NCBI GenBank assembly: GCA_040275305.1 | Contig: JBEOJY010000022.1 | Span: 3,455-67,454, forward strand | Source: Bdellovibrionales bacterium | GTDB lineage: Bacteria; Pseudomonadota; Alphaproteobacteria; UBA9219 | Direction: 5' to 3' | DNA: 64,000 bases | Program-made: the position numbers and the translations under genes | Notes under the pieces: model-generated | Seen by the model: the letters and a program-made list of their open reading frames with translations, nothing else | Databases searched by the model: none | Told to the model about the DNA's origin: nothing | Shown: positions 1-64,000 of the stretch, piece after piece | Numbering within the stretch: position 1 is the stretch's first letter | How the letters are laid out: each line of letters starts with the position of its first letter

Positions 1-1
1 A

Positions 2-370
2 TATGCAGTTGGAGATAAGGTCAAGCTAGTCGAGCAAGGGGTTCTGGATTGCTCATGGGGTCGCTTCGACAGGATTATGATGAACATCATATTCTCAACA
101 CCGCAGTTAACGCAGGAGCAAACCTCCGCGCTGGCTCAGAGCACGCTTTCTATTCATCGCGACTTGTTCACAAAGCTCGACGTCCTGATGACCGCAACAG
201 GAAAATGCTGCTTAGGATTTGCTTCCTTCGGCGACATTGAGGGGTTGGAAAAGGAACTCGTAAACTTGCAGTCCCGCCTTCCCGTGGCGCTGACATGCAA
301 ATCCGAGAGGCGTTTTGACGTAAACTGGTATTATCTTGAGTTGAGCCGTCCGCCCACTTTGTCTCTTTGA
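2..370 (+). CDS. Hypothetical protein, probably 5'-truncated by the window edge
   Basis: The frame of ORF 77..370 is open back to position 2 (YAVGDKVKLVEQGVLDCSWGRFDRI-MMNII...). No recognisable motif. Confidence 0.45.
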   Translation, partial: YAVGDKVKLVEQGVLDCSWGRFDRIMMNIIFSTPQLTQEQTSALAQSTLSIHRDLFTKLDVLMTATGKCCLGFASFGDIEGLEKELVNLQSRLPVALTCKSERRFDVNWYYLELSRPPTLSL

Positions 371-420
371 TCGCTGGCACTATAGTCGTTTCAGTATATT
401 CTCAGACATCCCGCAATCGT

Positions 421-561
421 CGTCATCGCGAGCGCAGCGACGCGATCCAGAGTCGGAAGCGTTGTCCGGTGTGGTTCTGGATTGCGTCGTCGCTACGCTC
501 CTCGCTGGCAGGGGGACTCCCTATTCTGTCAGCGAATTGTCTAACTTATACAGCAATGACG
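421..561. repeat. CGTCAT...ATGACG (CGTC-tagged REP-like) palindrome
   Basis: cgtcatcgcgagcgcagcgacgcgatccaga ... tctggattgcgtcgtcgctacgctcctcgc ... caatgacg; the right arm is interrupted by a short insertion. Confidence 0.75.
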
Positions 562-622
562 TGCTTATCGTCCGCCCCTACATAATCTGAAGCAACTATA
601 GAATGTCGCGCTACGTCTGGCG

Positions 623-1345
623 TCAGTTCGTCGGCAGCATCATGCGGTAGACGAAGGTCACGTGCGCGGGCTTCGTCTTGCCGCATTCGGCGTTAAGATT
701 CTCGGCCTTTATGGGTTGCATATTGGTCGCTTTCCCTAACTTGCAGCCGTTTCCGGTGCTGAGATTGCAGCCGTTGATGTTGACTTCGATCAGTCCCGGC
801 GGTCCCAGCGTACTGGAAATTTTATTGGCAAGCGCGATGCACGAGCCCATGTTGAGGCCGAGCAGCGTGACGCCAAAGAATTGGTAGGGAAGAGTTCCGG
901 CTGGTTTTCCTTTATAGCAAGGGTCGCTTGTGTTTCCGAGTTCCCAGCCGCATACATGCAACGTGCCGTCCGGAACCTTGTTGTTTCCTTCATAGCTTCC
1001 CCATGGCGTGTCGGCAATGCAGGTCCCCACCTTGCAATCATCAGGATTGCGCAAGAGATTCCCTGGAATGACATGGCTCTTCAGTAAATTGTGTGTCGTT
1101 GTCACATAGGATTCCCCTATCGGTATGCCGTCACGGCCTGCATAAAAGGCGCGCGTATCGCGGACGATTCCGGCAATGGCTTCCTCGGCCTGCTCGCGGC
1201 GCGTTTGTTCCCAGCCTTGCGAGACCATCGACCATACGCCGTAGGTGACTACGCCCATGATGCCGAGCACGATCGCAATCTCGGCAAGACTGATGCCGTA
1301 TTGTTTCCAGAGAGAACGCCGGGCAAACTTCTTTTTCGTGAACAT
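623..1345 (-). CDS. Type IV pilin/pseudopilin-like protein
   Basis: Basic leader MFTKKKFARRSLWKQYG, then class III cleavage G|ISLAEIAIVLGIMG (E+5) with a hydrophobic helix and a Cys-rich globular domain. ATG at 1345 preferred. Confidence 0.8.
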   Translation of the reverse strand: MFTKKKFARRSLWKQYGISLAEIAIVLGIMGVVTYGVWSMVSQGWEQTRREQAEEAIAGIVRDTRAFYAGRDGIPIGESYVTTTHNLLKSHVIPGNLLRNPDDCKVGTCIADTPWGSYEGNNKVPDGTLHVCGWELGNTSDPCYKGKPAGTLPYQFFGVTLLGLNMGSCIALANKISSTLGPPGLIEVNINGCNLSTGNGCKLGKATNMQPIKAENLNAECGKTKPAHVTFVYRMMLPTN

Positions 1346-1428
1346 TAGTGTCACCGTTGGGAATGGGGCGCGCGAATCGCGCATATGCGCTTATCTTTCC
1401 CCCTCTTGAAGCTTCGCGCAAGCCTGTA

Positions 1429-2545
1429 TCAGGCGTTATCGCTACTGCCTTTGATGCGTCGCGCGAGAGAGGCTTGCAGGAACATGTCGAGGTCGCCGTC
1501 GAGGACTTTTTGAATCTGGCTGGTTTCCGTGTCGGTGCGCAGGTCCTTGACCATTTGATAGGGCTGCATGACGTAGGAACGGATCTGGTGGCCCCAAGCG
1601 ATGTCGGTTTTTTGCGCTTCCAGCGCCGCCGCAGCGTCTTCGCGTTTTTTCAGTTCGCGCTCGTAGAGCCGAGCGCGCAGCATGTCCATTGCCTTTGCGC
1701 GGTTCTTGTGCTGCGAGCGTTCCTGCTGGCACGCGACGACGATGCCGCTTGGCATGTGCGTGATCCGGATCGCGCTTTCAGTTTTGTTGACGTGCTGGCC
1801 GCCTGCGCCGGAAGAACGATACGTATCGATCTTGAGGTCTTTTTCGTTGATTTCGATCGGGATGGACTCGTCCACCACGGGAGTCACGGCGACGCTCGCG
1901 AAGCTGGTGTGGCGGCGCGCGTTGGAGTCGAAGGGGCTGATGCGCACGAGGCGGTGCACGCCCGCCTCCGTCTTCAGCCAGCCATAGGCGTTTATGCCGC
2001 AGATCTGGATCGTGGCGGATTTCAGGCCCGCTTCTTCTCCCGCCGACTCTTCGAGCATTTCGATTTTACAGTTGTGGCGTTCGGCCCAGCGCGCGTACAT
2101 GCGCAGCAGCATTTGGGCCCAGTCCTGCGCCTCGGTGCCGCCCGCGCCCGCATTGACTTCGAGATAACAATCGTTGTGGTCGGCTTCTCCCGACAGCAAG
2201 CTTTCCAATTCGCGCTGCGCCGCCGTCTCTTTCAGCGCGAAGAGCGCTCGCTCGGCTTCGCCTGCCACGGCTTGATCGTTCTCGGATTCGGCGAGGGCCA
2301 GCATGTCGAGATTGTCGCGCAGGCCGTTCTCAAGTTCCCGGTAACCGCGCACGGACTGGTCCAGATGCGTACGTTCACGCATGATCGCTTGCGCTTTCGC
2401 GGAGTCGTTCCAGAGGTTGAGGTCTTCGGACAGCGCGTTCAGTTCGTCGAGACGCGCGAGAGCCTTGTCGAGGTCAAAGATGCCTCCTGAGCAGATCCAG
2501 CGATTTCTCGATGTCCGCTCGTGCTGACTGGATTTCGGCGCGCAT
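1429..2545 (-). CDS. prfB: Peptide chain release factor 2 (programmed +1 frameshift)
   Basis: GGQ motif (SSGAGGQHVN), SPF tripeptide, GGTEAQDWA. The upstream frame from ATG 2545 reads MRAEIQSARADIEKSLDLLRRHL-stop and joins the main frame at CTT TGA C. Confidence 0.97.
2473..2488 (-). promoter_or_regulatory. prfB +1 frameshift cassette: internal SD AGGAGG plus CTT TGA C
   Basis: Minus strand reads AGG AGG CAT CTT TGA C; CTT is codon 23 from ATG 2545. Confidence 0.95.
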
Positions 2546-2620
2546 TATCATACCCTGTTTATGCAGTTTCCTGCGGCGTTTTGGCCTATTTTCGCCGAAT
2601 TGTAAAGCCTTCTAGCAGGA

Positions 2621-4702
2621 TCAATGGTTGGTCTGGCGGCGCAGGAAGGCAGGAATGTCCAGAACATCCGAGGATTCGTCCACCGAAGACGGCGCATGAT
2701 CAACCGATGCGGCGCTGATTCCAGATGGTTCTTTCGGCGCAGTTGCGTCTCTTGCTCCCGGACTGCCTTCTTCCTCTTCCATGTCGTCTTTGTGCGCGGA
2801 GGGTCGCACGAGGCCGAAGCCCGTGATGCGCGTGAACAAGGATTCCGAGCGGCGCATCCGACGCTGCTCCGAGACGGAGCCTGAGCCTTGCGGCGGCACA
2901 GGGGTCAGGCGCAAATCGTAACCGCTGTGGCCGCCTGACGACGCGGCGGGTGATGGCGCGGACTGGCTGCCCGACGCCGTCATCGGCGAGATTCTGGTCG
3001 GCGGCGGCGGTAGTTGCGTCGCTGGCGCGGAAGCCGTTGCCGCTGTTGGGGATGCGGCGGAGCGCATGGAAGCCCCTAACGCGCTGCGGCCTAGCGGCGA
3101 CGCAGACGAAGACTCCAACGCCCCGGACGTCACAGACTCCTGACTCGCGCGCGACATGCTTCCCAACGTTCTGGGCGTTACCGTTTGCGGGCCTGAAGTC
3201 ATTCCGGCAGACGCCACCATTTTTTCCGGTTCTTCGCGGTAGTCCGTTTCTTGCCGCATTCTCGGCTCGGCTGCCCGTTCCTGAACTGCCTGCATCGCTT
3301 CCATCGCGGGACGCAGCGATGGCGCTTCAGATTCATGCGGGGATGACGCAGGGGGCATGGTGAAGTAGGGCGTTCTGGCGTTCACAGATGGCGTCATAAC
3401 TTGCGACGTTGGGGGCGGCGATGACGTTGCTGAAGATGTCGCAGTCGCGGATGGGGATGTCGGCGCGGTTGGTTGCTGCGTCGGAACCGAAGAGGAGAGC
3501 GGCGCAGCTGTGTAGGTCGGCGCCGAGGGCCTGAAAGCTGTGGGTATGGTCGTCGTCGGAGGCGACGACGAGGTCTGGGGCATTTGAGGCGTTGCGTAGG
3601 AGGATCTGTGCGTCGATTCCGTGGCTTGCGGCGGCGCTGCGGAAACGGCAGTTGCGCGCGTGGCCACAGGCTCAACGCCCGCGCGCGGGCGCACGGCCAT
3701 CGCGCCGCTTGTCGTCGTACGTGGGAGCGGAACAACGGACACGTCTATGCCGGTCGCTATCACCGAGACGCGGATACGCCCGTCCAAATCCTCGCCCAAG
3801 GTCGAGCCAACCTTGATTTGCGCTTCTGGGTCCACTTCTTCGCGGATGCGGTTGGCAGCCTGATCGACTTCGAACAGCGTCATATCCATGCCGCCCGTGA
3901 TGTTGATCAGCACGCCGCGCGCGCCCTTCATCGACACGTCATCCAGCAGCGGGTTAGAGATTGCGGCTTCGGCGGCGCGGATCGCGCGGTTTTCGCCATC
4001 GGATTCGCCGGTTCCCATCATCGCCTTGCCCATTTCGCTCATCACGGTGCGCACATCGGCAAAGTCGAGATTCATGAAACCCGGCATGACCATAAGGTCG
4101 GTGATGCCGCGCACGCCGCAATGGAGGACTTCGTCGGCCATGCGGAAGGCTTCGGCGAAGGTCGTGCGTTCGTTGGCGATACGGAAAAGATTCTGGTTGG
4201 GAATCACGATGAGCGTGTCGACATATTGTTGAAGCTCGGCAATGCCTTGCTCCGCCTGACGCATGCGGTGCGCCCCTTCGAAATGGAAAGGCTTGGTGAC
4301 AACGCCGACCGTGAGAATCCCCGACTCCCGCGCCGCGCGCGCGATGACAGGGGCCGCGCCTGTGCCTGTGCCGCCCCCCATGCCTGCGGTCAGGAAGACC
4401 ATGTCTGAACCTTCAAGGCACGACAAGATGTCGGCCAGTTGTTCTTCGGCTGCCGCGCGGCCCATTTCAGGCTTCGACCCCGCGCCTAGACCGCGCGAGA
4501 GATTGACTCCAAGCTGAATCTTGCGCGGCGCAAGCGACATGGCCAGCGCCTGAGAATCCGTGTTGGCCCCGATAAACTCGCAACCTTCGAGCTTACAACG
4601 AATCATGTTGTTGATGGCGTTGCCCCCTGCTCCGCCGATGCCCATGACCGTCAAGCACGGACGCAGATTATGTTCAGGATCCGTCATCGACAGGTTCATC
4701 AT
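2621..4702 (-). CDS. ftsZ: Cell division protein FtsZ with a very long S/T/P/A-rich linker
   Basis: [20 protein letters not shown] and NLDFADV motifs; C-terminal [12 protein letters not shown] peptide; SD AAGGAG upstream of ATG 4702. Confidence 0.97.
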
Positions 4703-5127
4703 GTTGCCAATTCTCCTTGCGCTCAGGCCTGATTCAATAATTGTGAAAGTTTGGTGGTTAAATCTTACGCTATGACTTTGATACTGGCTTGATATTCCTT
4801 CTCTGGAATGCCCTAAAGCGGCGCACATCGAATCGCACCCCGATCAAAGCGGTCCTATATCAAACTTTTCCGTCGATTCGCGCAAGAGAAACCGACTGAC
4901 TCCTTAAGTTTTTCTTGATGTCTTTGAAGCGTGTCTTGCCGGAATTGCAGATTCTTCATCATCGTTTTTCGTATCGCGAAAAAAATATTTCCTTGGTTTA
5001 TAATATGCTGAAGAAGACACATCATGCGTTACATGAATTTGTTGTCCCCCGCTCCGGCACGCAAGCTCCGGCGTGGAACCGTCTCTTATTCTGAACGCAT
5101 GACGCTTTCGGCCAAGATAAGTTTTGT

Positions 5128-5352
5128 TATACTCCGTTTCCTTGAAAACACGCAAAAATGGCTGTCATTCCGCAAAATTTTTTTTCGGATTGCGAAGCAA
5201 GCTGATAAGAAAATTTATGCTGAATCCGATGTTTTTCATGGGGTTAGGACAAGATCGGATTCCGCATCTCCGCTTTCCGACCTTCGGTCGGAAGCTTCGT
5301 GCGGAATGACAGCCCTTTTTGCTTTTTCGGGTTTTCAATCGTACAGAGTATA
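5128..5352. mobile_element. MITE-like element (TATAC-TIR family) with CTGTCATTCCGC...GCGGAATGACAG cargo
   Basis: Imperfect TIRs tatactccgtttccttgaaaa / ttttcaatcgtacagagtata. Near-identical copy at 54426..54652. Confidence 0.8.
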
Positions 5353-5490
5353 GTATGGCTGGGATCAGAAATTTGCTAGCTGGAAGCGGGGCATTTTTTG
5401 GCGTCTTTCGGCCTTCAGTCCACGGTGGATTTTGACCATGCCACCCTACAGGCTAACCCTTTGAACATACATGATTAATGTAACCGTCTG

Positions 5491-5670
5491 CGTCATTCCG
5501 GCGAAAGCAGGAATGACGGCCCTTCTTACTGTGGTCATTCTTACGGAAATTATTGAGAATGATCATAGATGCCACAAAAAACAGCGCCTGTGATTCTGGA
5601 TCGCCACGTCGCCGCCCGTCTTCGCCCTCCGGGCTACGACGCAGCAAGTCGGCTCCTCGCGATGAGACGC
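5491..5670. repeat. Cluster of REP-like palindromes (one short hairpin plus one half element)
   Basis: cgtcattccggcgaaagcaggaatgacg at 5491-5518; tctggatcgccacgtcgcc...gctcctcgcgatg at about 5590-5670, matching the right arm of 12274..12375. Confidence 0.7.
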
Positions 5671-5827
5671 ATACGGTTACTCTTTCCTTACCCTGTCTTG
5701 GATCGCGTCACGGCATGGAAGTTACTCTGGAACGACTTGTACGCGCGCAGGAATGCGGGGTGTAAAGGCGTGGCGATCCTTGAGGGAACCAACTGTCTCC
5801 CAAGGTCAAGACATGAAGACAGGCTGG

Positions 5828-8413
5828 CTAATACAATCCTCCCGTTCCCATGGTCGAACCGTTCGGTCCAGACTGGGCTGGGGGCGGGGATGGCATTGCG
5901 GGAGCCGCTTCACCGCCGCTTACCGGGTTTTCCAAGTCTCCGGCCGGTGATTCAGGATAATACGTGACTGCGCCGTCTTGCATGATTGGGGGTTCTGTTT
6001 GCGTTCCCGGCGCTCCGTTACTCGCGGAACCCGTCACGCTGCCGTCCAGTACTGCGCGAATCTGCCCTTCCTGCGGTTCGGTGCCGGGAATATAGGCTTC
6101 CCAGATCGATTCTTTATCGCCGGAGATGGCAAGATCGCCTGTCGCAGGGTTGATTTTGACCATGCGCAAGCCGGGCGGCATGCGATACGGCACGTTAGGC
6201 ATGCCCTTGATCGCTTCCGTGATAAAGTCCCGGAAGATCGGAACGGCTACGCTCGCGCCAGTTTCATGCGAACCGAGCGGTTTAGGGTTATCAAAGCCGA
6301 CAAACACGCCACAGACCAGATCGGGCGTAAAACCGACAAACCATGCGTCCTTGCTGTCATTCGTGGTGCCGGTTTTTCCCGCCAGAGACACGGGAATATC
6401 GTGAAGCTTCGCCGCCGTGCCGCGCTGGACGACCCCTTGCAACATCGACACCATTTGATAAGCCGTACGCGGATCTTCCACCTGCTCGCGCGTGTCCGGG
6501 AGGTCGGGCGGCAGGAGATCCTGCGTCCAGCCTAGATTGCTGCACCCCTCGCAAAGGCGGTTATCCACACGCCAAACTGTGTGGCCTTCGCGGTTCTGAA
6601 CCCGATCGATGAAACTTGGCGCGATCTTGCGTCCCCCGTTGACGATTTCTCCGTAGGCCGCCGTCAGGCGCAACGGCGTGGTTTCCTTTGCGCCCAGCGA
6701 GAATGACAGCAGTTCCGGCATATCATCGACAATCCCGAATTTCTTGGCGTATTCCACCACGCTCGGCATGCCAATCGCGTTGGCAAGGCGTACCGTCATG
6801 ACGTTGCGCGATTTCTCGATGCCGACGCGCAACGGCGTGGGGCCGTAGAATTCCTGCGAATAGTTTTCGGGCTGCCAGAGCGGGAGTCCCGGGCCTTGAT
6901 AATATTCAAACGGCGCATCAAGCACGAGGCTTGAGGGCGTAAACCCCTTGTCGAGCGCGGCCATGTAGATGAAGGGTTTGAAAGCCGATCCCGGCTGGCG
7001 CAAGGCTTGCGTCGCCCGGTTGAACTGGCTGATGCGCGCGCTGAAACCGCCTTCCATGGCAAAAACGCGGCCCGTGTTCGGGTCCATCGCGACAATCGCG
7101 CCTTGTATGACGGGAACTTGTCGCAATGCGTAGGCATTATCGGGGTGGGCTTTTCCGTCTTCCCCAACTTTGACGCGCTCAACCATCACCACGTCTCCGA
7201 CGGCCAACACATCTGCGGGCTTGCGCACAGGGGGACCAAACTTATTGTCGTCCAGCTCACGCCTTCCCCACTTCATTTCCACCCACGGAATTAAGCCGCG
7301 CTGGCCGTCCAGCAGCATAATTTGCGCGTCCGCGTCATGGAGGGCGATGACAATGGCCAACGGCCATTCTTCGCCGCCCGGGGGCTGCGTCATGGTTTTC
7401 AGCTTGTTCACAGCATCGCTGCCGCCTATGATATGAGCGACAGGCCCGCGCCAGCCGCGCTCGCGGCGGTCATAGGCAATCAATCCGTCGCGCAAGGCTT
7501 TCGTCGCCAAGGCCTGAAGGCGTGGATTGAGGCTGGTTTTGACCGCAAGCCCCCCGCCTAGAACGGTTTCCTCGCCGAACTGCTTGATAAGTTGCCGCCT
7601 GACTTCCTCGGAAAAATAATCAGCGATGACGGTTTCGGCTTCGTCGCGGTGGCGCGCTTCGAGGGATTCCTGCTGCGCAAGGTATTTCTCGTTGTCGGTT
7701 ATGTAACCATTCACCGCCATGCGCGAAAGCACCCAGTTGCGGCGCTCTATGGCCTGCGCGTGATTGCGCGTAGGATTATAGCTGTTCGGCGCTTTGGGCA
7801 AGGCAGCCAGATAGGCGGCTTCGGCTAAACTTAGCTCATCAAGCGATTTGTTGAAGTAGTTCAAGGCGGCAGCGGCAACGCCGTAAGAGCGATTGCCCAA
7901 AAAAATCTCGTTCAGGTAAATTTCGAGAATGCGGTCTTTGGACAGGACTTTTTCTAGCCGTGTTGCCATGATAATCTCGCGTACTTTGCGCGCCACCGAT
8001 ACTTCATTGCTCAGCAGCATATTCTTGGCGACTTGTTGCGTGATGGTCGATGCGCCCATCGGTCTGCGGTCACGGCCTACATTTTGCATATTTATCAGAG
8101 CCGCGCGCGCAATTCCCGAAAAGTCGACGCCGCCGTGGTTATAGAAATCCTCGTCCTCCGCCGAAAGAAAGGCTTCAATCACTTTATGCGGAATTGTTTT
8201 GATGGGAACGAACACGCGCTGTTCCTGCGCGATGGTCGCCATCATACGACCATCGTCCGCGTAAATGCGCGTGAGGATCGGAGGCTGATAATCTTTAAGG
8301 TAAGAATAATCCGGCAAATCTTTGCTGTAATGATCAAATACCATCACTGTCGCGACGGCCCCGACCACTAGCAAGAGAAAAATGGACGATAGAAGGAAGG
8401 AGAAAAAGCGCAT
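5828..8413 (-). CDS. mrcA: Penicillin-binding protein 1A (class A PBP)
   Basis: N-terminal TM; transglycosylase motifs EDEDFYNHGG and GASTITQQVAKN; transpeptidase motifs GSAFKP (SxxK), SRN and KTGT. Confidence 0.95.
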   Translation of the reverse strand: MRFFSFLLSSIFLLLVVGAVATVMVFDHYSKDLPDYSYLKDYQPPILTRIYADDGRMMATIAQEQRVFVPIKTIPHKVIEAFLSAEDEDFYNHGGVDFSGIARAALINMQNVGRDRRPMGASTITQQVAKNMLLSNEVSVARKVREIIMATRLEKVLSKDRILEIYLNEIFLGNRSYGVAAAALNYFNKSLDELSLAEAAYLAALPKAPNSYNPTRNHAQAIERRNWVLSRMAVNGYITDNEKYLAQQESLEARHRDEAETVIADYFSEEVRRQLIKQFGEETVLGGGLAVKTSLNPRLQALATKALRDGLIAYDRRERGWRGPVAHIIGGSDAVNKLKTMTQPPGGEEWPLAIVIALHDADAQIMLLDGQRGLIPWVEMKWGRRELDDNKFGPPVRKPADVLAVGDVVMVERVKVGEDGKAHPDNAYALRQVPVIQGAIVAMDPNTGRVFAMEGGFSARISQFNRATQALRQPGSAFKPFIYMAALDKGFTPSSLVLDAPFEYYQGPGLPLWQPENYSQEFYGPTPLRVGIEKSRNVMTVRLANAIGMPSVVEYAKKFGIVDDMPELLSFSLGAKETTPLRLTAAYGEIVNGGRKIAPSFIDRVQNREGHTVWRVDNRLCEGCSNLGWTQDLLPPDLPDTREQVEDPRTAYQMVSMLQGVVQRGTAAKLHDIPVSLAGKTGTTNDSKDAWFVGFTPDLVCGVFVGFDNPKPLGSHETGASVAVPIFRDFITEAIKGMPNVPYRMPPGLRMVKINPATGDLAISGDKESIWEAYIPGTEPQEGQIRAVLDGSVTGSASNGAPGTQTEPPIMQDGAVTYYPESPAGDLENPVSGGEAAPAMPSPPPAQSGPNGSTMGTGGLY

Positions 8414-8801
8414 GGACTTCGTTTTAACTGGCGAATCGGCAAGTCGGCCTTCTGGGTTGTAACGCCTCGTTCCTGCTTGCGCCACGGAAATCGTCACAAT
8501 GGCTGGTCGCGATTGCCTCTGAGTACTATGCCTGCATGGAGAATTGAGGGCTTCTCTTTTGTCATTCCCAAGCTGAGGTGGCCTTTAAGGCAGGGCTAAG
8601 ATTTTCCTTTTGAAGACGTTCATGGGACGGATCGGCTTTCCTTACTCTGTCTTCCATCATGAGGCGGTTTAGGAGTTGCCTTTTTCAGGCATTGGGGGGT
8701 TTCCATGTGGCCGCGATAAAGGACCACCGCATTATTTCCTTGTCGCGACAGAGCGTTATTCCGTTAACTGCTTATTATTGTCGTTTTGTTAAGATATCGT
8801 T

Positions 8802-9077
8802 ATGACAGGTTCCGGAATTGACTCCTTTCGTCGACAGCTTGAGGGCTATCGCCTGACGACAGCCGAAATACTGTATCGCATGCCAGACCATCCTGCGTTG
8901 TTACAAAGTTATGTCTGGCAGGAGCTTGATCTTGTTCCTAAGTTCCCTGAGCTGCGGGCTTTCCTTAAGTTCTGGAATCGTCAGCTTGACGGCAAGCTCT
9001 ATCGCGTGACGGTAGCGGCGCGTGCGCCGATGGCGCCAATCATCTTTACTTGCGCGGATCAGGAATTTCTTTGCTGA
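8802..9077 (+). CDS. usg: Usg family protein
   Basis: QLEGYRLTTAEILYRMPDHPALLQSYVWQELDLVPKFPEL..FLKFW...LDG matches the Usg family pattern. Confidence 0.88.
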   Translation: MTGSGIDSFRRQLEGYRLTTAEILYRMPDHPALLQSYVWQELDLVPKFPELRAFLKFWNRQLDGKLYRVTVAARAPMAPIIFTCADQEFLC

Positions 9078-9111
9078 CGCCGTCCCCTAGATATGCTTGA
9101 TGTCGTAGATT

Positions 9112-9417
9112 ATGCGCGATGTTCGATTGTTGATTCTGTCCCTCCTGCTGCTTTCCGGCTGCGCTCCGGCCTATCGGCCACTGGTGGATATGCGCGGGGT
9201 CGATCCCGTCGACTTCAAGCAGGATTTGGCCGAATGCCGCGCTTATGCCGCGCAGCGCATTCCTTACAACAGCCACGCTCTTCCTTTGGAATCGGAGGAT
9301 GATGCCGCCTATGACCCGAACTATGGCAGTATTTCGCCGACCAAGGGGACGATCAAGCGCGAAAAGCGGATTATCAGGCGATGTTTGATGGGGCGCGGCT
9401 ATAGGGTGTTGGACTGA
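9112..9417 (+). CDS. Small lipoprotein
   Basis: Lipobox LSGC; PLVDMRGVD...DLAECRAYA and C-terminal RCLMGRGYRVL as in glycine-zipper-type small lipoproteins. Confidence 0.75.
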   Translation: MRDVRLLILSLLLLSGCAPAYRPLVDMRGVDPVDFKQDLAECRAYAAQRIPYNSHALPLESEDDAAYDPNYGSISPTKGTIKREKRIIRRCLMGRGYRVLD

Positions 9418-10209
9418 TTATTTTTCTAACCAGTCCATCAGTTTGCCGTTGAAGTTTTCCAGAATGTTGTTGTGCTCTTTGCCTGTGAACTGGAAAAATG
9501 TTTTCGGCTCGCGCGCGGCGGCAAAGAGCCGTTTGCCGTGAGACAGGGGGATTACGATGTCCTTGTCGCCGTGGCCGATTAGGACTGGCGCTTTGATTTG
9601 CGCGATTTTCGCAAGATTGTCGAAGCGATCAATGGTCAGGAGTTCAGCCGGGAAGATCGGAAAGCGGCGCTGCGCCATTTTCGCGACTGACAGATAGGGG
9701 GCGGCAAGCGCCAGCGCTGCTATGTCAGGGTATTCGACCGCCATTTGCGTCGCGACGCCCGTACCTAGCGAATGGCCATAGAGGGCGATGTTTTTCTCAT
9801 CCACGCCGCGCGATTTTAAGGCTTCGATAAAGGCGCGAGCGTCCGCGTAAAGCCCTTGTTCGCTGGGCGTTCCCTGTTGTCCGTTGTAGCTTCTGTATTC
9901 CACCAGAACGACGCCATATCCCCCCTCGACCAGCGAAACCATGGGGATTGCTATCGTGCGGATATTGTCCGCATTGCCGTGGAACACAACAATCGTTTGA
10001 AGCTTGTCTTGCGCAGGGGCCCACAGGCCACGAAGCGTGAGGCCATCGGACGTTGTCACGTCTAAAGGCGCGAATCTGGGGTGGGCAGGTTGCGCCAATT
10101 GCGCCGCTGCCCATTCCGCTCGCCCCGGTAAATAGATAATTTTGCTCTGAAAAATATACAGCGCAGCCAGCAGCGCCAGATATACGCCCACGCATGCCAG
10201 CGCAATCAT
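9418..10209 (-). CDS. Membrane-anchored alpha/beta hydrolase (ABHD17/YfhR-like)
   Basis: FHGNA, nucleophile GHSLG, HGDKDIVIP, terminal His (GKEHN). Start placed at MIALAC. Confidence 0.9.
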   Translation of the reverse strand: MIALACVGVYLALLAALYIFQSKIIYLPGRAEWAAAQLAQPAHPRFAPLDVTTSDGLTLRGLWAPAQDKLQTIVVFHGNADNIRTIAIPMVSLVEGGYGVVLVEYRSYNGQQGTPSEQGLYADARAFIEALKSRGVDEKNIALYGHSLGTGVATQMAVEYPDIAALALAAPYLSVAKMAQRRFPIFPAELLTIDRFDNLAKIAQIKAPVLIGHGDKDIVIPLSHGKRLFAAAREPKTFFQFTGKEHNNILENFNGKLMDWLEK

Positions 10210-10243
10210 GCGAATCCTATCGCGTGAAACTTTTTTGCGCGTC

Positions 10244-10804
10244 TCAAGCTGCTTCGGCAACTGTTTCCACAGAGTCGAAAAACGCCATAATTTCATCCAC
10301 CCAGTTTTCATGCATATCGCCATTTGAGGTGTAGATGTCGCGATCAAGCATCGTTGGCGTTTCCACGATCACGGCGCCAGCGGCCTTAAGCTCCGCATGA
10401 AGCTCCGCAGGCGCGGCGATTTCGCGTCCCGCGATTCTTGTCGACAAGGCCAATAGTCCAACGCCTGCTCCAAGCGCTGCGATCGGCTTGGAAGCATCAA
10501 GAAAATGACTTACGATGCGGCGCGTGTGTAGATTTCCCTTAAGTTTAGCCACCGCGCGTTCCCCGCCCGACAAGATCAACATGTCGAAATCGGAACCCAG
10601 CGTTTCGTTAATCTGCGCATCAATCGGGAAATGATGCCCCCATCCATTGCCGTGCCATCCGTTAACCACACCTTGCTCCGGCGCGATGGATTTAATATTC
10701 GCTTTTTCTTTAACCAGCGCACGCTGGATTTCGGTAACCTGATCTTCGTCGAAACCGTTTGCAATCAATATGGCAATTTTCCTGCCTGCGAGCCGTGAGG
10801 GCAT
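10244..10804 (-). CDS. DJ-1/PfpI family protein lacking the catalytic Cys
   Basis: GRKIAILIANGF, FDMLILSGGE, KPIAALGAG where the family has AICHG. Confidence 0.8.
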   Translation of the reverse strand: MPSRLAGRKIAILIANGFDEDQVTEIQRALVKEKANIKSIAPEQGVVNGWHGNGWGHHFPIDAQINETLGSDFDMLILSGGERAVAKLKGNLHTRRIVSHFLDASKPIAALGAGVGLLALSTRIAGREIAAPAELHAELKAAGAVIVETPTMLDRDIYTSNGDMHENWVDEIMAFFDSVETVAEAA

Positions 10805-11121
10805 GTCTTTTCTATCTCCTTAGAACTATTGTGTATTCTTGCGTGATGTGGGAGTGATTACGATGTCCGTCTATCCGAACTGATGGCTGTGGCGGGTTTC
10901 GCTTAAAGCCATATTTGACGATGCGCTTCTGCTCGTCCCTATTTTGTGCGCCCTATATGGCACATAACAATTCGAATTGAAATACTTTATTTACTTTCTG
11001 GATGCAGTCTTTAACGGCCTGTTGCGCGATAGTCGCACCCGGAACGGTTTCCCGCTTTCCTGCCTCGTTGCGTTATGGCAGCATCTGGCGGCAGTCACCT
11101 TCATAAAGGCACTATCCAGAC

Positions 11122-12129
11122 ATGTCTCAGCCTATCGTTCTTACAGGGATCAAACCGACCGGCATTCCACATCTTGGAAATTATGTCGGCGCTATCAAAC
11201 CCGCCATCGCCCTGTCGCGCGAGGGCGGGCGGACATTCATGTTCATCGCGGATTATCATGCGCTGAATCAGGTGCATGACGCGGCGCAACTGACGCAGTT
11301 TTCGCGCACCATCGCGGCGACGTTTCTCGCGCTGGGACTTGATCCAGAACGCACAATTTTCTATCGCCAGTCGGACATTCCGGAGATACCGGAATTCGCC
11401 ACGATCTTAAGCGCCGTGACGCCCAAGGGCCTTATGAACCGTTCGCATGCCTATAAAGCGGAGCTTGACCGCAATTCGCAAGCAGGCAAGGAGGATCTCG
11501 ATATCGGGATTAACATGGGGCTGTATACCTATCCGATCCTGATGTCGGCGGATATTCTTCTGTTCGACACCGATCTTGTGCCGGTCGGCAAGGATCAGGT
11601 GCAGCATGTCGAATTCGCCCGCGATATCGCGGGACATTTCAACCGCTATTACGGCGAAATCCTGAAGCTCCCGGCGCATGTCATCTCGGCGCAGGCCGCG
11701 AACATCCCCGGTCTTGACGGGCGTAAGATGAGCAAAAGCTATAATAACATCATTCCCTTGTTCGAGGAACCTGCGGCGCTTAAGAAGCTCATTATGAAAA
11801 TCGCGACGGATTCAAAACGGCCAGAAGAGCCGAAAGATCCTGACAATTCTACGCTGTTCCAACTCTATACTCAGTTCGCCAGCGAGGATCGCGTCGTAGA
11901 GCTGCGCAATGCGTTCTTGAAGGGCGGCATGGGTTATGGAGAGGCCAAGAATCTTCTGTTCGAGGCGATTGATTCCACCCTGTCGGAGCCGCGCCGCATC
12001 TTCGGCGAGCTGATGCGCGACACGGCGAGGCTTAACGCTATCCTTAAGGCTGGCGCGGAGAAGGCCCGCGCTATCGCTACGCCGAATTTACGCAAGGTGC
12101 GGGAGGCTATAGGCGTGCGGCCTTTGTGA
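11122..12129 (+). CDS. trpS: Tryptophan--tRNA ligase
   Basis: TGIKPTG..HLGN (HIGH-like), VPVGKDQ, KMSKS. Confidence 0.96.
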   Translation: MSQPIVLTGIKPTGIPHLGNYVGAIKPAIALSREGGRTFMFIADYHALNQVHDAAQLTQFSRTIAATFLALGLDPERTIFYRQSDIPEIPEFATILSAVTPKGLMNRSHAYKAELDRNSQAGKEDLDIGINMGLYTYPILMSADILLFDTDLVPVGKDQVQHVEFARDIAGHFNRYYGEILKLPAHVISAQAANIPGLDGRKMSKSYNNIIPLFEEPAALKKLIMKIATDSKRPEEPKDPDNSTLFQLYTQFASEDRVVELRNAFLKGGMGYGEAKNLLFEAIDSTLSEPRRIFGELMRDTARLNAILKAGAEKARAIATPNLRKVREAIGVRPL

Positions 12130-12198
12130 CGGGACTGCGCCGCGCCATCTGAGAAAAATACCCAGCTTTTGAAACGGGGTGGGTATAGTATAGTTATT

Positions 12199-12428
12199 GT
12201 AACTTCCAAGGCAGGGGAGAAGAATCAAATAGCGGCATGATTGAAGACTAAAGCGGGAAAGCCTAGCGGCCAGCGTCATCGCGAGGAGCCGCAGGCGACG
12301 TGGCAATCCAGAATCACAAGCGCTGCCCCGTGGGACTCTGGATCGCCACGTCGCCTGCGGCTCCTCGCGATGACGGCCCTTGTTGCTATGAATATCTTGG
12401 TTTGCCAAGAGGAGCGCTTGGGAGTCAC
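12199..12428. mobile_element. MITE-like element (GTAACTTCCAAG-TIR family) enclosing a long REP hairpin
   Basis: gtaacttccaag ... cttgggagtcac ends. Internal 12274..12375 is a near-perfect long inverted repeat (cgtcatcgcgaggagccgcaggcgacgtggc...). Confidence 0.65.
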
Positions 12429-12547
12429 TACTTATCGCAGTTCAAGAGTTGGCAAACATTGACGCAAGACGGGCTAGCTTTAGGACTATTTCCAATTCTT
12501 GAACTGTAATGGGCATACACTTGTTGTGGCGTTGAGGAGTGTTGCGA

Positions 12548-13777
12548 ATGCGCATTTTAGAAACTGGCGACAGCAGTTTGTTTCCGTCCGATCTTGTGCG
12601 CGAGCAGGATTTCATTTTGCGCGTCCGGCGCTTTCAGCGGCTTGGCACTGCGCATTTTATTGCCAATCTTGCCTTGACAAGTCTGGCCCCTCTTGCCAAC
12701 AGCACGCGCTCGCTTGAGGCCGCGCAAGACAAGCTCCGCGAATTTGCCAAAGTTACACGGGGTTTTTTCACCGACATGTCGAACGGGGATGTGTTCATTT
12801 CTTGGGAAGGCAATGCGGATACCCGCACGATCATTTCACGCCTTAGCGACCTGTTGCCCCCGGAGACGACAAAAGCGGGAGACGGAAAGGGGTGGATTTC
12901 GCTTTTTACTCTGCCCGCCGACTATACCAAGCTGCGCGAGCGCGTGAATTACTATGTCGATATCGCGCGCACGCAATCCAAGATCGACGCCAACGGCAAG
13001 CCTTCGCGCATCCTTCAAAGCGAAGCGGCACGGGGGCCTTTGACGGCGTGGAACGTCGATCAGATCGGCAAGCTGCTGGGCGATATCGACCTCAGCCGCT
13101 ATATCCGTATTCAGCCGATTTATAGACGCAAAGGCGAACATAGCTGGGAGTCGGTCAGCGAAGAGTTTTTCATCAGCTTCGAGGAATTGAAGCGCGAGCG
13201 CTTTCCACATGTCGATTTGTCCGCGTCCGAGCATCTGTTTCTCGCGCTGTGCGAAACGCTTGATCAGCAATTCCTGTCGGATCTTTGCTGGCATCGCGAC
13301 TTGATCGAGGGCCGCAATGTCAACCTCAACTTGTCGATCTCTTCGGTTGTCGGCAACGTCTTCACCCAATTCGCCCACGGCATCCCGCACGGCCAGCGCG
13401 CGCGTATTTGCTTCGAGATCCATCGCGGCGATTTGTTTCAGGATTTCACGCGCACGATGGGCGTTTTGGACACGCTCAAGAAGGAGGGTTTCCATGTCGC
13501 CATCGACGGCATTACGCCCGACATGCTGCGTTGCCTTGACGTGACCGCGCTGGGCGCAGATTTTATTAAGATCAATGTTTCCCGCGACCGCGCCGCGCTG
13601 GTTTCAGAGTCTGCCGTACTTAAGAAGATGGCGTTGATCCCTCCGGAGAAGCTGGTTTTTTTCCGTTGCGACAACAATCAAGCGCTGGAGGCAGGCGTCA
13701 AGCTCGGTATCACGCTGTTTCAGGGGTGGTTGATCGACGACGACGCGCATCCGCATCCGGAAAAAACAAAAAAATAG
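12548..13777 (+). CDS. Degenerate EAL-domain protein
   Basis: C-terminal IQPIY, NLNLS, CFEIH, GFHVAIDG and DFIKI align with the EAL barrel; EAL and DDFGTG motifs are altered. SD GAGGAG before ATG 12548. Confidence 0.7.
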   Translation: MRILETGDSSLFPSDLVREQDFILRVRRFQRLGTAHFIANLALTSLAPLANSTRSLEAAQDKLREFAKVTRGFFTDMSNGDVFISWEGNADTRTIISRLSDLLPPETTKAGDGKGWISLFTLPADYTKLRERVNYYVDIARTQSKIDANGKPSRILQSEAARGPLTAWNVDQIGKLLGDIDLSRYIRIQPIYRRKGEHSWESVSEEFFISFEELKRERFPHVDLSASEHLFLALCETLDQQFLSDLCWHRDLIEGRNVNLNLSISSVVGNVFTQFAHGIPHGQRARICFEIHRGDLFQDFTRTMGVLDTLKKEGFHVAIDGITPDMLRCLDVTALGADFIKINVSRDRAALVSESAVLKKMALIPPEKLVFFRCDNNQALEAGVKLGITLFQGWLIDDDAHPHPEKTKK

Positions 13778-13786
13778 AGCGCGCAT

Positions 13787-14740
13787 ATGCCCTTATCACC
13801 CCCCATCATCACGCTGACGATCAGCGAGGAACTGGTCGGTCAGAGGCTGGACAAAGCGCTTACAGGGCTGCTTGGGGCAGAATCGCAGGGCCTTTCGCGC
13901 GCCAGACTCCAGTCGTTGATTGATCACAAACATGTTTTGGATGCAGGCAAGCCCGTTCTTCAGGCAAGTCGCAGGGTCAAGGCCGGGGAAACGTTCACTA
14001 TCGAGCTGCCGGAGCCGGAGCCAGCCGGGCCGATCGCGCAGAAGATGGATTTGAAGATCGTGTTCGAAGACAAAGACGTCATCGTTATCGACAAGCCTGC
14101 GGGGATGGTCGTGCATCCCGCACCCGGCAATCGCGACAAGACGCTGGTCAATGCCCTGCTCGCGCATTGCGGCGAGAGTTTGAGCGGCGTCGGCGGCGTC
14201 GCACGTCCGGGGATCGTGCATCGGCTGGACAAGGACACCAGCGGTTTGATGGTCGTCGCCAAGAACGATATGGCGCATCAGGGACTTGCGGCGCAATTCG
14301 CGGATCGCAGTTTAAGCCGCACTTATCACGCCATCATTCATGGCGTCCCGACGCCACGCGCAGGTATCATCGACGCGCCGATAGGACGGCACCCACGCGA
14401 CCGAAAGAAAATGACCGTCATCGGCAAAGGGCGCGTCGCCGTCACGCATTACAAGGTGATTGAAGCGTTCGGAACTTTGGCCAGTCTGGTCGAGTGCTCG
14501 TTGGAGACGGGACGCACACACCAGATCCGTGTGCATCTGGCGCATATCAAACACCCGGTGCTGGGCGATCCCGTCTATGGCCAGCGCGGGGCCGCTAAGA
14601 AAGGGATTCCGGCCTTTCCCCGGCAGGCGCTGCACGCGATCGGGTTGCGTTTCGCGCATCCTCGTAACGGAAAAGCGATGACTTTCACCTCATCATTTCC
14701 GAAGGATATGCGGGACCTATTGCGCAACTTTTGCTTATGA
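13787..14740 (+). CDS. rluD: RluA/RluD family 23S rRNA pseudouridine synthase
   Basis: N-terminal S4 domain (RLDKAL, SRARLQ), DKPAGMVVHP, HRLDKDTSG, LETGRTHQIRVH. Confidence 0.92.
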   Translation: MPLSPPIITLTISEELVGQRLDKALTGLLGAESQGLSRARLQSLIDHKHVLDAGKPVLQASRRVKAGETFTIELPEPEPAGPIAQKMDLKIVFEDKDVIVIDKPAGMVVHPAPGNRDKTLVNALLAHCGESLSGVGGVARPGIVHRLDKDTSGLMVVAKNDMAHQGLAAQFADRSLSRTYHAIIHGVPTPRAGIIDAPIGRHPRDRKKMTVIGKGRVAVTHYKVIEAFGTLASLVECSLETGRTHQIRVHLAHIKHPVLGDPVYGQRGAAKKGIPAFPRQALHAIGLRFAHPRNGKAMTFTSSFPKDMRDLLRNFCL

Positions 14741-15205
14741 CCCGGTCTGGGCACGGAGCATCCAGATCGTCTTGTCATGGACTGCGAGGCGGCCGATTAA
14801 CATATCCTCGGTCGCGCGGTCTTCGACTTCTTCGGCGAAGGCGCGGGCTTCCTCGATCCGGCCGCGGGTTTTCTCGTGCGATTTGAGCAAGTCCTTCACC
14901 ATCGCGGGAGCCGTCATCGGGTCGCTGTCGGATTCTTCAATCACCGTGTTATCGCGGAAGGCTTCGGTGCTGCCGGGGGCCGGGAAGTCCAGCGCGCGGA
15001 TACGCTCGGCCAGCTCGTCAGCCGCCGCGAAAAGCTCTGTATATTGCTCTCCAAACAAGGCGTGGAGTTGGGGAAACAACGGTCCTGTCACGTTCCAGTG
15101 GTAACCGTGGGTTTTGATCATGAGCAAATAGGTGTCGCTGAGCACGTCGATCAGGTGTTCGGCCATCTGGGCATCGGCGTTATGGGCGGGTTTCTTGGGA
15201 GGCAT
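14735..15205 (-). CDS. dps: Dps family ferritin-like DNA-protecting protein
   Basis: KTHGYHWNVTGPLFPQLHALF..QY...DELAERIRAL. Confidence 0.95.
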   Translation of the reverse strand: MPPKKPAHNADAQMAEHLIDVLSDTYLLMIKTHGYHWNVTGPLFPQLHALFGEQYTELFAAADELAERIRALDFPAPGSTEAFRDNTVIEESDSDPMTAPAMVKDLLKSHEKTRGRIEEARAFAEEVEDRATEDMLIGRLAVHDKTIWMLRAQTGS

Positions 15206-15260
15206 TGCGGGTTCCTTTCAAAAGAAGTATCCATCTTTACATTAGGCTTCTGCTCGGCGT

Positions 15261-16634
<1,374 letters not shown>

Positions 16635-16666
16635 TTATTCTCGATTCTCGTTTGTACTTTGTGGGT

Positions 16667-17209
16667 ATGATTAAATATATTTATGCAATCGCTTGTTGTC
16701 TTGTTGTTTGCGTCACGTCTTCTCTTCCGGCGATCGCGCAGACGCCTGATGCGAATAGTGGTGCGGGGCATCCGAAAGTGCTGGCTAATGGATTTGCACA
16801 TATGGTCCTGCAGGAGGGTGTGTATGCGTGCGCCGAGCGTGTCAATCAGGTCACCACGTTTTTGGGCGGCATAGCTGGCTCAAGCGGAGGCGTTGCGATG
16901 ATTCGTCCAGATCAACCCAATTCGCGCCTGTTTCCGCTTTCCATGGAAGTGCAAACCGAGACGGGCAGCGCATTCGCATCCGCATCTTTTGCCCCTAATC
17001 AGGCCAACGGGTGCGGCGCAGCATATGACGCGGTGGTTTACTGGCCCCAAAATTGTCTCACAGTCGCGGCCTTGCGTTTCGGCGCTTTCAAGAAAAGCGG
17101 TTTGCTTGGGAAAAACATAGTCGTTCTTGACGGCGGCAATACGACGAAAGTTTTTCTAATGCCCGCCGATACCGGATGCGTCTCGATTAAGCAAGAGGTC
17201 ATTATGTAA
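16667..17209 (+). CDS. Secreted hypothetical protein with four Cys in the mature part
   Basis: Signal peptide ending AIA|Q; ASASFAPNQANGCGAAY..VVYWP; lies about 45 bp upstream of the adhesin on the same strand. Confidence 0.8.
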   Translation: MIKYIYAIACCLVVCVTSSLPAIAQTPDANSGAGHPKVLANGFAHMVLQEGVYACAERVNQVTTFLGGIAGSSGGVAMIRPDQPNSRLFPLSMEVQTETGSAFASASFAPNQANGCGAAYDAVVYWPQNCLTVAALRFGAFKKSGLLGKNIVVLDGGNTTKVFLMPADTGCVSIKQEVIM

Positions 17210-17254
17210 CGGTCGGCATTATGCCTGCCGACCACTTTCCGTTGAGGATTACCT

Positions 17255-18508
17255 ATGTCTGTACGCCTTCTGGTTTGTTCCCTCTTGTGCTGTGTCGTTG
17301 CCTTGGCGGGCTTCTTGCCAGCGCGAGCTTATGCACAAAACGCGGTTGACAACACCAACGCTGTGGCCACGAGCCTTAATGCTGGGACGGGCACAGCAAC
17401 AAGTATCGGAAATTCGGCAGGAACAACAGTCAATGGCCCTGCCACGATCAACGGCACGCTTTCGCAAACCGGCAATACCAGCATCAACACTTCCGGGGTG
17501 GGCACAACCACAATCGGCGATTCGGTAAACACCACCAATATTCAAAGCATCACCACGAATATCGGGGCGGGCACAGACAGCAACGCAATCAACATTGGAA
17601 ACTTAAACGCCACAAATACCATCAATGGCACCACCAGCATTAATAACAATGTCAACGCCAACACAAACATCAATACGGGATCCACTTCCGGAAACGTGAG
17701 CATCGGGGGCACGGGCAACACGACGACTATTCAGAGCGCCGTCGCCCGTATCGGAGCAGGCAGTAGTTCGACATCCACCACTATTGGAAATTCAGTTTCC
17801 GGGACGCTGGTTCAGCTTCAAAGCAACAATGCAAGCGTTTCTGTCAACAGCACCAGCGTTGGTTCCGGCATCACGGGGGGAACGGCCACAGTAGGAAGCG
17901 GTACGACCTCTTCGCAGTCTTATCTTGCAAACAGTGGAGGCGCTGGCGTTCAGATTGGCAGCAACGGTCATCTGACTTCAGCCACAACCTCGGAGGCGAC
18001 CGCAGCAATGGTGGTTACTAATGGCATTGGCAACATGCACGGTTTTGTCGTTACGGAACACGCTGCCGTTGTGTCTGGCGGCACGACATCAAACAGCATG
18101 ACCATTAACGACGATGGCGCAAGTTTTGCGAACAGCGACACAGGCGCGCCGATCAAAGTTACAGGCGTCGCGAACGGCACGAGCCAGTACGATGCAGCAA
18201 ATTATGGGCAAGTTTCCAGACTGACGAGTTCCGTTAATGATCTTGATAACAAAGTCGATACGCTTCACAAGAACATGGCAGGCGGCATCGCATCGGTCGC
18301 CGCAATGTCCGCGCTTCCCGGTTTGGAAAAAGGCAAAAAGTACGCTATCGGGATGGGAACAGGTTATTTCGATTCTCAGGCAGGTTTTGCGCTTGGTTTT
18401 ATCGGTCGTTTCAACAAGAAGGTTGTCGGCAGAATCGGCCTTGCAATGTCGCCTACTTCGCCGGAGACAAACACCGTAGCAAATGCTGGCATTTCCTATG
18501 CTTGGTGA
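17255..18508 (+). CDS. YadA-like trimeric autotransporter adhesin
   Basis: Signal peptide; N/T/S/G-rich beta repeats; neck IKVTGVANGTSQYDAANYGQ; coiled-coil stalk; anchor GGIASVAAM...G.G.F...AGISYAW. Confidence 0.9.
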   Translation: MSVRLLVCSLLCCVVALAGFLPARAYAQNAVDNTNAVATSLNAGTGTATSIGNSAGTTVNGPATINGTLSQTGNTSINTSGVGTTTIGDSVNTTNIQSITTNIGAGTDSNAINIGNLNATNTINGTTSINNNVNANTNINTGSTSGNVSIGGTGNTTTIQSAVARIGAGSSSTSTTIGNSVSGTLVQLQSNNASVSVNSTSVGSGITGGTATVGSGTTSSQSYLANSGGAGVQIGSNGHLTSATTSEATAAMVVTNGIGNMHGFVVTEHAAVVSGGTTSNSMTINDDGASFANSDTGAPIKVTGVANGTSQYDAANYGQVSRLTSSVNDLDNKVDTLHKNMAGGIASVAAMSALPGLEKGKKYAIGMGTGYFDSQAGFALGFIGRFNKKVVGRIGLAMSPTSPETNTVANAGISYAW

Positions 18509-18692
18509 AGGCGAAGAAGCTGGAAGTTCTAGGGTATTGTTTACGCAGCTTATCCGCAGTTCTGGCTTTCGCCGCAGCGACTTTGCAAACATCCTCTAAT
18601 GGTAGGCAGAAAATTGTTATTCCGCGTTTTCTGCGGCGTCAAGCGCAGTTGTTCTAGTTATCGATGTCTATCCGCACCGCGCAATCTTCAGA

Positions 18693-20201
18693 TCACTGAA
18701 AAGCCGTTTCCGAGAACGAGCGCAGTTTGCGGCTGTGGAGCGGCTCGATACCGGTTTCGCGCAGGATCTCCATGGCGCGGACGCCTATGCGCAGATGTTG
18801 GTCGACCTGCTGGCGGTAGAAGCTGTTGGCCATGCCGGGCAGTTTGATTTCGCCGTGCAAAGGGCGGTCGGAGACGCAGAGCAACGCGCCATAGGGCACG
18901 CGGAAGCGGAATCCGTTCGCGGCGATGACGGCGGATTCCATATCGAGCGCGACGGCGCGACTTTGGTTGAAGCGCTCGATCTGGCGCGGATAGACGCCGA
19001 TTTCCCAATTGCGGTTGTCGGTCGTCACGACGGTTCCGGTGCGCACCACGGATTTCAGCGCGTAGCCTTCGTAGCCTGTGACGCTCGCGACGGCTCCCTC
19101 GATCGCGCGTTGCACTTCCGCCAGCGCGGGAACGGGAACCCAGAGCGGCAATTCGTCGTCGAGGACATGATCGTCACGGACGTAGGCGTGCGCGAGCACA
19201 TAGTCGCCAAGACGCTGGGTGTCGCGTAGGCCCGCGCAATGGCCCAACATGATCCATGCGTGCGGGCGGATGACGGCAAGGTGGTCGGAGATGGTTCTCG
19301 CATTGCTGGGGCCGACGCCGATGTTGACGATCGAAATGCCATTGCGGTCGTCGCGCATCAAATGCCAAGCGGGCATTTGCGGCATTTGCGCCGCGAGGCA
19401 GCCTTCCGGCTCGCGCGGCGCGATGTTGGCGTTATAGATCTTGTAGCCTCCCGGCGCGGCCAACGCGGCATATTGCCGTCGGTAGGCGGATTGCGCGGGG
19501 TCTTGCACCTTGCCCATGATCTCCATGGCCATGCGCATAAACTCGTCTACATAAAACTGGTAATTCGTGAAAATTACGAAGTTTTGGAAATTGCCCGGAT
19601 CTCCGCCCGTGTAGTGCCTGAGGCGATGCAGCGAGAAATCCACGCGTGGCGCCGTAAAGAGCGATAGCGGCGTGTCGCCGTTCGGCGCAGCCGCGCAGGC
19701 TCCGTTCGCGATGCCATCGTCCATGGCCGACAGGTCCGGCAGATCGAACAGGCGGCGCATAAGGTCTATACGCGCGGGGTCTAGCCCTGCTTCCATATGC
19801 AGGCCGTCGTTAAAAACAAAGTGGATGGGAATGGGCGTTTCGCTGACGCCAATTTCAATCGGCACCTGATGATGGCGCAGCAGCAAGGCGAACTGCGTCT
19901 CGTAGTAACGCTCGAACAAGTCGGGCCGCGTCAGCGTCGTGCTGTAGCGTCCCGGCCCTTGCACAAATCCGTAGGATTGCCGCGTGTCGATATGCGTCGG
20001 GCGCTCGGTCGTGATGGCGACGTAGGGATAACAGGCTGAAACATAATCCTCGGCTCCCTTCCCGTTCGCAAGGCACAGGAAGGCTTCGCGTAGATAGGAC
20101 GTGTTCGCGTCATATAGCGTCCGCACATGGCTCATGGCCTGCTGCGCATCGGTGAACAGCCGCGCGTCTCGCGGCGATGTGGGGAGATGTGGGGCTAGCA
20201 T
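18693..20201 (-). CDS. amn: AMP nucleosidase
   Basis: VIFTNYQFYV, QMPAWHL, ISIVNIGVGPSNA, MLGHCAGL, ALDMESA, GALLCVSDRPLHGEIKLPG. Confidence 0.95.
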   Translation of the reverse strand: MLAPHLPTSPRDARLFTDAQQAMSHVRTLYDANTSYLREAFLCLANGKGAEDYVSACYPYVAITTERPTHIDTRQSYGFVQGPGRYSTTLTRPDLFERYYETQFALLLRHHQVPIEIGVSETPIPIHFVFNDGLHMEAGLDPARIDLMRRLFDLPDLSAMDDGIANGACAAAPNGDTPLSLFTAPRVDFSLHRLRHYTGGDPGNFQNFVIFTNYQFYVDEFMRMAMEIMGKVQDPAQSAYRRQYAALAAPGGYKIYNANIAPREPEGCLAAQMPQMPAWHLMRDDRNGISIVNIGVGPSNARTISDHLAVIRPHAWIMLGHCAGLRDTQRLGDYVLAHAYVRDDHVLDDELPLWVPVPALAEVQRAIEGAVASVTGYEGYALKSVVRTGTVVTTDNRNWEIGVYPRQIERFNQSRAVALDMESAVIAANGFRFRVPYGALLCVSDRPLHGEIKLPGMANSFYRQQVDQHLRIGVRAMEILRETGIEPLHSRKLRSFSETAFQ

Positions 20202-20264
20202 AAGGCGATATCCTGTCGGGGGTCAGGTTAGCTTGATGCAAGCGATTCGTCCAAAGGGAACCTG

Positions 20265-20861
20265 TCAAGATAGCGCGGGAGAAAACGAAAGCTGTTTTCT
20301 TCGCCACAGCAGCATTGCCACCAAGACCGCGTCGCAAATGCAAAAGGACAGAGGATAGATCATCGTCACAACCGAGTAGTGATCCAGCGCCCAGAGACTG
20401 ACGACCGCCTTGAGACAGCCGACAAGGAAGGCGTAAATCATTTCCTCGTGCGGGAGAGACCAGCTCTTGCGGAAGGTCGGGGCGTAACCGACAATATTGA
20501 CGAACGTCACAAGCGCGACCGACCACAGCGGGTCGCGCGTCACCAGCCACAACGGGATGGCAGACAACGCAACCGACAAGGCTATCCAGTCGCTTCGCCT
20601 TATCTGGCGACACTTTCTGCACCCGTTATAGGACAATGCCGCGATCAGGAAACTGGCAAGCGCTATGACTCCGGTCGCCCAAGCGCCGGGGCCGCCGCCA
20701 TCCGCGAGCTGGCCCAAGAAAGCTACGCTTGCCGTGATGCCCCATATCAGACGAGAAAACGCATGAGGTTTCGCAGTTCCCTTGCTTATTGCATGAAGAT
20801 ATGGCGCATAATGCGCAACGCTGATTAGTAGCGAAAGAATACCTATTGTTTCTTTATCCAT
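20265..20861 (-). CDS. Multi-pass membrane protein of unknown function (possibly PQ-loop/SWEET-like)
   Basis: About six or seven hydrophobic segments; repeated YAPY / YAPT motifs in the two halves. Confidence 0.7.
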   Translation of the reverse strand: MDKETIGILSLLISVAHYAPYLHAISKGTAKPHAFSRLIWGITASVAFLGQLADGGGPGAWATGVIALASFLIAALSYNGCRKCRQIRRSDWIALSVALSAIPLWLVTRDPLWSVALVTFVNIVGYAPTFRKSWSLPHEEMIYAFLVGCLKAVVSLWALDHYSVVTMIYPLSFCICDAVLVAMLLWRRKQLSFSPALS

Positions 20862-20997
20862 GGCAATATGCCTTGTGCGCAAATAATGCAGACAAGGTAC
20901 ACGTTAATTATCTAGATACCGTGTAGATTAGGCGCAATCGATGATATTTCGCGTTCGTTACGTCTTTGCTTTTCAGGCTTTTTGCGGTTCAGATTCT

Positions 20998-21215
20998 GTA
21001 ACTTCCAAGCCGTTCCATCGAGGGGTGCCGTCATTCCGGCGAAAGCCGGGATCCAGTTGCGAGCGGCGGCGAGCGGAAGAGTCATGAAATATAAGCAAGA
21101 ATCGATGCTTAAACATGACTCTCTCGCCGCGTGGACACGCGGCGCTGGATCCCGGCTTTCGCCGGGATGACGCTCGTTGCTATGTTGGTCTTGATGCTGG
21201 CAGCTTGGCAGTTAC
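20998..21215. mobile_element. MITE-like element (GTAACTTCCAAG-TIR family) with cgtcattccggcgaaagccggga cargo
   Basis: gtaacttccaagc ... gcttggcagttac ends (one mismatch). Internal palindrome 21029..21172 is related to 53241..53375. Confidence 0.65.
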
Positions 21216-21229
21216 CAAATTTTCTGCCC

Positions 21230-21619
21230 TTAACCCAGCGTTAACTTTTGAGAATTTGTCGCTTGGTTGGTTGGGGGCGCGATTATTGCTGGCGCCGTGG
21301 GTTGTCGGCTTGCCTTTTCGGGCTGGGCTAGGGCACTTCCCATGTGATTCACTTGCATGGCGCCTGTCGTCATTCCTGCGCAAAGGCCTAAAGCAAGGGC
21401 TAATGGCCTTATTCTATGTGGGTTTACAACTTTTGATGCAGCGATCAACGCTATTGCCGAGACTATGGCTGCGCTACCGGCCAGATTGCGCATATCTGGC
21501 GATGCCGTTACCGGAAGTCCTGCGCATATGATGCTGCCCGTTACACCGGCCAGACTGCCAGCCGCAATGTTGCAAGCTGTGGATAGCGCGTCAAAGCGCA
21601 ATACAATTTCCGACTTCAT
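21230..21619 (-). CDS. Orphan membrane protein
   Basis: SD AAAGGA before ATG 21619; three hydrophobic Gly/Ala-rich segments followed by a polar tail. Confidence 0.6.
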   Translation of the reverse strand: MKSEIVLRFDALSTACNIAAGSLAGVTGSIICAGLPVTASPDMRNLAGSAAIVSAIALIAASKVVNPHRIRPLALALGLCAGMTTGAMQVNHMGSALAQPEKASRQPTAPAIIAPPTNQATNSQKLTLG

Positions 21620-21714
21620 AATACTTTCCTTTGTTTGTATATAATATTCTCTATCTAACAATTGTGTATAAGGCTGCCTGTTCTTTAGTCAAGCCTGCTT
21701 TTCCTGTAATGTTT

Positions 21715-22659
21715 TCATGCCATTTCCAGCCCCACCAGCGATTTTGCGAAGTCTTCGGCGCTGAAGGGTTGAAGGTCGGCGGCGGTTTCGCCTACGCCGA
21801 CAGCGTGGATCGGCAGGCCGAAGCGGTCGGCCAGCGCGACGAGGACACCACCCTTGGCTGAGCCGTCGAGCTTGGTGACGATCAGGCCTGTGATCTGCGC
21901 CAGCTCGCGGAAGGTTTCGACTTGCGCATGCGCGTTCTGGCCCGTGGTCGCGTCGAGCGTCAAGATCGTCGCGTGAGGCGCTGATGCATCAAGCTTTTTG
22001 ATCACGCGCGCGACTTTGGCGAGTTCCTGCATGAGGTCGTTTTTATTGTGCAGGCGTCCGGCGGTGTCGATTAACAGGATATCGGCTTGCTCTTTGCGCG
22101 CGCGTTCGAGCGCCTGAAAGGCCAGCGCGGCGGAGTCGCCGCCCTGCGCGCCGGATATGACGGGGACTCCGGCGCGGTCGCCCCAGATTTTTAGCTGTTC
22201 GATCGCGGCGGCGCGGAAAGTATCGCCTGCGGCCATCATGACGGAGCGGCCCTGCTCGCGGTAATATTGCGCCAGCTTGCCGATGGTGGTGGTTTTCCCC
22301 GTGCCGTTCACGCCGACCATCAGGATCACGAAGGGCTTCGCGCCCGCGTCGATGGCCAGAGGTTTCGCGCAAGGGCGCAGGATGTTCGCGATTTGCGCGG
22401 CGAGGGCTTCCTTGATTTCATTCTCGGCAATGTCCTTGCCGAAGCGGTTTTTGGCGAAGTCCGCGACGAGCCGCGCGGCGACGGACGGCCCCAGATCGGC
22501 GGCGATCAGCGCTTCTTCAAGCTCCGTCAGCGTTTCCGCGTCAAGCTTGCGCTTGGCGAAGACGCCCGTCAGCCCTTCGGTCAGCTTCGCCGTCGTCTTC
22601 TGAAGCCCCGCCTTGAGCCGCGCCAGCCATCCGGTGGGGGGAGAAAGATTTTTTGTCAT
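21715..22659 (-). CDS. ftsY: Signal recognition particle receptor FtsY
   Basis: GVNGTGKTTTIGK, DTFRAAA, DTAGRLH, TKLDGSAKGG. Confidence 0.97.
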   Translation of the reverse strand: MTKNLSPPTGWLARLKAGLQKTTAKLTEGLTGVFAKRKLDAETLTELEEALIAADLGPSVAARLVADFAKNRFGKDIAENEIKEALAAQIANILRPCAKPLAIDAGAKPFVILMVGVNGTGKTTTIGKLAQYYREQGRSVMMAAGDTFRAAAIEQLKIWGDRAGVPVISGAQGGDSAALAFQALERARKEQADILLIDTAGRLHNKNDLMQELAKVARVIKKLDASAPHATILTLDATTGQNAHAQVETFRELAQITGLIVTKLDGSAKGGVLVALADRFGLPIHAVGVGETAADLQPFSAEDFAKSLVGLEMA

Positions 22660-22712
22660 ATTTCGATAATATACCTGTATCACCTCAAGAGCTTGCCTCA
22701 TCTATGATACTG

Positions 22713-23342
22713 CTAGTTCAGAGTCAAAACCTGCTTTTCAGCTACGGGGGTGGCAGAGATTTTTTTTCTTGTTTTCTCAATGCTGTCTTTTTTACGTTCT
22801 GCCAGCAAAGTTTTATACCAGTGCGCATCCGCAGTTTCTCCATTTGCCCAACGCATAGGTCTGGTGAAATAATATTTTGCCCCAAATTTTGTGTTGATAT
22901 GCTTTGATAGCTCGTTTCCGTCTCTATGAAAGACTACAGCACTTGTGTATCGGCGTTGTTGCTTAGCCCAGTCCATCCTTTTTTGGTATAGCAAGTTTGC
23001 AAGTCCTTGTCCCCTGCTGTCTGGCCTAATATATGATCGGCCAAACTTTGCGGTTTTTCCGGTCACATCTTCTTCCCATTTTGTTACCGTTGTAATTCCT
23101 ACTAACTCATCTCCCACGAATACGCCAATTACACAATTTTCTGGACTTTCTGCGATCCATTGCCTCCATTGCGCGTCTGAATAAGATTTTTCTTCTTCGT
23201 AAGATGTGGCAAAATATCTTCCATCATTCTCTAATGCTTCTAACCTGATTTTTTTAACTTTTAGGTAGTCATCTTTGTTTAGCACTTTTGCTATCGTGAG
23301 CGCTGCGGTTGCATATAATGTTTTCATTAGCGCGTTTATCAT
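22713..23342 (-). CDS. GNAT family acetyltransferase
   Basis: IRLEAL...F..SYEEE; motif A YIRPDSRGQGLA; ATG lies 2 nt after the stop of the upstream XRE gene. Confidence 0.85.
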   Translation of the reverse strand: MINALMKTLYATAALTIAKVLNKDDYLKVKKIRLEALENDGRYFATSYEEEKSYSDAQWRQWIAESPENCVIGVFVGDELVGITTVTKWEEDVTGKTAKFGRSYIRPDSRGQGLANLLYQKRMDWAKQQRRYTSAVVFHRDGNELSKHINTKFGAKYYFTRPMRWANGETADAHWYKTLLAERKKDSIEKTRKKISATPVAEKQVLTLN

Positions 23343-23344
23343 GA

Positions 23345-23992
23345 CTAACCCCTCATTTCCGGAGTTGAGGCGGTTGCCCAAATAGTTTCAAAAGATTGTT
23401 TATATGCTTCTGCGATGGGGCCAGATTGGATCACTACCACATATGGAGATCTGGCGTGCGTGAAGGAAATCAGCGCCAAACAGTCCCCAAACGCATAGAA
23501 AGACGTAGGTGCCGCGCTTTGCCTTGGCTGCCATTTGTATTGGGCATAGGTCGATACAAAGTTACTTTCAGTGGCTAATATACGGAATGTTACGTCGCCG
23601 CGATCTACTAGTTCCTTCATGCGTCGGCGATGCAAATCCGGGTCTTTACGAAATTTTGACAGCAATTTTTCATCAACTACACTTAGCCGTACATCCCCCC
23701 CTTGTTCTTTAAGCTGCGCATAAAGAAACTCATAGAACTCATCATAATGCTCTGGCCCCTCAAATATTTTTATTCCTTGCGGCTTGAACCTAACACCTTC
23801 GTAATCTGTAAATTCTATGCAATTCTGGTCAAACACATGCGCGAGCTTCTCCAACGTCCCTACCCGTGCCTGAACGAGGCCGTTTTCGATGTTGCTGAGG
23901 GTTGCGCGGGTGAGGCCTGCCTTTTCGGCGAGGTCTGCGGAATCCCAACCCAGTAGAGCGCGGGCGGCGCGAATTTGACGTGGCGTAATCAT
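23345..23992 (-). CDS. XRE-family HTH regulator with a roughly 140-aa C-terminal sensory-like domain
   Basis: MITPRQIRAARALLGW...DLAEKAGLTRATLSNIENG HTH; C-terminal ...AEAYKQSFETIW resembles TrmB/DUF5753-type domains. Confidence 0.85.
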   Translation of the reverse strand: MITPRQIRAARALLGWDSADLAEKAGLTRATLSNIENGLVQARVGTLEKLAHVFDQNCIEFTDYEGVRFKPQGIKIFEGPEHYDEFYEFLYAQLKEQGGDVRLSVVDEKLLSKFRKDPDLHRRRMKELVDRGDVTFRILATESNFVSTYAQYKWQPRQSAAPTSFYAFGDCLALISFTHARSPYVVVIQSGPIAEAYKQSFETIWATASTPEMRG

Positions 23993-24259
23993 ATATTTAT
24001 CTCAGGTTATTGTTTGTCTAGCTAGTTATACCACGTTTAAGGTTAATAAACCAATGCCGTGAGTTACTGTTTTTTTGTAGTTTATTTCTTATATCAGTTA
24101 TTTTTAAGGTCGCAAATTGTTTCACGATAATCTGTGACTATTTTTGTTTGTACTGGCGTATGTTTTTAATTGCTTTCAGGGTGGCTTCAGGTTAGTCTTT
24201 CACATGTAGGGATATTACAGGCCGATTTTCTAATAACTGCATATTTTTTTGAGGATGCC

Positions 24260-24433
24260 ATGCTGGATTTCGATGCTTTGGTGATGCGCCACGGAGAATG
24301 CTGGGTTCAGGATCTGGTTGAGAGGCTGGAGCGTTATGAGGGGTTGCGCGCTGAGGAAGGCGTGCTGCTTGAAGATCGCTGGGCGGCTGTGATGCGCTTG
24401 CCTGTCGTTGAGGCTTCCGGCGCGCGCGCCTGA
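24260..24433 (+). CDS. Small hypothetical protein (57 aa)
   Basis: SD GAGGA at 24251-24255; helical acidic/basic sequence; divergent from the XRE gene. Confidence 0.55.
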   Translation: MLDFDALVMRHGECWVQDLVERLERYEGLRAEEGVLLEDRWAAVMRLPVVEASGARA

Positions 24434-24475
24434 TTTTCGTTCTTTTTATTTTTTCATTACTCTGGAGCAGTCCTT

Positions 24476-24709
24476 ATGCCAAACACTAGCGAACAAGCCG
24501 TTTCTCTTTTTCATGTGAGCCTTCATGCGACGCTGCCTTGGAGTTGCACGCATTTCGGCGACCGTTCCGAAATCGAGGCCTTTATCAAAGAAACAGGAAA
24601 GTGGGAGACTGTCGCGGAAGTTCGCGCGATCGGCGATGTCGATGCCGAAGATGTCGCAAGCGTTATCGTACGGGCGGTTAATCAAATGAGAAACGCGGAA
24701 GCGGTTTAA
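24476..24709 (+). CDS. Small hypothetical protein (77 aa)
   Basis: SD GGAG upstream; follows the 57-aa ORF on the same strand. Confidence 0.55.
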   Translation: MPNTSEQAVSLFHVSLHATLPWSCTHFGDRSEIEAFIKETGKWETVAEVRAIGDVDAEDVASVIVRAVNQMRNAEAV

Positions 24710-24711
24710 GC

Positions 24712-25797
24712 TCAGTTCGGCACGCGCGGGACGCGGGCGGCGATGCCCGTCAGCACTTCGTAGGGGATTGTGCCCCAACGCCGCGCGAGTTGCGAGGCAG
24801 AGAGATGTTCTCCCAGCAAGGCAACCTCGCCGCCAATATTATTTTCATCCAGCCCTTCGCCATCAATCATACATTGGTCCATGCAGATTTGGCCCAAAAC
24901 CTTATGTTCCTGCCCCTGTACGGCCACAGTGTTCGCGTTCAGAATCCGGCGAAAACCGTCGCCATAACCAGCGGCGATGACAGCGATTTTTTGCGCCCTG
25001 CCTGTTTTGTAGGCCGCGCCATAGCTTACGCTATGCCCAGGCGGCAGCGTTTTAATGTCCACGATCCGCGCATGCCAGCTTAAGGCTGCCTTCACGCCTT
25101 CCGGCAAGGTTCGCCCCGGTCCCGGCTCGATGCCGTAGGCGGCGATCCCAGCCCTCGCCATGTCATAGCGCGCTTGAGGAAACCGCAACAAACCTGCGGA
25201 ATTTGACGCATGAATGGTTCGGGGGCGCAAGCCCGCAGCGGTCAGCGCGGTAATGGCTTGATTAAAGGCGGCGATTTGCGCTTGCGTGTCGGCTGGTTCA
25301 GTGGCATCGGCGGAAGCAAAATGCGTGGCCATTCCTTCGAGCTCAAGTTGTGGAATGTCGCGTAACTCTTTGGCTATATTGATCATTTCTTCCGCGCGGC
25401 ACCCAAGCCTTCCCATGCCGGTATCGACTTTGATATGGATTTTTGGCTTGCTGGTTGAAGCGATTTCGCGCAACGCCGCGACATGCGCCGGGGTCCAGAC
25501 AAAAAACTCGTATCCGGCCGCAGCCGCAGCCTTCATGCCTTCCGGCAAAAGGCCTCCTAGGATCAAGATTTTCGCGTCGTGCCCTGATTTGCGCAGGGCG
25601 TCAGCTTCCTCTAGCCGCGCGACCGCCAGCCCTGCCGCGCCGCCTGCGAGGAAGGCTTTCGCCGCGATTTCAAGACCATGGCCATAAGCGTTGGCCTTGA
25701 TCGAGGCTATGACGGGTTTGCCGGATTGCTGTGACAAGAGCCTTATGTTGTCACTGAGTTGCGAAGTGTTAATGGTTAGCCAGGTGAGTTCAGGCAT
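24712..25797 (-). CDS. alr: Alanine racemase
   Basis: SIKANAYGHG (PLP Lys), HIKVDTGMGRLG, THFASAD, HASNSAG, GYGDG, GQICMDQ. Confidence 0.95.
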   Translation of the reverse strand: MPELTWLTINTSQLSDNIRLLSQQSGKPVIASIKANAYGHGLEIAAKAFLAGGAAGLAVARLEEADALRKSGHDAKILILGGLLPEGMKAAAAAGYEFFVWTPAHVAALREIASTSKPKIHIKVDTGMGRLGCRAEEMINIAKELRDIPQLELEGMATHFASADATEPADTQAQIAAFNQAITALTAAGLRPRTIHASNSAGLLRFPQARYDMARAGIAAYGIEPGPGRTLPEGVKAALSWHARIVDIKTLPPGHSVSYGAAYKTGRAQKIAVIAAGYGDGFRRILNANTVAVQGQEHKVLGQICMDQCMIDGEGLDENNIGGEVALLGEHLSASQLARRWGTIPYEVLTGIAARVPRVPN

Positions 25798-25829
25798 GGG
25801 AATTTCCTCAGGAATCAAACTTCGATACG

Positions 25830-25980
25830 TATACTCCGGAACGGTAAAAACCAGAAACAGCCGAAAGGACAGTCATTCCGCGCGTAGCAGCCTGCGAAGC
25901 AGGATGCGGAGATGCGGAATGACAGCCCTTTCTATAACGTTTGCTCGTCTTTGGGTCTGAGAAGCGCTTGGCAGTTGCAT
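25830..25980. mobile_element. Degenerate hybrid MITE (TATAC-type left arm, CTTGGCAGTT-type right end)
   Basis: The 47-bp left arm tatactccgg...cagtcat aligns without gaps to the family arm; cargo ends gcggagatgcggaatgacagccc; right end gaagcgcttggcagttgc. Confidence 0.5.
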
Positions 25981-26025
25981 CACAGAGCTTCCTTAATCAA
26001 CGCTTCATAATTTATGGGCGTTGCC

Positions 26026-26131
26026 CTGATGCCCGCCTGCGCGGGCATGACAGGATTTCGGCAAATATCGTCCATTAATCCCGGCGTCACACCCGTCCCC
26101 GCCTCCGCGAGGACAGGCTCCGGCGGGTGTC
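26026..26131. repeat. REP-like composite repeat
   Basis: gatgcccgcctgcgcgggcatgac plus a 46-bp core (26086..26131) identical to 42614..42659. Confidence 0.85.
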
Positions 26132-26387
26132 TCATTTTTCTGTATAGTTATGCAAGAAGTCTAATGACGGTCCTTTCGGCGTTTTTCAGGGGAAGCGTGG
26201 TTGGGGAAATTTGTGCGTTGCAGCGGAGTGGCCTACCAGATGTGGCGTGGTCGCGTTTTTGTTCCCAGTCGTACTCATATTGTTCTTCTTTAGTTCTATT
26301 TTATGGTTGCATAACGTTGCTTGCCTGAAACTAGTAGTTAATTGATTTTCCTTGATATTTACACATTATTATCACTCTTTTCCTTGA

Positions 26388-26425
26388 CCCCCATGATTGT
26401 CCATGATATCCCATGCATTCCCAAT
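26388..26425 (-). promoter_or_regulatory. MraZ operator-like direct repeats
   Basis: Minus strand TGGGA-atgca-TGGGA-tatca-TGGAC-aatca-TGGGG: four TGG(G)N units at 10-bp period, about 110 bp upstream of mraZ. Confidence 0.7.
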
Positions 26426-26533
26426 ACGGGACGGATTTCCCCATCCCCAAACGGACTCACGTTCTTTTGCTGACCGCAGGAACGGAGCGCGACAAGCATC
26501 TAAGCGTTTGCGGTCAGACGATTCCGGAGCTTT

Positions 26534-27040
26534 ATGTCGGTGTTTCTGTCCAGCTTCATCAACCAGCTCGACAAGCGGGGGCGCGTTTCCGTTCCCGCCT
26601 CGTTTCGCGCTGCGCTGGGGCAGGACGCCACGGGCATTGTCGTTTTTCGCTCGCTGCAAGTCGAAGCGCTCGACGGTTGCTCAATCGAGCATCTTGAAAT
26701 GTTGAGCCAGAGTCTAGAGAAGCAGGATCTGCCGCCCGATGTGTTCGAGTTGATCGAGACGACGATTTTCGGAGGCTCGGTGCAGCTTCCCTTCGACGGC
26801 GAAGGGCGCATTTGCCTGCCCCCATCTCTTGCGGCTTCTGTCGGCATTTCCGGCGAGGTCGCGTTCGTGGGGCGCCGCCGCACATTTCAGCTGTGGAATC
26901 CCACAACCTTCGCCGCTCATGAAGAGTCTTCGCGCAACATCGCGCGCGCCAAAAACATTTCGCTCGGCAAAATCATCGCCAACGCGATGGCCACGCCTTC
27001 CGTCAGCGCCCATGGTTCGGCCAAGGATGGCGGCGCATGA
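26534..27040 (+). CDS. mraZ: Transcriptional regulator MraZ
   Basis: LDKRGRVSVPASFR and LPFDGEGRICLP SpoVT/AbrB repeats; first gene of the dcw cluster. Confidence 0.93.
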   Translation: MSVFLSSFINQLDKRGRVSVPASFRAALGQDATGIVVFRSLQVEALDGCSIEHLEMLSQSLEKQDLPPDVFELIETTIFGGSVQLPFDGEGRICLPPSLAASVGISGEVAFVGRRRTFQLWNPTTFAAHEESSRNIARAKNISLGKIIANAMATPSVSAHGSAKDGGA

Positions 27041-28014
27041 CCACGGATATAATTGAACACCGCCCTGTGATGCTTAGCGAAGCGGTCGAGGCGCTCGCGC
27101 CTCGCGATGGCGGACTTTATATAGACGGAACTTTCGGGCGTGGCGGATATTCGCGCACGATCTTGAAGACCGCCAAAACGCATGTGATCGGCATCGACCG
27201 CGACCCCTCCGCCGCGAAGGCCGGGGACGAGTTGTCGCGCGAATTCGGTTCACGCTTCAAGCTGCTGTGCGGGCCGTTCGGCGCGATGGACGTTTTACTG
27301 GCCGGAGAACAAATCCGCGAAGCCGACGGCATCGTGTTCGATCTCGGCGTATCCTCGCCGCAGTTCGACGATCCCGCGCGCGGGTTTTCTTTCCAATATG
27401 ACGGGCCACTTGACATGCGCATGAGCCAGAGCGGGCCCACCGTTGCGGATCTCGTCAACGACATGGACGAAACAGAGCTGGCCGACGTGATATATACTTG
27501 CGGCGAGGAGCGGTGCTCTCGGCGCGTCGCGCGACGCATCGTCGAAGCGCGAGCGCAACAGCCGATCACGCGAACGCGGCAGCTTGCCGACCTTGTGCGG
27601 TCCGTCGTGCCGCGTAGCGCCGATGGGATTGATCCAGCGACACGGACTTTTCAGGCGTTGCGCATCCGCGTCAACGACGAACTGGGCGAGTTGAGGCGCG
27701 GCCTTGCCGCCGCCGAAGCCATCCTGAAGCCGCGTGGGCGGCTCGCGGTCGTTTCCTTCCATTCGCTTGAAGACCGCACGGTCAAGGATTTTCTTCGCTT
27801 CCGGTGCGCCGCGATGGGAACCGGCGCAGGATTGTCGCGTTATCTCCCTGTCGCCAACGACCAAACCGCCTCGGCGCCAAGTTTCCGCCTTATCACGCGC
27901 AAGCCCCAGACACCTACGGCCGATGAAACGCGCCTTAATCCACGCGCGCGTTCCGCGCGTCTTCGCATCGCGGAGCGTACCGACGCCCCCGCCCTTCGGG
28001 AGAATGCATCATGA
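27037..28014 (+). CDS. rsmH: 16S rRNA m4C1402 methyltransferase
   Basis: HRPVML, DGTFGRGG, FDLGVSSPQ, PLDMRM, ATRTFQALRI.VNDEL, SFHSLEDR. Confidence 0.96.
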   Translation: MTTDIIEHRPVMLSEAVEALAPRDGGLYIDGTFGRGGYSRTILKTAKTHVIGIDRDPSAAKAGDELSREFGSRFKLLCGPFGAMDVLLAGEQIREADGIVFDLGVSSPQFDDPARGFSFQYDGPLDMRMSQSGPTVADLVNDMDETELADVIYTCGEERCSRRVARRIVEARAQQPITRTRQLADLVRSVVPRSADGIDPATRTFQALRIRVNDELGELRRGLAAAEAILKPRGRLAVVSFHSLEDRTVKDFLRFRCAAMGTGAGLSRYLPVANDQTASAPSFRLITRKPQTPTADETRLNPRARSARLRIAERTDAPALRENAS

Positions 28015-28607
28015 CAACGACGACTCTTTCGCCCTTTATATTCGTCTGGTTCGGGCTCGTTCTCATTTCCAGCGCAGGGCTGTACCGCACAAGCGACCGT
28101 GTGCAGCATCTTGATCGCGAGCTGCGCCAACTCGACGCGCGCATCGAGAGCGAGCAGCAGAGCCTGCGTGTTCTTAAGGCAGAATGGATTTATTTGTCCA
28201 ATCCCGCCCGACTTGAGGCTGCTGCGCGCAAGCATCTTGCGATGCGTCCTACTTCTCTCCAGCAAATCACGTCGCTTGATCAGGCCGCTCATATTATTCC
28301 TGCGCGTGGGTCGGTTGCGGCGACAAAACTCTCAGCCGTTTCGCAAAGCGCTTCCGCTCTGGCCAGCAAAAACACGATACGCGCGGCCAGCAAAGCCGCG
28401 CCCGATGGCGTGATCGCGGCAACGCCGACGCGCAAGATCGCAAAGGTTCCAGCGGCGACACCGCCCGCTCCGCGTCCTGAGCAAAAAACAGCGGCAAGCG
28501 CGGAGTTTCAAGACGGAGAAAGTGGCGGCGTTTCCCAGACCGCGAGCGCCCAGCCTTTGCCCGACAGCATCAGCGCGCTGCTTGATCGTATGGAATCGCA
28601 TCCATGA
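28011..28607 (+). CDS. ftsL: Cell division protein FtsL (alphaproteobacterial type) with a long C-terminal tail
   Basis: TM followed by coiled coil, LKAEWIYLSNPARLE; located between rsmH and ftsI. Confidence 0.85.
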   Translation: MTTTTLSPFIFVWFGLVLISSAGLYRTSDRVQHLDRELRQLDARIESEQQSLRVLKAEWIYLSNPARLEAAARKHLAMRPTSLQQITSLDQAAHIIPARGSVAATKLSAVSQSASALASKNTIRAASKAAPDGVIAATPTRKIAKVPAATPPAPRPEQKTAASAEFQDGESGGVSQTASAQPLPDSISALLDRMESHP

Positions 28608-30451
28608 TCTTTTGGCGTCGCTCCACACGCCAAAATACGCCAAGGGTTCGTTTTCGGCCCGGTTCATACACCAGTATCGGCGCCCATTCCCGAAGGCTTG
28701 CGACGCCGCGCGAGCGAGCGCTTGACACCACGCGCACGCGGTTGTTGCCGCTTATTCTTGTGTTTTGCGGCGCGTGGCTTCTGATCGCAGGACGGCTTTC
28801 ATGGCTTGCGTTGTCCGCAGAGCCGTCGGAGCAGGCCCAGAATCCTTCCGCCGCCTACACGGCTGCGCCGAAATTTGGCGAACCGCTTGCGATGCGCGCC
28901 GACATCGTCGATCGTCACGGCAATCTGCTGGCCGCTTCTCTGCCGACTATTTCGCTTTGCGCCAACGGCGGAGAAATTCTGGATGCCAATGACGCCGAAA
29001 AAAAGCTGCTTTCCGCTTTGCCGGCCCTTGATTCGGTCAAATTGCGCGAGACGCTTCGCGGCGCAAGGCGATGCGCGATGATCAAACGGCATCTCACGCC
29101 GCGGCAGGCCTATGAGGTCAATCGGCTCGGCATCGTCGGGCTTGAATTCCGCCCCGACGAACGCAGGCTTTATCCGACCGGAAATCTTGCCGCGCATGTC
29201 GTGGGATATACCGATATCGACAATAACGGACTCGCCGGAATCGAGAAATCCATGGACAAGCAGCTGACGCATAATCAGCAATCGCTTGCCCTGTCGCTTG
29301 ATTTGAGATTGCAAACGGTGCTGCGCGGCGAGCTTACGCGAGCGGTTGCGGCTTTTCGCGCTGATGGCGCGGCGGGTCTTATCATGAACACCAAGACAGG
29401 GGAGATTCTTGCGCTCGTGTCCCTGCCCGATTTCGATTCCCAACATCCTGGAGATGCCGACGAGAAGGCTCATTTCAATCGCGTGTCGCTTGGCGTGTAC
29501 GAAATGGGATCGACTTTCAAAATATTTAACACGGCGATGGCGCTTGATTCAGGCGCAATCCGGCTTGGGGATGTTTTCGATACTGTGCATTCCCTCGAAG
29601 TCGGAGGGCGGAATATTCGCGATTTTGAACAAGCGAAGCACAAATACAATGTTGCCGAAATTTTTATACATTCGTCGAATATCGGTTCAGCGCTGATGGC
29701 CTCGAAACTCGGCAACGCAAAGCAACGCGTGTTCCTGTCGCAGCTTGGCCTCACCACCAGAATGGCTTTCGAGCTTCCGGAGACAGGCTCGCCGTTGGTT
29801 CCATCATCTCGCGAATGGGGCGAAGCGGCGACGATGACCATTTCCTATGGCCACGGCATTGCTGTGAACGCCGTACAACTAGCAGGAGCGGTCGCGACTA
29901 TCGTTAACGATGGATTTCCCGTTCGCCCTACCCTGCTCAAGCAAACGGCGCTCGCAGAGCCTCCCCAAGGCCAGAATCCGGTTATTTCAGCTGAGACTTC
30001 CGCCATTATGCGTAGCCTGATGCGGCTTGTCGTCACCAACGGGACCGGACGCGAATCTGAAGTCGGGGGCTATCTTCCGGGTGGCAAGACGGGGACGGCG
30101 GACAAGCTTGATGCCAATCATCGTTACAGCACCAACGCTCGTTTATCTTCTTTTGTAGGCGTTTTTCCGGCCAACGACCCTCAATACCTCGTATTTGCGA
30201 TGTTGGACGATCCGAAGGGGAGTGCTAAGACATTAGGCTACGCTACGGGCGGCAAGACAGCCGCGCCGGTAGTCGGGCATGTAATCACCCAAATTGGCCC
30301 CTTGCTGGATCTGCCGCCGATGTCTGCAGATGTCCAGAAACTGGCCGAACAGCAGCTTTTTAAGCCGTTGGGCGCTTCGTTGCTCAAAGTATTAATTGAC
30401 GACGAGGAGTCGAGTTATGCGTCTATCTGGCCTGATAGCCCCCCGCGATAA
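28604..30451 (+). CDS. ftsI: Penicillin-binding protein 3 (class B PBP)
   Basis: RADIVDRHG, YEMGSTFK (SxxK), SSN, GKTGT. Confidence 0.93.
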   Translation: MIFWRRSTRQNTPRVRFRPGSYTSIGAHSRRLATPRERALDTTRTRLLPLILVFCGAWLLIAGRLSWLALSAEPSEQAQNPSAAYTAAPKFGEPLAMRADIVDRHGNLLAASLPTISLCANGGEILDANDAEKKLLSALPALDSVKLRETLRGARRCAMIKRHLTPRQAYEVNRLGIVGLEFRPDERRLYPTGNLAAHVVGYTDIDNNGLAGIEKSMDKQLTHNQQSLALSLDLRLQTVLRGELTRAVAAFRADGAAGLIMNTKTGEILALVSLPDFDSQHPGDADEKAHFNRVSLGVYEMGSTFKIFNTAMALDSGAIRLGDVFDTVHSLEVGGRNIRDFEQAKHKYNVAEIFIHSSNIGSALMASKLGNAKQRVFLSQLGLTTRMAFELPETGSPLVPSSREWGEAATMTISYGHGIAVNAVQLAGAVATIVNDGFPVRPTLLKQTALAEPPQGQNPVISAETSAIMRSLMRLVVTNGTGRESEVGGYLPGGKTGTADKLDANHRYSTNARLSSFVGVFPANDPQYLVFAMLDDPKGSAKTLGYATGGKTAAPVVGHVITQIGPLLDLPPMSADVQKLAEQQLFKPLGASLLKVLIDDEESSYASIWPDSPPR

Positions 30452-31943
30452 CGCTTCAGCTTCCACCGCTGCGCTGGAACTTCTGCGGGGAGGCGATACG
30501 GAAATTTTAGGCGTAGCAACTGACTCAAGACACGTCCAGCCCGGTTATCTTTTTATTGCCGTGCCCGGCACTCAGAAAGATGGACGCGCTTTCATTCCAA
30601 ATGCGTTGTCACGCGGCGCGGTCGCCGTGCTGGCTCCAGCCGGGCAGAATAACGATCTTCCTCTGCCTGCCGACTTTCCCTTGCTTCTGGCCCACGATAT
30701 GCGCAGCGCAACCGCCTACGTCGCGGCGGCCTTTTATCCCCGACAGCCGGAAATTATTGTGGCTGTGACGGGGACTAGCGGCAAGACTTCGACCGTTCAA
30801 TTCGCGCGCGAAATTTGGGGCGCGTTGGGGCAATCCAGCGCGAGCCTTGGCACGATCGGGCTTGTCACGGCCAAGGGATCGCATTACGGGTCGCTGACCA
30901 CTCCGGACTCGCTCACACTGCATAAGACGCTCGATTCCTGTGTGCGTGAAGGCGTCACGCGGCTTGCGATGGAGGCTTCGAGCCACGGGATTGAGCTTAA
31001 GCGCCTTGACTGCGTGAAGATCAAGGCGGCGGGCTTTACCAACTTTTCTCGCGACCATCTTGATTACCATACGACTATGGAGGCCTATTTCAGCGCCAAG
31101 CTGAGGTTGTTTGAAGAGCTTCTTGAGCCACATGGCACGGCAGTTCTCAATGCCGATATTCCTGAGTTCGACGCGCTGTGTCGGGTCGCGGACGCGCGCA
31201 AGGTGAATGTGATTTCTTACGGCAAGAACGCTCAGGATTTGAAGGTGCTGGAGATCGTTCCGGACAGCAAGGGACAAGTTCTACGGCTTTCGGTTTTTGG
31301 GCGGGAACGGCGCGCGCTCTTTCCGGTTATGGGGCAGTTCCAGGCATGGAACGCGCTTTGCGCGCTGGGACTTGTTCTTGGCGGCGATGCGCCGGGATCT
31401 TCTCGCGACGATGCCGACATTATCGCGGCGCTGGAGCGCGTCACACCCGTTCCGGGGCGGCTACAACATATCGGCCATACGCCTTCCGGCGGTTCGGTCT
31501 TTATTGATTACGCTCACAAACCCAATGCTCTTGAGAATGTTTTGGTCGCCCTACGGCCCCATGTCGATGCCAAGGCTGGCGGCAGGCTCGTCGCCGTATT
31601 CGGTTGCGGCGGCAACCGTGACAAGGGCAAACGGCCTTTGATGGGGGGGATCGCCCAATCTCTGGCCGATATGGTGATTGTCACAGACGACAATCCTCGC
31701 CATGAAGACCCGGACACAATCCGGCGCGAAATCCTTGAAGGATGCCACACAATTGGCGCGCCCGCCCCTGTAGAAATAGGCGATCGCGCGGAGGCTATCA
31801 GGATGGCGGTCACAGGGCTTCAGCGCGGCGATGTGCTTGTGATCGCAGGAAAAGGCCATGAAAGCGGCCAAATTATAGGCGATAAAACCATTCCGTTCGA
31901 CGATGCGCTCGTCGCGCGCGGGGTTTTGTCCACGCTTACTTGA
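30417..31943 (+). CDS. murE: UDP-MurNAc-L-Ala-D-Glu--DAP ligase
   Basis: VTGTSGKTST, LTTPD, MEASSHG, DHLDYH, DYAHKP, DNPR, GKGHE. Confidence 0.95.
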   Translation: MRLSGLIAPRDNASASTAALELLRGGDTEILGVATDSRHVQPGYLFIAVPGTQKDGRAFIPNALSRGAVAVLAPAGQNNDLPLPADFPLLLAHDMRSATAYVAAAFYPRQPEIIVAVTGTSGKTSTVQFAREIWGALGQSSASLGTIGLVTAKGSHYGSLTTPDSLTLHKTLDSCVREGVTRLAMEASSHGIELKRLDCVKIKAAGFTNFSRDHLDYHTTMEAYFSAKLRLFEELLEPHGTAVLNADIPEFDALCRVADARKVNVISYGKNAQDLKVLEIVPDSKGQVLRLSVFGRERRALFPVMGQFQAWNALCALGLVLGGDAPGSSRDDADIIAALERVTPVPGRLQHIGHTPSGGSVFIDYAHKPNALENVLVALRPHVDAKAGGRLVAVFGCGGNRDKGKRPLMGGIAQSLADMVIVTDDNPRHEDPDTIRREILEGCHTIGAPAPVEIGDRAEAIRMAVTGLQRGDVLVIAGKGHESGQIIGDKTIPFDDALVARGVLSTLT

Positions 31944-31955
31944 AGGCTTGCGGCT

Positions 31956-32756
31956 ATGGCTTCTTCCACACGTCCTCCCCCCCATCGCCGGAGGCGCGCT
32001 CAATCGCCAAAGAAGAAACTTGGCGCCAAGAAGCCAAAATCAGCCTCTGACCAGCATTATGCCGCCGCTCCGCTTCAGCATTCTTCCGTCGAAGTCCTGA
32101 ACTTCCTTCAGCCCCGCGAGACGTTACGTCTTATCAAAGCGCGCGGCGGCAAACGTTTGGTAAAGTTTTTACGCGTCGTTTTACCGTTGTCGGCAGCGAT
32201 CGTGCTGGCTGCTATCCTTGCCTGGCCCTATCTTCATAGTTTTGACGGAAGCTTATCCCTATCGCTTGCGGCGAAAATGATCCCGATCCCCGATCTTGCC
32301 GTCGATCATTTGCGCTTTACCGGAACGGATACAAGCAACCAGCCTTATTCGGTGACGGCGGAACGCGCGACTAGGCCGGGCGGCGCCGAGGAGATTTACG
32401 ATCTGGAGAAACCGGAAGGCGATATCATGCTTAAGGATGGAGCATGGATCGCAGGCAAGGCGTTGCGAGGTCGTTATGATCGCGAGGGGCGTAAGCTTTG
32501 GCTTGGCGGCGACGTGCAATTGTTCCATGATCAGGGCTTTCAGTTCACGACGAACGAGGCCCATATCGACATGAACGACTCTTCCGCATGGGGGGAGGCT
32601 CCGGTTATGATGCAAGGCCAATTCGGCGCTATCACAGGCAAGGGTTTCACTTTGCTTGACGCTGGCAAAGTCATGGTGGTTAAGGGGCCTGCGCGCGCCG
32701 TTCTGAATTTGCGCCCGGACGCTTCGTCTGGTAAACCGGACCTGAAGAAACAATAG
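31956..32756 (+). CDS. lptC: LPS export periplasmic protein LptC with a basic N-terminal extension
   Basis: VKFLRVVLP TM, RFTGTD..QPYSVTAERA, L.G.VQLFHDQG..F.T..A.ID. Confidence 0.85.
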   Translation: MASSTRPPPHRRRRAQSPKKKLGAKKPKSASDQHYAAAPLQHSSVEVLNFLQPRETLRLIKARGGKRLVKFLRVVLPLSAAIVLAAILAWPYLHSFDGSLSLSLAAKMIPIPDLAVDHLRFTGTDTSNQPYSVTAERATRPGGAEEIYDLEKPEGDIMLKDGAWIAGKALRGRYDREGRKLWLGGDVQLFHDQGFQFTTNEAHIDMNDSSAWGEAPVMMQGQFGAITGKGFTLLDAGKVMVVKGPARAVLNLRPDASSGKPDLKKQ

Positions 32757-32763
32757 GTTATTT

Positions 32764-33765
32764 ATGCGCCGTCGCTTTGTCTTATCCATTCAATCATTGT
32801 CTGGCGGCTTACGCGCCGGATGCGGAGCATTGGCGTTGGCAAGCGTTTTAGCCAGCGCGTTTCCGGGTGGGGCTGTTGCTAAGGCCACCAAGGCGGAATC
32901 CTATGCCAAGCATTCTCCTTCTTCAGCAACCGCGCCGCTTGAATCGAGCGGCGCTTTCTCCGGTCAGACCCCGGTCGAGGTTACGGCGGATAACAGCCTT
33001 GAATGGCATCAGGCACAGAGGCTTTACGTGGCTCGCGGCAATGCGCGCGCGACGCAAGGCGAACTGACGGTCGAGGCTGACACTCTTACGGCGCATCAGC
33101 GCGAAAACGCCGCGCAGGAGAGTGCGCCTAACGGCAATGGGCTTGCTGCGGGCGGCGGGTCGATCGACAAACTGACGGCTGACGGGCATGTGCGCCTTAC
33201 GCGCGGCGCGCAGCGCATTTCCGGCGAGCATGCGGTTTACGATCTTGACGCGCGCGTGGCGATCGTGACCGGCAAGCATTTGCGCTATGAGAACGGCGAT
33301 CAAATCGTCACGGCCCGCGACTCTCTGGAGTATTACGAAGACCGCAAAATCGCAGTCGCTCGAGGCCGCGCCGTGGCGATACAAAAGGATAACAAGATCG
33401 AAGCGGATACGCTGAGCGCCGAATTCGTATCGGCAGGCACGGCGGCGGCGGCGCAGTCCGAAGGCAAAGTCGGCGGCGATCATCAGCTTAGCAAGATGAC
33501 TGCGATAGGAAACGTGGCCGTGTTCGCGGGGCGCGACGTGGCGCGGAGCGATAAGGCGGTCTACAACGCCGACAGCAAAGTCGCCGTTCTGAACGGCCAT
33601 GTACGCATCACGCGCGGAGACGGCACGCAGCTTTCGGGCGATGTCGGCGAGGTGGATTTCGCTTCGGGGCAAAGCCGATTGCTTAACGCCGGGCAAGGCG
33701 GGCGCGTGCGAGCCTTGCTGTCCACCCATGCAGGGGGCGGGAAAACAGGGACGCCAAGCCGATGA
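32764..33765 (+). CDS. lptA: LPS transport periplasmic protein LptA/OstA (duplicated jelly-roll)
   Basis: [22 protein letters not shown], two OstA-like repeats, C-terminal GRVRALL. Confidence 0.85.
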
Positions 33766-34601
33766 AATCACCAGGAAAAATCATTCCTTTCGGCGGAAGC
33801 TCCGGTGACAGCAAAGCGACCGCCGTTCCAGCGGAATCATCGCGTTCTTGTTCCGCGCCGCCTTTTGCCGAACTGCGTAAGCATGGGTTGGCGGCGGAGC
33901 GTCTTAGCAAGCAGTATAAGCGCCGTCCGGTCGTGCACGATGTCAGCTTCGGGCTTCAGCGCGGGGAGGTCGTGGGGCTTCTGGGACCTAATGGCGCGGG
34001 CAAGACGACCTGCTTTTACCTTGTTACCGGGTTGGTGAGGCCGGATTCCGGCAAGATCCTGTTGGACGGTCTTGATGTCACGCGCTTTCCGATGTATCGC
34101 CGCGCGCGGCTAGGCATTGGCTACCTGCCACAGGAAGCTTCAATTTTTCGCGGGCTTTCGGTCGAGGACAACCTTCGCGCCATTCTGGAAGTCATCGAGC
34201 CAGACCGCGACACGCGCGAGACGATCCTTAGCGAATTGCTGGCGGAATTCGGCATCACGCATCTGAGGCGCGCGCCTTCGCTTGCGCTGTCGGGCGGCGA
34301 GCGGCGCAGGCTTGAGATCGCAAGAGCGTTGGCTTCACAGCCGCATTTCGTGCTGCTTGACGAGCCGTTCGCGGGCATCGACCCGATCGCGCTCGGCGAT
34401 ATTCGCGACCTTGTCGTGCATTTGCGCGACCGGGGCATCGGCGTGCTGATTACCGATCACAATGTCCGCGCGACTCTGGAAATCGTTGATCGCGCCTATA
34501 TCATCCATGACGGGCGCGTGTTGATGGAAGGTTTGCCTCAGGAGATCGTTGAGCATGCCGACGTGCGGCGCGTCTATCTCGGCGACGAATTTAGGATGTG
34601 A
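33762..34601 (+). CDS. lptB: LPS export ABC transporter ATPase
   Basis: [53 protein letters not shown]. Confidence 0.96.
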
Positions 34602-34689
34602 TAGGCTAAATTCTTAGCGCATGGGCATCGCGATATGCCTCACTGGCGACGTGGCGAGGTGGGCCTTTTGCAGTTTGGGCGTTGCCTTT

Positions 34690-35322
34690 TTAATCGGGTT
34701 TGCGGATGGGTTTATGGGCGAACACGTCCACGTCTTTCCATCCGGCAATGTCAAGCAAGGCGCGGACGGGAAGATAGTCCATCGCTTGACGGGCGAGGCT
34801 GTGGCGTCCCTCGCGTTCAAGCATCGCTTCAAGTTTTGCCTTCAACTTATGCAAATGCAGGACATCCGAGGCGGCGTAGGAGAGTTGTTCCGGTGTCAAG
34901 GTCGCCGCGCCCCAGTCGGAGGTTTGCTGTTCCTTCGGCAGGTCTATTCCCGCCAGATCACGAGTTAAGTCTTTCAAGCTGTGGCGGTCGGTGAAGGTTC
35001 GCGCAATCACGGACGCGACTTTTGTGCAATAGACGGGTGACGGCATGACGCCAAGGTAACGCGCTATCGCGGCTAAATCCGCTCGCGCGAAGTGGAACAA
35101 TTTGGTCACCGACGGGTCGATCATTAGCTTCTTGAGATTGGGGGCTTCATAACGTCCGGCCTCTAGCTGCACGAGATGCGCGTTGCCGTCGCCCGCCGAT
35201 AACTGCACGACACACAGTCGATCACGGTCCCAGTTGAGGCCCATGGATTCGGTGTCAACCGCGACGCAATCGCCGAAACTCAATCCATCGGGAAGATCAT
35301 TTTTGTACAGGGTGTTGGTCAT
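34690..35322 (-). CDS. rnd: Ribonuclease D family 3'-5' exonuclease
   Basis: AVDTESMG, KLFHFARAD, CTKVAS, QQTSDWG, YAASDV (DEDDy). Confidence 0.9.
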   Translation of the reverse strand: MTNTLYKNDLPDGLSFGDCVAVDTESMGLNWDRDRLCVVQLSAGDGNAHLVQLEAGRYEAPNLKKLMIDPSVTKLFHFARADLAAIARYLGVMPSPVYCTKVASVIARTFTDRHSLKDLTRDLAGIDLPKEQQTSDWGAATLTPEQLSYAASDVLHLHKLKAKLEAMLEREGRHSLARQAMDYLPVRALLDIAGWKDVDVFAHKPIRKPD

Positions 35323-35381
35323 CGGCTAGCCTTTGGTTTCCGATCCCCGCGTACTTTCGACGTGCGAATCCAAAAAGAAAA

Positions 35382-35468
35382 TGGTGCCCGGGAGAAGACT
35401 CGAACTTCCACGACATCGCTGCCACAGGTACCTGAAACCTGCGCGTCTACCAATTCCGCCACCCGGGC
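35382..35468 (-). tRNA. tRNA-Leu(CAG)
   Basis: GCCCGGGTGGCGGAATTGGTAGACGCG-CAGGT-TTCAGGT-ACCTG-long variable arm-GGAAGTTCGAGTCTTC-TCCCGGGCACCA; 87 nt with encoded CCA. Confidence 0.97.
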
Positions 35469-35577
35469 AGATGGAAGAGTGGCAAATTAGCCGTCTTGCG
35501 GCCAAAGCGCAAGCGGCGGTTTCATGTATCTATCGTACCTGAAGAGTTGGCAGACATTGACGCAAGGCAGGATGGAT

Positions 35578-35737
35578 TCCCTCCCCCTTGCGGGCAGGGG
35601 TAGTTAGGGTGGGGGCCGGAAACAAGAAAGCAGGCATTAGGTATTAGAACGCCCTCGCGGCAGGATTCTGCCTTCTGATTCCTGTTTTCTGCTAGCTGAA
35701 TCCCCCCCTCCCTATCCCTCCCCACGAGGGGGAGGGG
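35578..35737. repeat. C/G-tract REP-like inverted repeat (ccctccccct...agggg family)
   Basis: ccctcccccttgcgggcagggg...ggtggggg / ccccccctccctatccctcccacgagggggagggg; related to 47774..47885. Confidence 0.7.
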
Positions 35738-35810
35738 ACCACACTGCCCTTACTTCGAAATTGTTCCCAACTTTTGAAGTGAATGAGTGAATATTCTGAG
35801 ATGCAATCCT

Positions 35811-36038
35811 TTACCTTACGCACTCGTACAGGTCGCCCTGACGGATGGGGCCGGGCGCGAGGAGGCGTGGAGCAGGTTCATGTTGGCCGAGGGCAAGCTT
35901 CGCAAAGATATCTATGGGATGTTGCAGATTTGCTTGGCCAGGTAAAACCTCGTAGCCACTCGTCAAACCCGATCTTCTTCTGCCCAAGGCCACTTGCGCC
36001 GCCAATATCAGGCCAATTCTCTGATTCCACTTTGTCAT
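35811..36038 (-). CDS. Small orphan ORF (75 aa)
   Basis: Strong SD AGAGGA upstream of ATG 36038; no motif recognised. Confidence 0.4.
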   Translation of the reverse strand: MTKWNQRIGLILAAQVALGRRRSGLTSGYEVLPGQANLQHPIDIFAKLALGQHEPAPRLLAPGPIRQGDLYECVR

Positions 36039-36086
36039 ATTATCCTCTGTTAAAAATAGCCGAATCCTTATAGTTTTCCATACGCT

Positions 36087-36998
36087 ATGAATCATCATTC
36101 GCAAATTACAATCTTCGGGGCGTCCGGGCTCATCGGGCGGCATTTAGTGCGGCGCGTGGCTCAAACGGGCGCGGTGATCCGCGTTCCGACTCGAGACCTT
36201 GAAAAATCCCTGGTTCTCAAACCGATGGGCGGTCCGGGGCAGATTGCCCCTGTGCTGTGCGCCTTGCGTAGCGATGCCTCGGTCGCCGAGGCTATCGGCA
36301 AAGCAGATACGGTCGTCAATCTGGTTGGAACGCTATACGAGAAAGGGCGCGACAGCTTTCAGGCGATACATGTCGAGGGGGCGGCGAGGATTGCCCGCGC
36401 GGCGCGCGAATGCGGGGCGAGGCGGTTTATCCATGTTTCTTCACTAGCGGCTGACAAGAATTCTCCTGCATCCTATGGTCGCAGCAAAGCGGCGAGCGAG
36501 GAAGCGGTCCGCTCGATTTTCCCTGAGGCTACTATTATCAGGCCAAGTCTTGTCACCGGGCCGGAGGACCGTTTCTTTAGTATGTTCGCGAAAATGGCAA
36601 GAATCTCGCCCTTTCTTCCTCTCATCGGCGGTGGGGGGACGCAGTTTCAGCCTGTCTATGTTGGCGACGTAGCGGAAGCGATGTTGCGCGTTCTTGATTC
36701 CCCCGACACGCAAGGCAAAGTTTATGCGTTAGGCGGGCCGCAGATTTATACGTTCCGCAGGCTTATGGAGATGATGTTGGAGGCTATGGGGATCCGGCGG
36801 CAATTTGTCGCGGTTCCGTGGGGGCTTGCCACAATGCTTGGCACGGTTATGGAGTTGCTCCCCTGCCCTCCGTTGACGCGCGACCAGGTTGAGTTGCTTA
36901 AATCAGACAACGTCGTATGCCCCGGCAAGTGCGTCCATACGCTGAGCGATCTTGGGGTTACGCCGACGCCGATTGAGACGGTCTTGCCTGTTTTCTAG
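36087..36998 (+). CDS. Complex I NDUFA9-like atypical SDR (NAD(P)H-binding)
   Basis: TIFGASGLIGR, VVNLVG, FIHVSSL, YGRSKA, IIRPS, FQPVYVGDVA. Confidence 0.9.
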   Translation: MNHHSQITIFGASGLIGRHLVRRVAQTGAVIRVPTRDLEKSLVLKPMGGPGQIAPVLCALRSDASVAEAIGKADTVVNLVGTLYEKGRDSFQAIHVEGAARIARAARECGARRFIHVSSLAADKNSPASYGRSKAASEEAVRSIFPEATIIRPSLVTGPEDRFFSMFAKMARISPFLPLIGGGGTQFQPVYVGDVAEAMLRVLDSPDTQGKVYALGGPQIYTFRRLMEMMLEAMGIRRQFVAVPWGLATMLGTVMELLPCPPLTRDQVELLKSDNVVCPGKCVHTLSDLGVTPTPIETVLPVF

Positions 36999-37004
36999 GG
37001 GTGC

Positions 37005-37499
37005 TCAGGTTGTCAGCTCCGAAGTCTGTGTTCTTGTATTATAGTGGTTACGCAAAATATTCAGGTCAGGCTCCTGGATTGCAGGAAATTTTAGGGTGAT
37101 CAGCCTGCGGAGTTCTTCAAAACTAAATTTTATTTTTATCCCTTTATGTTGCTCGTCTTGTGCCAGTATTTTTTGCGCTGGAGTAGAACGATTTTCAACA
37201 AGTTCACTAGCTGCGTGCGCGAAGGCGATTACAGGAAACCCAAGGGCGTGAGCTTCTAGGTAGAGGCTTTGCCTCTCGGTTTCGTCGGTAGTCGGGATCA
37301 ATTTCGTATTCCGCATGCCCTGAATTTCTGCCCCCCACATTATCGCTTCGAGGCGGCGCACAACACCATTCACCTGCGTATTTATTGCGTTACTGCATAT
37401 TTCAGCTACCTCTTGCCAGCTTTTGGGGTCACCGCCTTCGATGTGACTAACCGCTGTTTTCATGTATAGAGGCAATTCTATGTTGTTATGCTTAATCAT
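37005..37499 (-). CDS. Orphan protein, paralog of 37613..38383
   Basis: AT-richer ORF with SD AAGGA; shares PKSW, EA.M.GA and AFA.AA.EL motifs with its neighbour. Confidence 0.7.
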   Translation of the reverse strand: MIKHNNIELPLYMKTAVSHIEGGDPKSWQEVAEICSNAINTQVNGVVRRLEAIMWGAEIQGMRNTKLIPTTDETERQSLYLEAHALGFPVIAFAHAASELVENRSTPAQKILAQDEQHKGIKIKFSFEELRRLITLKFPAIQEPDLNILRNHYNTRTQTSELTT

Positions 37500-37612
37500 A
37501 TTTTATCCTTTATTATTCCGATTGTTTATTTGCGCTTATTATTTAAAATTTCACACAGCGCCGTTGCTTCTTGCTCAATGGTGATTTTGATTTCTTTCGC
37601 TGCATTTGCGAG

Positions 37613-38383
37613 TTATTGCATGATGTATTTCTGGTTTACTTTTCCGGATCGCACGATTGCGTAGACCGTCCTCAACGGCTCTTCGCAGAGTTGGTCAACA
37701 TAACCGCTGTATTTTTTGATGCTTGCCATGACCTGATGAAATGGCACATTGTTTAATTTCTGATAGGTTGTTTGATCAATACCCCTCAAAATTTCTTGTC
37801 GGTCCAGACTGCTTGCCACATCGGCATTGGATGGAACATTGGGATTGGGTATGTTCGCATGTGGCTGATGCAATTCTGTCAGCCTGTTTGTCAATTCGTT
37901 CGCGGCAACAGCGAAGGCCCTGACCACTTCTCCAACGCCTAATGCCATTTTGCAGTTATTTCTTCTGTCTTCGTCCGATGAAAAGCTGGCGGCATCTTTG
38001 GCGCGCATCAACACATCAGCGCCATACATGCTGGCTTCTGCAATGTCCGCGTATTGTTGCTCACCGCAGAGCGAGAACAGTGTTTGAAAGGAGTCCGGCT
38101 TCAAATAGAAGCGTTTGACGATCCCACAGATTTCATGACTGCTGTGATTGCGCAAAGCTTCGGCATTTTGCGCAATCGCGCTCCATGATTTGGGTGATAA
38201 TGCGCAAATCCTGTCAATTATCCTTGCCGCGCTGATTGCGTAAAGCGTTTCGTATGCCTCTCTTCTGTACGCAAATGTTTCTCGATCTTGGGAATTGTTA
38301 TTAACTTCCATGTCAGTCTTTCCAATCTCATGGCATACAATATTCATGCGCGCATCATATGTATGATCATTTACTTGCGGCAC
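37613..38383 (-). CDS. Orphan protein, paralog of 37005..37499
   Basis: 256-aa ORF sharing ordered motifs with its neighbour. Confidence 0.72.
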   Translation of the reverse strand: MPQVNDHTYDARMNIVCHEIGKTDMEVNNNSQDRETFAYRREAYETLYAISAARIIDRICALSPKSWSAIAQNAEALRNHSSHEICGIVKRFYLKPDSFQTLFSLCGEQQYADIAEASMYGADVLMRAKDAASFSSDEDRRNNCKMALGVGEVVRAFAVAANELTNRLTELHQPHANIPNPNVPSNADVASSLDRQEILRGIDQTTYQKLNNVPFHQVMASIKKYSGYVDQLCEEPLRTVYAIVRSGKVNQKYIMQ

Positions 38384-38442
38384 ATAATTCGTGGTTAATG
38401 GTCGAAAAAATTGCAGATATAATGCCCGTTCTTGGTGGTTGC

Positions 38443-38596
38443 AAAGGGCGTCCTTGCGGAAAGAGCCGCCTTTGCGAGGAGATGTCCGCCGCTGGCGGAA
38501 AACGACGCGGCAATCCAGAGTCGTCAGGGGTTGTCTTACGTCGGTAGATTGCTTCGCCCCAAGCGGGGGGGGGCTCGCAATGACGGCCCTTTTTGC
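38443..38596. repeat. Degenerate CGTC-type REP element
   Basis: gcaaagggcgtccttgcgga...gcaatccagag...agattgcttcgcc...gctcgcaatgacggccctttttgc. Confidence 0.7.
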
Positions 38597-38704
38597 GTCT
38601 TATGTCCATAGGCCTCCTGAGCCTGAGGACGGTTTGGCTGTTACCAATACTGTGCGCGAGCAGGTCAGGGCCTGCCTGCGCGGGCATGAAGGCTTGAGGA
38701 TGGG

Positions 38705-40183
<1,479 letters not shown>

Positions 40184-40422
40184 TCAGGGGCTTGTCCCCT
40201 TGCGGGACTGGTTAACGATGGCGAGGATATATAGCTTAATTTTGTCGTCCATGCCAAGGAGAATTAATAATTTCGACACAGGCTTTTTGTTCGCCATGAC
40301 AACTATTTTGCGCGCCATCTCCGCAAATTAACCACCCCATATTCATGGAACCAAACTAGTTCACATTAACTGTTTCCATTTTATTCTATTTGCTTTCATG
40401 TATTTATGTAAAATCTACTTCT

Positions 40423-42480
40423 ATGGCTACAAAACAGATAGAAAAAATCTTCAGCCTTATCCGCGCGTCGCATTTTCCGACTTGGATAAAGCACCGTTCA
40501 GCGCTCACGGAGGAGTCCCTTCAAGCAGCGTTGCTGAAAATTTGGGGGAAGAATCCGCAAGACATTTCCCAGAACGAATTCCAACGCATTCATGACGCGC
40601 TGCAAATTGCTACGGAAATTAAGAAGCTGCGTGGCATCGGATTTGAACATTTACTTTCTTCCGATCCCCAAACAGGTATAGAAACGCTGGCGATTCTCAG
40701 CAAACGCGAAACAAATCCGGACAGGCGCGCATCAGAATGCGACATCATCGCCATGATCCTGAGCGATTATCTGAGGGTCATCGAAGGGCTTCAGAATAAG
40801 CCTGTGGAAGCACAGAGGGAACAAATTAACTCATTATTCGATAAGATTTTTGCCCCGAGTGCAGATATTACGGATGTTTTTCTTTCATTTCCGACTGTTG
40901 GCACGTGTATTAGCTCTGAAAAATCTATTCGTTCGCTCAGAAGCACCCCCAATATCGAGAAGATACGCAAGCTGACAAAGGCTTTGATTCGAGTCAGCAC
41001 GATCAATCTACTCGAACGCAGCTGCGCACGCGAAGTATCAAAAAGAAAAGGCTGCGCGAATTATCGTAAAGCGCGTTACGAAGCCTTTGACCACATGGTC
41101 GCGGGAATCGTTGACAAGCACGAATCCACGATTCTTATTCGTGGCGCACAGAAACTCATTCAGGCGCAAAACAGGCTTAGACAACAAGGGCTGCATAAAG
41201 AAGACAGGGATGAACTTCTTTCCGAGCTGGAAGGAATCTATATTCCTCTTTCCGAAGCGTATCATTACAACGCGCTTGCGAAATCGCTTAAGGACCTTGT
41301 GTTCGAGGCCAGAGAACCAGAGGTTTACAATAGGTTCAAAGATACCGCCCTTCAGGCAGCCAGAGCTTGCGTTCCTGAGGAACGTAGAAAATGCATCAAT
41401 GATATGGCTTCGGCGGAAGGCATGGTCTGTTCCTATGTTGAAGCGCTGTTTAAGGAACGCATACAGGAACACTATCGCAGTACTTGCGTTGTCGAAGTTC
41501 GGCTTAAGAATCTTTCGGATGTACGGAATAAACTTGCCCACAAAGATCGTGCGCACGCACGGGATTTTATTGGCGCGCGCATTGTCGTTAAAATCCCCAA
41601 TAGCGAGAGACTTAACCCGCGGGAACTCGCCGCGAGAGAGAAACAGGCCGTTACAGAAATTTATAATGCGTTGTTGCAGCCGACAGTCGCTACATCCCGC
41701 AATAGCATAAGCAGCTTTACCCATGCCGATGCCGATGCCATGCGGCGATCTTCCAATCCCCTTGCTGAGTGGTACAGCACCATAACAGACGACGACAGGG
41801 TTGCGAAGAAACCCCCAAGCGGGTGTTGCAAGCAGGCAAAAAAGAAGCGTCCCAATCTTGGCGAGGGCGTTTCAGCATCATCCAATGCTGATGATGGGCT
41901 CACAATCGCCAAAACTGATTTTTTTGACGATTATCTTACCTATCCGCGCCCAACGGGTTATCAGGCTCTGCAAAATATTCTTAAAATTGGGGATGGCGTC
42001 TGCGAGGTACAGGTTGTCGGGCACGAGATGCGCAAGCGTAACGAGAGTGGCAATGCAGACCATGCGGTCTACGCGCAAAAAAGGAGGGGCGGGGTTACAG
42101 TCGATCCTTCGTCCGCTGCCTACACCACGTCCATATTTGTTCTTGAGACGGCTTCCCATGTCTATGACAATGATATCGTCGTCGTTTCAAAAGGCGATAG
42201 CGTCGCGGATTTTTTGGCTAGAAAACCTGAAGACTTTTTTGCGGCAACCTATGTCACGGTGGAGCGCAGCGATGATTCCTCAGTTCCAACCAACGCCAAA
42301 GATGCCCTTAAAACCCTACTTTCCTCCGGCGACCGCGTAGTATTCGAAGGAAATGCCGAACGGCTTACGTCACGCGAGCACAGAGAATCCTTGATCGAGG
42401 AATGGGGCGCTCATCTATCCCCAGCTCTGCGTAATGGCCTTATGGAGTATCATCACCGACTTGGTTCACCCCAACCATAA
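40423..42480 (+). CDS. Divergent RelA/SpoT homolog (hydrolase-dead, synthetase-like, TGS-like; no ACT)
   Basis: RLKNL, DFIGARIVV, FFDDY..YPRPTGYQAL, EVQV, E.GNADHAVY; HD-region remnants AMILSD and LEGIYIPL; TGS-like IFV...GDSVADF...L.SGD.V. Confidence 0.82.
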   Translation: MATKQIEKIFSLIRASHFPTWIKHRSALTEESLQAALLKIWGKNPQDISQNEFQRIHDALQIATEIKKLRGIGFEHLLSSDPQTGIETLAILSKRETNPDRRASECDIIAMILSDYLRVIEGLQNKPVEAQREQINSLFDKIFAPSADITDVFLSFPTVGTCISSEKSIRSLRSTPNIEKIRKLTKALIRVSTINLLERSCAREVSKRKGCANYRKARYEAFDHMVAGIVDKHESTILIRGAQKLIQAQNRLRQQGLHKEDRDELLSELEGIYIPLSEAYHYNALAKSLKDLVFEAREPEVYNRFKDTALQAARACVPEERRKCINDMASAEGMVCSYVEALFKERIQEHYRSTCVVEVRLKNLSDVRNKLAHKDRAHARDFIGARIVVKIPNSERLNPRELAAREKQAVTEIYNALLQPTVATSRNSISSFTHADADAMRRSSNPLAEWYSTITDDDRVAKKPPSGCCKQAKKKRPNLGEGVSASSNADDGLTIAKTDFFDDYLTYPRPTGYQALQNILKIGDGVCEVQVVGHEMRKRNESGNADHAVYAQKRRGGVTVDPSSAAYTTSIFVLETASHVYDNDIVVVSKGDSVADFLARKPEDFFAATYVTVERSDDSSVPTNAKDALKTLLSSGDRVVFEGNAERLTSREHRESLIEEWGAHLSPALRNGLMEYHHRLGSPQP

Positions 42481-42552
42481 GCTCTCACGACGCGTTAACA
42501 GTCTGCTGAAAAACGTTTCTGGAGGCGCTGGTGCTTATAGAAGAAGAAAATG

Positions 42553-42660
42553 GGATGCCCGCCTCGCGGGCATGACGCTTGTTTTTATTGAGAAGTTTTT
42601 CTCAACAGGCGCTGTCACACCCGTCCCCGCCTCCGCGAGGACAGGCTCCGGCGGGTGTCC
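42553..42660. repeat. REP-like composite repeat
   Basis: ggatgcccgcctcgcgggcatgacg plus a 46-bp core identical to 26086..26131. Confidence 0.85.
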
Positions 42661-42814
42661 CATTTAGTATTTGCGCCTTCCTGATGGGTTTTTTGGCAAA
42701 CTGTTAATTTATTCGCTCACCTTAAACAGGTTGAGATTTGCGCTGGAAGCAAGTACCTGTTGTCCATGATCCTTTATGTCTGGACATATCTTTAACACAC
42801 CACAGCGATACGCC

Positions 42815-52644: not shown

Positions 52645-52872
52645 GGTTGCGAAGCTCATCGAGCTATGTTGCGCCCCATCAAAACTTTTCAGATTATAGC
52701 AGGATAGAATAACGCGATCGCGGGAATTTGGCATTGTTGTCGCCAAGAGTAACAAGGCAACATGGCGATAGGATTGCCGTTTTACTTTTTGTTTCAGTTT
52801 TTAATCGCTCTGCGGCTTGATTCTTCGCCTCTTCCTTGAGGATTGCGAAGCCTACTCACAATCGCGTTAACT

Positions 52873-53173
52873 TATACTCCGTAGGATTGGAAAGCCGAAA
52901 ACGCAACAAGGGCCGTCATCGCGAAGAGCCCTCTTCGGGCGACGACGCGATCCAGAGTCGGCGGCGATGTCCTGTGGGATTCTGGATTGCTTCCGCCGTC
53001 GTTGCTACGCAACTATGGCGGACAGGTCGCCCCCAAGAAGGGGGCTCGCAATGACGGTCCTTGCGGGAATCTCCTCGCGATTGACGGCCCTTCTGCCAGG
53101 ATTGTCTTTCATGAGCCACAAGAAGCGCTTTCCGGGCCAGTCATTTTTCGGGTTTCCAATCATACGGAGTATA
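52873..53173. mobile_element. MITE-like element (TATAC-TIR family) with cargo inverted relative to 49805..50114
   Basis: 29-bp TIR tatactccgtaggattggaaagccgaaaa / ttttcgggtttccaatcatacggagtata with two mismatches. Confidence 0.85.
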
Positions 53174-53240
53174 CCCTACACGTTAACGCATTGTTGGATA
53201 ACAAAACTTATCTTGGCCGAAAGTCTCATGTGTGGACGGC

Positions 53241-53375
53241 GCAAGCCGGAATCCAGCTTGCGAGCGGCAGCGAGAGGAAAAGAACGAATTCACGGCCTGC
53301 GATCAAGGGTGCGCTTTTGACTCCTTCGCGCCGCAGACGCGGCGTTGCTGGATTCCGGCTTTCGCCGGAATGACG
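53241..53375. repeat. REP-like palindrome (gccggaatccag...ctggattccggctttcgccggaatgacg)
   Basis: Related to the cargo at 21029..21172. Preceded at about 53196 by ataacaaaacttatcttggccgaaag, also found reverse-complemented at about 5106-5131. Confidence 0.75.
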
Positions 53376-53596
53376 CGGACGGTCACAACGAATCTTGTTT
53401 TGTAGCAATGAGTTAATGTGTAGGGTAGCGTGTCATTATGCCGAAATCGTTAGCAACTTTAATTCTGCCCTGATGGGCGCCCGCCTTCGCGGACGTGATG
53501 CCTTGCTGTCTGAGTGTTTTTGGGAAGCATCACGTTCCCTCCACCGGGGTTGCCCATCACAGACAACCCCAAGTCCGGGAGCTTCAACCAACTCGC

Positions 53597-54007
53597 TTAC
53601 GCGACCTTGCTGCTCTTTTGCACGATCTTAGTGATGGCTGTGTTGGTGTATTGCGCGACTGGATCCATCGCTTCTTTGGTCATGCGGGCGGAGATTTCAG
53701 AAATTTTTCCGGTCCCTACCATCCAGCATTCAAACAGGTCTTTCATGAATTCCGTTTGAATGTCGACCAATTCACGGGGGTTCTTGACGCTGGAGAGCGT
53801 TTTGCTCACGTTCATTACGCGATTTACGCTGTCTTGCATCAAACTTCCGGCACTGCGCGACGATTCATCGAGGCCGCGCGTCACGGCGGTGGCCGATTTC
53901 ATCGCAACATCGACCGATTCGCGCGCGAGGCAATTCATTTCCTCGCAAAGTTGCGCAAGATTCTGGGCGACCTTTTCGACCTGTTCGTTGGGGAATACGT
54001 TGTTCAT
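53597..54007 (-). CDS. Phasin family protein
   Basis: SD AAGGAG; helical pattern ...KTLSSVKNPRELVDIQTEFMK...KISE...EAMDPV. Confidence 0.8.
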   Translation of the reverse strand: MNNVFPNEQVEKVAQNLAQLCEEMNCLARESVDVAMKSATAVTRGLDESSRSAGSLMQDSVNRVMNVSKTLSSVKNPRELVDIQTEFMKDLFECWMVGTGKISEISARMTKEAMDPVAQYTNTAITKIVQKSSKVA

Positions 54008-54425
54008 GGTTGATCTCCTTTGATACTGGCTATTCGGTTGCGTGATAGTTTCCAAATTTCGCGATGCGCTTGCGCCGCCCTGCGGCAAAGAAGCGGGAGA
54101 TGTTGCATCTTTCCGTTTTCTTTGCGCCGGTTTTCGCTTCGCTTTCGCTGGCGATTGCTCTGATCTTGACGACATGTGCCTCCATCGACCTGCACATTAC
54201 GGTTATTTGAGCGCCTTGACATTTTCCCCATGTGGAAACTTGCCCTTGGGAGACAGGGCCCTTTGTCGGATCATCTGGATTGACCCTGACCGCATCTGCT
54301 TGCTCTGGAACGCACTCAGGCGATTCTTGCAACCGCTCCGACACTTCACGCTCCTTTCTTCATGCTGCGTTGCAACATGGTAAATCCGCTCTTCCAACTC
54401 GTCAAGTGTCCTTACGATTTTTAGT

Positions 54426-54652
54426 TATACTCCGTTTCCTTGAAAGCACGAAAAAGGACCGTCATTCCGAAAAATTTTCTTTTCGGATTGCGAAGCAAGC
54501 TGATAAGAAAATTTATGCGGAATCCGCTGTTTTTCATGAGGTTTGGACAAGATCGGATTCCGCATCTCCGCTTTCCGACCTGAGGGGTCGGAAGCTTCGT
54601 GCGGAATGACAGCCCTTTTTGCTTTTTCGGATTTTCAATCGTACAGAGTATA
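54426..54652. mobile_element. MITE-like element (TATAC-TIR family), direct copy of 5128..5352
   Basis: Aligns end to end with 5128..5352 apart from scattered substitutions and a small indel. Confidence 0.85.
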
Positions 54653-54753
54653 CCTGCCTTCAAACTGCTTGCATTCGCGCGCGCAAAATCTCAGAGTTGA
54701 GTATCCTGATGTTTTTCTCCTCCGTTGACAGTCCCTTTCCGGGTTTGCGCCTC

Positions 54754-56070
54754 ATGCCTTACTTACGCCTTGTCCATTCGCCGCGTTTGATTTTAGCCGT
54801 TTGTCTTGCTTTCGTTTTGGCGATTGTGGCGGCTCCTTCGCCAGCTTTCGCTAAAAAACAGTCCCATCACCGTTCTTCTCATAGCCGCGCCACCGTTTCG
54901 CGCAGCGCCGAGTATTCGGATATCGTGATTGAGGCTGATGGCGGTCGGATTTTGCATTCGGTCAATTCCGATTCCGTGCGCCACCCGGCTTCCTTGACCA
55001 AGATGATGACGCTTTATTTGACGTTTCAGGCTTTGGAGGCTGGCCGTATCGGTCTCAATCAATATCTACCCGTTTCGGCCTACGCGGCAGAACAGTCTCC
55101 ATCTAAATTAGGGCTGCGTCCGGGCCATCGCATTAAGGTTGAAGACGCGATTCTTGGCCTTGTCACGCAATCGGCGAACGATGCCGCAGTGGTTCTGGCG
55201 GAATGGTTGGGCGGAAGCGAATCGCGTTTCGCGCAAATGATGACGCGGCAGGCGCAAGCGCTCGGCATGACAAAGACGCGATTCCAGAACGCTTCGGGGC
55301 TTCCGAACGACGCGCAAGTGACGACGGCTCATGACATGGCGGTGCTTGGCCTCGCGCTGTTCGAGCATTTCCCTCAATTTTATCCTTATTTTAGCACGGA
55401 GAACTTTACGTACGGCGGCATTAACCACGACAACCACAATCATTTGATGGAGCGTTACGACGGGATGGACGGGATCAAGACTGGCTATATTCGAGCCTCA
55501 GGATTCAATCTTGTCGCGTCGGCCAAGCGACGCGATGCGCGCCTGATTGGAGTCGTCTTTGGCGGCAAGTCCGCTGTCACGCGCGACAACCGCATGGCTA
55601 GTCTTCTTGATCAGTCGTTCGAGAAATTGCGGCGCGAGCGAACGAATATCGCCAGCGCGGACGATTCCGAAGCGGCGCAAGGCGACGCGAGCGATGACGC
55701 GGATTCCGACCGTCCAACAGGCGCAACGATCCGGGTTCCGACCAAAACTCTTGCCATGTTTCAGCCACGCGCCAGCGAATCAAAACGCTCCAGGGGCGGG
55801 GACGATACTTCTTTGGCGGGGAATTCCAATTGGGGCGTTCAGATCGGCTCCTATAGCTCTCCGGAAATCGCGCGGCAGGCCATCGCCAATCTGGTGGGCG
55901 TGATGCCGCAGGTTCTCGGCAGCGCCGATCCGCAGATTACGGTGGCGGGCAATGGCAGCGCCGCGCTATATCGCGCCAGACTGTTGTCGCTTGACGCCAA
56001 AACAGCGCAAGCGGTGTGCGGCTGGATGATCAAGCAAGGCCTGAACTGCTTGACTGTCAACCAGCAATAG
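54754..56070 (+). CDS. D-alanyl-D-alanine carboxypeptidase (peptidase S11) with C-terminal SPOR domain
   Basis: HPASLTKMMT (SxxK), SAN, GIKTGY; C-terminal WGVQIGSY...LYRARL SPOR pattern. Confidence 0.92.
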   Translation: MPYLRLVHSPRLILAVCLAFVLAIVAAPSPAFAKKQSHHRSSHSRATVSRSAEYSDIVIEADGGRILHSVNSDSVRHPASLTKMMTLYLTFQALEAGRIGLNQYLPVSAYAAEQSPSKLGLRPGHRIKVEDAILGLVTQSANDAAVVLAEWLGGSESRFAQMMTRQAQALGMTKTRFQNASGLPNDAQVTTAHDMAVLGLALFEHFPQFYPYFSTENFTYGGINHDNHNHLMERYDGMDGIKTGYIRASGFNLVASAKRRDARLIGVVFGGKSAVTRDNRMASLLDQSFEKLRRERTNIASADDSEAAQGDASDDADSDRPTGATIRVPTKTLAMFQPRASESKRSRGGDDTSLAGNSNWGVQIGSYSSPEIARQAIANLVGVMPQVLGSADPQITVAGNGSAALYRARLLSLDAKTAQAVCGWMIKQGLNCLTVNQQ

Positions 56071-56090
56071 CTTTTTTCGCGGGGTGTTTC

Positions 56091-57323
56091 TTGAGTCGCA
56101 TCGCTTCTACGCCGCTTGCCGTCAGCTGGGTTATGGCTTCGATTTCCGGCTACGGAATTTATGGCTTACAAATCGTTATGGAGTACCTGCGTCGCGGAGG
56201 AAAACAGGTCATTTTGCCCAGTCAGCCTGTGCTGCCTCGTCTCGACGGGTTGGAAGGATTATCTCCGCTCGCGCGATACAGGCTGGAGCCTTACTTCGAG
56301 CTGTCGCGGAGGCTTTCGGCGTGGAGAGGACAGAACCCCGAAGCGATTCTCGGCTTTCGCCATCCCGTTTTGCATGGTTGCAGCGCCGACTTCGCTGGAT
56401 TTCCCGGTCAGGATAAAATATGGGGCGAACCGAACGTCGCGTGCTGCGCGATGGAGCATGTCGGGTGTTCGGAACATGGGTTGAAGCTTTCGAAAAACTA
56501 CGATCTCTTTATCGCTATTTCACGGTGGAACCAACAAATACTTCAAAGTTGCGAGCTGGGCGGACCAACACATCTTTGTTATCAGGGCATTGATCCGGTT
56601 TTATTCGCGCCGGGGGCCAAGTCAGGCCTTTTTTCTGATCGTTTCGTTGTTTTTTCTGGTGGAAAATTCGAATTTCGCAAGGGACAGGATATCGTCATCA
56701 CGGCCTTCAAGCGATTTCGCGAGAAGCATCCCGACGCTTTGCTTGTCGCGTGCTGGCAAAATCTGATGGGTTCGCACCCCCTTCCCTTCCAGCTTGCCGG
56801 GCATTGCGAGGATGTTCCGGAAATGGCACAGGATTTCGGCCTCAGGATTTCTGAATGGATTCTCAAGCAGGGCTTGCCTCCTGACAGCTTCATAGATTTG
56901 TCTTTCACTCAAAATCACATGATGCCGCCCGTCTTGCGCGATTGCGATGTGGCGATTTTTCCCAATAGATGCGAGGGCGGCACTAATCTCGTCGCGATGG
57001 AGGCGATGGCGTGCGGCATTCCGACCTATGTTTCCTACAACACCGGACAGAAGGATCTTGTCGATTTGATCGGCTGCCCAGCGTTTTCACATCAGAAAGA
57101 AGTTAGATCCGCTCCTTCCGTCAAGACTTTGCAGGACTGGGGCGAGACGGACGTGGAGGAGGTCGTCGCGGCGATGGAGTCTGTCTATCATCGGCGCGAA
57201 GATGCGCGGCGCGATGCGGAACGGCTATCGGTTAAGCTGCGAGAACAATGGGCATGGGGTCCCCTCAACTCCAAGCTTCTGGATATCGTTTACGAGCATA
57301 GCGTAGAGAGCAAGGCGGCATGA
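56091..57323 (+). CDS. Glycosyltransferase family 4 (GT-B)
   Basis: SGYGIYG, YQGIDPVLF, GGKFEFRKGQD, FPNRCEGGTNLVAMEAMACGIP. TTG start at 56091 inferred. Confidence 0.88.
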   Translation: MSRIASTPLAVSWVMASISGYGIYGLQIVMEYLRRGGKQVILPSQPVLPRLDGLEGLSPLARYRLEPYFELSRRLSAWRGQNPEAILGFRHPVLHGCSADFAGFPGQDKIWGEPNVACCAMEHVGCSEHGLKLSKNYDLFIAISRWNQQILQSCELGGPTHLCYQGIDPVLFAPGAKSGLFSDRFVVFSGGKFEFRKGQDIVITAFKRFREKHPDALLVACWQNLMGSHPLPFQLAGHCEDVPEMAQDFGLRISEWILKQGLPPDSFIDLSFTQNHMMPPVLRDCDVAIFPNRCEGGTNLVAMEAMACGIPTYVSYNTGQKDLVDLIGCPAFSHQKEVRSAPSVKTLQDWGETDVEEVVAAMESVYHRREDARRDAERLSVKLREQWAWGPLNSKLLDIVYEHSVESKAA

Positions 57324-57324
57324 G

Positions 57325-58065
57325 ATGATTAAACCCTTGATCGTCGTCGGGACGCCGTGTTTCGGCGGGCTGGTTGCGCAGGATTACACGATGTCGCTGC
57401 TCAGCCTTGCGGCGGCGGCACAGCAGGCGAAATTCGATATGGCCGTCGTCATGCTGGGGAACGACGCGCTGATTACGCGCGGGCGCAGCGCCATCGTCGC
57501 CCGGTTTCTCGATATGCCGGGGGCGACTCATTTGCTGTTCGTCGATTCCGATATTTCCTTCGATCCGGCGCAGGTTGTAAGAATGCTACGGTTCGACAAG
57601 GACTTCGTTGCGGGCCTGTATCCCGCCAAGGTCATTGACTGGCAAGGCGCGGCAGAGCGATTTCATCCGCAGGGCGAGGGGTTGGACGAAGCGGGGTTGC
57701 GTTATGTTGGGGATTTATGCGTCGGAGCGGAGGCGCGCCGCGAGGACGGTTTCGCGACGGCGACCTACGCAGGAACAGGATTTCAACTGATCAAGCGCGG
57801 GGCGTTCGAGCGGATGATTGCGGCCTATCCCGAAACCCAATACAGCAACATCCATGCGTGGCCGCCGCAGGGCGGTAGCGACAATCTCTACGCCCTGTTC
57901 GATTGCGTGATCGACAAGGATACGGGTGCTTACTTAAGCGAAGATTTCGCGTTCTGCCGCAGATGGAGGGCCATCGGGGGCGAAATCTGGCTCGACCTGC
58001 AAAGCCGCCTCAACCACTGCGGCCCCTATACTTATCGGGGCAACGCAGCGGCGAGGTTTGGTTAA
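57325..58065 (+). CDS. GT-A fold (GT2-like) glycosyltransferase
   Basis: VGTPCFGG, LITRGRSAIVARFL, THLLFVDSDI (DxD), YLSEDFAFCRRWR..GGEIW.D. Confidence 0.8.
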   Translation: MIKPLIVVGTPCFGGLVAQDYTMSLLSLAAAAQQAKFDMAVVMLGNDALITRGRSAIVARFLDMPGATHLLFVDSDISFDPAQVVRMLRFDKDFVAGLYPAKVIDWQGAAERFHPQGEGLDEAGLRYVGDLCVGAEARREDGFATATYAGTGFQLIKRGAFERMIAAYPETQYSNIHAWPPQGGSDNLYALFDCVIDKDTGAYLSEDFAFCRRWRAIGGEIWLDLQSRLNHCGPYTYRGNAAARFG

Positions 58066-58074
58066 ATTCAATTT

Positions 58075-58293
58075 CTAGGGCTGACAGGACTGCGCTCTGG
58101 TTGGGCGTCTTTTTCTCCCGTCTGGTCTCTTCAGGTATTGCGCTTTCCAAGTAGGTTCTTGCGCCATGTTCCCGCTTGGTTGCTCCTGTGTTGGAAACAC
58201 AATGATTTGTCCCACTGGCTTCCTGTCGCGCGTAACGTTATAGACGCATTTGTCTTCTGTGCTTCCTTCTATATCTTTTAATATTTGTGTCAT
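58075..58293 (-). CDS. Small hypothetical protein
   Basis: SD GGGGAG upstream of ATG 58293; no motif recognised. Confidence 0.45.
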   Translation of the reverse strand: MTQILKDIEGSTEDKCVYNVTRDRKPVGQIIVFPTQEQPSGNMAQEPTWKAQYLKRPDGRKRRPTRAQSCQP

Positions 58294-58790
58294 TTTTACT
58301 CTCCCCAATTTGCAGCGGCAGGCCTAGCCAGCCGACAGCGTCTGTCATTCCCCGCTTTACAATAGACGCGGAGAATTGAAGCCCTTTGATCCGCGCAATT
58401 GCGGCGATGGGGGAGGTTCAGGCTTTGGGAAGAGATAATTAAGGCTCTGCCCGCGCGTTGAAGGTCACCCATCCAGGGACCACAGCGCGGGGGCTTATCT
58501 TTGACGGATAAGCCTTGGCCGTGGCGCTTTAGCTAGTGGTAACGCGGCAGCAAGCTGCTCCTGTCAAATCCCGCGAGCTTTTTTTAAGAGGAAGCCAACC
58601 TCAGTACAATCATGGAAACACAAGAGCGGATTCTCGTCAAGCCTAGAAATGCTTTCGACATGCATTCTTGGCAGCCCCCAAGCTCTTCATTGGCTTCACG
58701 AAGACAACCATTGCGCAATGACGGTCCATTCCGCAAGGATGTCCTCTGCCCCCATCAAGAACGGGCGTGGGAGTTACCGCTCCTGTTAAT

Positions 58791-58891
58791 TTCCCATAAG
58801 TTATTACCTATAATAGATTTTTCCCATTTATTCGCTTGACTCGGGCCCCCAACATCTTCTAGCTACCTGATTATTCCCATTTTTAATGGGA
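58791..58891 (+). promoter_or_regulatory. Promoter region with repeated TTCCCAT boxes and a TCCCATT-N3-AATGGGA palindrome
   Basis: TTCCCAT at 58791, 58821 and 58874; palindrome 58875-58891; TATAAT at 58810 and TTGACT at 58836. Confidence 0.55.
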
Positions 58892-58915
58892 TATCTCTTT
58901 TGTCAGGAGCTTGCC

Positions 58916-59425
58916 ATGGCCGTTGCCCACCGCCGTCCCCCCGTTGCCTCAGACCGACGCTTGCGTCCCAACAGGGAGGGCGTGTCGGACTATGGGCCGC
59001 GCGAGCGTTGGCAGCATTCTGGGCGCGCGTTGGAACGCACGGAACGCGAGGGGATTCTTGCGGCGCGGGCGACCGAGGAACATGTGCTGGATGTCCTCGG
59101 ATTGCTGGGGATTCTCTCCTCCCGTCAGCGCGGCGCCGCTCTGGCGCTCAAGCAGGATTTTCAACAGGCGAGCCTGTCCGAGCATGTGACAAGCGGGTAT
59201 AATCCCGTGCGAGTCGATCAAAGCCCAACGCCCGGCACGCGCGACCGCACCGATGCGGAAGAAGCCGCCTACAGCCGCTGGAGGGCCGCCGCGAAATCGC
59301 TTGGCGCTCGACATTCCGGCGTGGTGCTGGCGACGGTTTGTTATGATCAATCCCCCTGCCCCGCCCAAATCGCTCTTTTGCGCGAGGGGTTGGAAAGGCT
59401 GGCGCGGTGGTACAGGATGGCATGA
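58916..59425 (+). CDS. DUF6456-like protein (phage/GTA-associated regulator type)
   Basis: SD AGGAG; pattern L..LG.L..RQ..AA..L..DF..A.L...VT..Y ... RWRAA..SLG...V..VC...LREGLERLARWY. Confidence 0.65.
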   Translation: MAVAHRRPPVASDRRLRPNREGVSDYGPRERWQHSGRALERTEREGILAARATEEHVLDVLGLLGILSSRQRGAALALKQDFQQASLSEHVTSGYNPVRVDQSPTPGTRDRTDAEEAAYSRWRAAAKSLGARHSGVVLATVCYDQSPCPAQIALLREGLERLARWYRMA

Positions 59426-59519
59426 CCCCTTTATTTTCGTAGATTATATGCTATTTCTTGTGTTTCCTCGCTTTTATTGAGAGCGAGGCAGCCATTGCAT
59501 TTGAAAGGCGCATGATCCC

Positions 59520-62201
<2,682 letters not shown>

Positions 62202-62407
62202 TTGGAATAAATCGCTATACTTCTCAATTACTTGTTACAGACTACGAATGCGGCCCTCAATAGGTTTTTCGCAGACAACGATTTAATTAAACAATATTTT
62301 ATGTTTGGCAACCATAATGAACTTCTTGCTAATTGAATAATTTGCAAATATCTTGAAAGTTGGTTTTATTATATCTTCTTAAACTGTTAGCTGGGGTTAT
62401 TAGTGAG

Positions 62408-62821
62408 ATGAAAAAAAATATTATTGCCTATTCGATTGCCGCGTTGTTGTCCACACAAGCTTACCCTACGCTTGCAGGGGGCGTGGTTGAGGTCGGCGGC
62501 AATTTTGATCGAGGTCTAGCACCGAACAGAGCAAATACGGGCTATTGCATTCGTATAGGGAACAAATTCGACTGCAACCTTGTTGATACGGATGGATCCA
62601 TTCGCGAGGAACGCAGGGGCAATCGTCCAGAGCAAGGCGGTATTGTTCCGCTTCAAAAAAATGGCTACGGTTTAGGTGGTGTGGACGAACAGATTGCCCC
62701 TCATGGCGTTAATAGCAATCGAGGTGGTGCTTCTATAAATGGGAAAGTTATACCTGGTGGCTTCACTAGCCATCGAGGAGGAGTTCATACTTGTATCGGG
62801 GTGATAGGCTGCGGGCGATAG
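62408..62821 (+). CDS. Secreted Gly-rich orphan protein
   Basis: Signal peptide MKKNIIAYSIAALLSTQAYPTLA; two Cys pairs; lies in an AT-rich island. Confidence 0.65.
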   Translation: MKKNIIAYSIAALLSTQAYPTLAGGVVEVGGNFDRGLAPNRANTGYCIRIGNKFDCNLVDTDGSIREERRGNRPEQGGIVPLQKNGYGLGGVDEQIAPHGVNSNRGGASINGKVIPGGFTSHRGGVHTCIGVIGCGR

Positions 62822-62964
62822 TCATAGTGATTAAAGTCTGGAAGGGCATAAATCAGGGGTGATGTTTATTGACAGCTTTTTGAAGGAGTCGTGTCGCGAG
62901 AGCAGCCTTACTGACTTAGCTGTTTATCTGTTCAAGCATCGGTGCAACACTCTTTTAAAGATTC

Positions 62965-63564
62965 TTAGGCAGTTACTCCCTGTTGGCCGGCTGCGGCGCT
63001 CATCCAGAAAAGCGCTTTTGGCAATGACGGTTCCGTTCCCCAGCCGTTATAGTAGCACTTGGCCAGATGGATCTGCGCTTCGGCGAATCCGTCTTCTGCC
63101 GCGCTTTTCCGCAGAACAAACGCTCTCAACTCGTCTTTTTTACCGAGACACCCATGATGATACAAGTCGGCTAGGGCGATTTTCGCGCAGGACGGCGTAA
63201 AATCTTGTAGATAGTCAGGCATGACAGCGGAGCACTTGTAGTACTTTGCAGCTATCGAGAAATTTTTTGCGGCCGCAGAGTAGGCCTGTTGTTTTTCATT
63301 GGGTTCTGCTTTGTCCAGAATTGTCCTTGCCATATGCTCTGCCAATAGCCCTAACCCGAATGATGCCCCCGGAACGCAGAATTCCGGCGGCGAGATTGGT
63401 TCTAAACATGCTGATGCTTTCTTCATTTCCTCAGCTAACTTTTCCGGGGACGATGCACAAACCGCTTCGATGACATGCTGGAACCCGCTTATCAGAGCTT
63501 GTCTGGTTTCTGTATAAATTTTTTCTCTTTGCATACTTACGATTCCATATCCTATTGTTATCAT
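62965..63564 (-). CDS. Sel1-like repeat protein
   Basis: AKIALADLYHHG...DELRAFVLRKSAAEDG-FAEAQIHLAKCYYNGWGTEPSLPKALFWMSAAAGQ. Start uncertain (63564 or 63534). Confidence 0.8.
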   Translation of the reverse strand: MITIGYGIVSMQREKIYTETRQALISGFQHVIEAVCASSPEKLAEEMKKASACLEPISPPEFCVPGASFGLGLLAEHMARTILDKAEPNEKQQAYSAAAKNFSIAAKYYKCSAVMPDYLQDFTPSCAKIALADLYHHGCLGKKDELRAFVLRKSAAEDGFAEAQIHLAKCYYNGWGTEPSLPKALFWMSAAAGQQGVTA

Positions 63565-63601
63565 TTCGGAAACAATTCCTTTTATATAGCATGCGGCCTC
63601 C

Positions 63602-64000
63602 ATGACGCAACCCCTCACCCCTTCCCTGCTCCTGCAAGCCTATGCGCAAGGAGTCTTTCCGATGGCGGAGAGCGCGGAGAGCCACGAGCTTTACTGGTTC
63701 AGTCCGCCGTTGCGGGCGGTTATCCCGCTTGTCGGGCGGTTTCATGTTTCGCGCAGTTTGCGCAAGACGATCAAGGGCAAGCCGTTTGATATCGTGTTAA
63801 ACGGCGATTTCGATGCCGTGATCCGCGCCTGCGCGGAGCCTGCGGAAGACAGGCCGACAACATGGATCAACCAAGAGATTTTTGATCTTTACGGGGCGCT
63901 GCACCGGATGGGGCAGGCGCATTCCATCGAGGCGCGGGACCGCGCGACGGGGGCTTTGGTCGGCGGGCTTTATGGCGTCAGTCTGGGCGGGGCGTTTTTC
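63602..64000 (+). CDS. aat: Leucyl/phenylalanyl-tRNA--protein transferase (3'-truncated by the window)
   Basis: [57 protein letters not shown]. Confidence 0.95.

Follow-up and report, generated by a model that had tools for sequence, protein, structure and literature searches.

In the window, the 64-kb stretch of DNA from an uncultured alphaproteobacterium that we analyzed, four complete repeats with TATAC…GTATA inverted ends enclose different palindromes. That prompts one to ask whether a single mobile vehicle has captured one hairpin after another, as the original prediction proposed on the basis of a common 47-bp arm. A search with the 47-nt pattern matched 5306-5352(-), 54606-54652(-), 49805-49851(+) and 52873-52919(+) with 0-3 mismatches each, confirming the four predicted sites, and gave 0 matches in shuffled sequence. 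A profile made from the eight ends of these repeats, which we call T-elements A to D, recognized exactly 8 arms in the window, where none was expected by chance, and these arms form 4 inverted pairs, also as predicted. TATAC was read outside-in at 8/8 termini, and a TA flanks every terminus. We found that the outer ~30 nt of the arm are the true terminal inverted repeat (TIR; consensus TATACTCCGTATGATTGGAAACCCGAAAAA), which is specific to T-elements, with an arm-to-arm identity of 20-29/30, of 20-27/30 across the subfamilies of the four elements, and of 17-27/30 when the 25830 type described below is compared as well (A/B vs C/D vs 25830 type). The inner ~17 nt (GCAAMAAGGGC-YGTCAT) are the flank and head of a hairpin repeat, and AAGGGC-YGTCAT was also present beside armless hairpins (12375, 38585 and 25924) and nested units (49875 and 53056). 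The single 47-bp arm thus stands as a TIR in its outer part, while about a third of it is hairpin flank plus head, and this inner part is no evidence of a vehicle because it belongs to the hairpin repeat itself.

T-element A (5128-5352, minus strand, 225 bp) has TIRs at 5128-5157 and 5323-5352 and two head-out, long-loop units of the Ssn-related motif (SRM) type discussed below, at 5163-5226(+) and 5258-5311(-); it is located 300 bp upstream of ftsZ. T-element B (54426-54652, minus strand, 227 bp; TIRs 54426-54455 and 54623-54652; SRM units 54460-54524(+) and 54556-54611(-)) is 93% identical to A. In T-element C (49805-50114, plus strand, 310 bp), TIRs at 49805-49834 and 50085-50114 enclose a compound SRM core (49846-50028) with an outer head at 49846 and units at 49875-49945(+) and 49978-50028(-), followed by a 56-nt spacer (50029-50084) ahead of the right TIR. 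T-element D (52873-53173, plus strand, 301 bp), whose predicted end we corrected to 53173, has TIRs at 52873-52902 and 53144-53173, complementary at 27/30 positions, and its core (52914-53086) corresponds to that of C, inverted. All copies are intergenic and their contexts vary (divergent promoter regions, 3' of genes, 5' of ftsZ), and the sequences flanking A, B, C and D are unrelated to each other. The elements are small (225-310 bp) and have no conserved ORF, the frames differing between A and B and between C and D; no homologue was found for the ORF spanning B. ORFs such as 5024-5353, 49848-50117, 52987-53373 and 54421-54663 and a TTG start at 54619 lie inside repeats and are probably spurious, which is of practical use for annotation.

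Copy numbers were estimated from read depth in one public run of the source metagenome (X1), the only run holding the organism at usable depth, against a baseline of 27-29x. The results showed that A/B elements form a unit with sharp boundaries, present in ~10-25 copies, with the depth of B reaching 234-760x vs 27x and stepping exactly at 54426/54652. The C/D ends were present in ~4-9 copies, the TIRs of D standing at 110-270x and the flanks of other copies breaking at 52873, and one hairpin unit inside C/D was present in ~70-150 copies. The end of another copy read …CAATCGTACGGAGTATA|TCTA, and X1 also contained variants in which the same T arms surround a different or a shorter core; precise-excision joints were not seen in this run. 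The description of the units as MITE-like was borne out by their ~30-nt TIRs, TA at the termini, absence of a conserved ORF, unrelated flanks and sharp multi-copy edges.

The degenerate copy predicted at 25830 (25830-25979, plus strand) held up in part. It has a degenerate T arm (25830-25859) and a short SRM pair with heads near 25871(+) and 25924(-), and is 73% like the arm plus hairpin of A, but no right TATAC arm is recognizable; an F module (25967-25979; see below) occupies the expected place. T arms are therefore not always paired, as this copy joins a T arm to an F module. Other copies of the short type in X1 have diverged T arms on both sides.

The two palindrome types predicted inside A/B (GTCATTCCGC) and C/D (CGTCATCGCGAG) are present, and with the 25830 type the same T ends enclose at least 3 hairpin cores; the core class also occurs armless. 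The cores had been taken for REPs, which are defined by a conserved head of the GTAG/GGAG type and go with a REP-flanked RAYT (Y1 transposase) gene. The hairpin heads here are CGTCAT, and among the ORFs of the window we noticed none of the Y1 or RAYT type, so membership of the REP/RAYT (BIME) class was rejected. Judged by their sequence plan, the cores appear instead to be NTS-like SRM, a class known from Neisseria, Wolbachia, Rhizorhabdus and others. It was linked only in 2025 to an ssDNA nuclease that is site-specific and has a modulating effect on natural transformation (Chenal et al. 2025, PMC11893778). The T-element cores are built as an inverted head-out pair; from the head, each unit runs through CGTC and a stem that begins with AT to a loop, the complementary stem and CC(A/G)GA. 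The published NTS/SRM share the CGTC head, the palindromic stem starting with AT and a final C(C)AG, and they too are intergenic, oriented and very abundant, often arranged as inverted pairs (PMC11893778). We searched with a relaxed plan (YGTC, 6-nt stem, loop <=70 nt, complement, then C) and obtained 22 structural matches in 64 kb, ~17 of them convincing, vs 3.8 in shuffles. The matches take in every T-element core unit, and the SRM units of the window are intergenic, oriented and often in head-out inverted pairs. Unlike the published motif, whose strict expression (PMC11893778) allows loops <=5 nt, most units inside T-elements carry 20-60-nt loops, and the T-element cores fail that expression. 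It was matched outside T-elements, by units 21029(+), 21172(-) and 53375(-) of the E and F elements, and unit 53375 agrees at 26/28 positions with the Neisseria NTS consensus, with a compensatory pair. Among the intergenic repeats of this genome, SRM-like hairpins predominate.

The cores of C and D are 88% identical when one is inverted and 59% in direct orientation. Their first 135 nt are ~97% identical, and the arms 85-88%. Both compound cores have the same internal junction, …CCCGCAAGGAC|CGTCATTGCGAG, and were therefore formed once and then inverted, not captured twice. Together with the arm differences between subfamilies, this inverted core is explained by divergence plus recombination or inversion at the palindromic hairpin heads no less well than by capture.

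Next to D lies a second TA-flanked TIR family, E, with ~10 copies. The E element (53172-53427; TA|CCCTACAC…GTGTAGGG|TA) has imperfect TIRs of 48 nt around an NTS-pair core, and exactly one TA (53172-53173) is common to D and E, whose TIRs are unrelated. The D-E junction was found in no other X1 copy and is therefore an independent adjacency, which is expected if one element inserts into the other's flanking TA. In 4/6 other E copies, the match extends across the TA ahead of CCCTACAC in the 53172 copy. At 20997-21216, an NTS pair (units 21029-21056 and 21145-21172, near-exact to the NTS consensus) is bracketed by F modules (TGTAACTTCCAAG / CTTGGCAGTTACC), and its core is homologous to that of E. 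T, E and F arms all enclose SRM pairs, so that the relation of arms to cores is many-to-many; a single vehicle that captures cargo would be too restricted a description, because one NTS-pair core occurs in both E-type and F-type arms. The armless repeats comprise a 102-bp SRM palindrome (12274-12375, within 12198-12387), which is accompanied by the inner-arm flank GCCCTTGTTGCT at 12376-12387 and, at 12198-12210, by an F module, without a T-type TIR; a compound SRM (38440-38601) ending …CTCGCAATGACGGCCCTTTTTGCGTCTT with the inner-arm flank only; and an SRM pair at 421-561 (CGTCATCGCGAGCGCAGCGACGCGATCCAGAGTC…) whose partner is degenerate. Beside A, repeat debris (5442-5726) comprises an E-like arm at 5442-5457 and an NTS hairpin at 5491-5518, together with a single SRM unit headed at 5666(-) and, at 5714-5726, a further F module. 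The left end of A is directly joined, at a TA, by an E-type TIR fragment (5095-5127, minus strand) that matches the reverse complement of 53198-53233 at 92%. The regions 4829-5827 and 52873-53427 are intergenic repeat "graveyards".

Among known repeats, the Correia elements (CREE/NEMIS) of Neisseria come near in organization. Their TIR is TATAG(C/T)GGATTAACAAAAA…, and membership was rejected, since the T-element TIR TATACTCCGTATGATTGG has only TATA in common with it, although the T-element works like a Correia element. Both are non-coding, with TIRs of ~24-30 nt that have TATA(G/C) termini, TA at both ends, subfamilies defined by the internal segment, long hairpins, no known transposase, and NTS repeats in the same genome. 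In contrast, T-elements are larger (225-310 bp) and without sequence similarity past TATA, and Correia cores are not NTS hairpins, the two classes being treated separately in Neisseria. RUP of Streptococcus pneumoniae (RUP/IS630-Spn1), an IS630-derived MITE, is similar in its TIRs, TA target and proposed trans-mobilization, whereas its parent IS with matching TIRs is known and none is known for T-elements. BIME (E. coli), NIME (Neisseria) and RIME (rhizobia) also combine hairpins with alternative accessory modules in intergenic clusters, whereas classical BIMEs have GTAG-headed REPs tied to RAYT transposases and no TA-flanked TIR boundaries. The CcrM-associated CIR of Caulobacter and Brucella, summarized in PMC2229807 as ~110-bp two-arm palindromes with a conserved GANTC near the loop and TA termini, are likewise alphaproteobacterial and, by that description, resemble the 12274 palindrome, which is a lead only.

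We consider it somewhat more probable than otherwise that T-elements are a lineage-specific, TA-targeting MITE-like family whose cores were shuffled by hairpin-hairpin recombination, and not an active capture device. They would spread, or would once have spread, by a DDE transposase that acts in trans, binds the TIRs and inserts at TA, the route that has been proposed for RUP and other MITEs of the IS630/Tc1-mariner type; PMC2229807 describes both the properties of MITEs and the IS630-RUP precedent. The palindromic CGTCAT heads and AAGGGC flanks, apparently common to all hairpin units, could serve as sites at which recombination, gene conversion or inversion swaps or flips the sequence between arms, and such head-to-head exchange would give rise to subfamilies that differ in their cores but not in their ends. 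As predicted, no transposase was found in the 64-kb window, and neither was a GIY-YIG ORF (motif scan; Pfam on ten small ORFs). Since the TA is invariant at the termini, it could belong to the TIR and not to a duplication. The T arm was absent from every other genome, metagenome, plasmid and viral contig searched, and no close relative was found, RapZ identity to the nearest ones being 62-65%.

The spread may nevertheless be driven by the hairpin system and not by the TIRs, because cores reach ~150 copies vs 4-25 for arms. On this basis the repeats could be mosaic clusters of the BIME/NIME/RIME kind around SRMs, not transposons, with T, E and F arms as accessory modules, spread by the GIY-YIG ssDNA nuclease Ssn or by ssDNA recombination at hairpins and possibly descended from an IS-like SRM-ssn-SRM unit whose gene has since been lost. 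We regard this as unlikely. In its favor, arms and cores combine many-to-many, every arm faces an SRM head 5-75 nt away, the core unit with the most copies varies less than the arms do, and PMC11893778 likens the NTS-ssnA-NTS architecture to an IS and finds Ssn encoded in 81% of genomes with >200 SRMs. It fits poorly with the uniform, sharply bounded 227 bp and TA-flanked TIR ends of A/B, the signature of a DDE transposon; moreover, SsnA cuts one strand per motif orientation and has displayed no transposition activity, and the window is without a GIY-YIG gene.

Active capture, in which the TIR pair repeatedly acquires different hairpins, either when two solo arms mobilize the DNA between them or when hairpin units home to the MITE hairpin's apex, appears doubtful. 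The arms differ by subfamily, which points to old divergence and not to frequent exchange, the common junction of the C/D compound core indicates a single origin followed by inversion, and neither a hairpin-less T-element nor a solo-arm pair was seen; it would account for the three or more core types between T arms, with more variants in X1, and for the T-specific 56-nt spacer on one side only in C/D, as if a core had joined an older core. Maintenance by host selection instead of mobility, as bidirectional terminators, mRNA stabilizers or CcrM-methylation modules, seems very improbable. The predicted hairpins are very stable (DNA-fold z = -7.4 to -10.5; A, -9.8; D, -10.5), T-rich runs (GCCCTTTTTGCTTTTT) follow the stems on both strands, the repeats show a 2.8-fold enrichment of GANTC sites and every copy is intergenic, whereas Rfam gave no match even at E <= 1, promoter and terminator scans were not above shuffles, the copies occupy differing gene contexts, and function would leave the TA-flanked TIRs unexplained.

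T-elements are a new, fairly ordinary mosaic repeat family with SRM-pair cores. In this unsampled alphaproteobacterial lineage, SRM-like hairpins form the cores of discrete, TA-flanked, TIR-bounded units, and several arm families and core types have been recombined; the passages of PMC11893778 make no mention of SRM pairs packaged in this way. A mechanistic coupling of SRM pairs with TA-flanked TIR elements is distinctly unlikely in our estimate, and might take either of two forms: T and E could be gene-less derivatives of an IS-like "TIR-SRM-ssn-SRM-TIR", MITE-type vehicles that spread SRMs, or SRM pairs could home to a site at the apex of MITE hairpins. Should the coupling be mechanistic, these elements would provide a system for testing NTS/SRM spread and a testable route to expansion to hundreds of copies; if it is not, they would still be a clean example of palindromic heads letting MITE cores swap and invert.

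The 47-nt arm of the original prediction was searched in the window with up to three mismatches, and it gave four matches, compared with none in shuffled sequences. These arms were found in four complete non-coding repeats, the T-elements A (5128-5352), B (54426-54652), C (49805-50114) and D (52873-53173), in each of which one end is an inverted copy of the other; all the ends start with TATAC, as predicted. A profile built from the eight T-element ends recovered exactly those eight arms in the window, together with weak partial matches to the inner arm portion at other palindromes. A and B are 93% identical, the arms of C and D are 85-88% identical, and the two predicted core types are present as stated, one in A and B and the other in C and D. 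The degenerate arm predicted at 25830 was also recovered; this copy matches the arm plus hairpin at 73%, and its right TATAC arm is absent. The elements fold into long hairpins (z -7.4 to -10.5 relative to shuffles). ORFs of 80-128 aa run through them (5024-5353, 49848-50117, 52967-53373 and 54421-54663), and the longest-ORF start of the DacA-like carboxypeptidase gene (TTG, 54619) falls within the right arm of B; the repeats have probably given rise to spurious calls or mis-starts here. For the ORF across B, candidate other copies were absent from the protein database.

Alignment of the ends showed a terminal inverted repeat (TIR) of about 30 nt with the consensus TATACTCCGTATGATTGGAAACCCGAAAAA. 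These T-type TIRs are of the TATACTCCGTATGATTGG… type, and the right arm of D is nearest to the consensus, matching the arms of both subfamilies at 26-27 of 30 positions. On one side of every T-element the TIR is followed by GCAAMAAGGGC-YGTCAT, and on the opposite side by ATGRCTG…; each T-element is therefore asymmetric, and the orientation of A and B is opposite to that of C and D. The inner AAGG(G/A)C-YGTCAT precedes nearly all CGTCAT heads in the window, including those of hairpins without a T arm (12375, 38585, 25924) and nested ones (49875, 53056), so it is not specific to T-elements. The predicted arm is thus composite, and only its outer 30 nt or so is the TIR.

Chenal et al. 2025 (PMC11893778) give CGTCATTCCCGCGMAVGCGGGAATCYRG as the Neisseria transformation sequence (NTS) and name its degenerate form the Ssn-related motif (SRM); SsnA, a 94-aa GIY-YIG nuclease, binds the SRM as single-stranded DNA and cuts a few nucleotides upstream of it, and SRMs reach hundreds per genome in some organisms, among the alphaproteobacteria in Wolbachia, Rickettsia, Sphingomonas and Devosia. 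In the window, the unit at 53375(-), CGTCATTCCGGCGAAAGCCGGAATCCAG, matches the NTS consensus at 26 of 28 positions, the two differences forming a compensatory pair. Near-identical units are located at 21029(+) and 21172(-), and the published SRM expression fits each of the three. A structural definition of the SRM (YGTC followed by an AT-initial stem of 6 nt, a loop no longer than 70 nt, the complement of the stem with no more than one mismatch, and a C) gave 22 matches in the window against 3.8 in shuffles, about 17 of which are convincing and intergenic. Among the matches are the two units each of A and B (GTCATTCCGCA…TGCGGAATCCGAT) as well as those of C and D (CGTC-ATYGC…GCRAT-CCAGA); the core of every T-element thus consists of two NTS-like units with long loops, paired in inverted, head-out arrangement. 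The cores putatively belong to the NTS/SRM class or are close variants of it, with CGTC heads, and are not GTAG-type REPs. Hairpins without T arms are present at 421, 12274, 38440, 5491, 5666, 26052 and 42577. The repeats contain 9.2 GANTC sites per kb, against 3.3 per kb elsewhere; in alphaproteobacteria this is the site methylated by CcrM, and most hairpin tails (…ATCCAGA(A/G)TC) contain one.

The C core (49846-50028, 183 bp) is 88% identical to the D core (52914-53086) in inverted and 59% in direct orientation, although the arms of C and D are co-oriented. The internal junction …CCCGCAAGGAC|CGTCATTGCGAG is common to both cores; the compound core therefore arose once and was flipped or re-inserted whole later, an event that would have taken place between its 22-bp palindromic ends (AAGGGCCGTCATCGCGAGGAGC / complement). 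The first 135 nt of the C/D core are about 97% identical, closer than the 85-88% of the arms, a sign that the hairpin units, which are highly abundant, may have been homogenised. These comparisons support the view that the 'interchangeable' cores may arise by recombination at palindromic heads.

A second TIR-bounded family, E (53172-53427; TA|CCCTACACGTTAAC…GTTAATGTGTAGGG|TA), has imperfect TIRs of 48 nt and adjoins D on the right, one TA being common to both. Its core is an NTS pair with 72% identity to the pair at 21029-21172. A 13-nt module, F (TGTAACTKCCAAG), occurs five times in the window (12198-12210, 20997-21009, 21204-21216, 25967-25979 and 5714-5726) against 0.6 expected by chance, each time at 20-75 nt outward of a CGTCAT SRM head and oriented toward it. 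F modules bracket the NTS pair at 21029-21172, and in the 25830 copy one stands where the right arm is missing. T arms occur with at least three core types, and one core type is found in E or F arms; arms and cores thus combine many-to-many, and the proposed picture of one vehicle with many cargoes is enlarged to a combinatorial mosaic.

The left flank of A (5095-5127) matches the inner part of the E TIR (53198-53233) in inverted orientation at 92% and ends at a TA. A location of A inside an intact E element was rejected, since this fragment is not continued on the right (the outer 27 nt are absent). The whole gap between ftsZ and the PBP1A gene (4829-5827) is a patchwork of repeat fragments. 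A composite repeat at 26010-26150 and 42536-42680 consists of an NTS-like hairpin (GATGCCCGCCTGCGCGGGCATGAC), a variable spacer of about 40 nt and a 52-nt GC-rich hairpin, the latter 98% identical between 26086-26137 and 42614-42665. Further unrelated short repeats and palindromes were found at 12433-12480 versus 35531-35578, 35566-35748, 47791-47870, and 38424-38476 versus 58714-58766; one is near tRNA-Leu (35382-35468), and they include a G/C-tract palindrome (GAGGGAGAGGGGTTTGGGGTGAGGG / complement).

The organism, an uncultured alphaproteobacterium that is present in run SRR28882998, was found at usable depth (about 27-29x) in a single public run, a bioreactor metagenome; a search of further runs and RNA runs gave only one element-bearing public run, and no RNA runs. 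Our evidence base is the 64-kb window and the depth profiles of this one metagenome, obtained by aligning its contigs onto the elements. B had a depth of 234-760x over its full length (about 10-25 copies), rising exactly at 54426 and dropping at 54652. For D, the TIRs and right half reached 110-270x (about 4-9 copies), the outer hairpin heads about 900x (about 30 copies), and the unit CGTCATTGCGAG…GCAATCCAGA (52973-53037) 2,000-4,340x (about 70-150 copies), so hairpins far outnumber T arms. Contigs from other copies break precisely at 52873, and in some of them these arms are joined to cores that are shorter or of another kind. E has about 10 copies with edges at 53172/53427, and the short type at 25830 has a few more, flanked on either side by diverged T arms.

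Outside the window, the exact degenerate arm pattern had no match in 185,579 species genomes, JGI metagenomes and viral contigs, D and A had no blastn match among 72,556 plasmids, and the arm was absent from 2.16 Mb of relatives' loci found via RapZ. The elements had no Rfam match at gathering thresholds nor at E <= 1, and in scans for promoters and terminators they scored no higher than shuffles. The window carries the housekeeping genes ftsZ, PBP1A, alr, rapZ, HPr and phasin; the FtsZ ORF is unusually long (735 aa). The nearest RapZ proteins in the species genomes and JGI metagenomes are 62-65% identical and come mostly from alphaproteobacterial MAGs, and no exact-protein record exists for RapZ with the start codon used here. 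The exact methyltransferase protein was found in only one Logan contig, which is 2,960 bp long and breaks off at C and D; in its partial arms the gene caller called no ORFs. The lineage is poorly sampled. The top genome match for RapZ is labelled Bdellovibrionales, and the contig is probably mis-binned.

Each of the eight T termini and of the two E termini carries TA, and just one TA lies between D and E. Because no other contig of the metagenome spans a D+E junction, a duplicated D+E composite was rejected and the adjacency is therefore unique; a single TA is the expected outcome of a TA-duplicating element entering a TA beside another. A meets the E-type TIR fragment at a TA, and the rest of that TIR is absent beyond A. 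TA-targeting cut-and-paste has been proposed for IS630-mobilised RUP (PMC2229807), and the TA termini, the single D/E TA and the A/E-fragment junction may be read as consistent with such a mechanism. No transposase is encoded in the 64 kb, as predicted, and a motif scan found no GIY-YIG protein in the window or relatives' loci. On balance, and with modest confidence, we consider the T-elements a MITE-like family that would target TA and be mobilised in trans, with SRM-pair cores that would have diversified by hairpin-hairpin recombination and inversion.

The excess of hairpins over arms and the many-to-many arm-core combinations would also fit mosaics of the BIME/NIME kind that the SRM/Ssn system spreads and that may be relics of an SRM-ssn-SRM unit resembling an IS; however, the TIR boundaries are sharp and TA-flanked, and SsnA cuts one strand only (PMC11893778), making this origin rather unlikely. 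Still less probable is active cargo capture, in which the 47-bp arm is a vehicle for interchangeable REP cargoes: the common junction and whole-core inversion of C and D argue against independent captures. T-rich runs after stems and the GANTC enrichment (9.2 versus 3.3 per kb) would suit host-selected structural or regulatory elements, an explanation we regard as very improbable given the lack of an Rfam match and of promoter or terminator signal above shuffles.

The T-elements resemble Correia and RUP-type MITEs in their presumed mode of working, but they are members of neither: the likeness to Correia TIRs is TATA only, and a known parent IS is lacking, unlike for RUP. The armless 102-bp palindromes and GANTC-bearing hairpin tails recall the CIR repeats of Caulobacter and Brucella, by their description in PMC2229807 and as a lead only. 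We found no description in the literature of SRM pairs packaged inside TA-flanked TIR elements.

What the first reader, a model, noticed from the sequence alone, without database searches (positions are those of the whole stretch)
40423..42480. Hydrolase-dead, truncated RelA/SpoT homolog with a synthetase insertion, divergent from guaB
Seen: synthetase motifs are present (RLK, DFIGARIV, FFDDY, P.P.GYQ, EVQ, E.G.A.H..Y). The hydrolase region is traceable but its catalytic motifs are lost (LHD to LSD, DRLHN to QKLIQ). About 80 S/K-rich residues, including CCKQAKKKRP, are inserted before FFDDY. GYQSLH reads GYQALQ and EIQIRT reads EVQVVG. A TGS-like domain follows, with no ZFD or ACT. The gene is AT-richer and REP-flanked. 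Established: the canonical alphaproteobacterial Rel/SpoT is bifunctional and full length; divergent synthetases (toxSAS) can make (pp)pApp or pyrophosphorylate tRNA; GuaB is a (p)ppGpp target. Inference: an extra monofunctional alarmone synthetase with possibly altered specificity, acting as a toxin, effector or GTP-pool regulator. No antitoxin is evident beside it.
Basis: partly seen in the sequence, partly recalled or inferred. Interest (0 to 1): 0.78.

Follow-up and report, generated by a model that had tools for sequence, protein, structure and literature searches.

The report
Fast-evolving hydrolase-dead Rel paralogue
The gene encodes a shortened, hydrolase-dead copy of the bacterial stress-alarm enzyme Rel that keeps its synthetase active site; it belongs to an undescribed, unusually fast-evolving family in uncultured Alphaproteobacteria, probably an extra alarm-nucleotide maker rather than a mobile toxin.

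Summary
ORF 40423-42480 (+, 685 aa) is a long RelA/SpoT homologue with a pseudo-hydrolase domain, a synthetase domain split by a 77-residue disordered insertion, and a TGS-like domain. It has no zinc-finger or ACT domain. It is AT-richer than its neighbours and divergent from guaB. Only the downstream flank carries a repeat element.

It is not a lone oddity. About 20 clusters of 520-700 aa proteins from uncultured Alphaproteobacteria share the architecture. All lack the hydrolase motifs. All keep the ATP-, Mg2+- and acceptor-stacking residues. They separate from canonical Rel/RelA/SpoT in 100/100 bootstraps.

One member lies between rpoZ and a canonical, hydrolase-intact rel. So the family is a paralogue that can coexist with Rel. 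Whether this genome has a canonical rel could not be tested.

The gene evolves very fast. Flanking genes are 85-94% identical between three related genomes, while this gene is 47% and 25% identical.

The guaB adjacency is specific to this lineage. Most members sit just downstream of a highly conserved 79-aa gene near the hprK-rapZ-PTS cluster. There is no antitoxin, defence-system or mobile-element context.

Best reading: an accessory, ribosome-independent, monofunctional alarmone synthetase. Its product and its trigger are unknown.

The parts
40172..40422 (.). 251-bp AT-rich divergent spacer between guaB (-) and the RSH gene (+). It presumably holds both promoters. It contains no repeat element.
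40423..42480 (+). Complete gene for the 685-aa hydrolase-dead, truncated long RSH (stop codon included).
40423..40557 (+). N-terminal 45 residues: poorly conserved; residues 1-27 have pLDDT below 50.
40558..41322 (+). Pseudo-hydrolase (HD-fold) domain, residues 46-300. All three catalytic motifs are lost. The helical cores (46-125, 216-300) are the best conserved part against the orthologue P0002 (68-76% identity, dN 0.19). Loops 151-163 and 197-211 are disordered.
41323..41484 (+). Helical linker between the pseudo-HD and synthetase domains (residues 301-354).
41485..41682 (+). Synthetase domain, N-terminal half (residues 355-420). It holds R360, K362 and K370 (ATP phosphates and adenine stacking), D381 (Mg2+) and R386 (adenine stacking).
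41683..41913 (+). 77-residue S/A/D/K-rich insertion (residues 421-497; CCKQAKKKRP at 468-477). It is mostly disordered, 23% identical and 27 residues longer than in P0002. Insertions at this and neighbouring loops vary across the family.
41914..42090 (+). Synthetase domain, C-terminal half (residues 498-556). It holds FFDDY, a G-loop of canonical length with Y513, E528 and Q530 (catalytic) and H547 (ATP ribose). Deviations: H517Q, QIRT to QVVG, AExG to NESG.
42091..42357 (+). TGS-like beta-grasp domain (residues 557-645). The conserved His of the canonical HT/HS motif of the TGS domain (consensus AVHTDvG) is absent. It is fast-evolving: 31% identity to P0002.
42358..42480 (+). Two C-terminal helices (residues 646-685) that align with the start of the canonical helical domain, then the stop codon. 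No ZFD/CC or ACT/RRM domain.
42554..42665 (.). Hairpin-rich intergenic repeat element downstream of the gene, with terminator-like stems. A second copy lies at 26028-26137.

Best explanation
The gene encodes an accessory paralogue of the stringent-response enzyme Rel. It belongs to a previously undescribed, fast-evolving subfamily of long RSH proteins in uncultured Alphaproteobacteria.

Shown:
- The fold is pseudo-hydrolase + synthetase + TGS-like domain.
- The hydrolase catalytic residues are gone in every member.
- The residues that bind ATP, Mg2+ and the acceptor base are kept.
- The ribosome-docking C-terminal domains are absent.
- The family can coexist with a canonical bifunctional Rel.

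Inferred:
- The protein is a monofunctional pyrophosphokinase. It transfers the beta,gamma-pyrophosphate of ATP to the 3'-OH of a purine nucleotide, most likely GDP or GTP, to give (p)ppGpp.
- It is not switched on by starved ribosomes. Its own pseudo-HD and TGS-like/helical tail, and an unknown ligand or partner, hold it in check or release it.
- Its product is cleared by the hydrolase of the genome's canonical Rel.

The guaB neighbourhood is a lineage-specific relocation, not a functional module.
For: Architecture:
- AlphaFold model with the 14-sequence alignment: pLDDT 74.6, pTM 0.74.
- Foldseek top hits are full-length SpoT 7qpr (E 3e-10, 665 columns), B. subtilis Rel, ribosome-bound RelA and Rel N-terminal regions.
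- The family profile against PDB sequences gives RelA 132 bits (E 2e-37), small synthetases RelP/RelQ and their homologues 28-48 bits, and CapRel/FaRel2 20-23 bits.
- TGS by hhalign: 97.2% probability.

Family: a profile search of 1.84 billion cluster representatives found 13 proteins at E<1e-10. About 20 proteins of 520-700 aa share the architecture.

Active site: the invariant or nearly invariant columns in a family with 21-27% pairwise identity are R360, K362, K370, D381, R386, Y513, E528, Q530 and H547. These match the residues that stack the adenine, bind the phosphates, coordinate Mg2+, contact the ribose and stack the guanine in S. aureus RelP and RelSeq (PMC5794853; PMC7983052). The synthetase halves are the most conserved regions family-wide.

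Hydrolase: all three HD motifs are lost in all 20 members.

Paralogy:
- The family separates from 37 canonical Rel/RelA/SpoT sequences in 100/100 NJ bootstraps.
- On contig L142 the order is rpoZ, family member P0009, marC, then a canonical rel N-terminus with intact RxSGDPYxxHP, LLHDTIED and DRL motifs (202 bits, E 1e-60).

Selection: dN is 0.19 in the pseudo-HD cores and 0.37 in the synthetase domain. Genomic dS is 1.05-1.7 (neighbour genes have omega 0.03-0.09). This indicates purifying selection on the catalytic core and not pseudogene decay.

Not a TA or defence module: no co-directional small partner gene and no PADLOC hit.
Against: - No activity data exist for any family member.
- Several positions that contact the acceptor nucleotide differ from all characterised (p)ppGpp synthetases. 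These are the Arg-Thr of EVQIRT (family-wide), A335 to Asn (family-wide), N306 to Thr, and the GYQSLH His to Gln (here and in P0022, P0089, P0097). The Ser that contacts the ATP alpha-phosphate is displaced by one position (S365, D366). The enzyme could therefore be weak, inactive or use another acceptor.
- A canonical rel in this genome was not found; the window has no other RSH.
- The extreme divergence between syntenic orthologues (25-47% against 85-94% for flanking genes) and the low GC3 are unusual for a housekeeping regulator. They fit conflict-type genes better.
- The structural model rests on only 14 sequences.
Confidence: 0.6

Rival explanations
1. It is a conflict-type sensor-effector. 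The family would be a chromosomal, single-chain analogue of fused toxSAS systems such as CapRel. A rapidly diversifying regulatory module (TGS-like domain, tail, insertion) would sense an invader or competitor cue. It would then release a synthetase with a remodelled acceptor pocket that makes (pp)pApp or pyrophosphorylates tRNA and arrests growth.
For: - Three genomes with 84-94% identical flanking genes carry alleles only 47% and 25% identical at the same guaB|glmM slot.
- dN of the TGS and tail region is 0.77, against a genomic dS of about 1.1-1.7.
- Low GC3 holds in all lineages.
- Distribution is patchy, in three different intergenic slots and in either orientation.
- Acceptor-pocket substitutions are family-wide.
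Against: - No PADLOC hit for the window protein.
- Neighbours are housekeeping genes, not defence islands or mobile elements.
- The family profile is much closer to RelA/Rel than to CapRel or FaRel2.
- Family-wide, the TGS-like domain is no more variable than the pseudo-HD.
- The G-loop has canonical length with the stacking Tyr.
Confidence: 0.2
2. It is a catalytically silent pseudoenzyme. It would be retained as a nucleotide-binding or protein-binding regulator, for example of the canonical Rel or of the PTS/HPr-kinase pathway next to which most members lie.
For: - In the window/L001 pair the pseudo-HD cores are more conserved than the synthetase domain (68-76% against 59-63%).
- Ser-to-Asp, His-to-Gln and RT-to-VG changes lie in the synthetase motifs.
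- Pfam only marginally recognises the domain.
- At least 10 members sit beside hprK-rapZ-EIIA-HPr-ptsI and the 79-aa gene.
Against: - Every residue known to bind ATP and Mg2+ and to stack the acceptor is invariant or nearly so across about 20 very divergent members. That is hard to explain without catalysis.
- The synthetase halves are the most conserved regions family-wide.
Confidence: 0.12
3. It is this genome's only long RSH: a degenerate direct descendant of Rel. (p)ppGpp removal would be left to a small alarmone hydrolase or be absent.
For: - No other RSH lies in the 64-kb window.
- The GTDB scan found only the family gene in MAG HIE bin45, but that MAG may be incomplete.
Against: - It does not group with canonical Rel.
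- P0009 lies beside an intact canonical rel.
- The family gene was found beside the 79-aa gene in only 5 of 28 loci from genomes that carry that gene.
- The rate of change is far above that expected for a sole stringent factor.
- Canonical Rel is near-universal in Alphaproteobacteria (PMC3153485).
Confidence: 0.06
4. It is a secreted effector delivered to a eukaryotic host. The basic KKKRP stretch in the insertion would act as a nuclear-localisation signal.
For: - It is one of several low-GC, fast-evolving orphan-like genes among housekeeping genes.
- A YadA-type adhesin lies in the window.
- The insertion contains KQAKKKRP.
Against: - No secretion-system genes or signal were seen.
- The basic stretch is not conserved even in the closest orthologue.
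- By my reading of the sample identifiers, which I did not check, many relatives come from peat, soil and water metagenomes.
- The family is vertically syntenic with core genes.
Confidence: 0.02

Closest known systems
RelA of Beta- and Gammaproteobacteria (monofunctional [hS] long RSH)
   Same: - A degenerate HD domain precedes an intact synthetase and a TGS domain.
- The same position of the HD dyad is lost (RelA LLFP, family ILYP, here ILSD).
- The acceptor-side motif has the acidic xxDD form (EFDDY in RelA, FFDDY here).
- RelA is the best PDB sequence match (132 bits).

   Different: - RelA has the helical, zinc-finger and ACT/RRM domains that dock it on the ribosome, plus a conserved TGS motif (HIHSDVGH in E. 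coli RelA; from my own knowledge, a His in this region recognises the tRNA 3' end). This protein lacks all of these.
- RelA keeps EIQIRT and AExG.
- The family separates from RelA in the tree (100/100).
- The family occurs in Alphaproteobacteria, which normally have a single Rel (PMC3153485).
- RelA evolves slowly; this family does not.
Canonical alphaproteobacterial Rel/SpoT (bifunctional [HS], encoded after rpoZ)
   Same: - Same superfamily and N-terminal fold.
- One family member (P0009) lies in the rpoZ-rel locus itself. This suggests origin by duplication of rel.
   Different: - Hydrolase motifs are intact in Rel and absent here.
- Rel is about 700-760 aa with the full C-terminal region.
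- No BLAST similarity is detectable between P0009 and the canonical Rel N-terminus on the same contig.
Truncated or degenerate long RSHs described by Atkinson et al. 2011 (actinobacterial RshC; plant Rsh2/Rsh3)
   Same: RshC is cut within the helical domain and keeps the TGS domain. Some plant RSHs have a degraded HD, and Rsh3 has an insertion between SYNTH and a remnant TGS (PMC3153485).
   Different: - RshC is listed as [HS], with its hydrolase intact, and is actinobacterial.
- The plant forms are plastid proteins.
- Neither is known from Alphaproteobacteria.
toxSAS toxins (FaRel, FaRel2, PhRel, CapRel) and Tas1
   Same: They share the RSH synthetase fold. Divergent acceptor pockets are associated with non-(p)ppGpp products. 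CapRel is a single chain with a fast-evolving C-terminal sensor.
   Different: - toxSASs are single-domain proteins with no HD or TGS.
- They are encoded with antitoxins or in defence or secretion loci.
- Here there is no partner and the context is housekeeping.
- The family profile matches them only weakly (20-23 bits), and PADLOC finds nothing.

Membership tests
RSH superfamily (RelA/SpoT synthetase domain, PF04607) | Significant match to the synthetase-domain profile or fold | tested here: met
   Pfam gives 27.4 bits against a cut-off of 27, covering only the C-terminal half. The family profile against RelA gives 132 bits, E 2e-37. Foldseek to Rel, RelA and SpoT gives E 1e-7 to 3e-10.
RSH superfamily (RelA/SpoT synthetase domain, PF04607) | Catalytic and ATP-binding residues: R-x-K...K, D....R, G-loop Tyr, E-x-Q, His | tested here: met
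   R360, K362, K370, D381, R386, Y513, E528, Q530 and H547 are present and family-invariant. They were mapped on SaRelP and RelSeq residues. The alpha-phosphate Ser is shifted by one position.
Long RSH (HD + SYNTH + TGS ...) | HD-fold domain N-terminal to SYNTH, and a TGS domain C-terminal to it | tested here: met
   The model aligns over 665 columns with full-length SpoT. Relatives hit Pfam HD_4. TGS by hhalign has 97.2% probability.
Long RSH (HD + SYNTH + TGS ...) | Full C-terminal region: helical, zinc-finger/CC and ACT/RRM domains | tested here: not met
   The protein ends about 40 residues after the TGS. The alignment with 12 canonical sequences shows nothing beyond the first helices.
Bifunctional Rel/SpoT | Hydrolase catalytic motifs (RxSGxPYxxHP, HDxxED, DRLHN) | tested here: not met
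   The three motifs read IGFEHLLSSDP, ILSDYLRV and QKLIQAQN. All 20 family members lack them.
Bifunctional Rel/SpoT | Groups with canonical Rel in a phylogeny; encoded directly after rpoZ in Alphaproteobacteria | tested here: not met
   The family splits from 37 canonical long RSHs in 100/100 bootstraps. Here the gene lies between guaB and glmM. rpoZ directly precedes rel in 11 alphaproteobacterial loci.
RelA (ribosome-dependent stringent factor) | The conserved His-containing motif of the canonical TGS domain (HIHSDVGH in E. coli RelA; tRNA 3'-end recognition is from my own knowledge), plus ribosome-binding ZFD and ACT domains | tested here: not met
   The canonical motif (consensus AVHTDvG) has no counterpart in the family TGS-like domain. 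ZFD and ACT are absent.
toxSAS toxin-antitoxin module | Single-domain SAS in a conserved two- or three-gene operon with an antitoxin | tested here: not met
   The protein is multidomain. There is no co-directional small ORF in the 251-bp upstream or 295-bp downstream spacers. Neighbours differ between lineages.
Known anti-phage defence systems (PADLOC-DB 2.0) | Match to a defence-system protein model | tested here: not met
   No hit for the window protein. Relatives P0008 and P0003 hit only the generic RelA/SpoT-like model PDC-S33 through the synthetase domain.
(p)ppGpp synthetase activity | ATP:GTP/GDP 3'-pyrophosphotransferase activity | not testable with these tools
   This needs a biochemical or in vivo assay. 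Acceptor-pocket positions differ from characterised enzymes.

The most novel reading that the evidence does not exclude
The family would be a new class of long-RSH signalling or conflict protein. It would be a hydrolase-dead Rel duplicate whose regulatory parts diversify so fast that alleles at one syntenic locus are only 25% identical. Its remodelled acceptor pocket (Asn for Ala335, loss of the Arg-Thr of EVQIRT, Gln for His) would make a non-canonical product such as (pp)pApp, pGpp or a pyrophosphorylated RNA end. It would respond to a cue other than ribosome stalling, possibly phage or competitor attack, or a signal from the PTS/HPr-kinase pathway.
Probability: 0.2. Interest if true: 0.8.

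Novelty: new variant of a known kind. Interest (0 to 1): 0.58.

Why it matters
Alphaproteobacteria are the textbook case of one bifunctional Rel per genome. Synthetase-only long RSHs are known from the RelA/SpoT split in Beta- and Gammaproteobacteria.

This family would be an independent second case of a Rel duplicate losing its hydrolase. Unlike RelA, it also lost the ribosome-sensing domains and evolves many times faster than the genome around it.

That raises two testable questions: what switches on a long RSH that cannot read the ribosome, and what does its altered acceptor pocket make. The recurrent position beside a highly conserved 79-aa gene and the hprK-rapZ-PTS cluster gives a concrete lead for a regulatory input.

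For annotation, it shows that proteins labelled only 'HD domain-containing protein' can be hydrolase-dead alarmone synthetases.

Tried and rejected
- The word-indexed homologue search with the single protein found only itself and one relative.
- The same search with the 14-sequence alignment and with ValS timed out.
- The GTDB genome scan with the two closest sequences found nothing. The 14- and 7-sequence alignments had no searchable conserved stretch. The scan with five other members returned mainly canonical Rel genes and only one true family member, MAG 'Pseudomonadota bacterium HIE bin45'.
- AlphaFold with the two-sequence alignment was unusable (pLDDT 42). The 14-sequence alignment was needed.
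- rpoZ hypothesis for the conserved 79-aa upstream gene: rejected. It has no Pfam, NCBIfam or PDB match, and true rpoZ genes look different.
- Operon with the 79-aa gene: not supported as obligatory. Only 5 of 28 loci with that gene carry the RSH gene next to it, two of them in the opposite orientation. In the window the two genes are 10 kb apart.
- guaB functional link: rejected as a family trait.
- Defence-system membership: no hit.
- dN/dS for the gene itself: dS is saturated, so only dN against the dS of neighbouring genes could be used.
- Literature searches found no description of this family. The supplementary tables of Jimmy et al. 2020, which name their 13 long-RSH subfamilies, are not held. 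I therefore could not exclude that one of those subfamilies corresponds to this family.
- Organism identity: the nearest named RapZ relatives, at about 60% identity, are almost all labelled 'MAG: Alphaproteobacteria bacterium'. No genus could be assigned.
Full report
**1. What is at the coordinates.**

The ORF listed as 40390-42480 (+) has an in-frame ATG at 40423 that gives 685 aa. The only close relative in 5.8 billion clustered proteins, P0002 (47% identity), begins with the same Met-Ala-Thr.

guaB (38705-40171, -) is divergently oriented across 251 bp. glmM starts 295 bp downstream.

The gene has GC 0.49 and GC3 0.50. guaB and glmM have 0.60 and 0.69-0.70.

The downstream spacer contains a hairpin-rich element (42554-42665) with a second copy at 26028-26137. 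The upstream spacer has no repeat, so 'REP-flanked' is half right.

**2. Fold and domains.**

- Pfam sees only the C-terminal half of the synthetase domain, at the cut-off (27.4 against 27 bits). PDB sequence hits with the single protein are weak.
- A profile search of 1.84 billion cluster representatives recovered a set of distant relatives.
- With 14 of them as alignment, AlphaFold gave a usable model (pLDDT 74.6, pTM 0.74). Foldseek matches it to full-length SpoT (7qpr, E 3e-10 over 665 columns), B. subtilis Rel, ribosome-bound RelA and several Rel N-terminal regions. Small alarmone synthetases match far behind.
- The family profile scores 132 bits (E 2e-37) on E. coli RelA and 129 bits on T. 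thermophilus Rel. It scores 28-48 bits on the small synthetases RelP/RelQ and their homologues, and 20-23 bits on the toxSASs CapRel and FaRel2.
- The C-terminal 130 residues align to the TGS region of canonical enzymes (hhalign 97.2%, E 4.8e-11). The protein stops two helices later, so the helical, zinc-finger and ACT domains are missing.
- Residues 421-497 are an insertion between the helix that follows the D381 strand and the G-loop strand. Residues 422-432 and 453-493 are predicted disordered. The insertion is 23% identical and 27 residues longer than in P0002.

**3. Catalytic residues.**

In an alignment with 12 canonical long RSHs, the three hydrolase motifs are replaced:
- RxSGxPYxxHP becomes IGFEHLLSSDP.
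- LLHDxxED becomes ILSDYLRV.
- DRLHNMRT becomes QKLIQAQN.

The same loss is seen in all 20 family members, typically as I-L-Y-P. E. coli RelA has L-L-F-P there.

The family-invariant or nearly invariant columns are R360, K362, K370, D381, R386, Y513, E528, Q530 and H547. In S. aureus RelP:
- the adenine of ATP is stacked between R78 and R112;
- the phosphates are held by K80, K88 and S84;
- Mg2+ is bound by D107 and E174;
- the ribose is contacted by H190;
- the guanine stacks on Y151 (PMC5794853).

RelSeq uses R241/R269, D264/E323 and Y308 in the same roles (PMC7983052). By alignment these are the invariant family columns. In a family with 21-27% overall identity, this is the signature of a retained pyrophosphokinase site.

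Differences from canonical enzymes:
- The Ser is displaced by one position (S365, D366).
- RxKD reads FFDD (RelA: EFDD).
- The Arg-Thr of EVQIRT is lost family-wide.
- The Ala that contacts the guanosine (RelSeq A335) is Asn family-wide.
- N306 is Thr here.
- The His of GYQSLH is Gln here and in P0022, P0089 and P0097, but His in P0002.

The donor site looks intact. The acceptor site is remodelled.

**4. A family, and a paralogue of Rel.**

An NJ tree on 461 columns separates 20 family members from 37 canonical Rel, RelA and SpoT sequences in 100 of 100 bootstraps. P0001, P0002 and P0007 group together in 84 of 100.

The only source annotation for any member is 'HD domain-containing protein [Pseudomonadota bacterium]'.

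The decisive context is contig L142. Its order is rpoZ, family member P0009, marC, then the N-terminus of a canonical rel with intact hydrolase motifs (202 bits, E 1e-60), cut by the contig end. In 11 alphaproteobacterial loci fetched here, rpoZ sits directly before rel. So the family gene lies inside the ancestral rel locus.

This shows the family coexists with a bifunctional Rel in at least one genome. It also suggests origin by tandem duplication, which is an inference. For the window's own genome, a canonical rel is inferred and not shown. The window contains no second RSH.

**5. Genomic context.**

Three contexts occur:
- guaB | RSH | glmM in the window, L001 and L140. L140 has the GuaB N-terminus at 26/28 identical residues and glmM at 85% identity.
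- rpoZ-RSH-marC-rel in L142.
- In at least 10 other members, the gene lies 130-290 bp downstream of a 79-aa ORF. That ORF is 84-95% identical across all these genomes. It sits next to a FlgC-like small gene and the hprK-rapZ-EIIA(Man)-HPr-ptsI cluster, or next to SHMT and ruvABC.

The window has the 79-aa gene at 51932-52171, next to hprK, rapZ, EIIA, HPr and ptsP. It has no RSH gene beside it.

Starting from the 79-aa gene, 5 of 28 metagenomic loci with enough flank carry a family gene next to it, two of them on the opposite strand. The gene is therefore an accessory occupant of a few intergenic slots. The guaB adjacency is lineage-specific.

The RapZ of the window has only three relatives at 84-86% identity. 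After that come about 60% matches, almost all of the named ones labelled 'Alphaproteobacteria bacterium'. The organism is a poorly sampled, uncultured alphaproteobacterium.

**6. Rate of evolution.**

| Comparison | Flanking genes (aa identity) | RSH (aa identity) |
|---|---|---|
| Window vs L001 | GuaB 94%, PtsP 90%, GlmM 87%, RapZ 86% | 47% |
| Window vs L140 | GlmM 85% | 25% |
| L082 vs L083 | SHMT 83%, RuvB 81% | 32% |
| L084 vs L085 | RapZ 72%, TsaD 71% | 31% |

Neighbour genes have dN 0.04-0.09 and dS 1.05-1.7. The RSH gene has dN 0.44, and its dS is saturated. By region, dN is 0.19 in the pseudo-HD cores, 0.37 in the synthetase domain, 0.56 in the variable segments (N-terminus, pseudo-HD loop, helical linker and the insertion) and 0.77 in the TGS-like domain and tail.

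GC3 is lower than in neighbours in every lineage, most strongly in L142 (0.445 against 0.70-0.76) and L140 (0.55 against 0.84).

The core is under purifying selection, so this is not a pseudogene. The gene as a whole changes 5-10 times faster than its surroundings. The 25% allele at a locus whose flanks are 85% identical suggests either episodic acceleration or replacement by a divergent allele.

**7. Interpretation.**

The best-supported reading is an accessory, monofunctional, ribosome-independent alarmone synthetase. It is a Rel duplicate that lost its hydrolase and its ribosome-sensing domains but kept a working ATP/Mg2+ site. (p)ppGpp is the default product, and the canonical Rel would remove it.

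Rivals:
- A conflict-type sensor-effector with altered product. This is favoured by the rate, the low GC and the pocket changes. It is disfavoured by the housekeeping context, the lack of any partner or defence hit, and the closeness to RelA/Rel over toxSASs.
- A silent pseudoenzyme. This is disfavoured by the invariant catalytic set.
- The sole RSH of the genome. This is disfavoured by L142, the phylogeny and the patchy distribution.
- A secreted effector, for which there is little support.

The core call of a hydrolase-dead extra synthetase with possibly altered specificity stands.

**8. Novelty.**

Atkinson et al. 2011 list Alphaproteobacteria as Rel[HS], sometimes with Mesh1 or capRel. They describe C-terminally truncated long RSHs only in other groups (PMC3153485). 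Jimmy et al. 2020 count 13 long-RSH subfamilies, whose names I could not access. No paper describing this family was found.

I therefore rate it a new variant, that is a new subfamily, of a known kind. The caveat is that it may already sit unnamed in a classification table.

Noticed in passing
window 51932-52171 (+); also L082-L086, L089-L139, L141, L143, L144: A 79-aa ORF (MAQEFEARYASSSTDETLERLVAMTNQTNLVALDK...) is 84-95% identical across more than 50 contigs whose RapZ and TsaD are only 60-72% identical. It has no Pfam, NCBIfam or PDB match. It is more conserved than the housekeeping genes around it. It is the usual upstream neighbour of the RSH family gene.
   Followed up: partly
window 51420-51644 (-); L084 6994-7404 (-): A lone small FlgC/rod-like gene (74 aa in the window, about 135 aa elsewhere) lies between hprK and the 79-aa gene. 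No other flagellar genes are nearby.
   Followed up: partly
window 37005-37499 (-), 37613-38383 (-), 44188-45789 (-): Three further low-GC (0.46-0.51) ORFs without secure family matches are interleaved with GC-rich housekeeping genes. ORF 37613-38383 has a 25%-identical counterpart beside guaB in L001 (dN 0.9). ORF 44188-45789 has weak hits to N-terminal asparagine amidohydrolase and TPR. They share the RSH gene's fast-evolving, AT-rich character.
   Followed up: partly
window 49804-50115 and 52872-53174; 5122-5352 and 54420-54652; 26028-26137 and 42554-42665: These are interspersed intergenic repeat families (88-98% identity). One pair lies on either side of the hprK / FlgC-like / 79-aa gene segment. 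In other members of the family the RSH gene lies just downstream of the 79-aa gene, so these repeats may mark the rearrangement that moved it.
   Followed up: no
L142 1116-4075: marC lies between the family RSH gene and the canonical rel. The family gene has GC3 0.445, and rpoZ, marC and rel have 0.70-0.76, all within 4 kb.
   Followed up: partly
L140 292-2376 compared with window 40423-42480: At the same guaB|glmM slot, a genome with 85%-identical GlmM carries an allele only 25% identical (P0007). That allele also has a more degenerate synthetase C-terminal motif (EIQV followed by a gap).
   Followed up: partly
window 17255-18508 (+), 12539-13777 (+), 2621-4828 (-): Other genes noticed: a YadA-anchor trimeric autotransporter-like protein, an EAL-domain protein with a long unassigned N-terminus, and an unusually long FtsZ (735 aa).
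   Followed up: no
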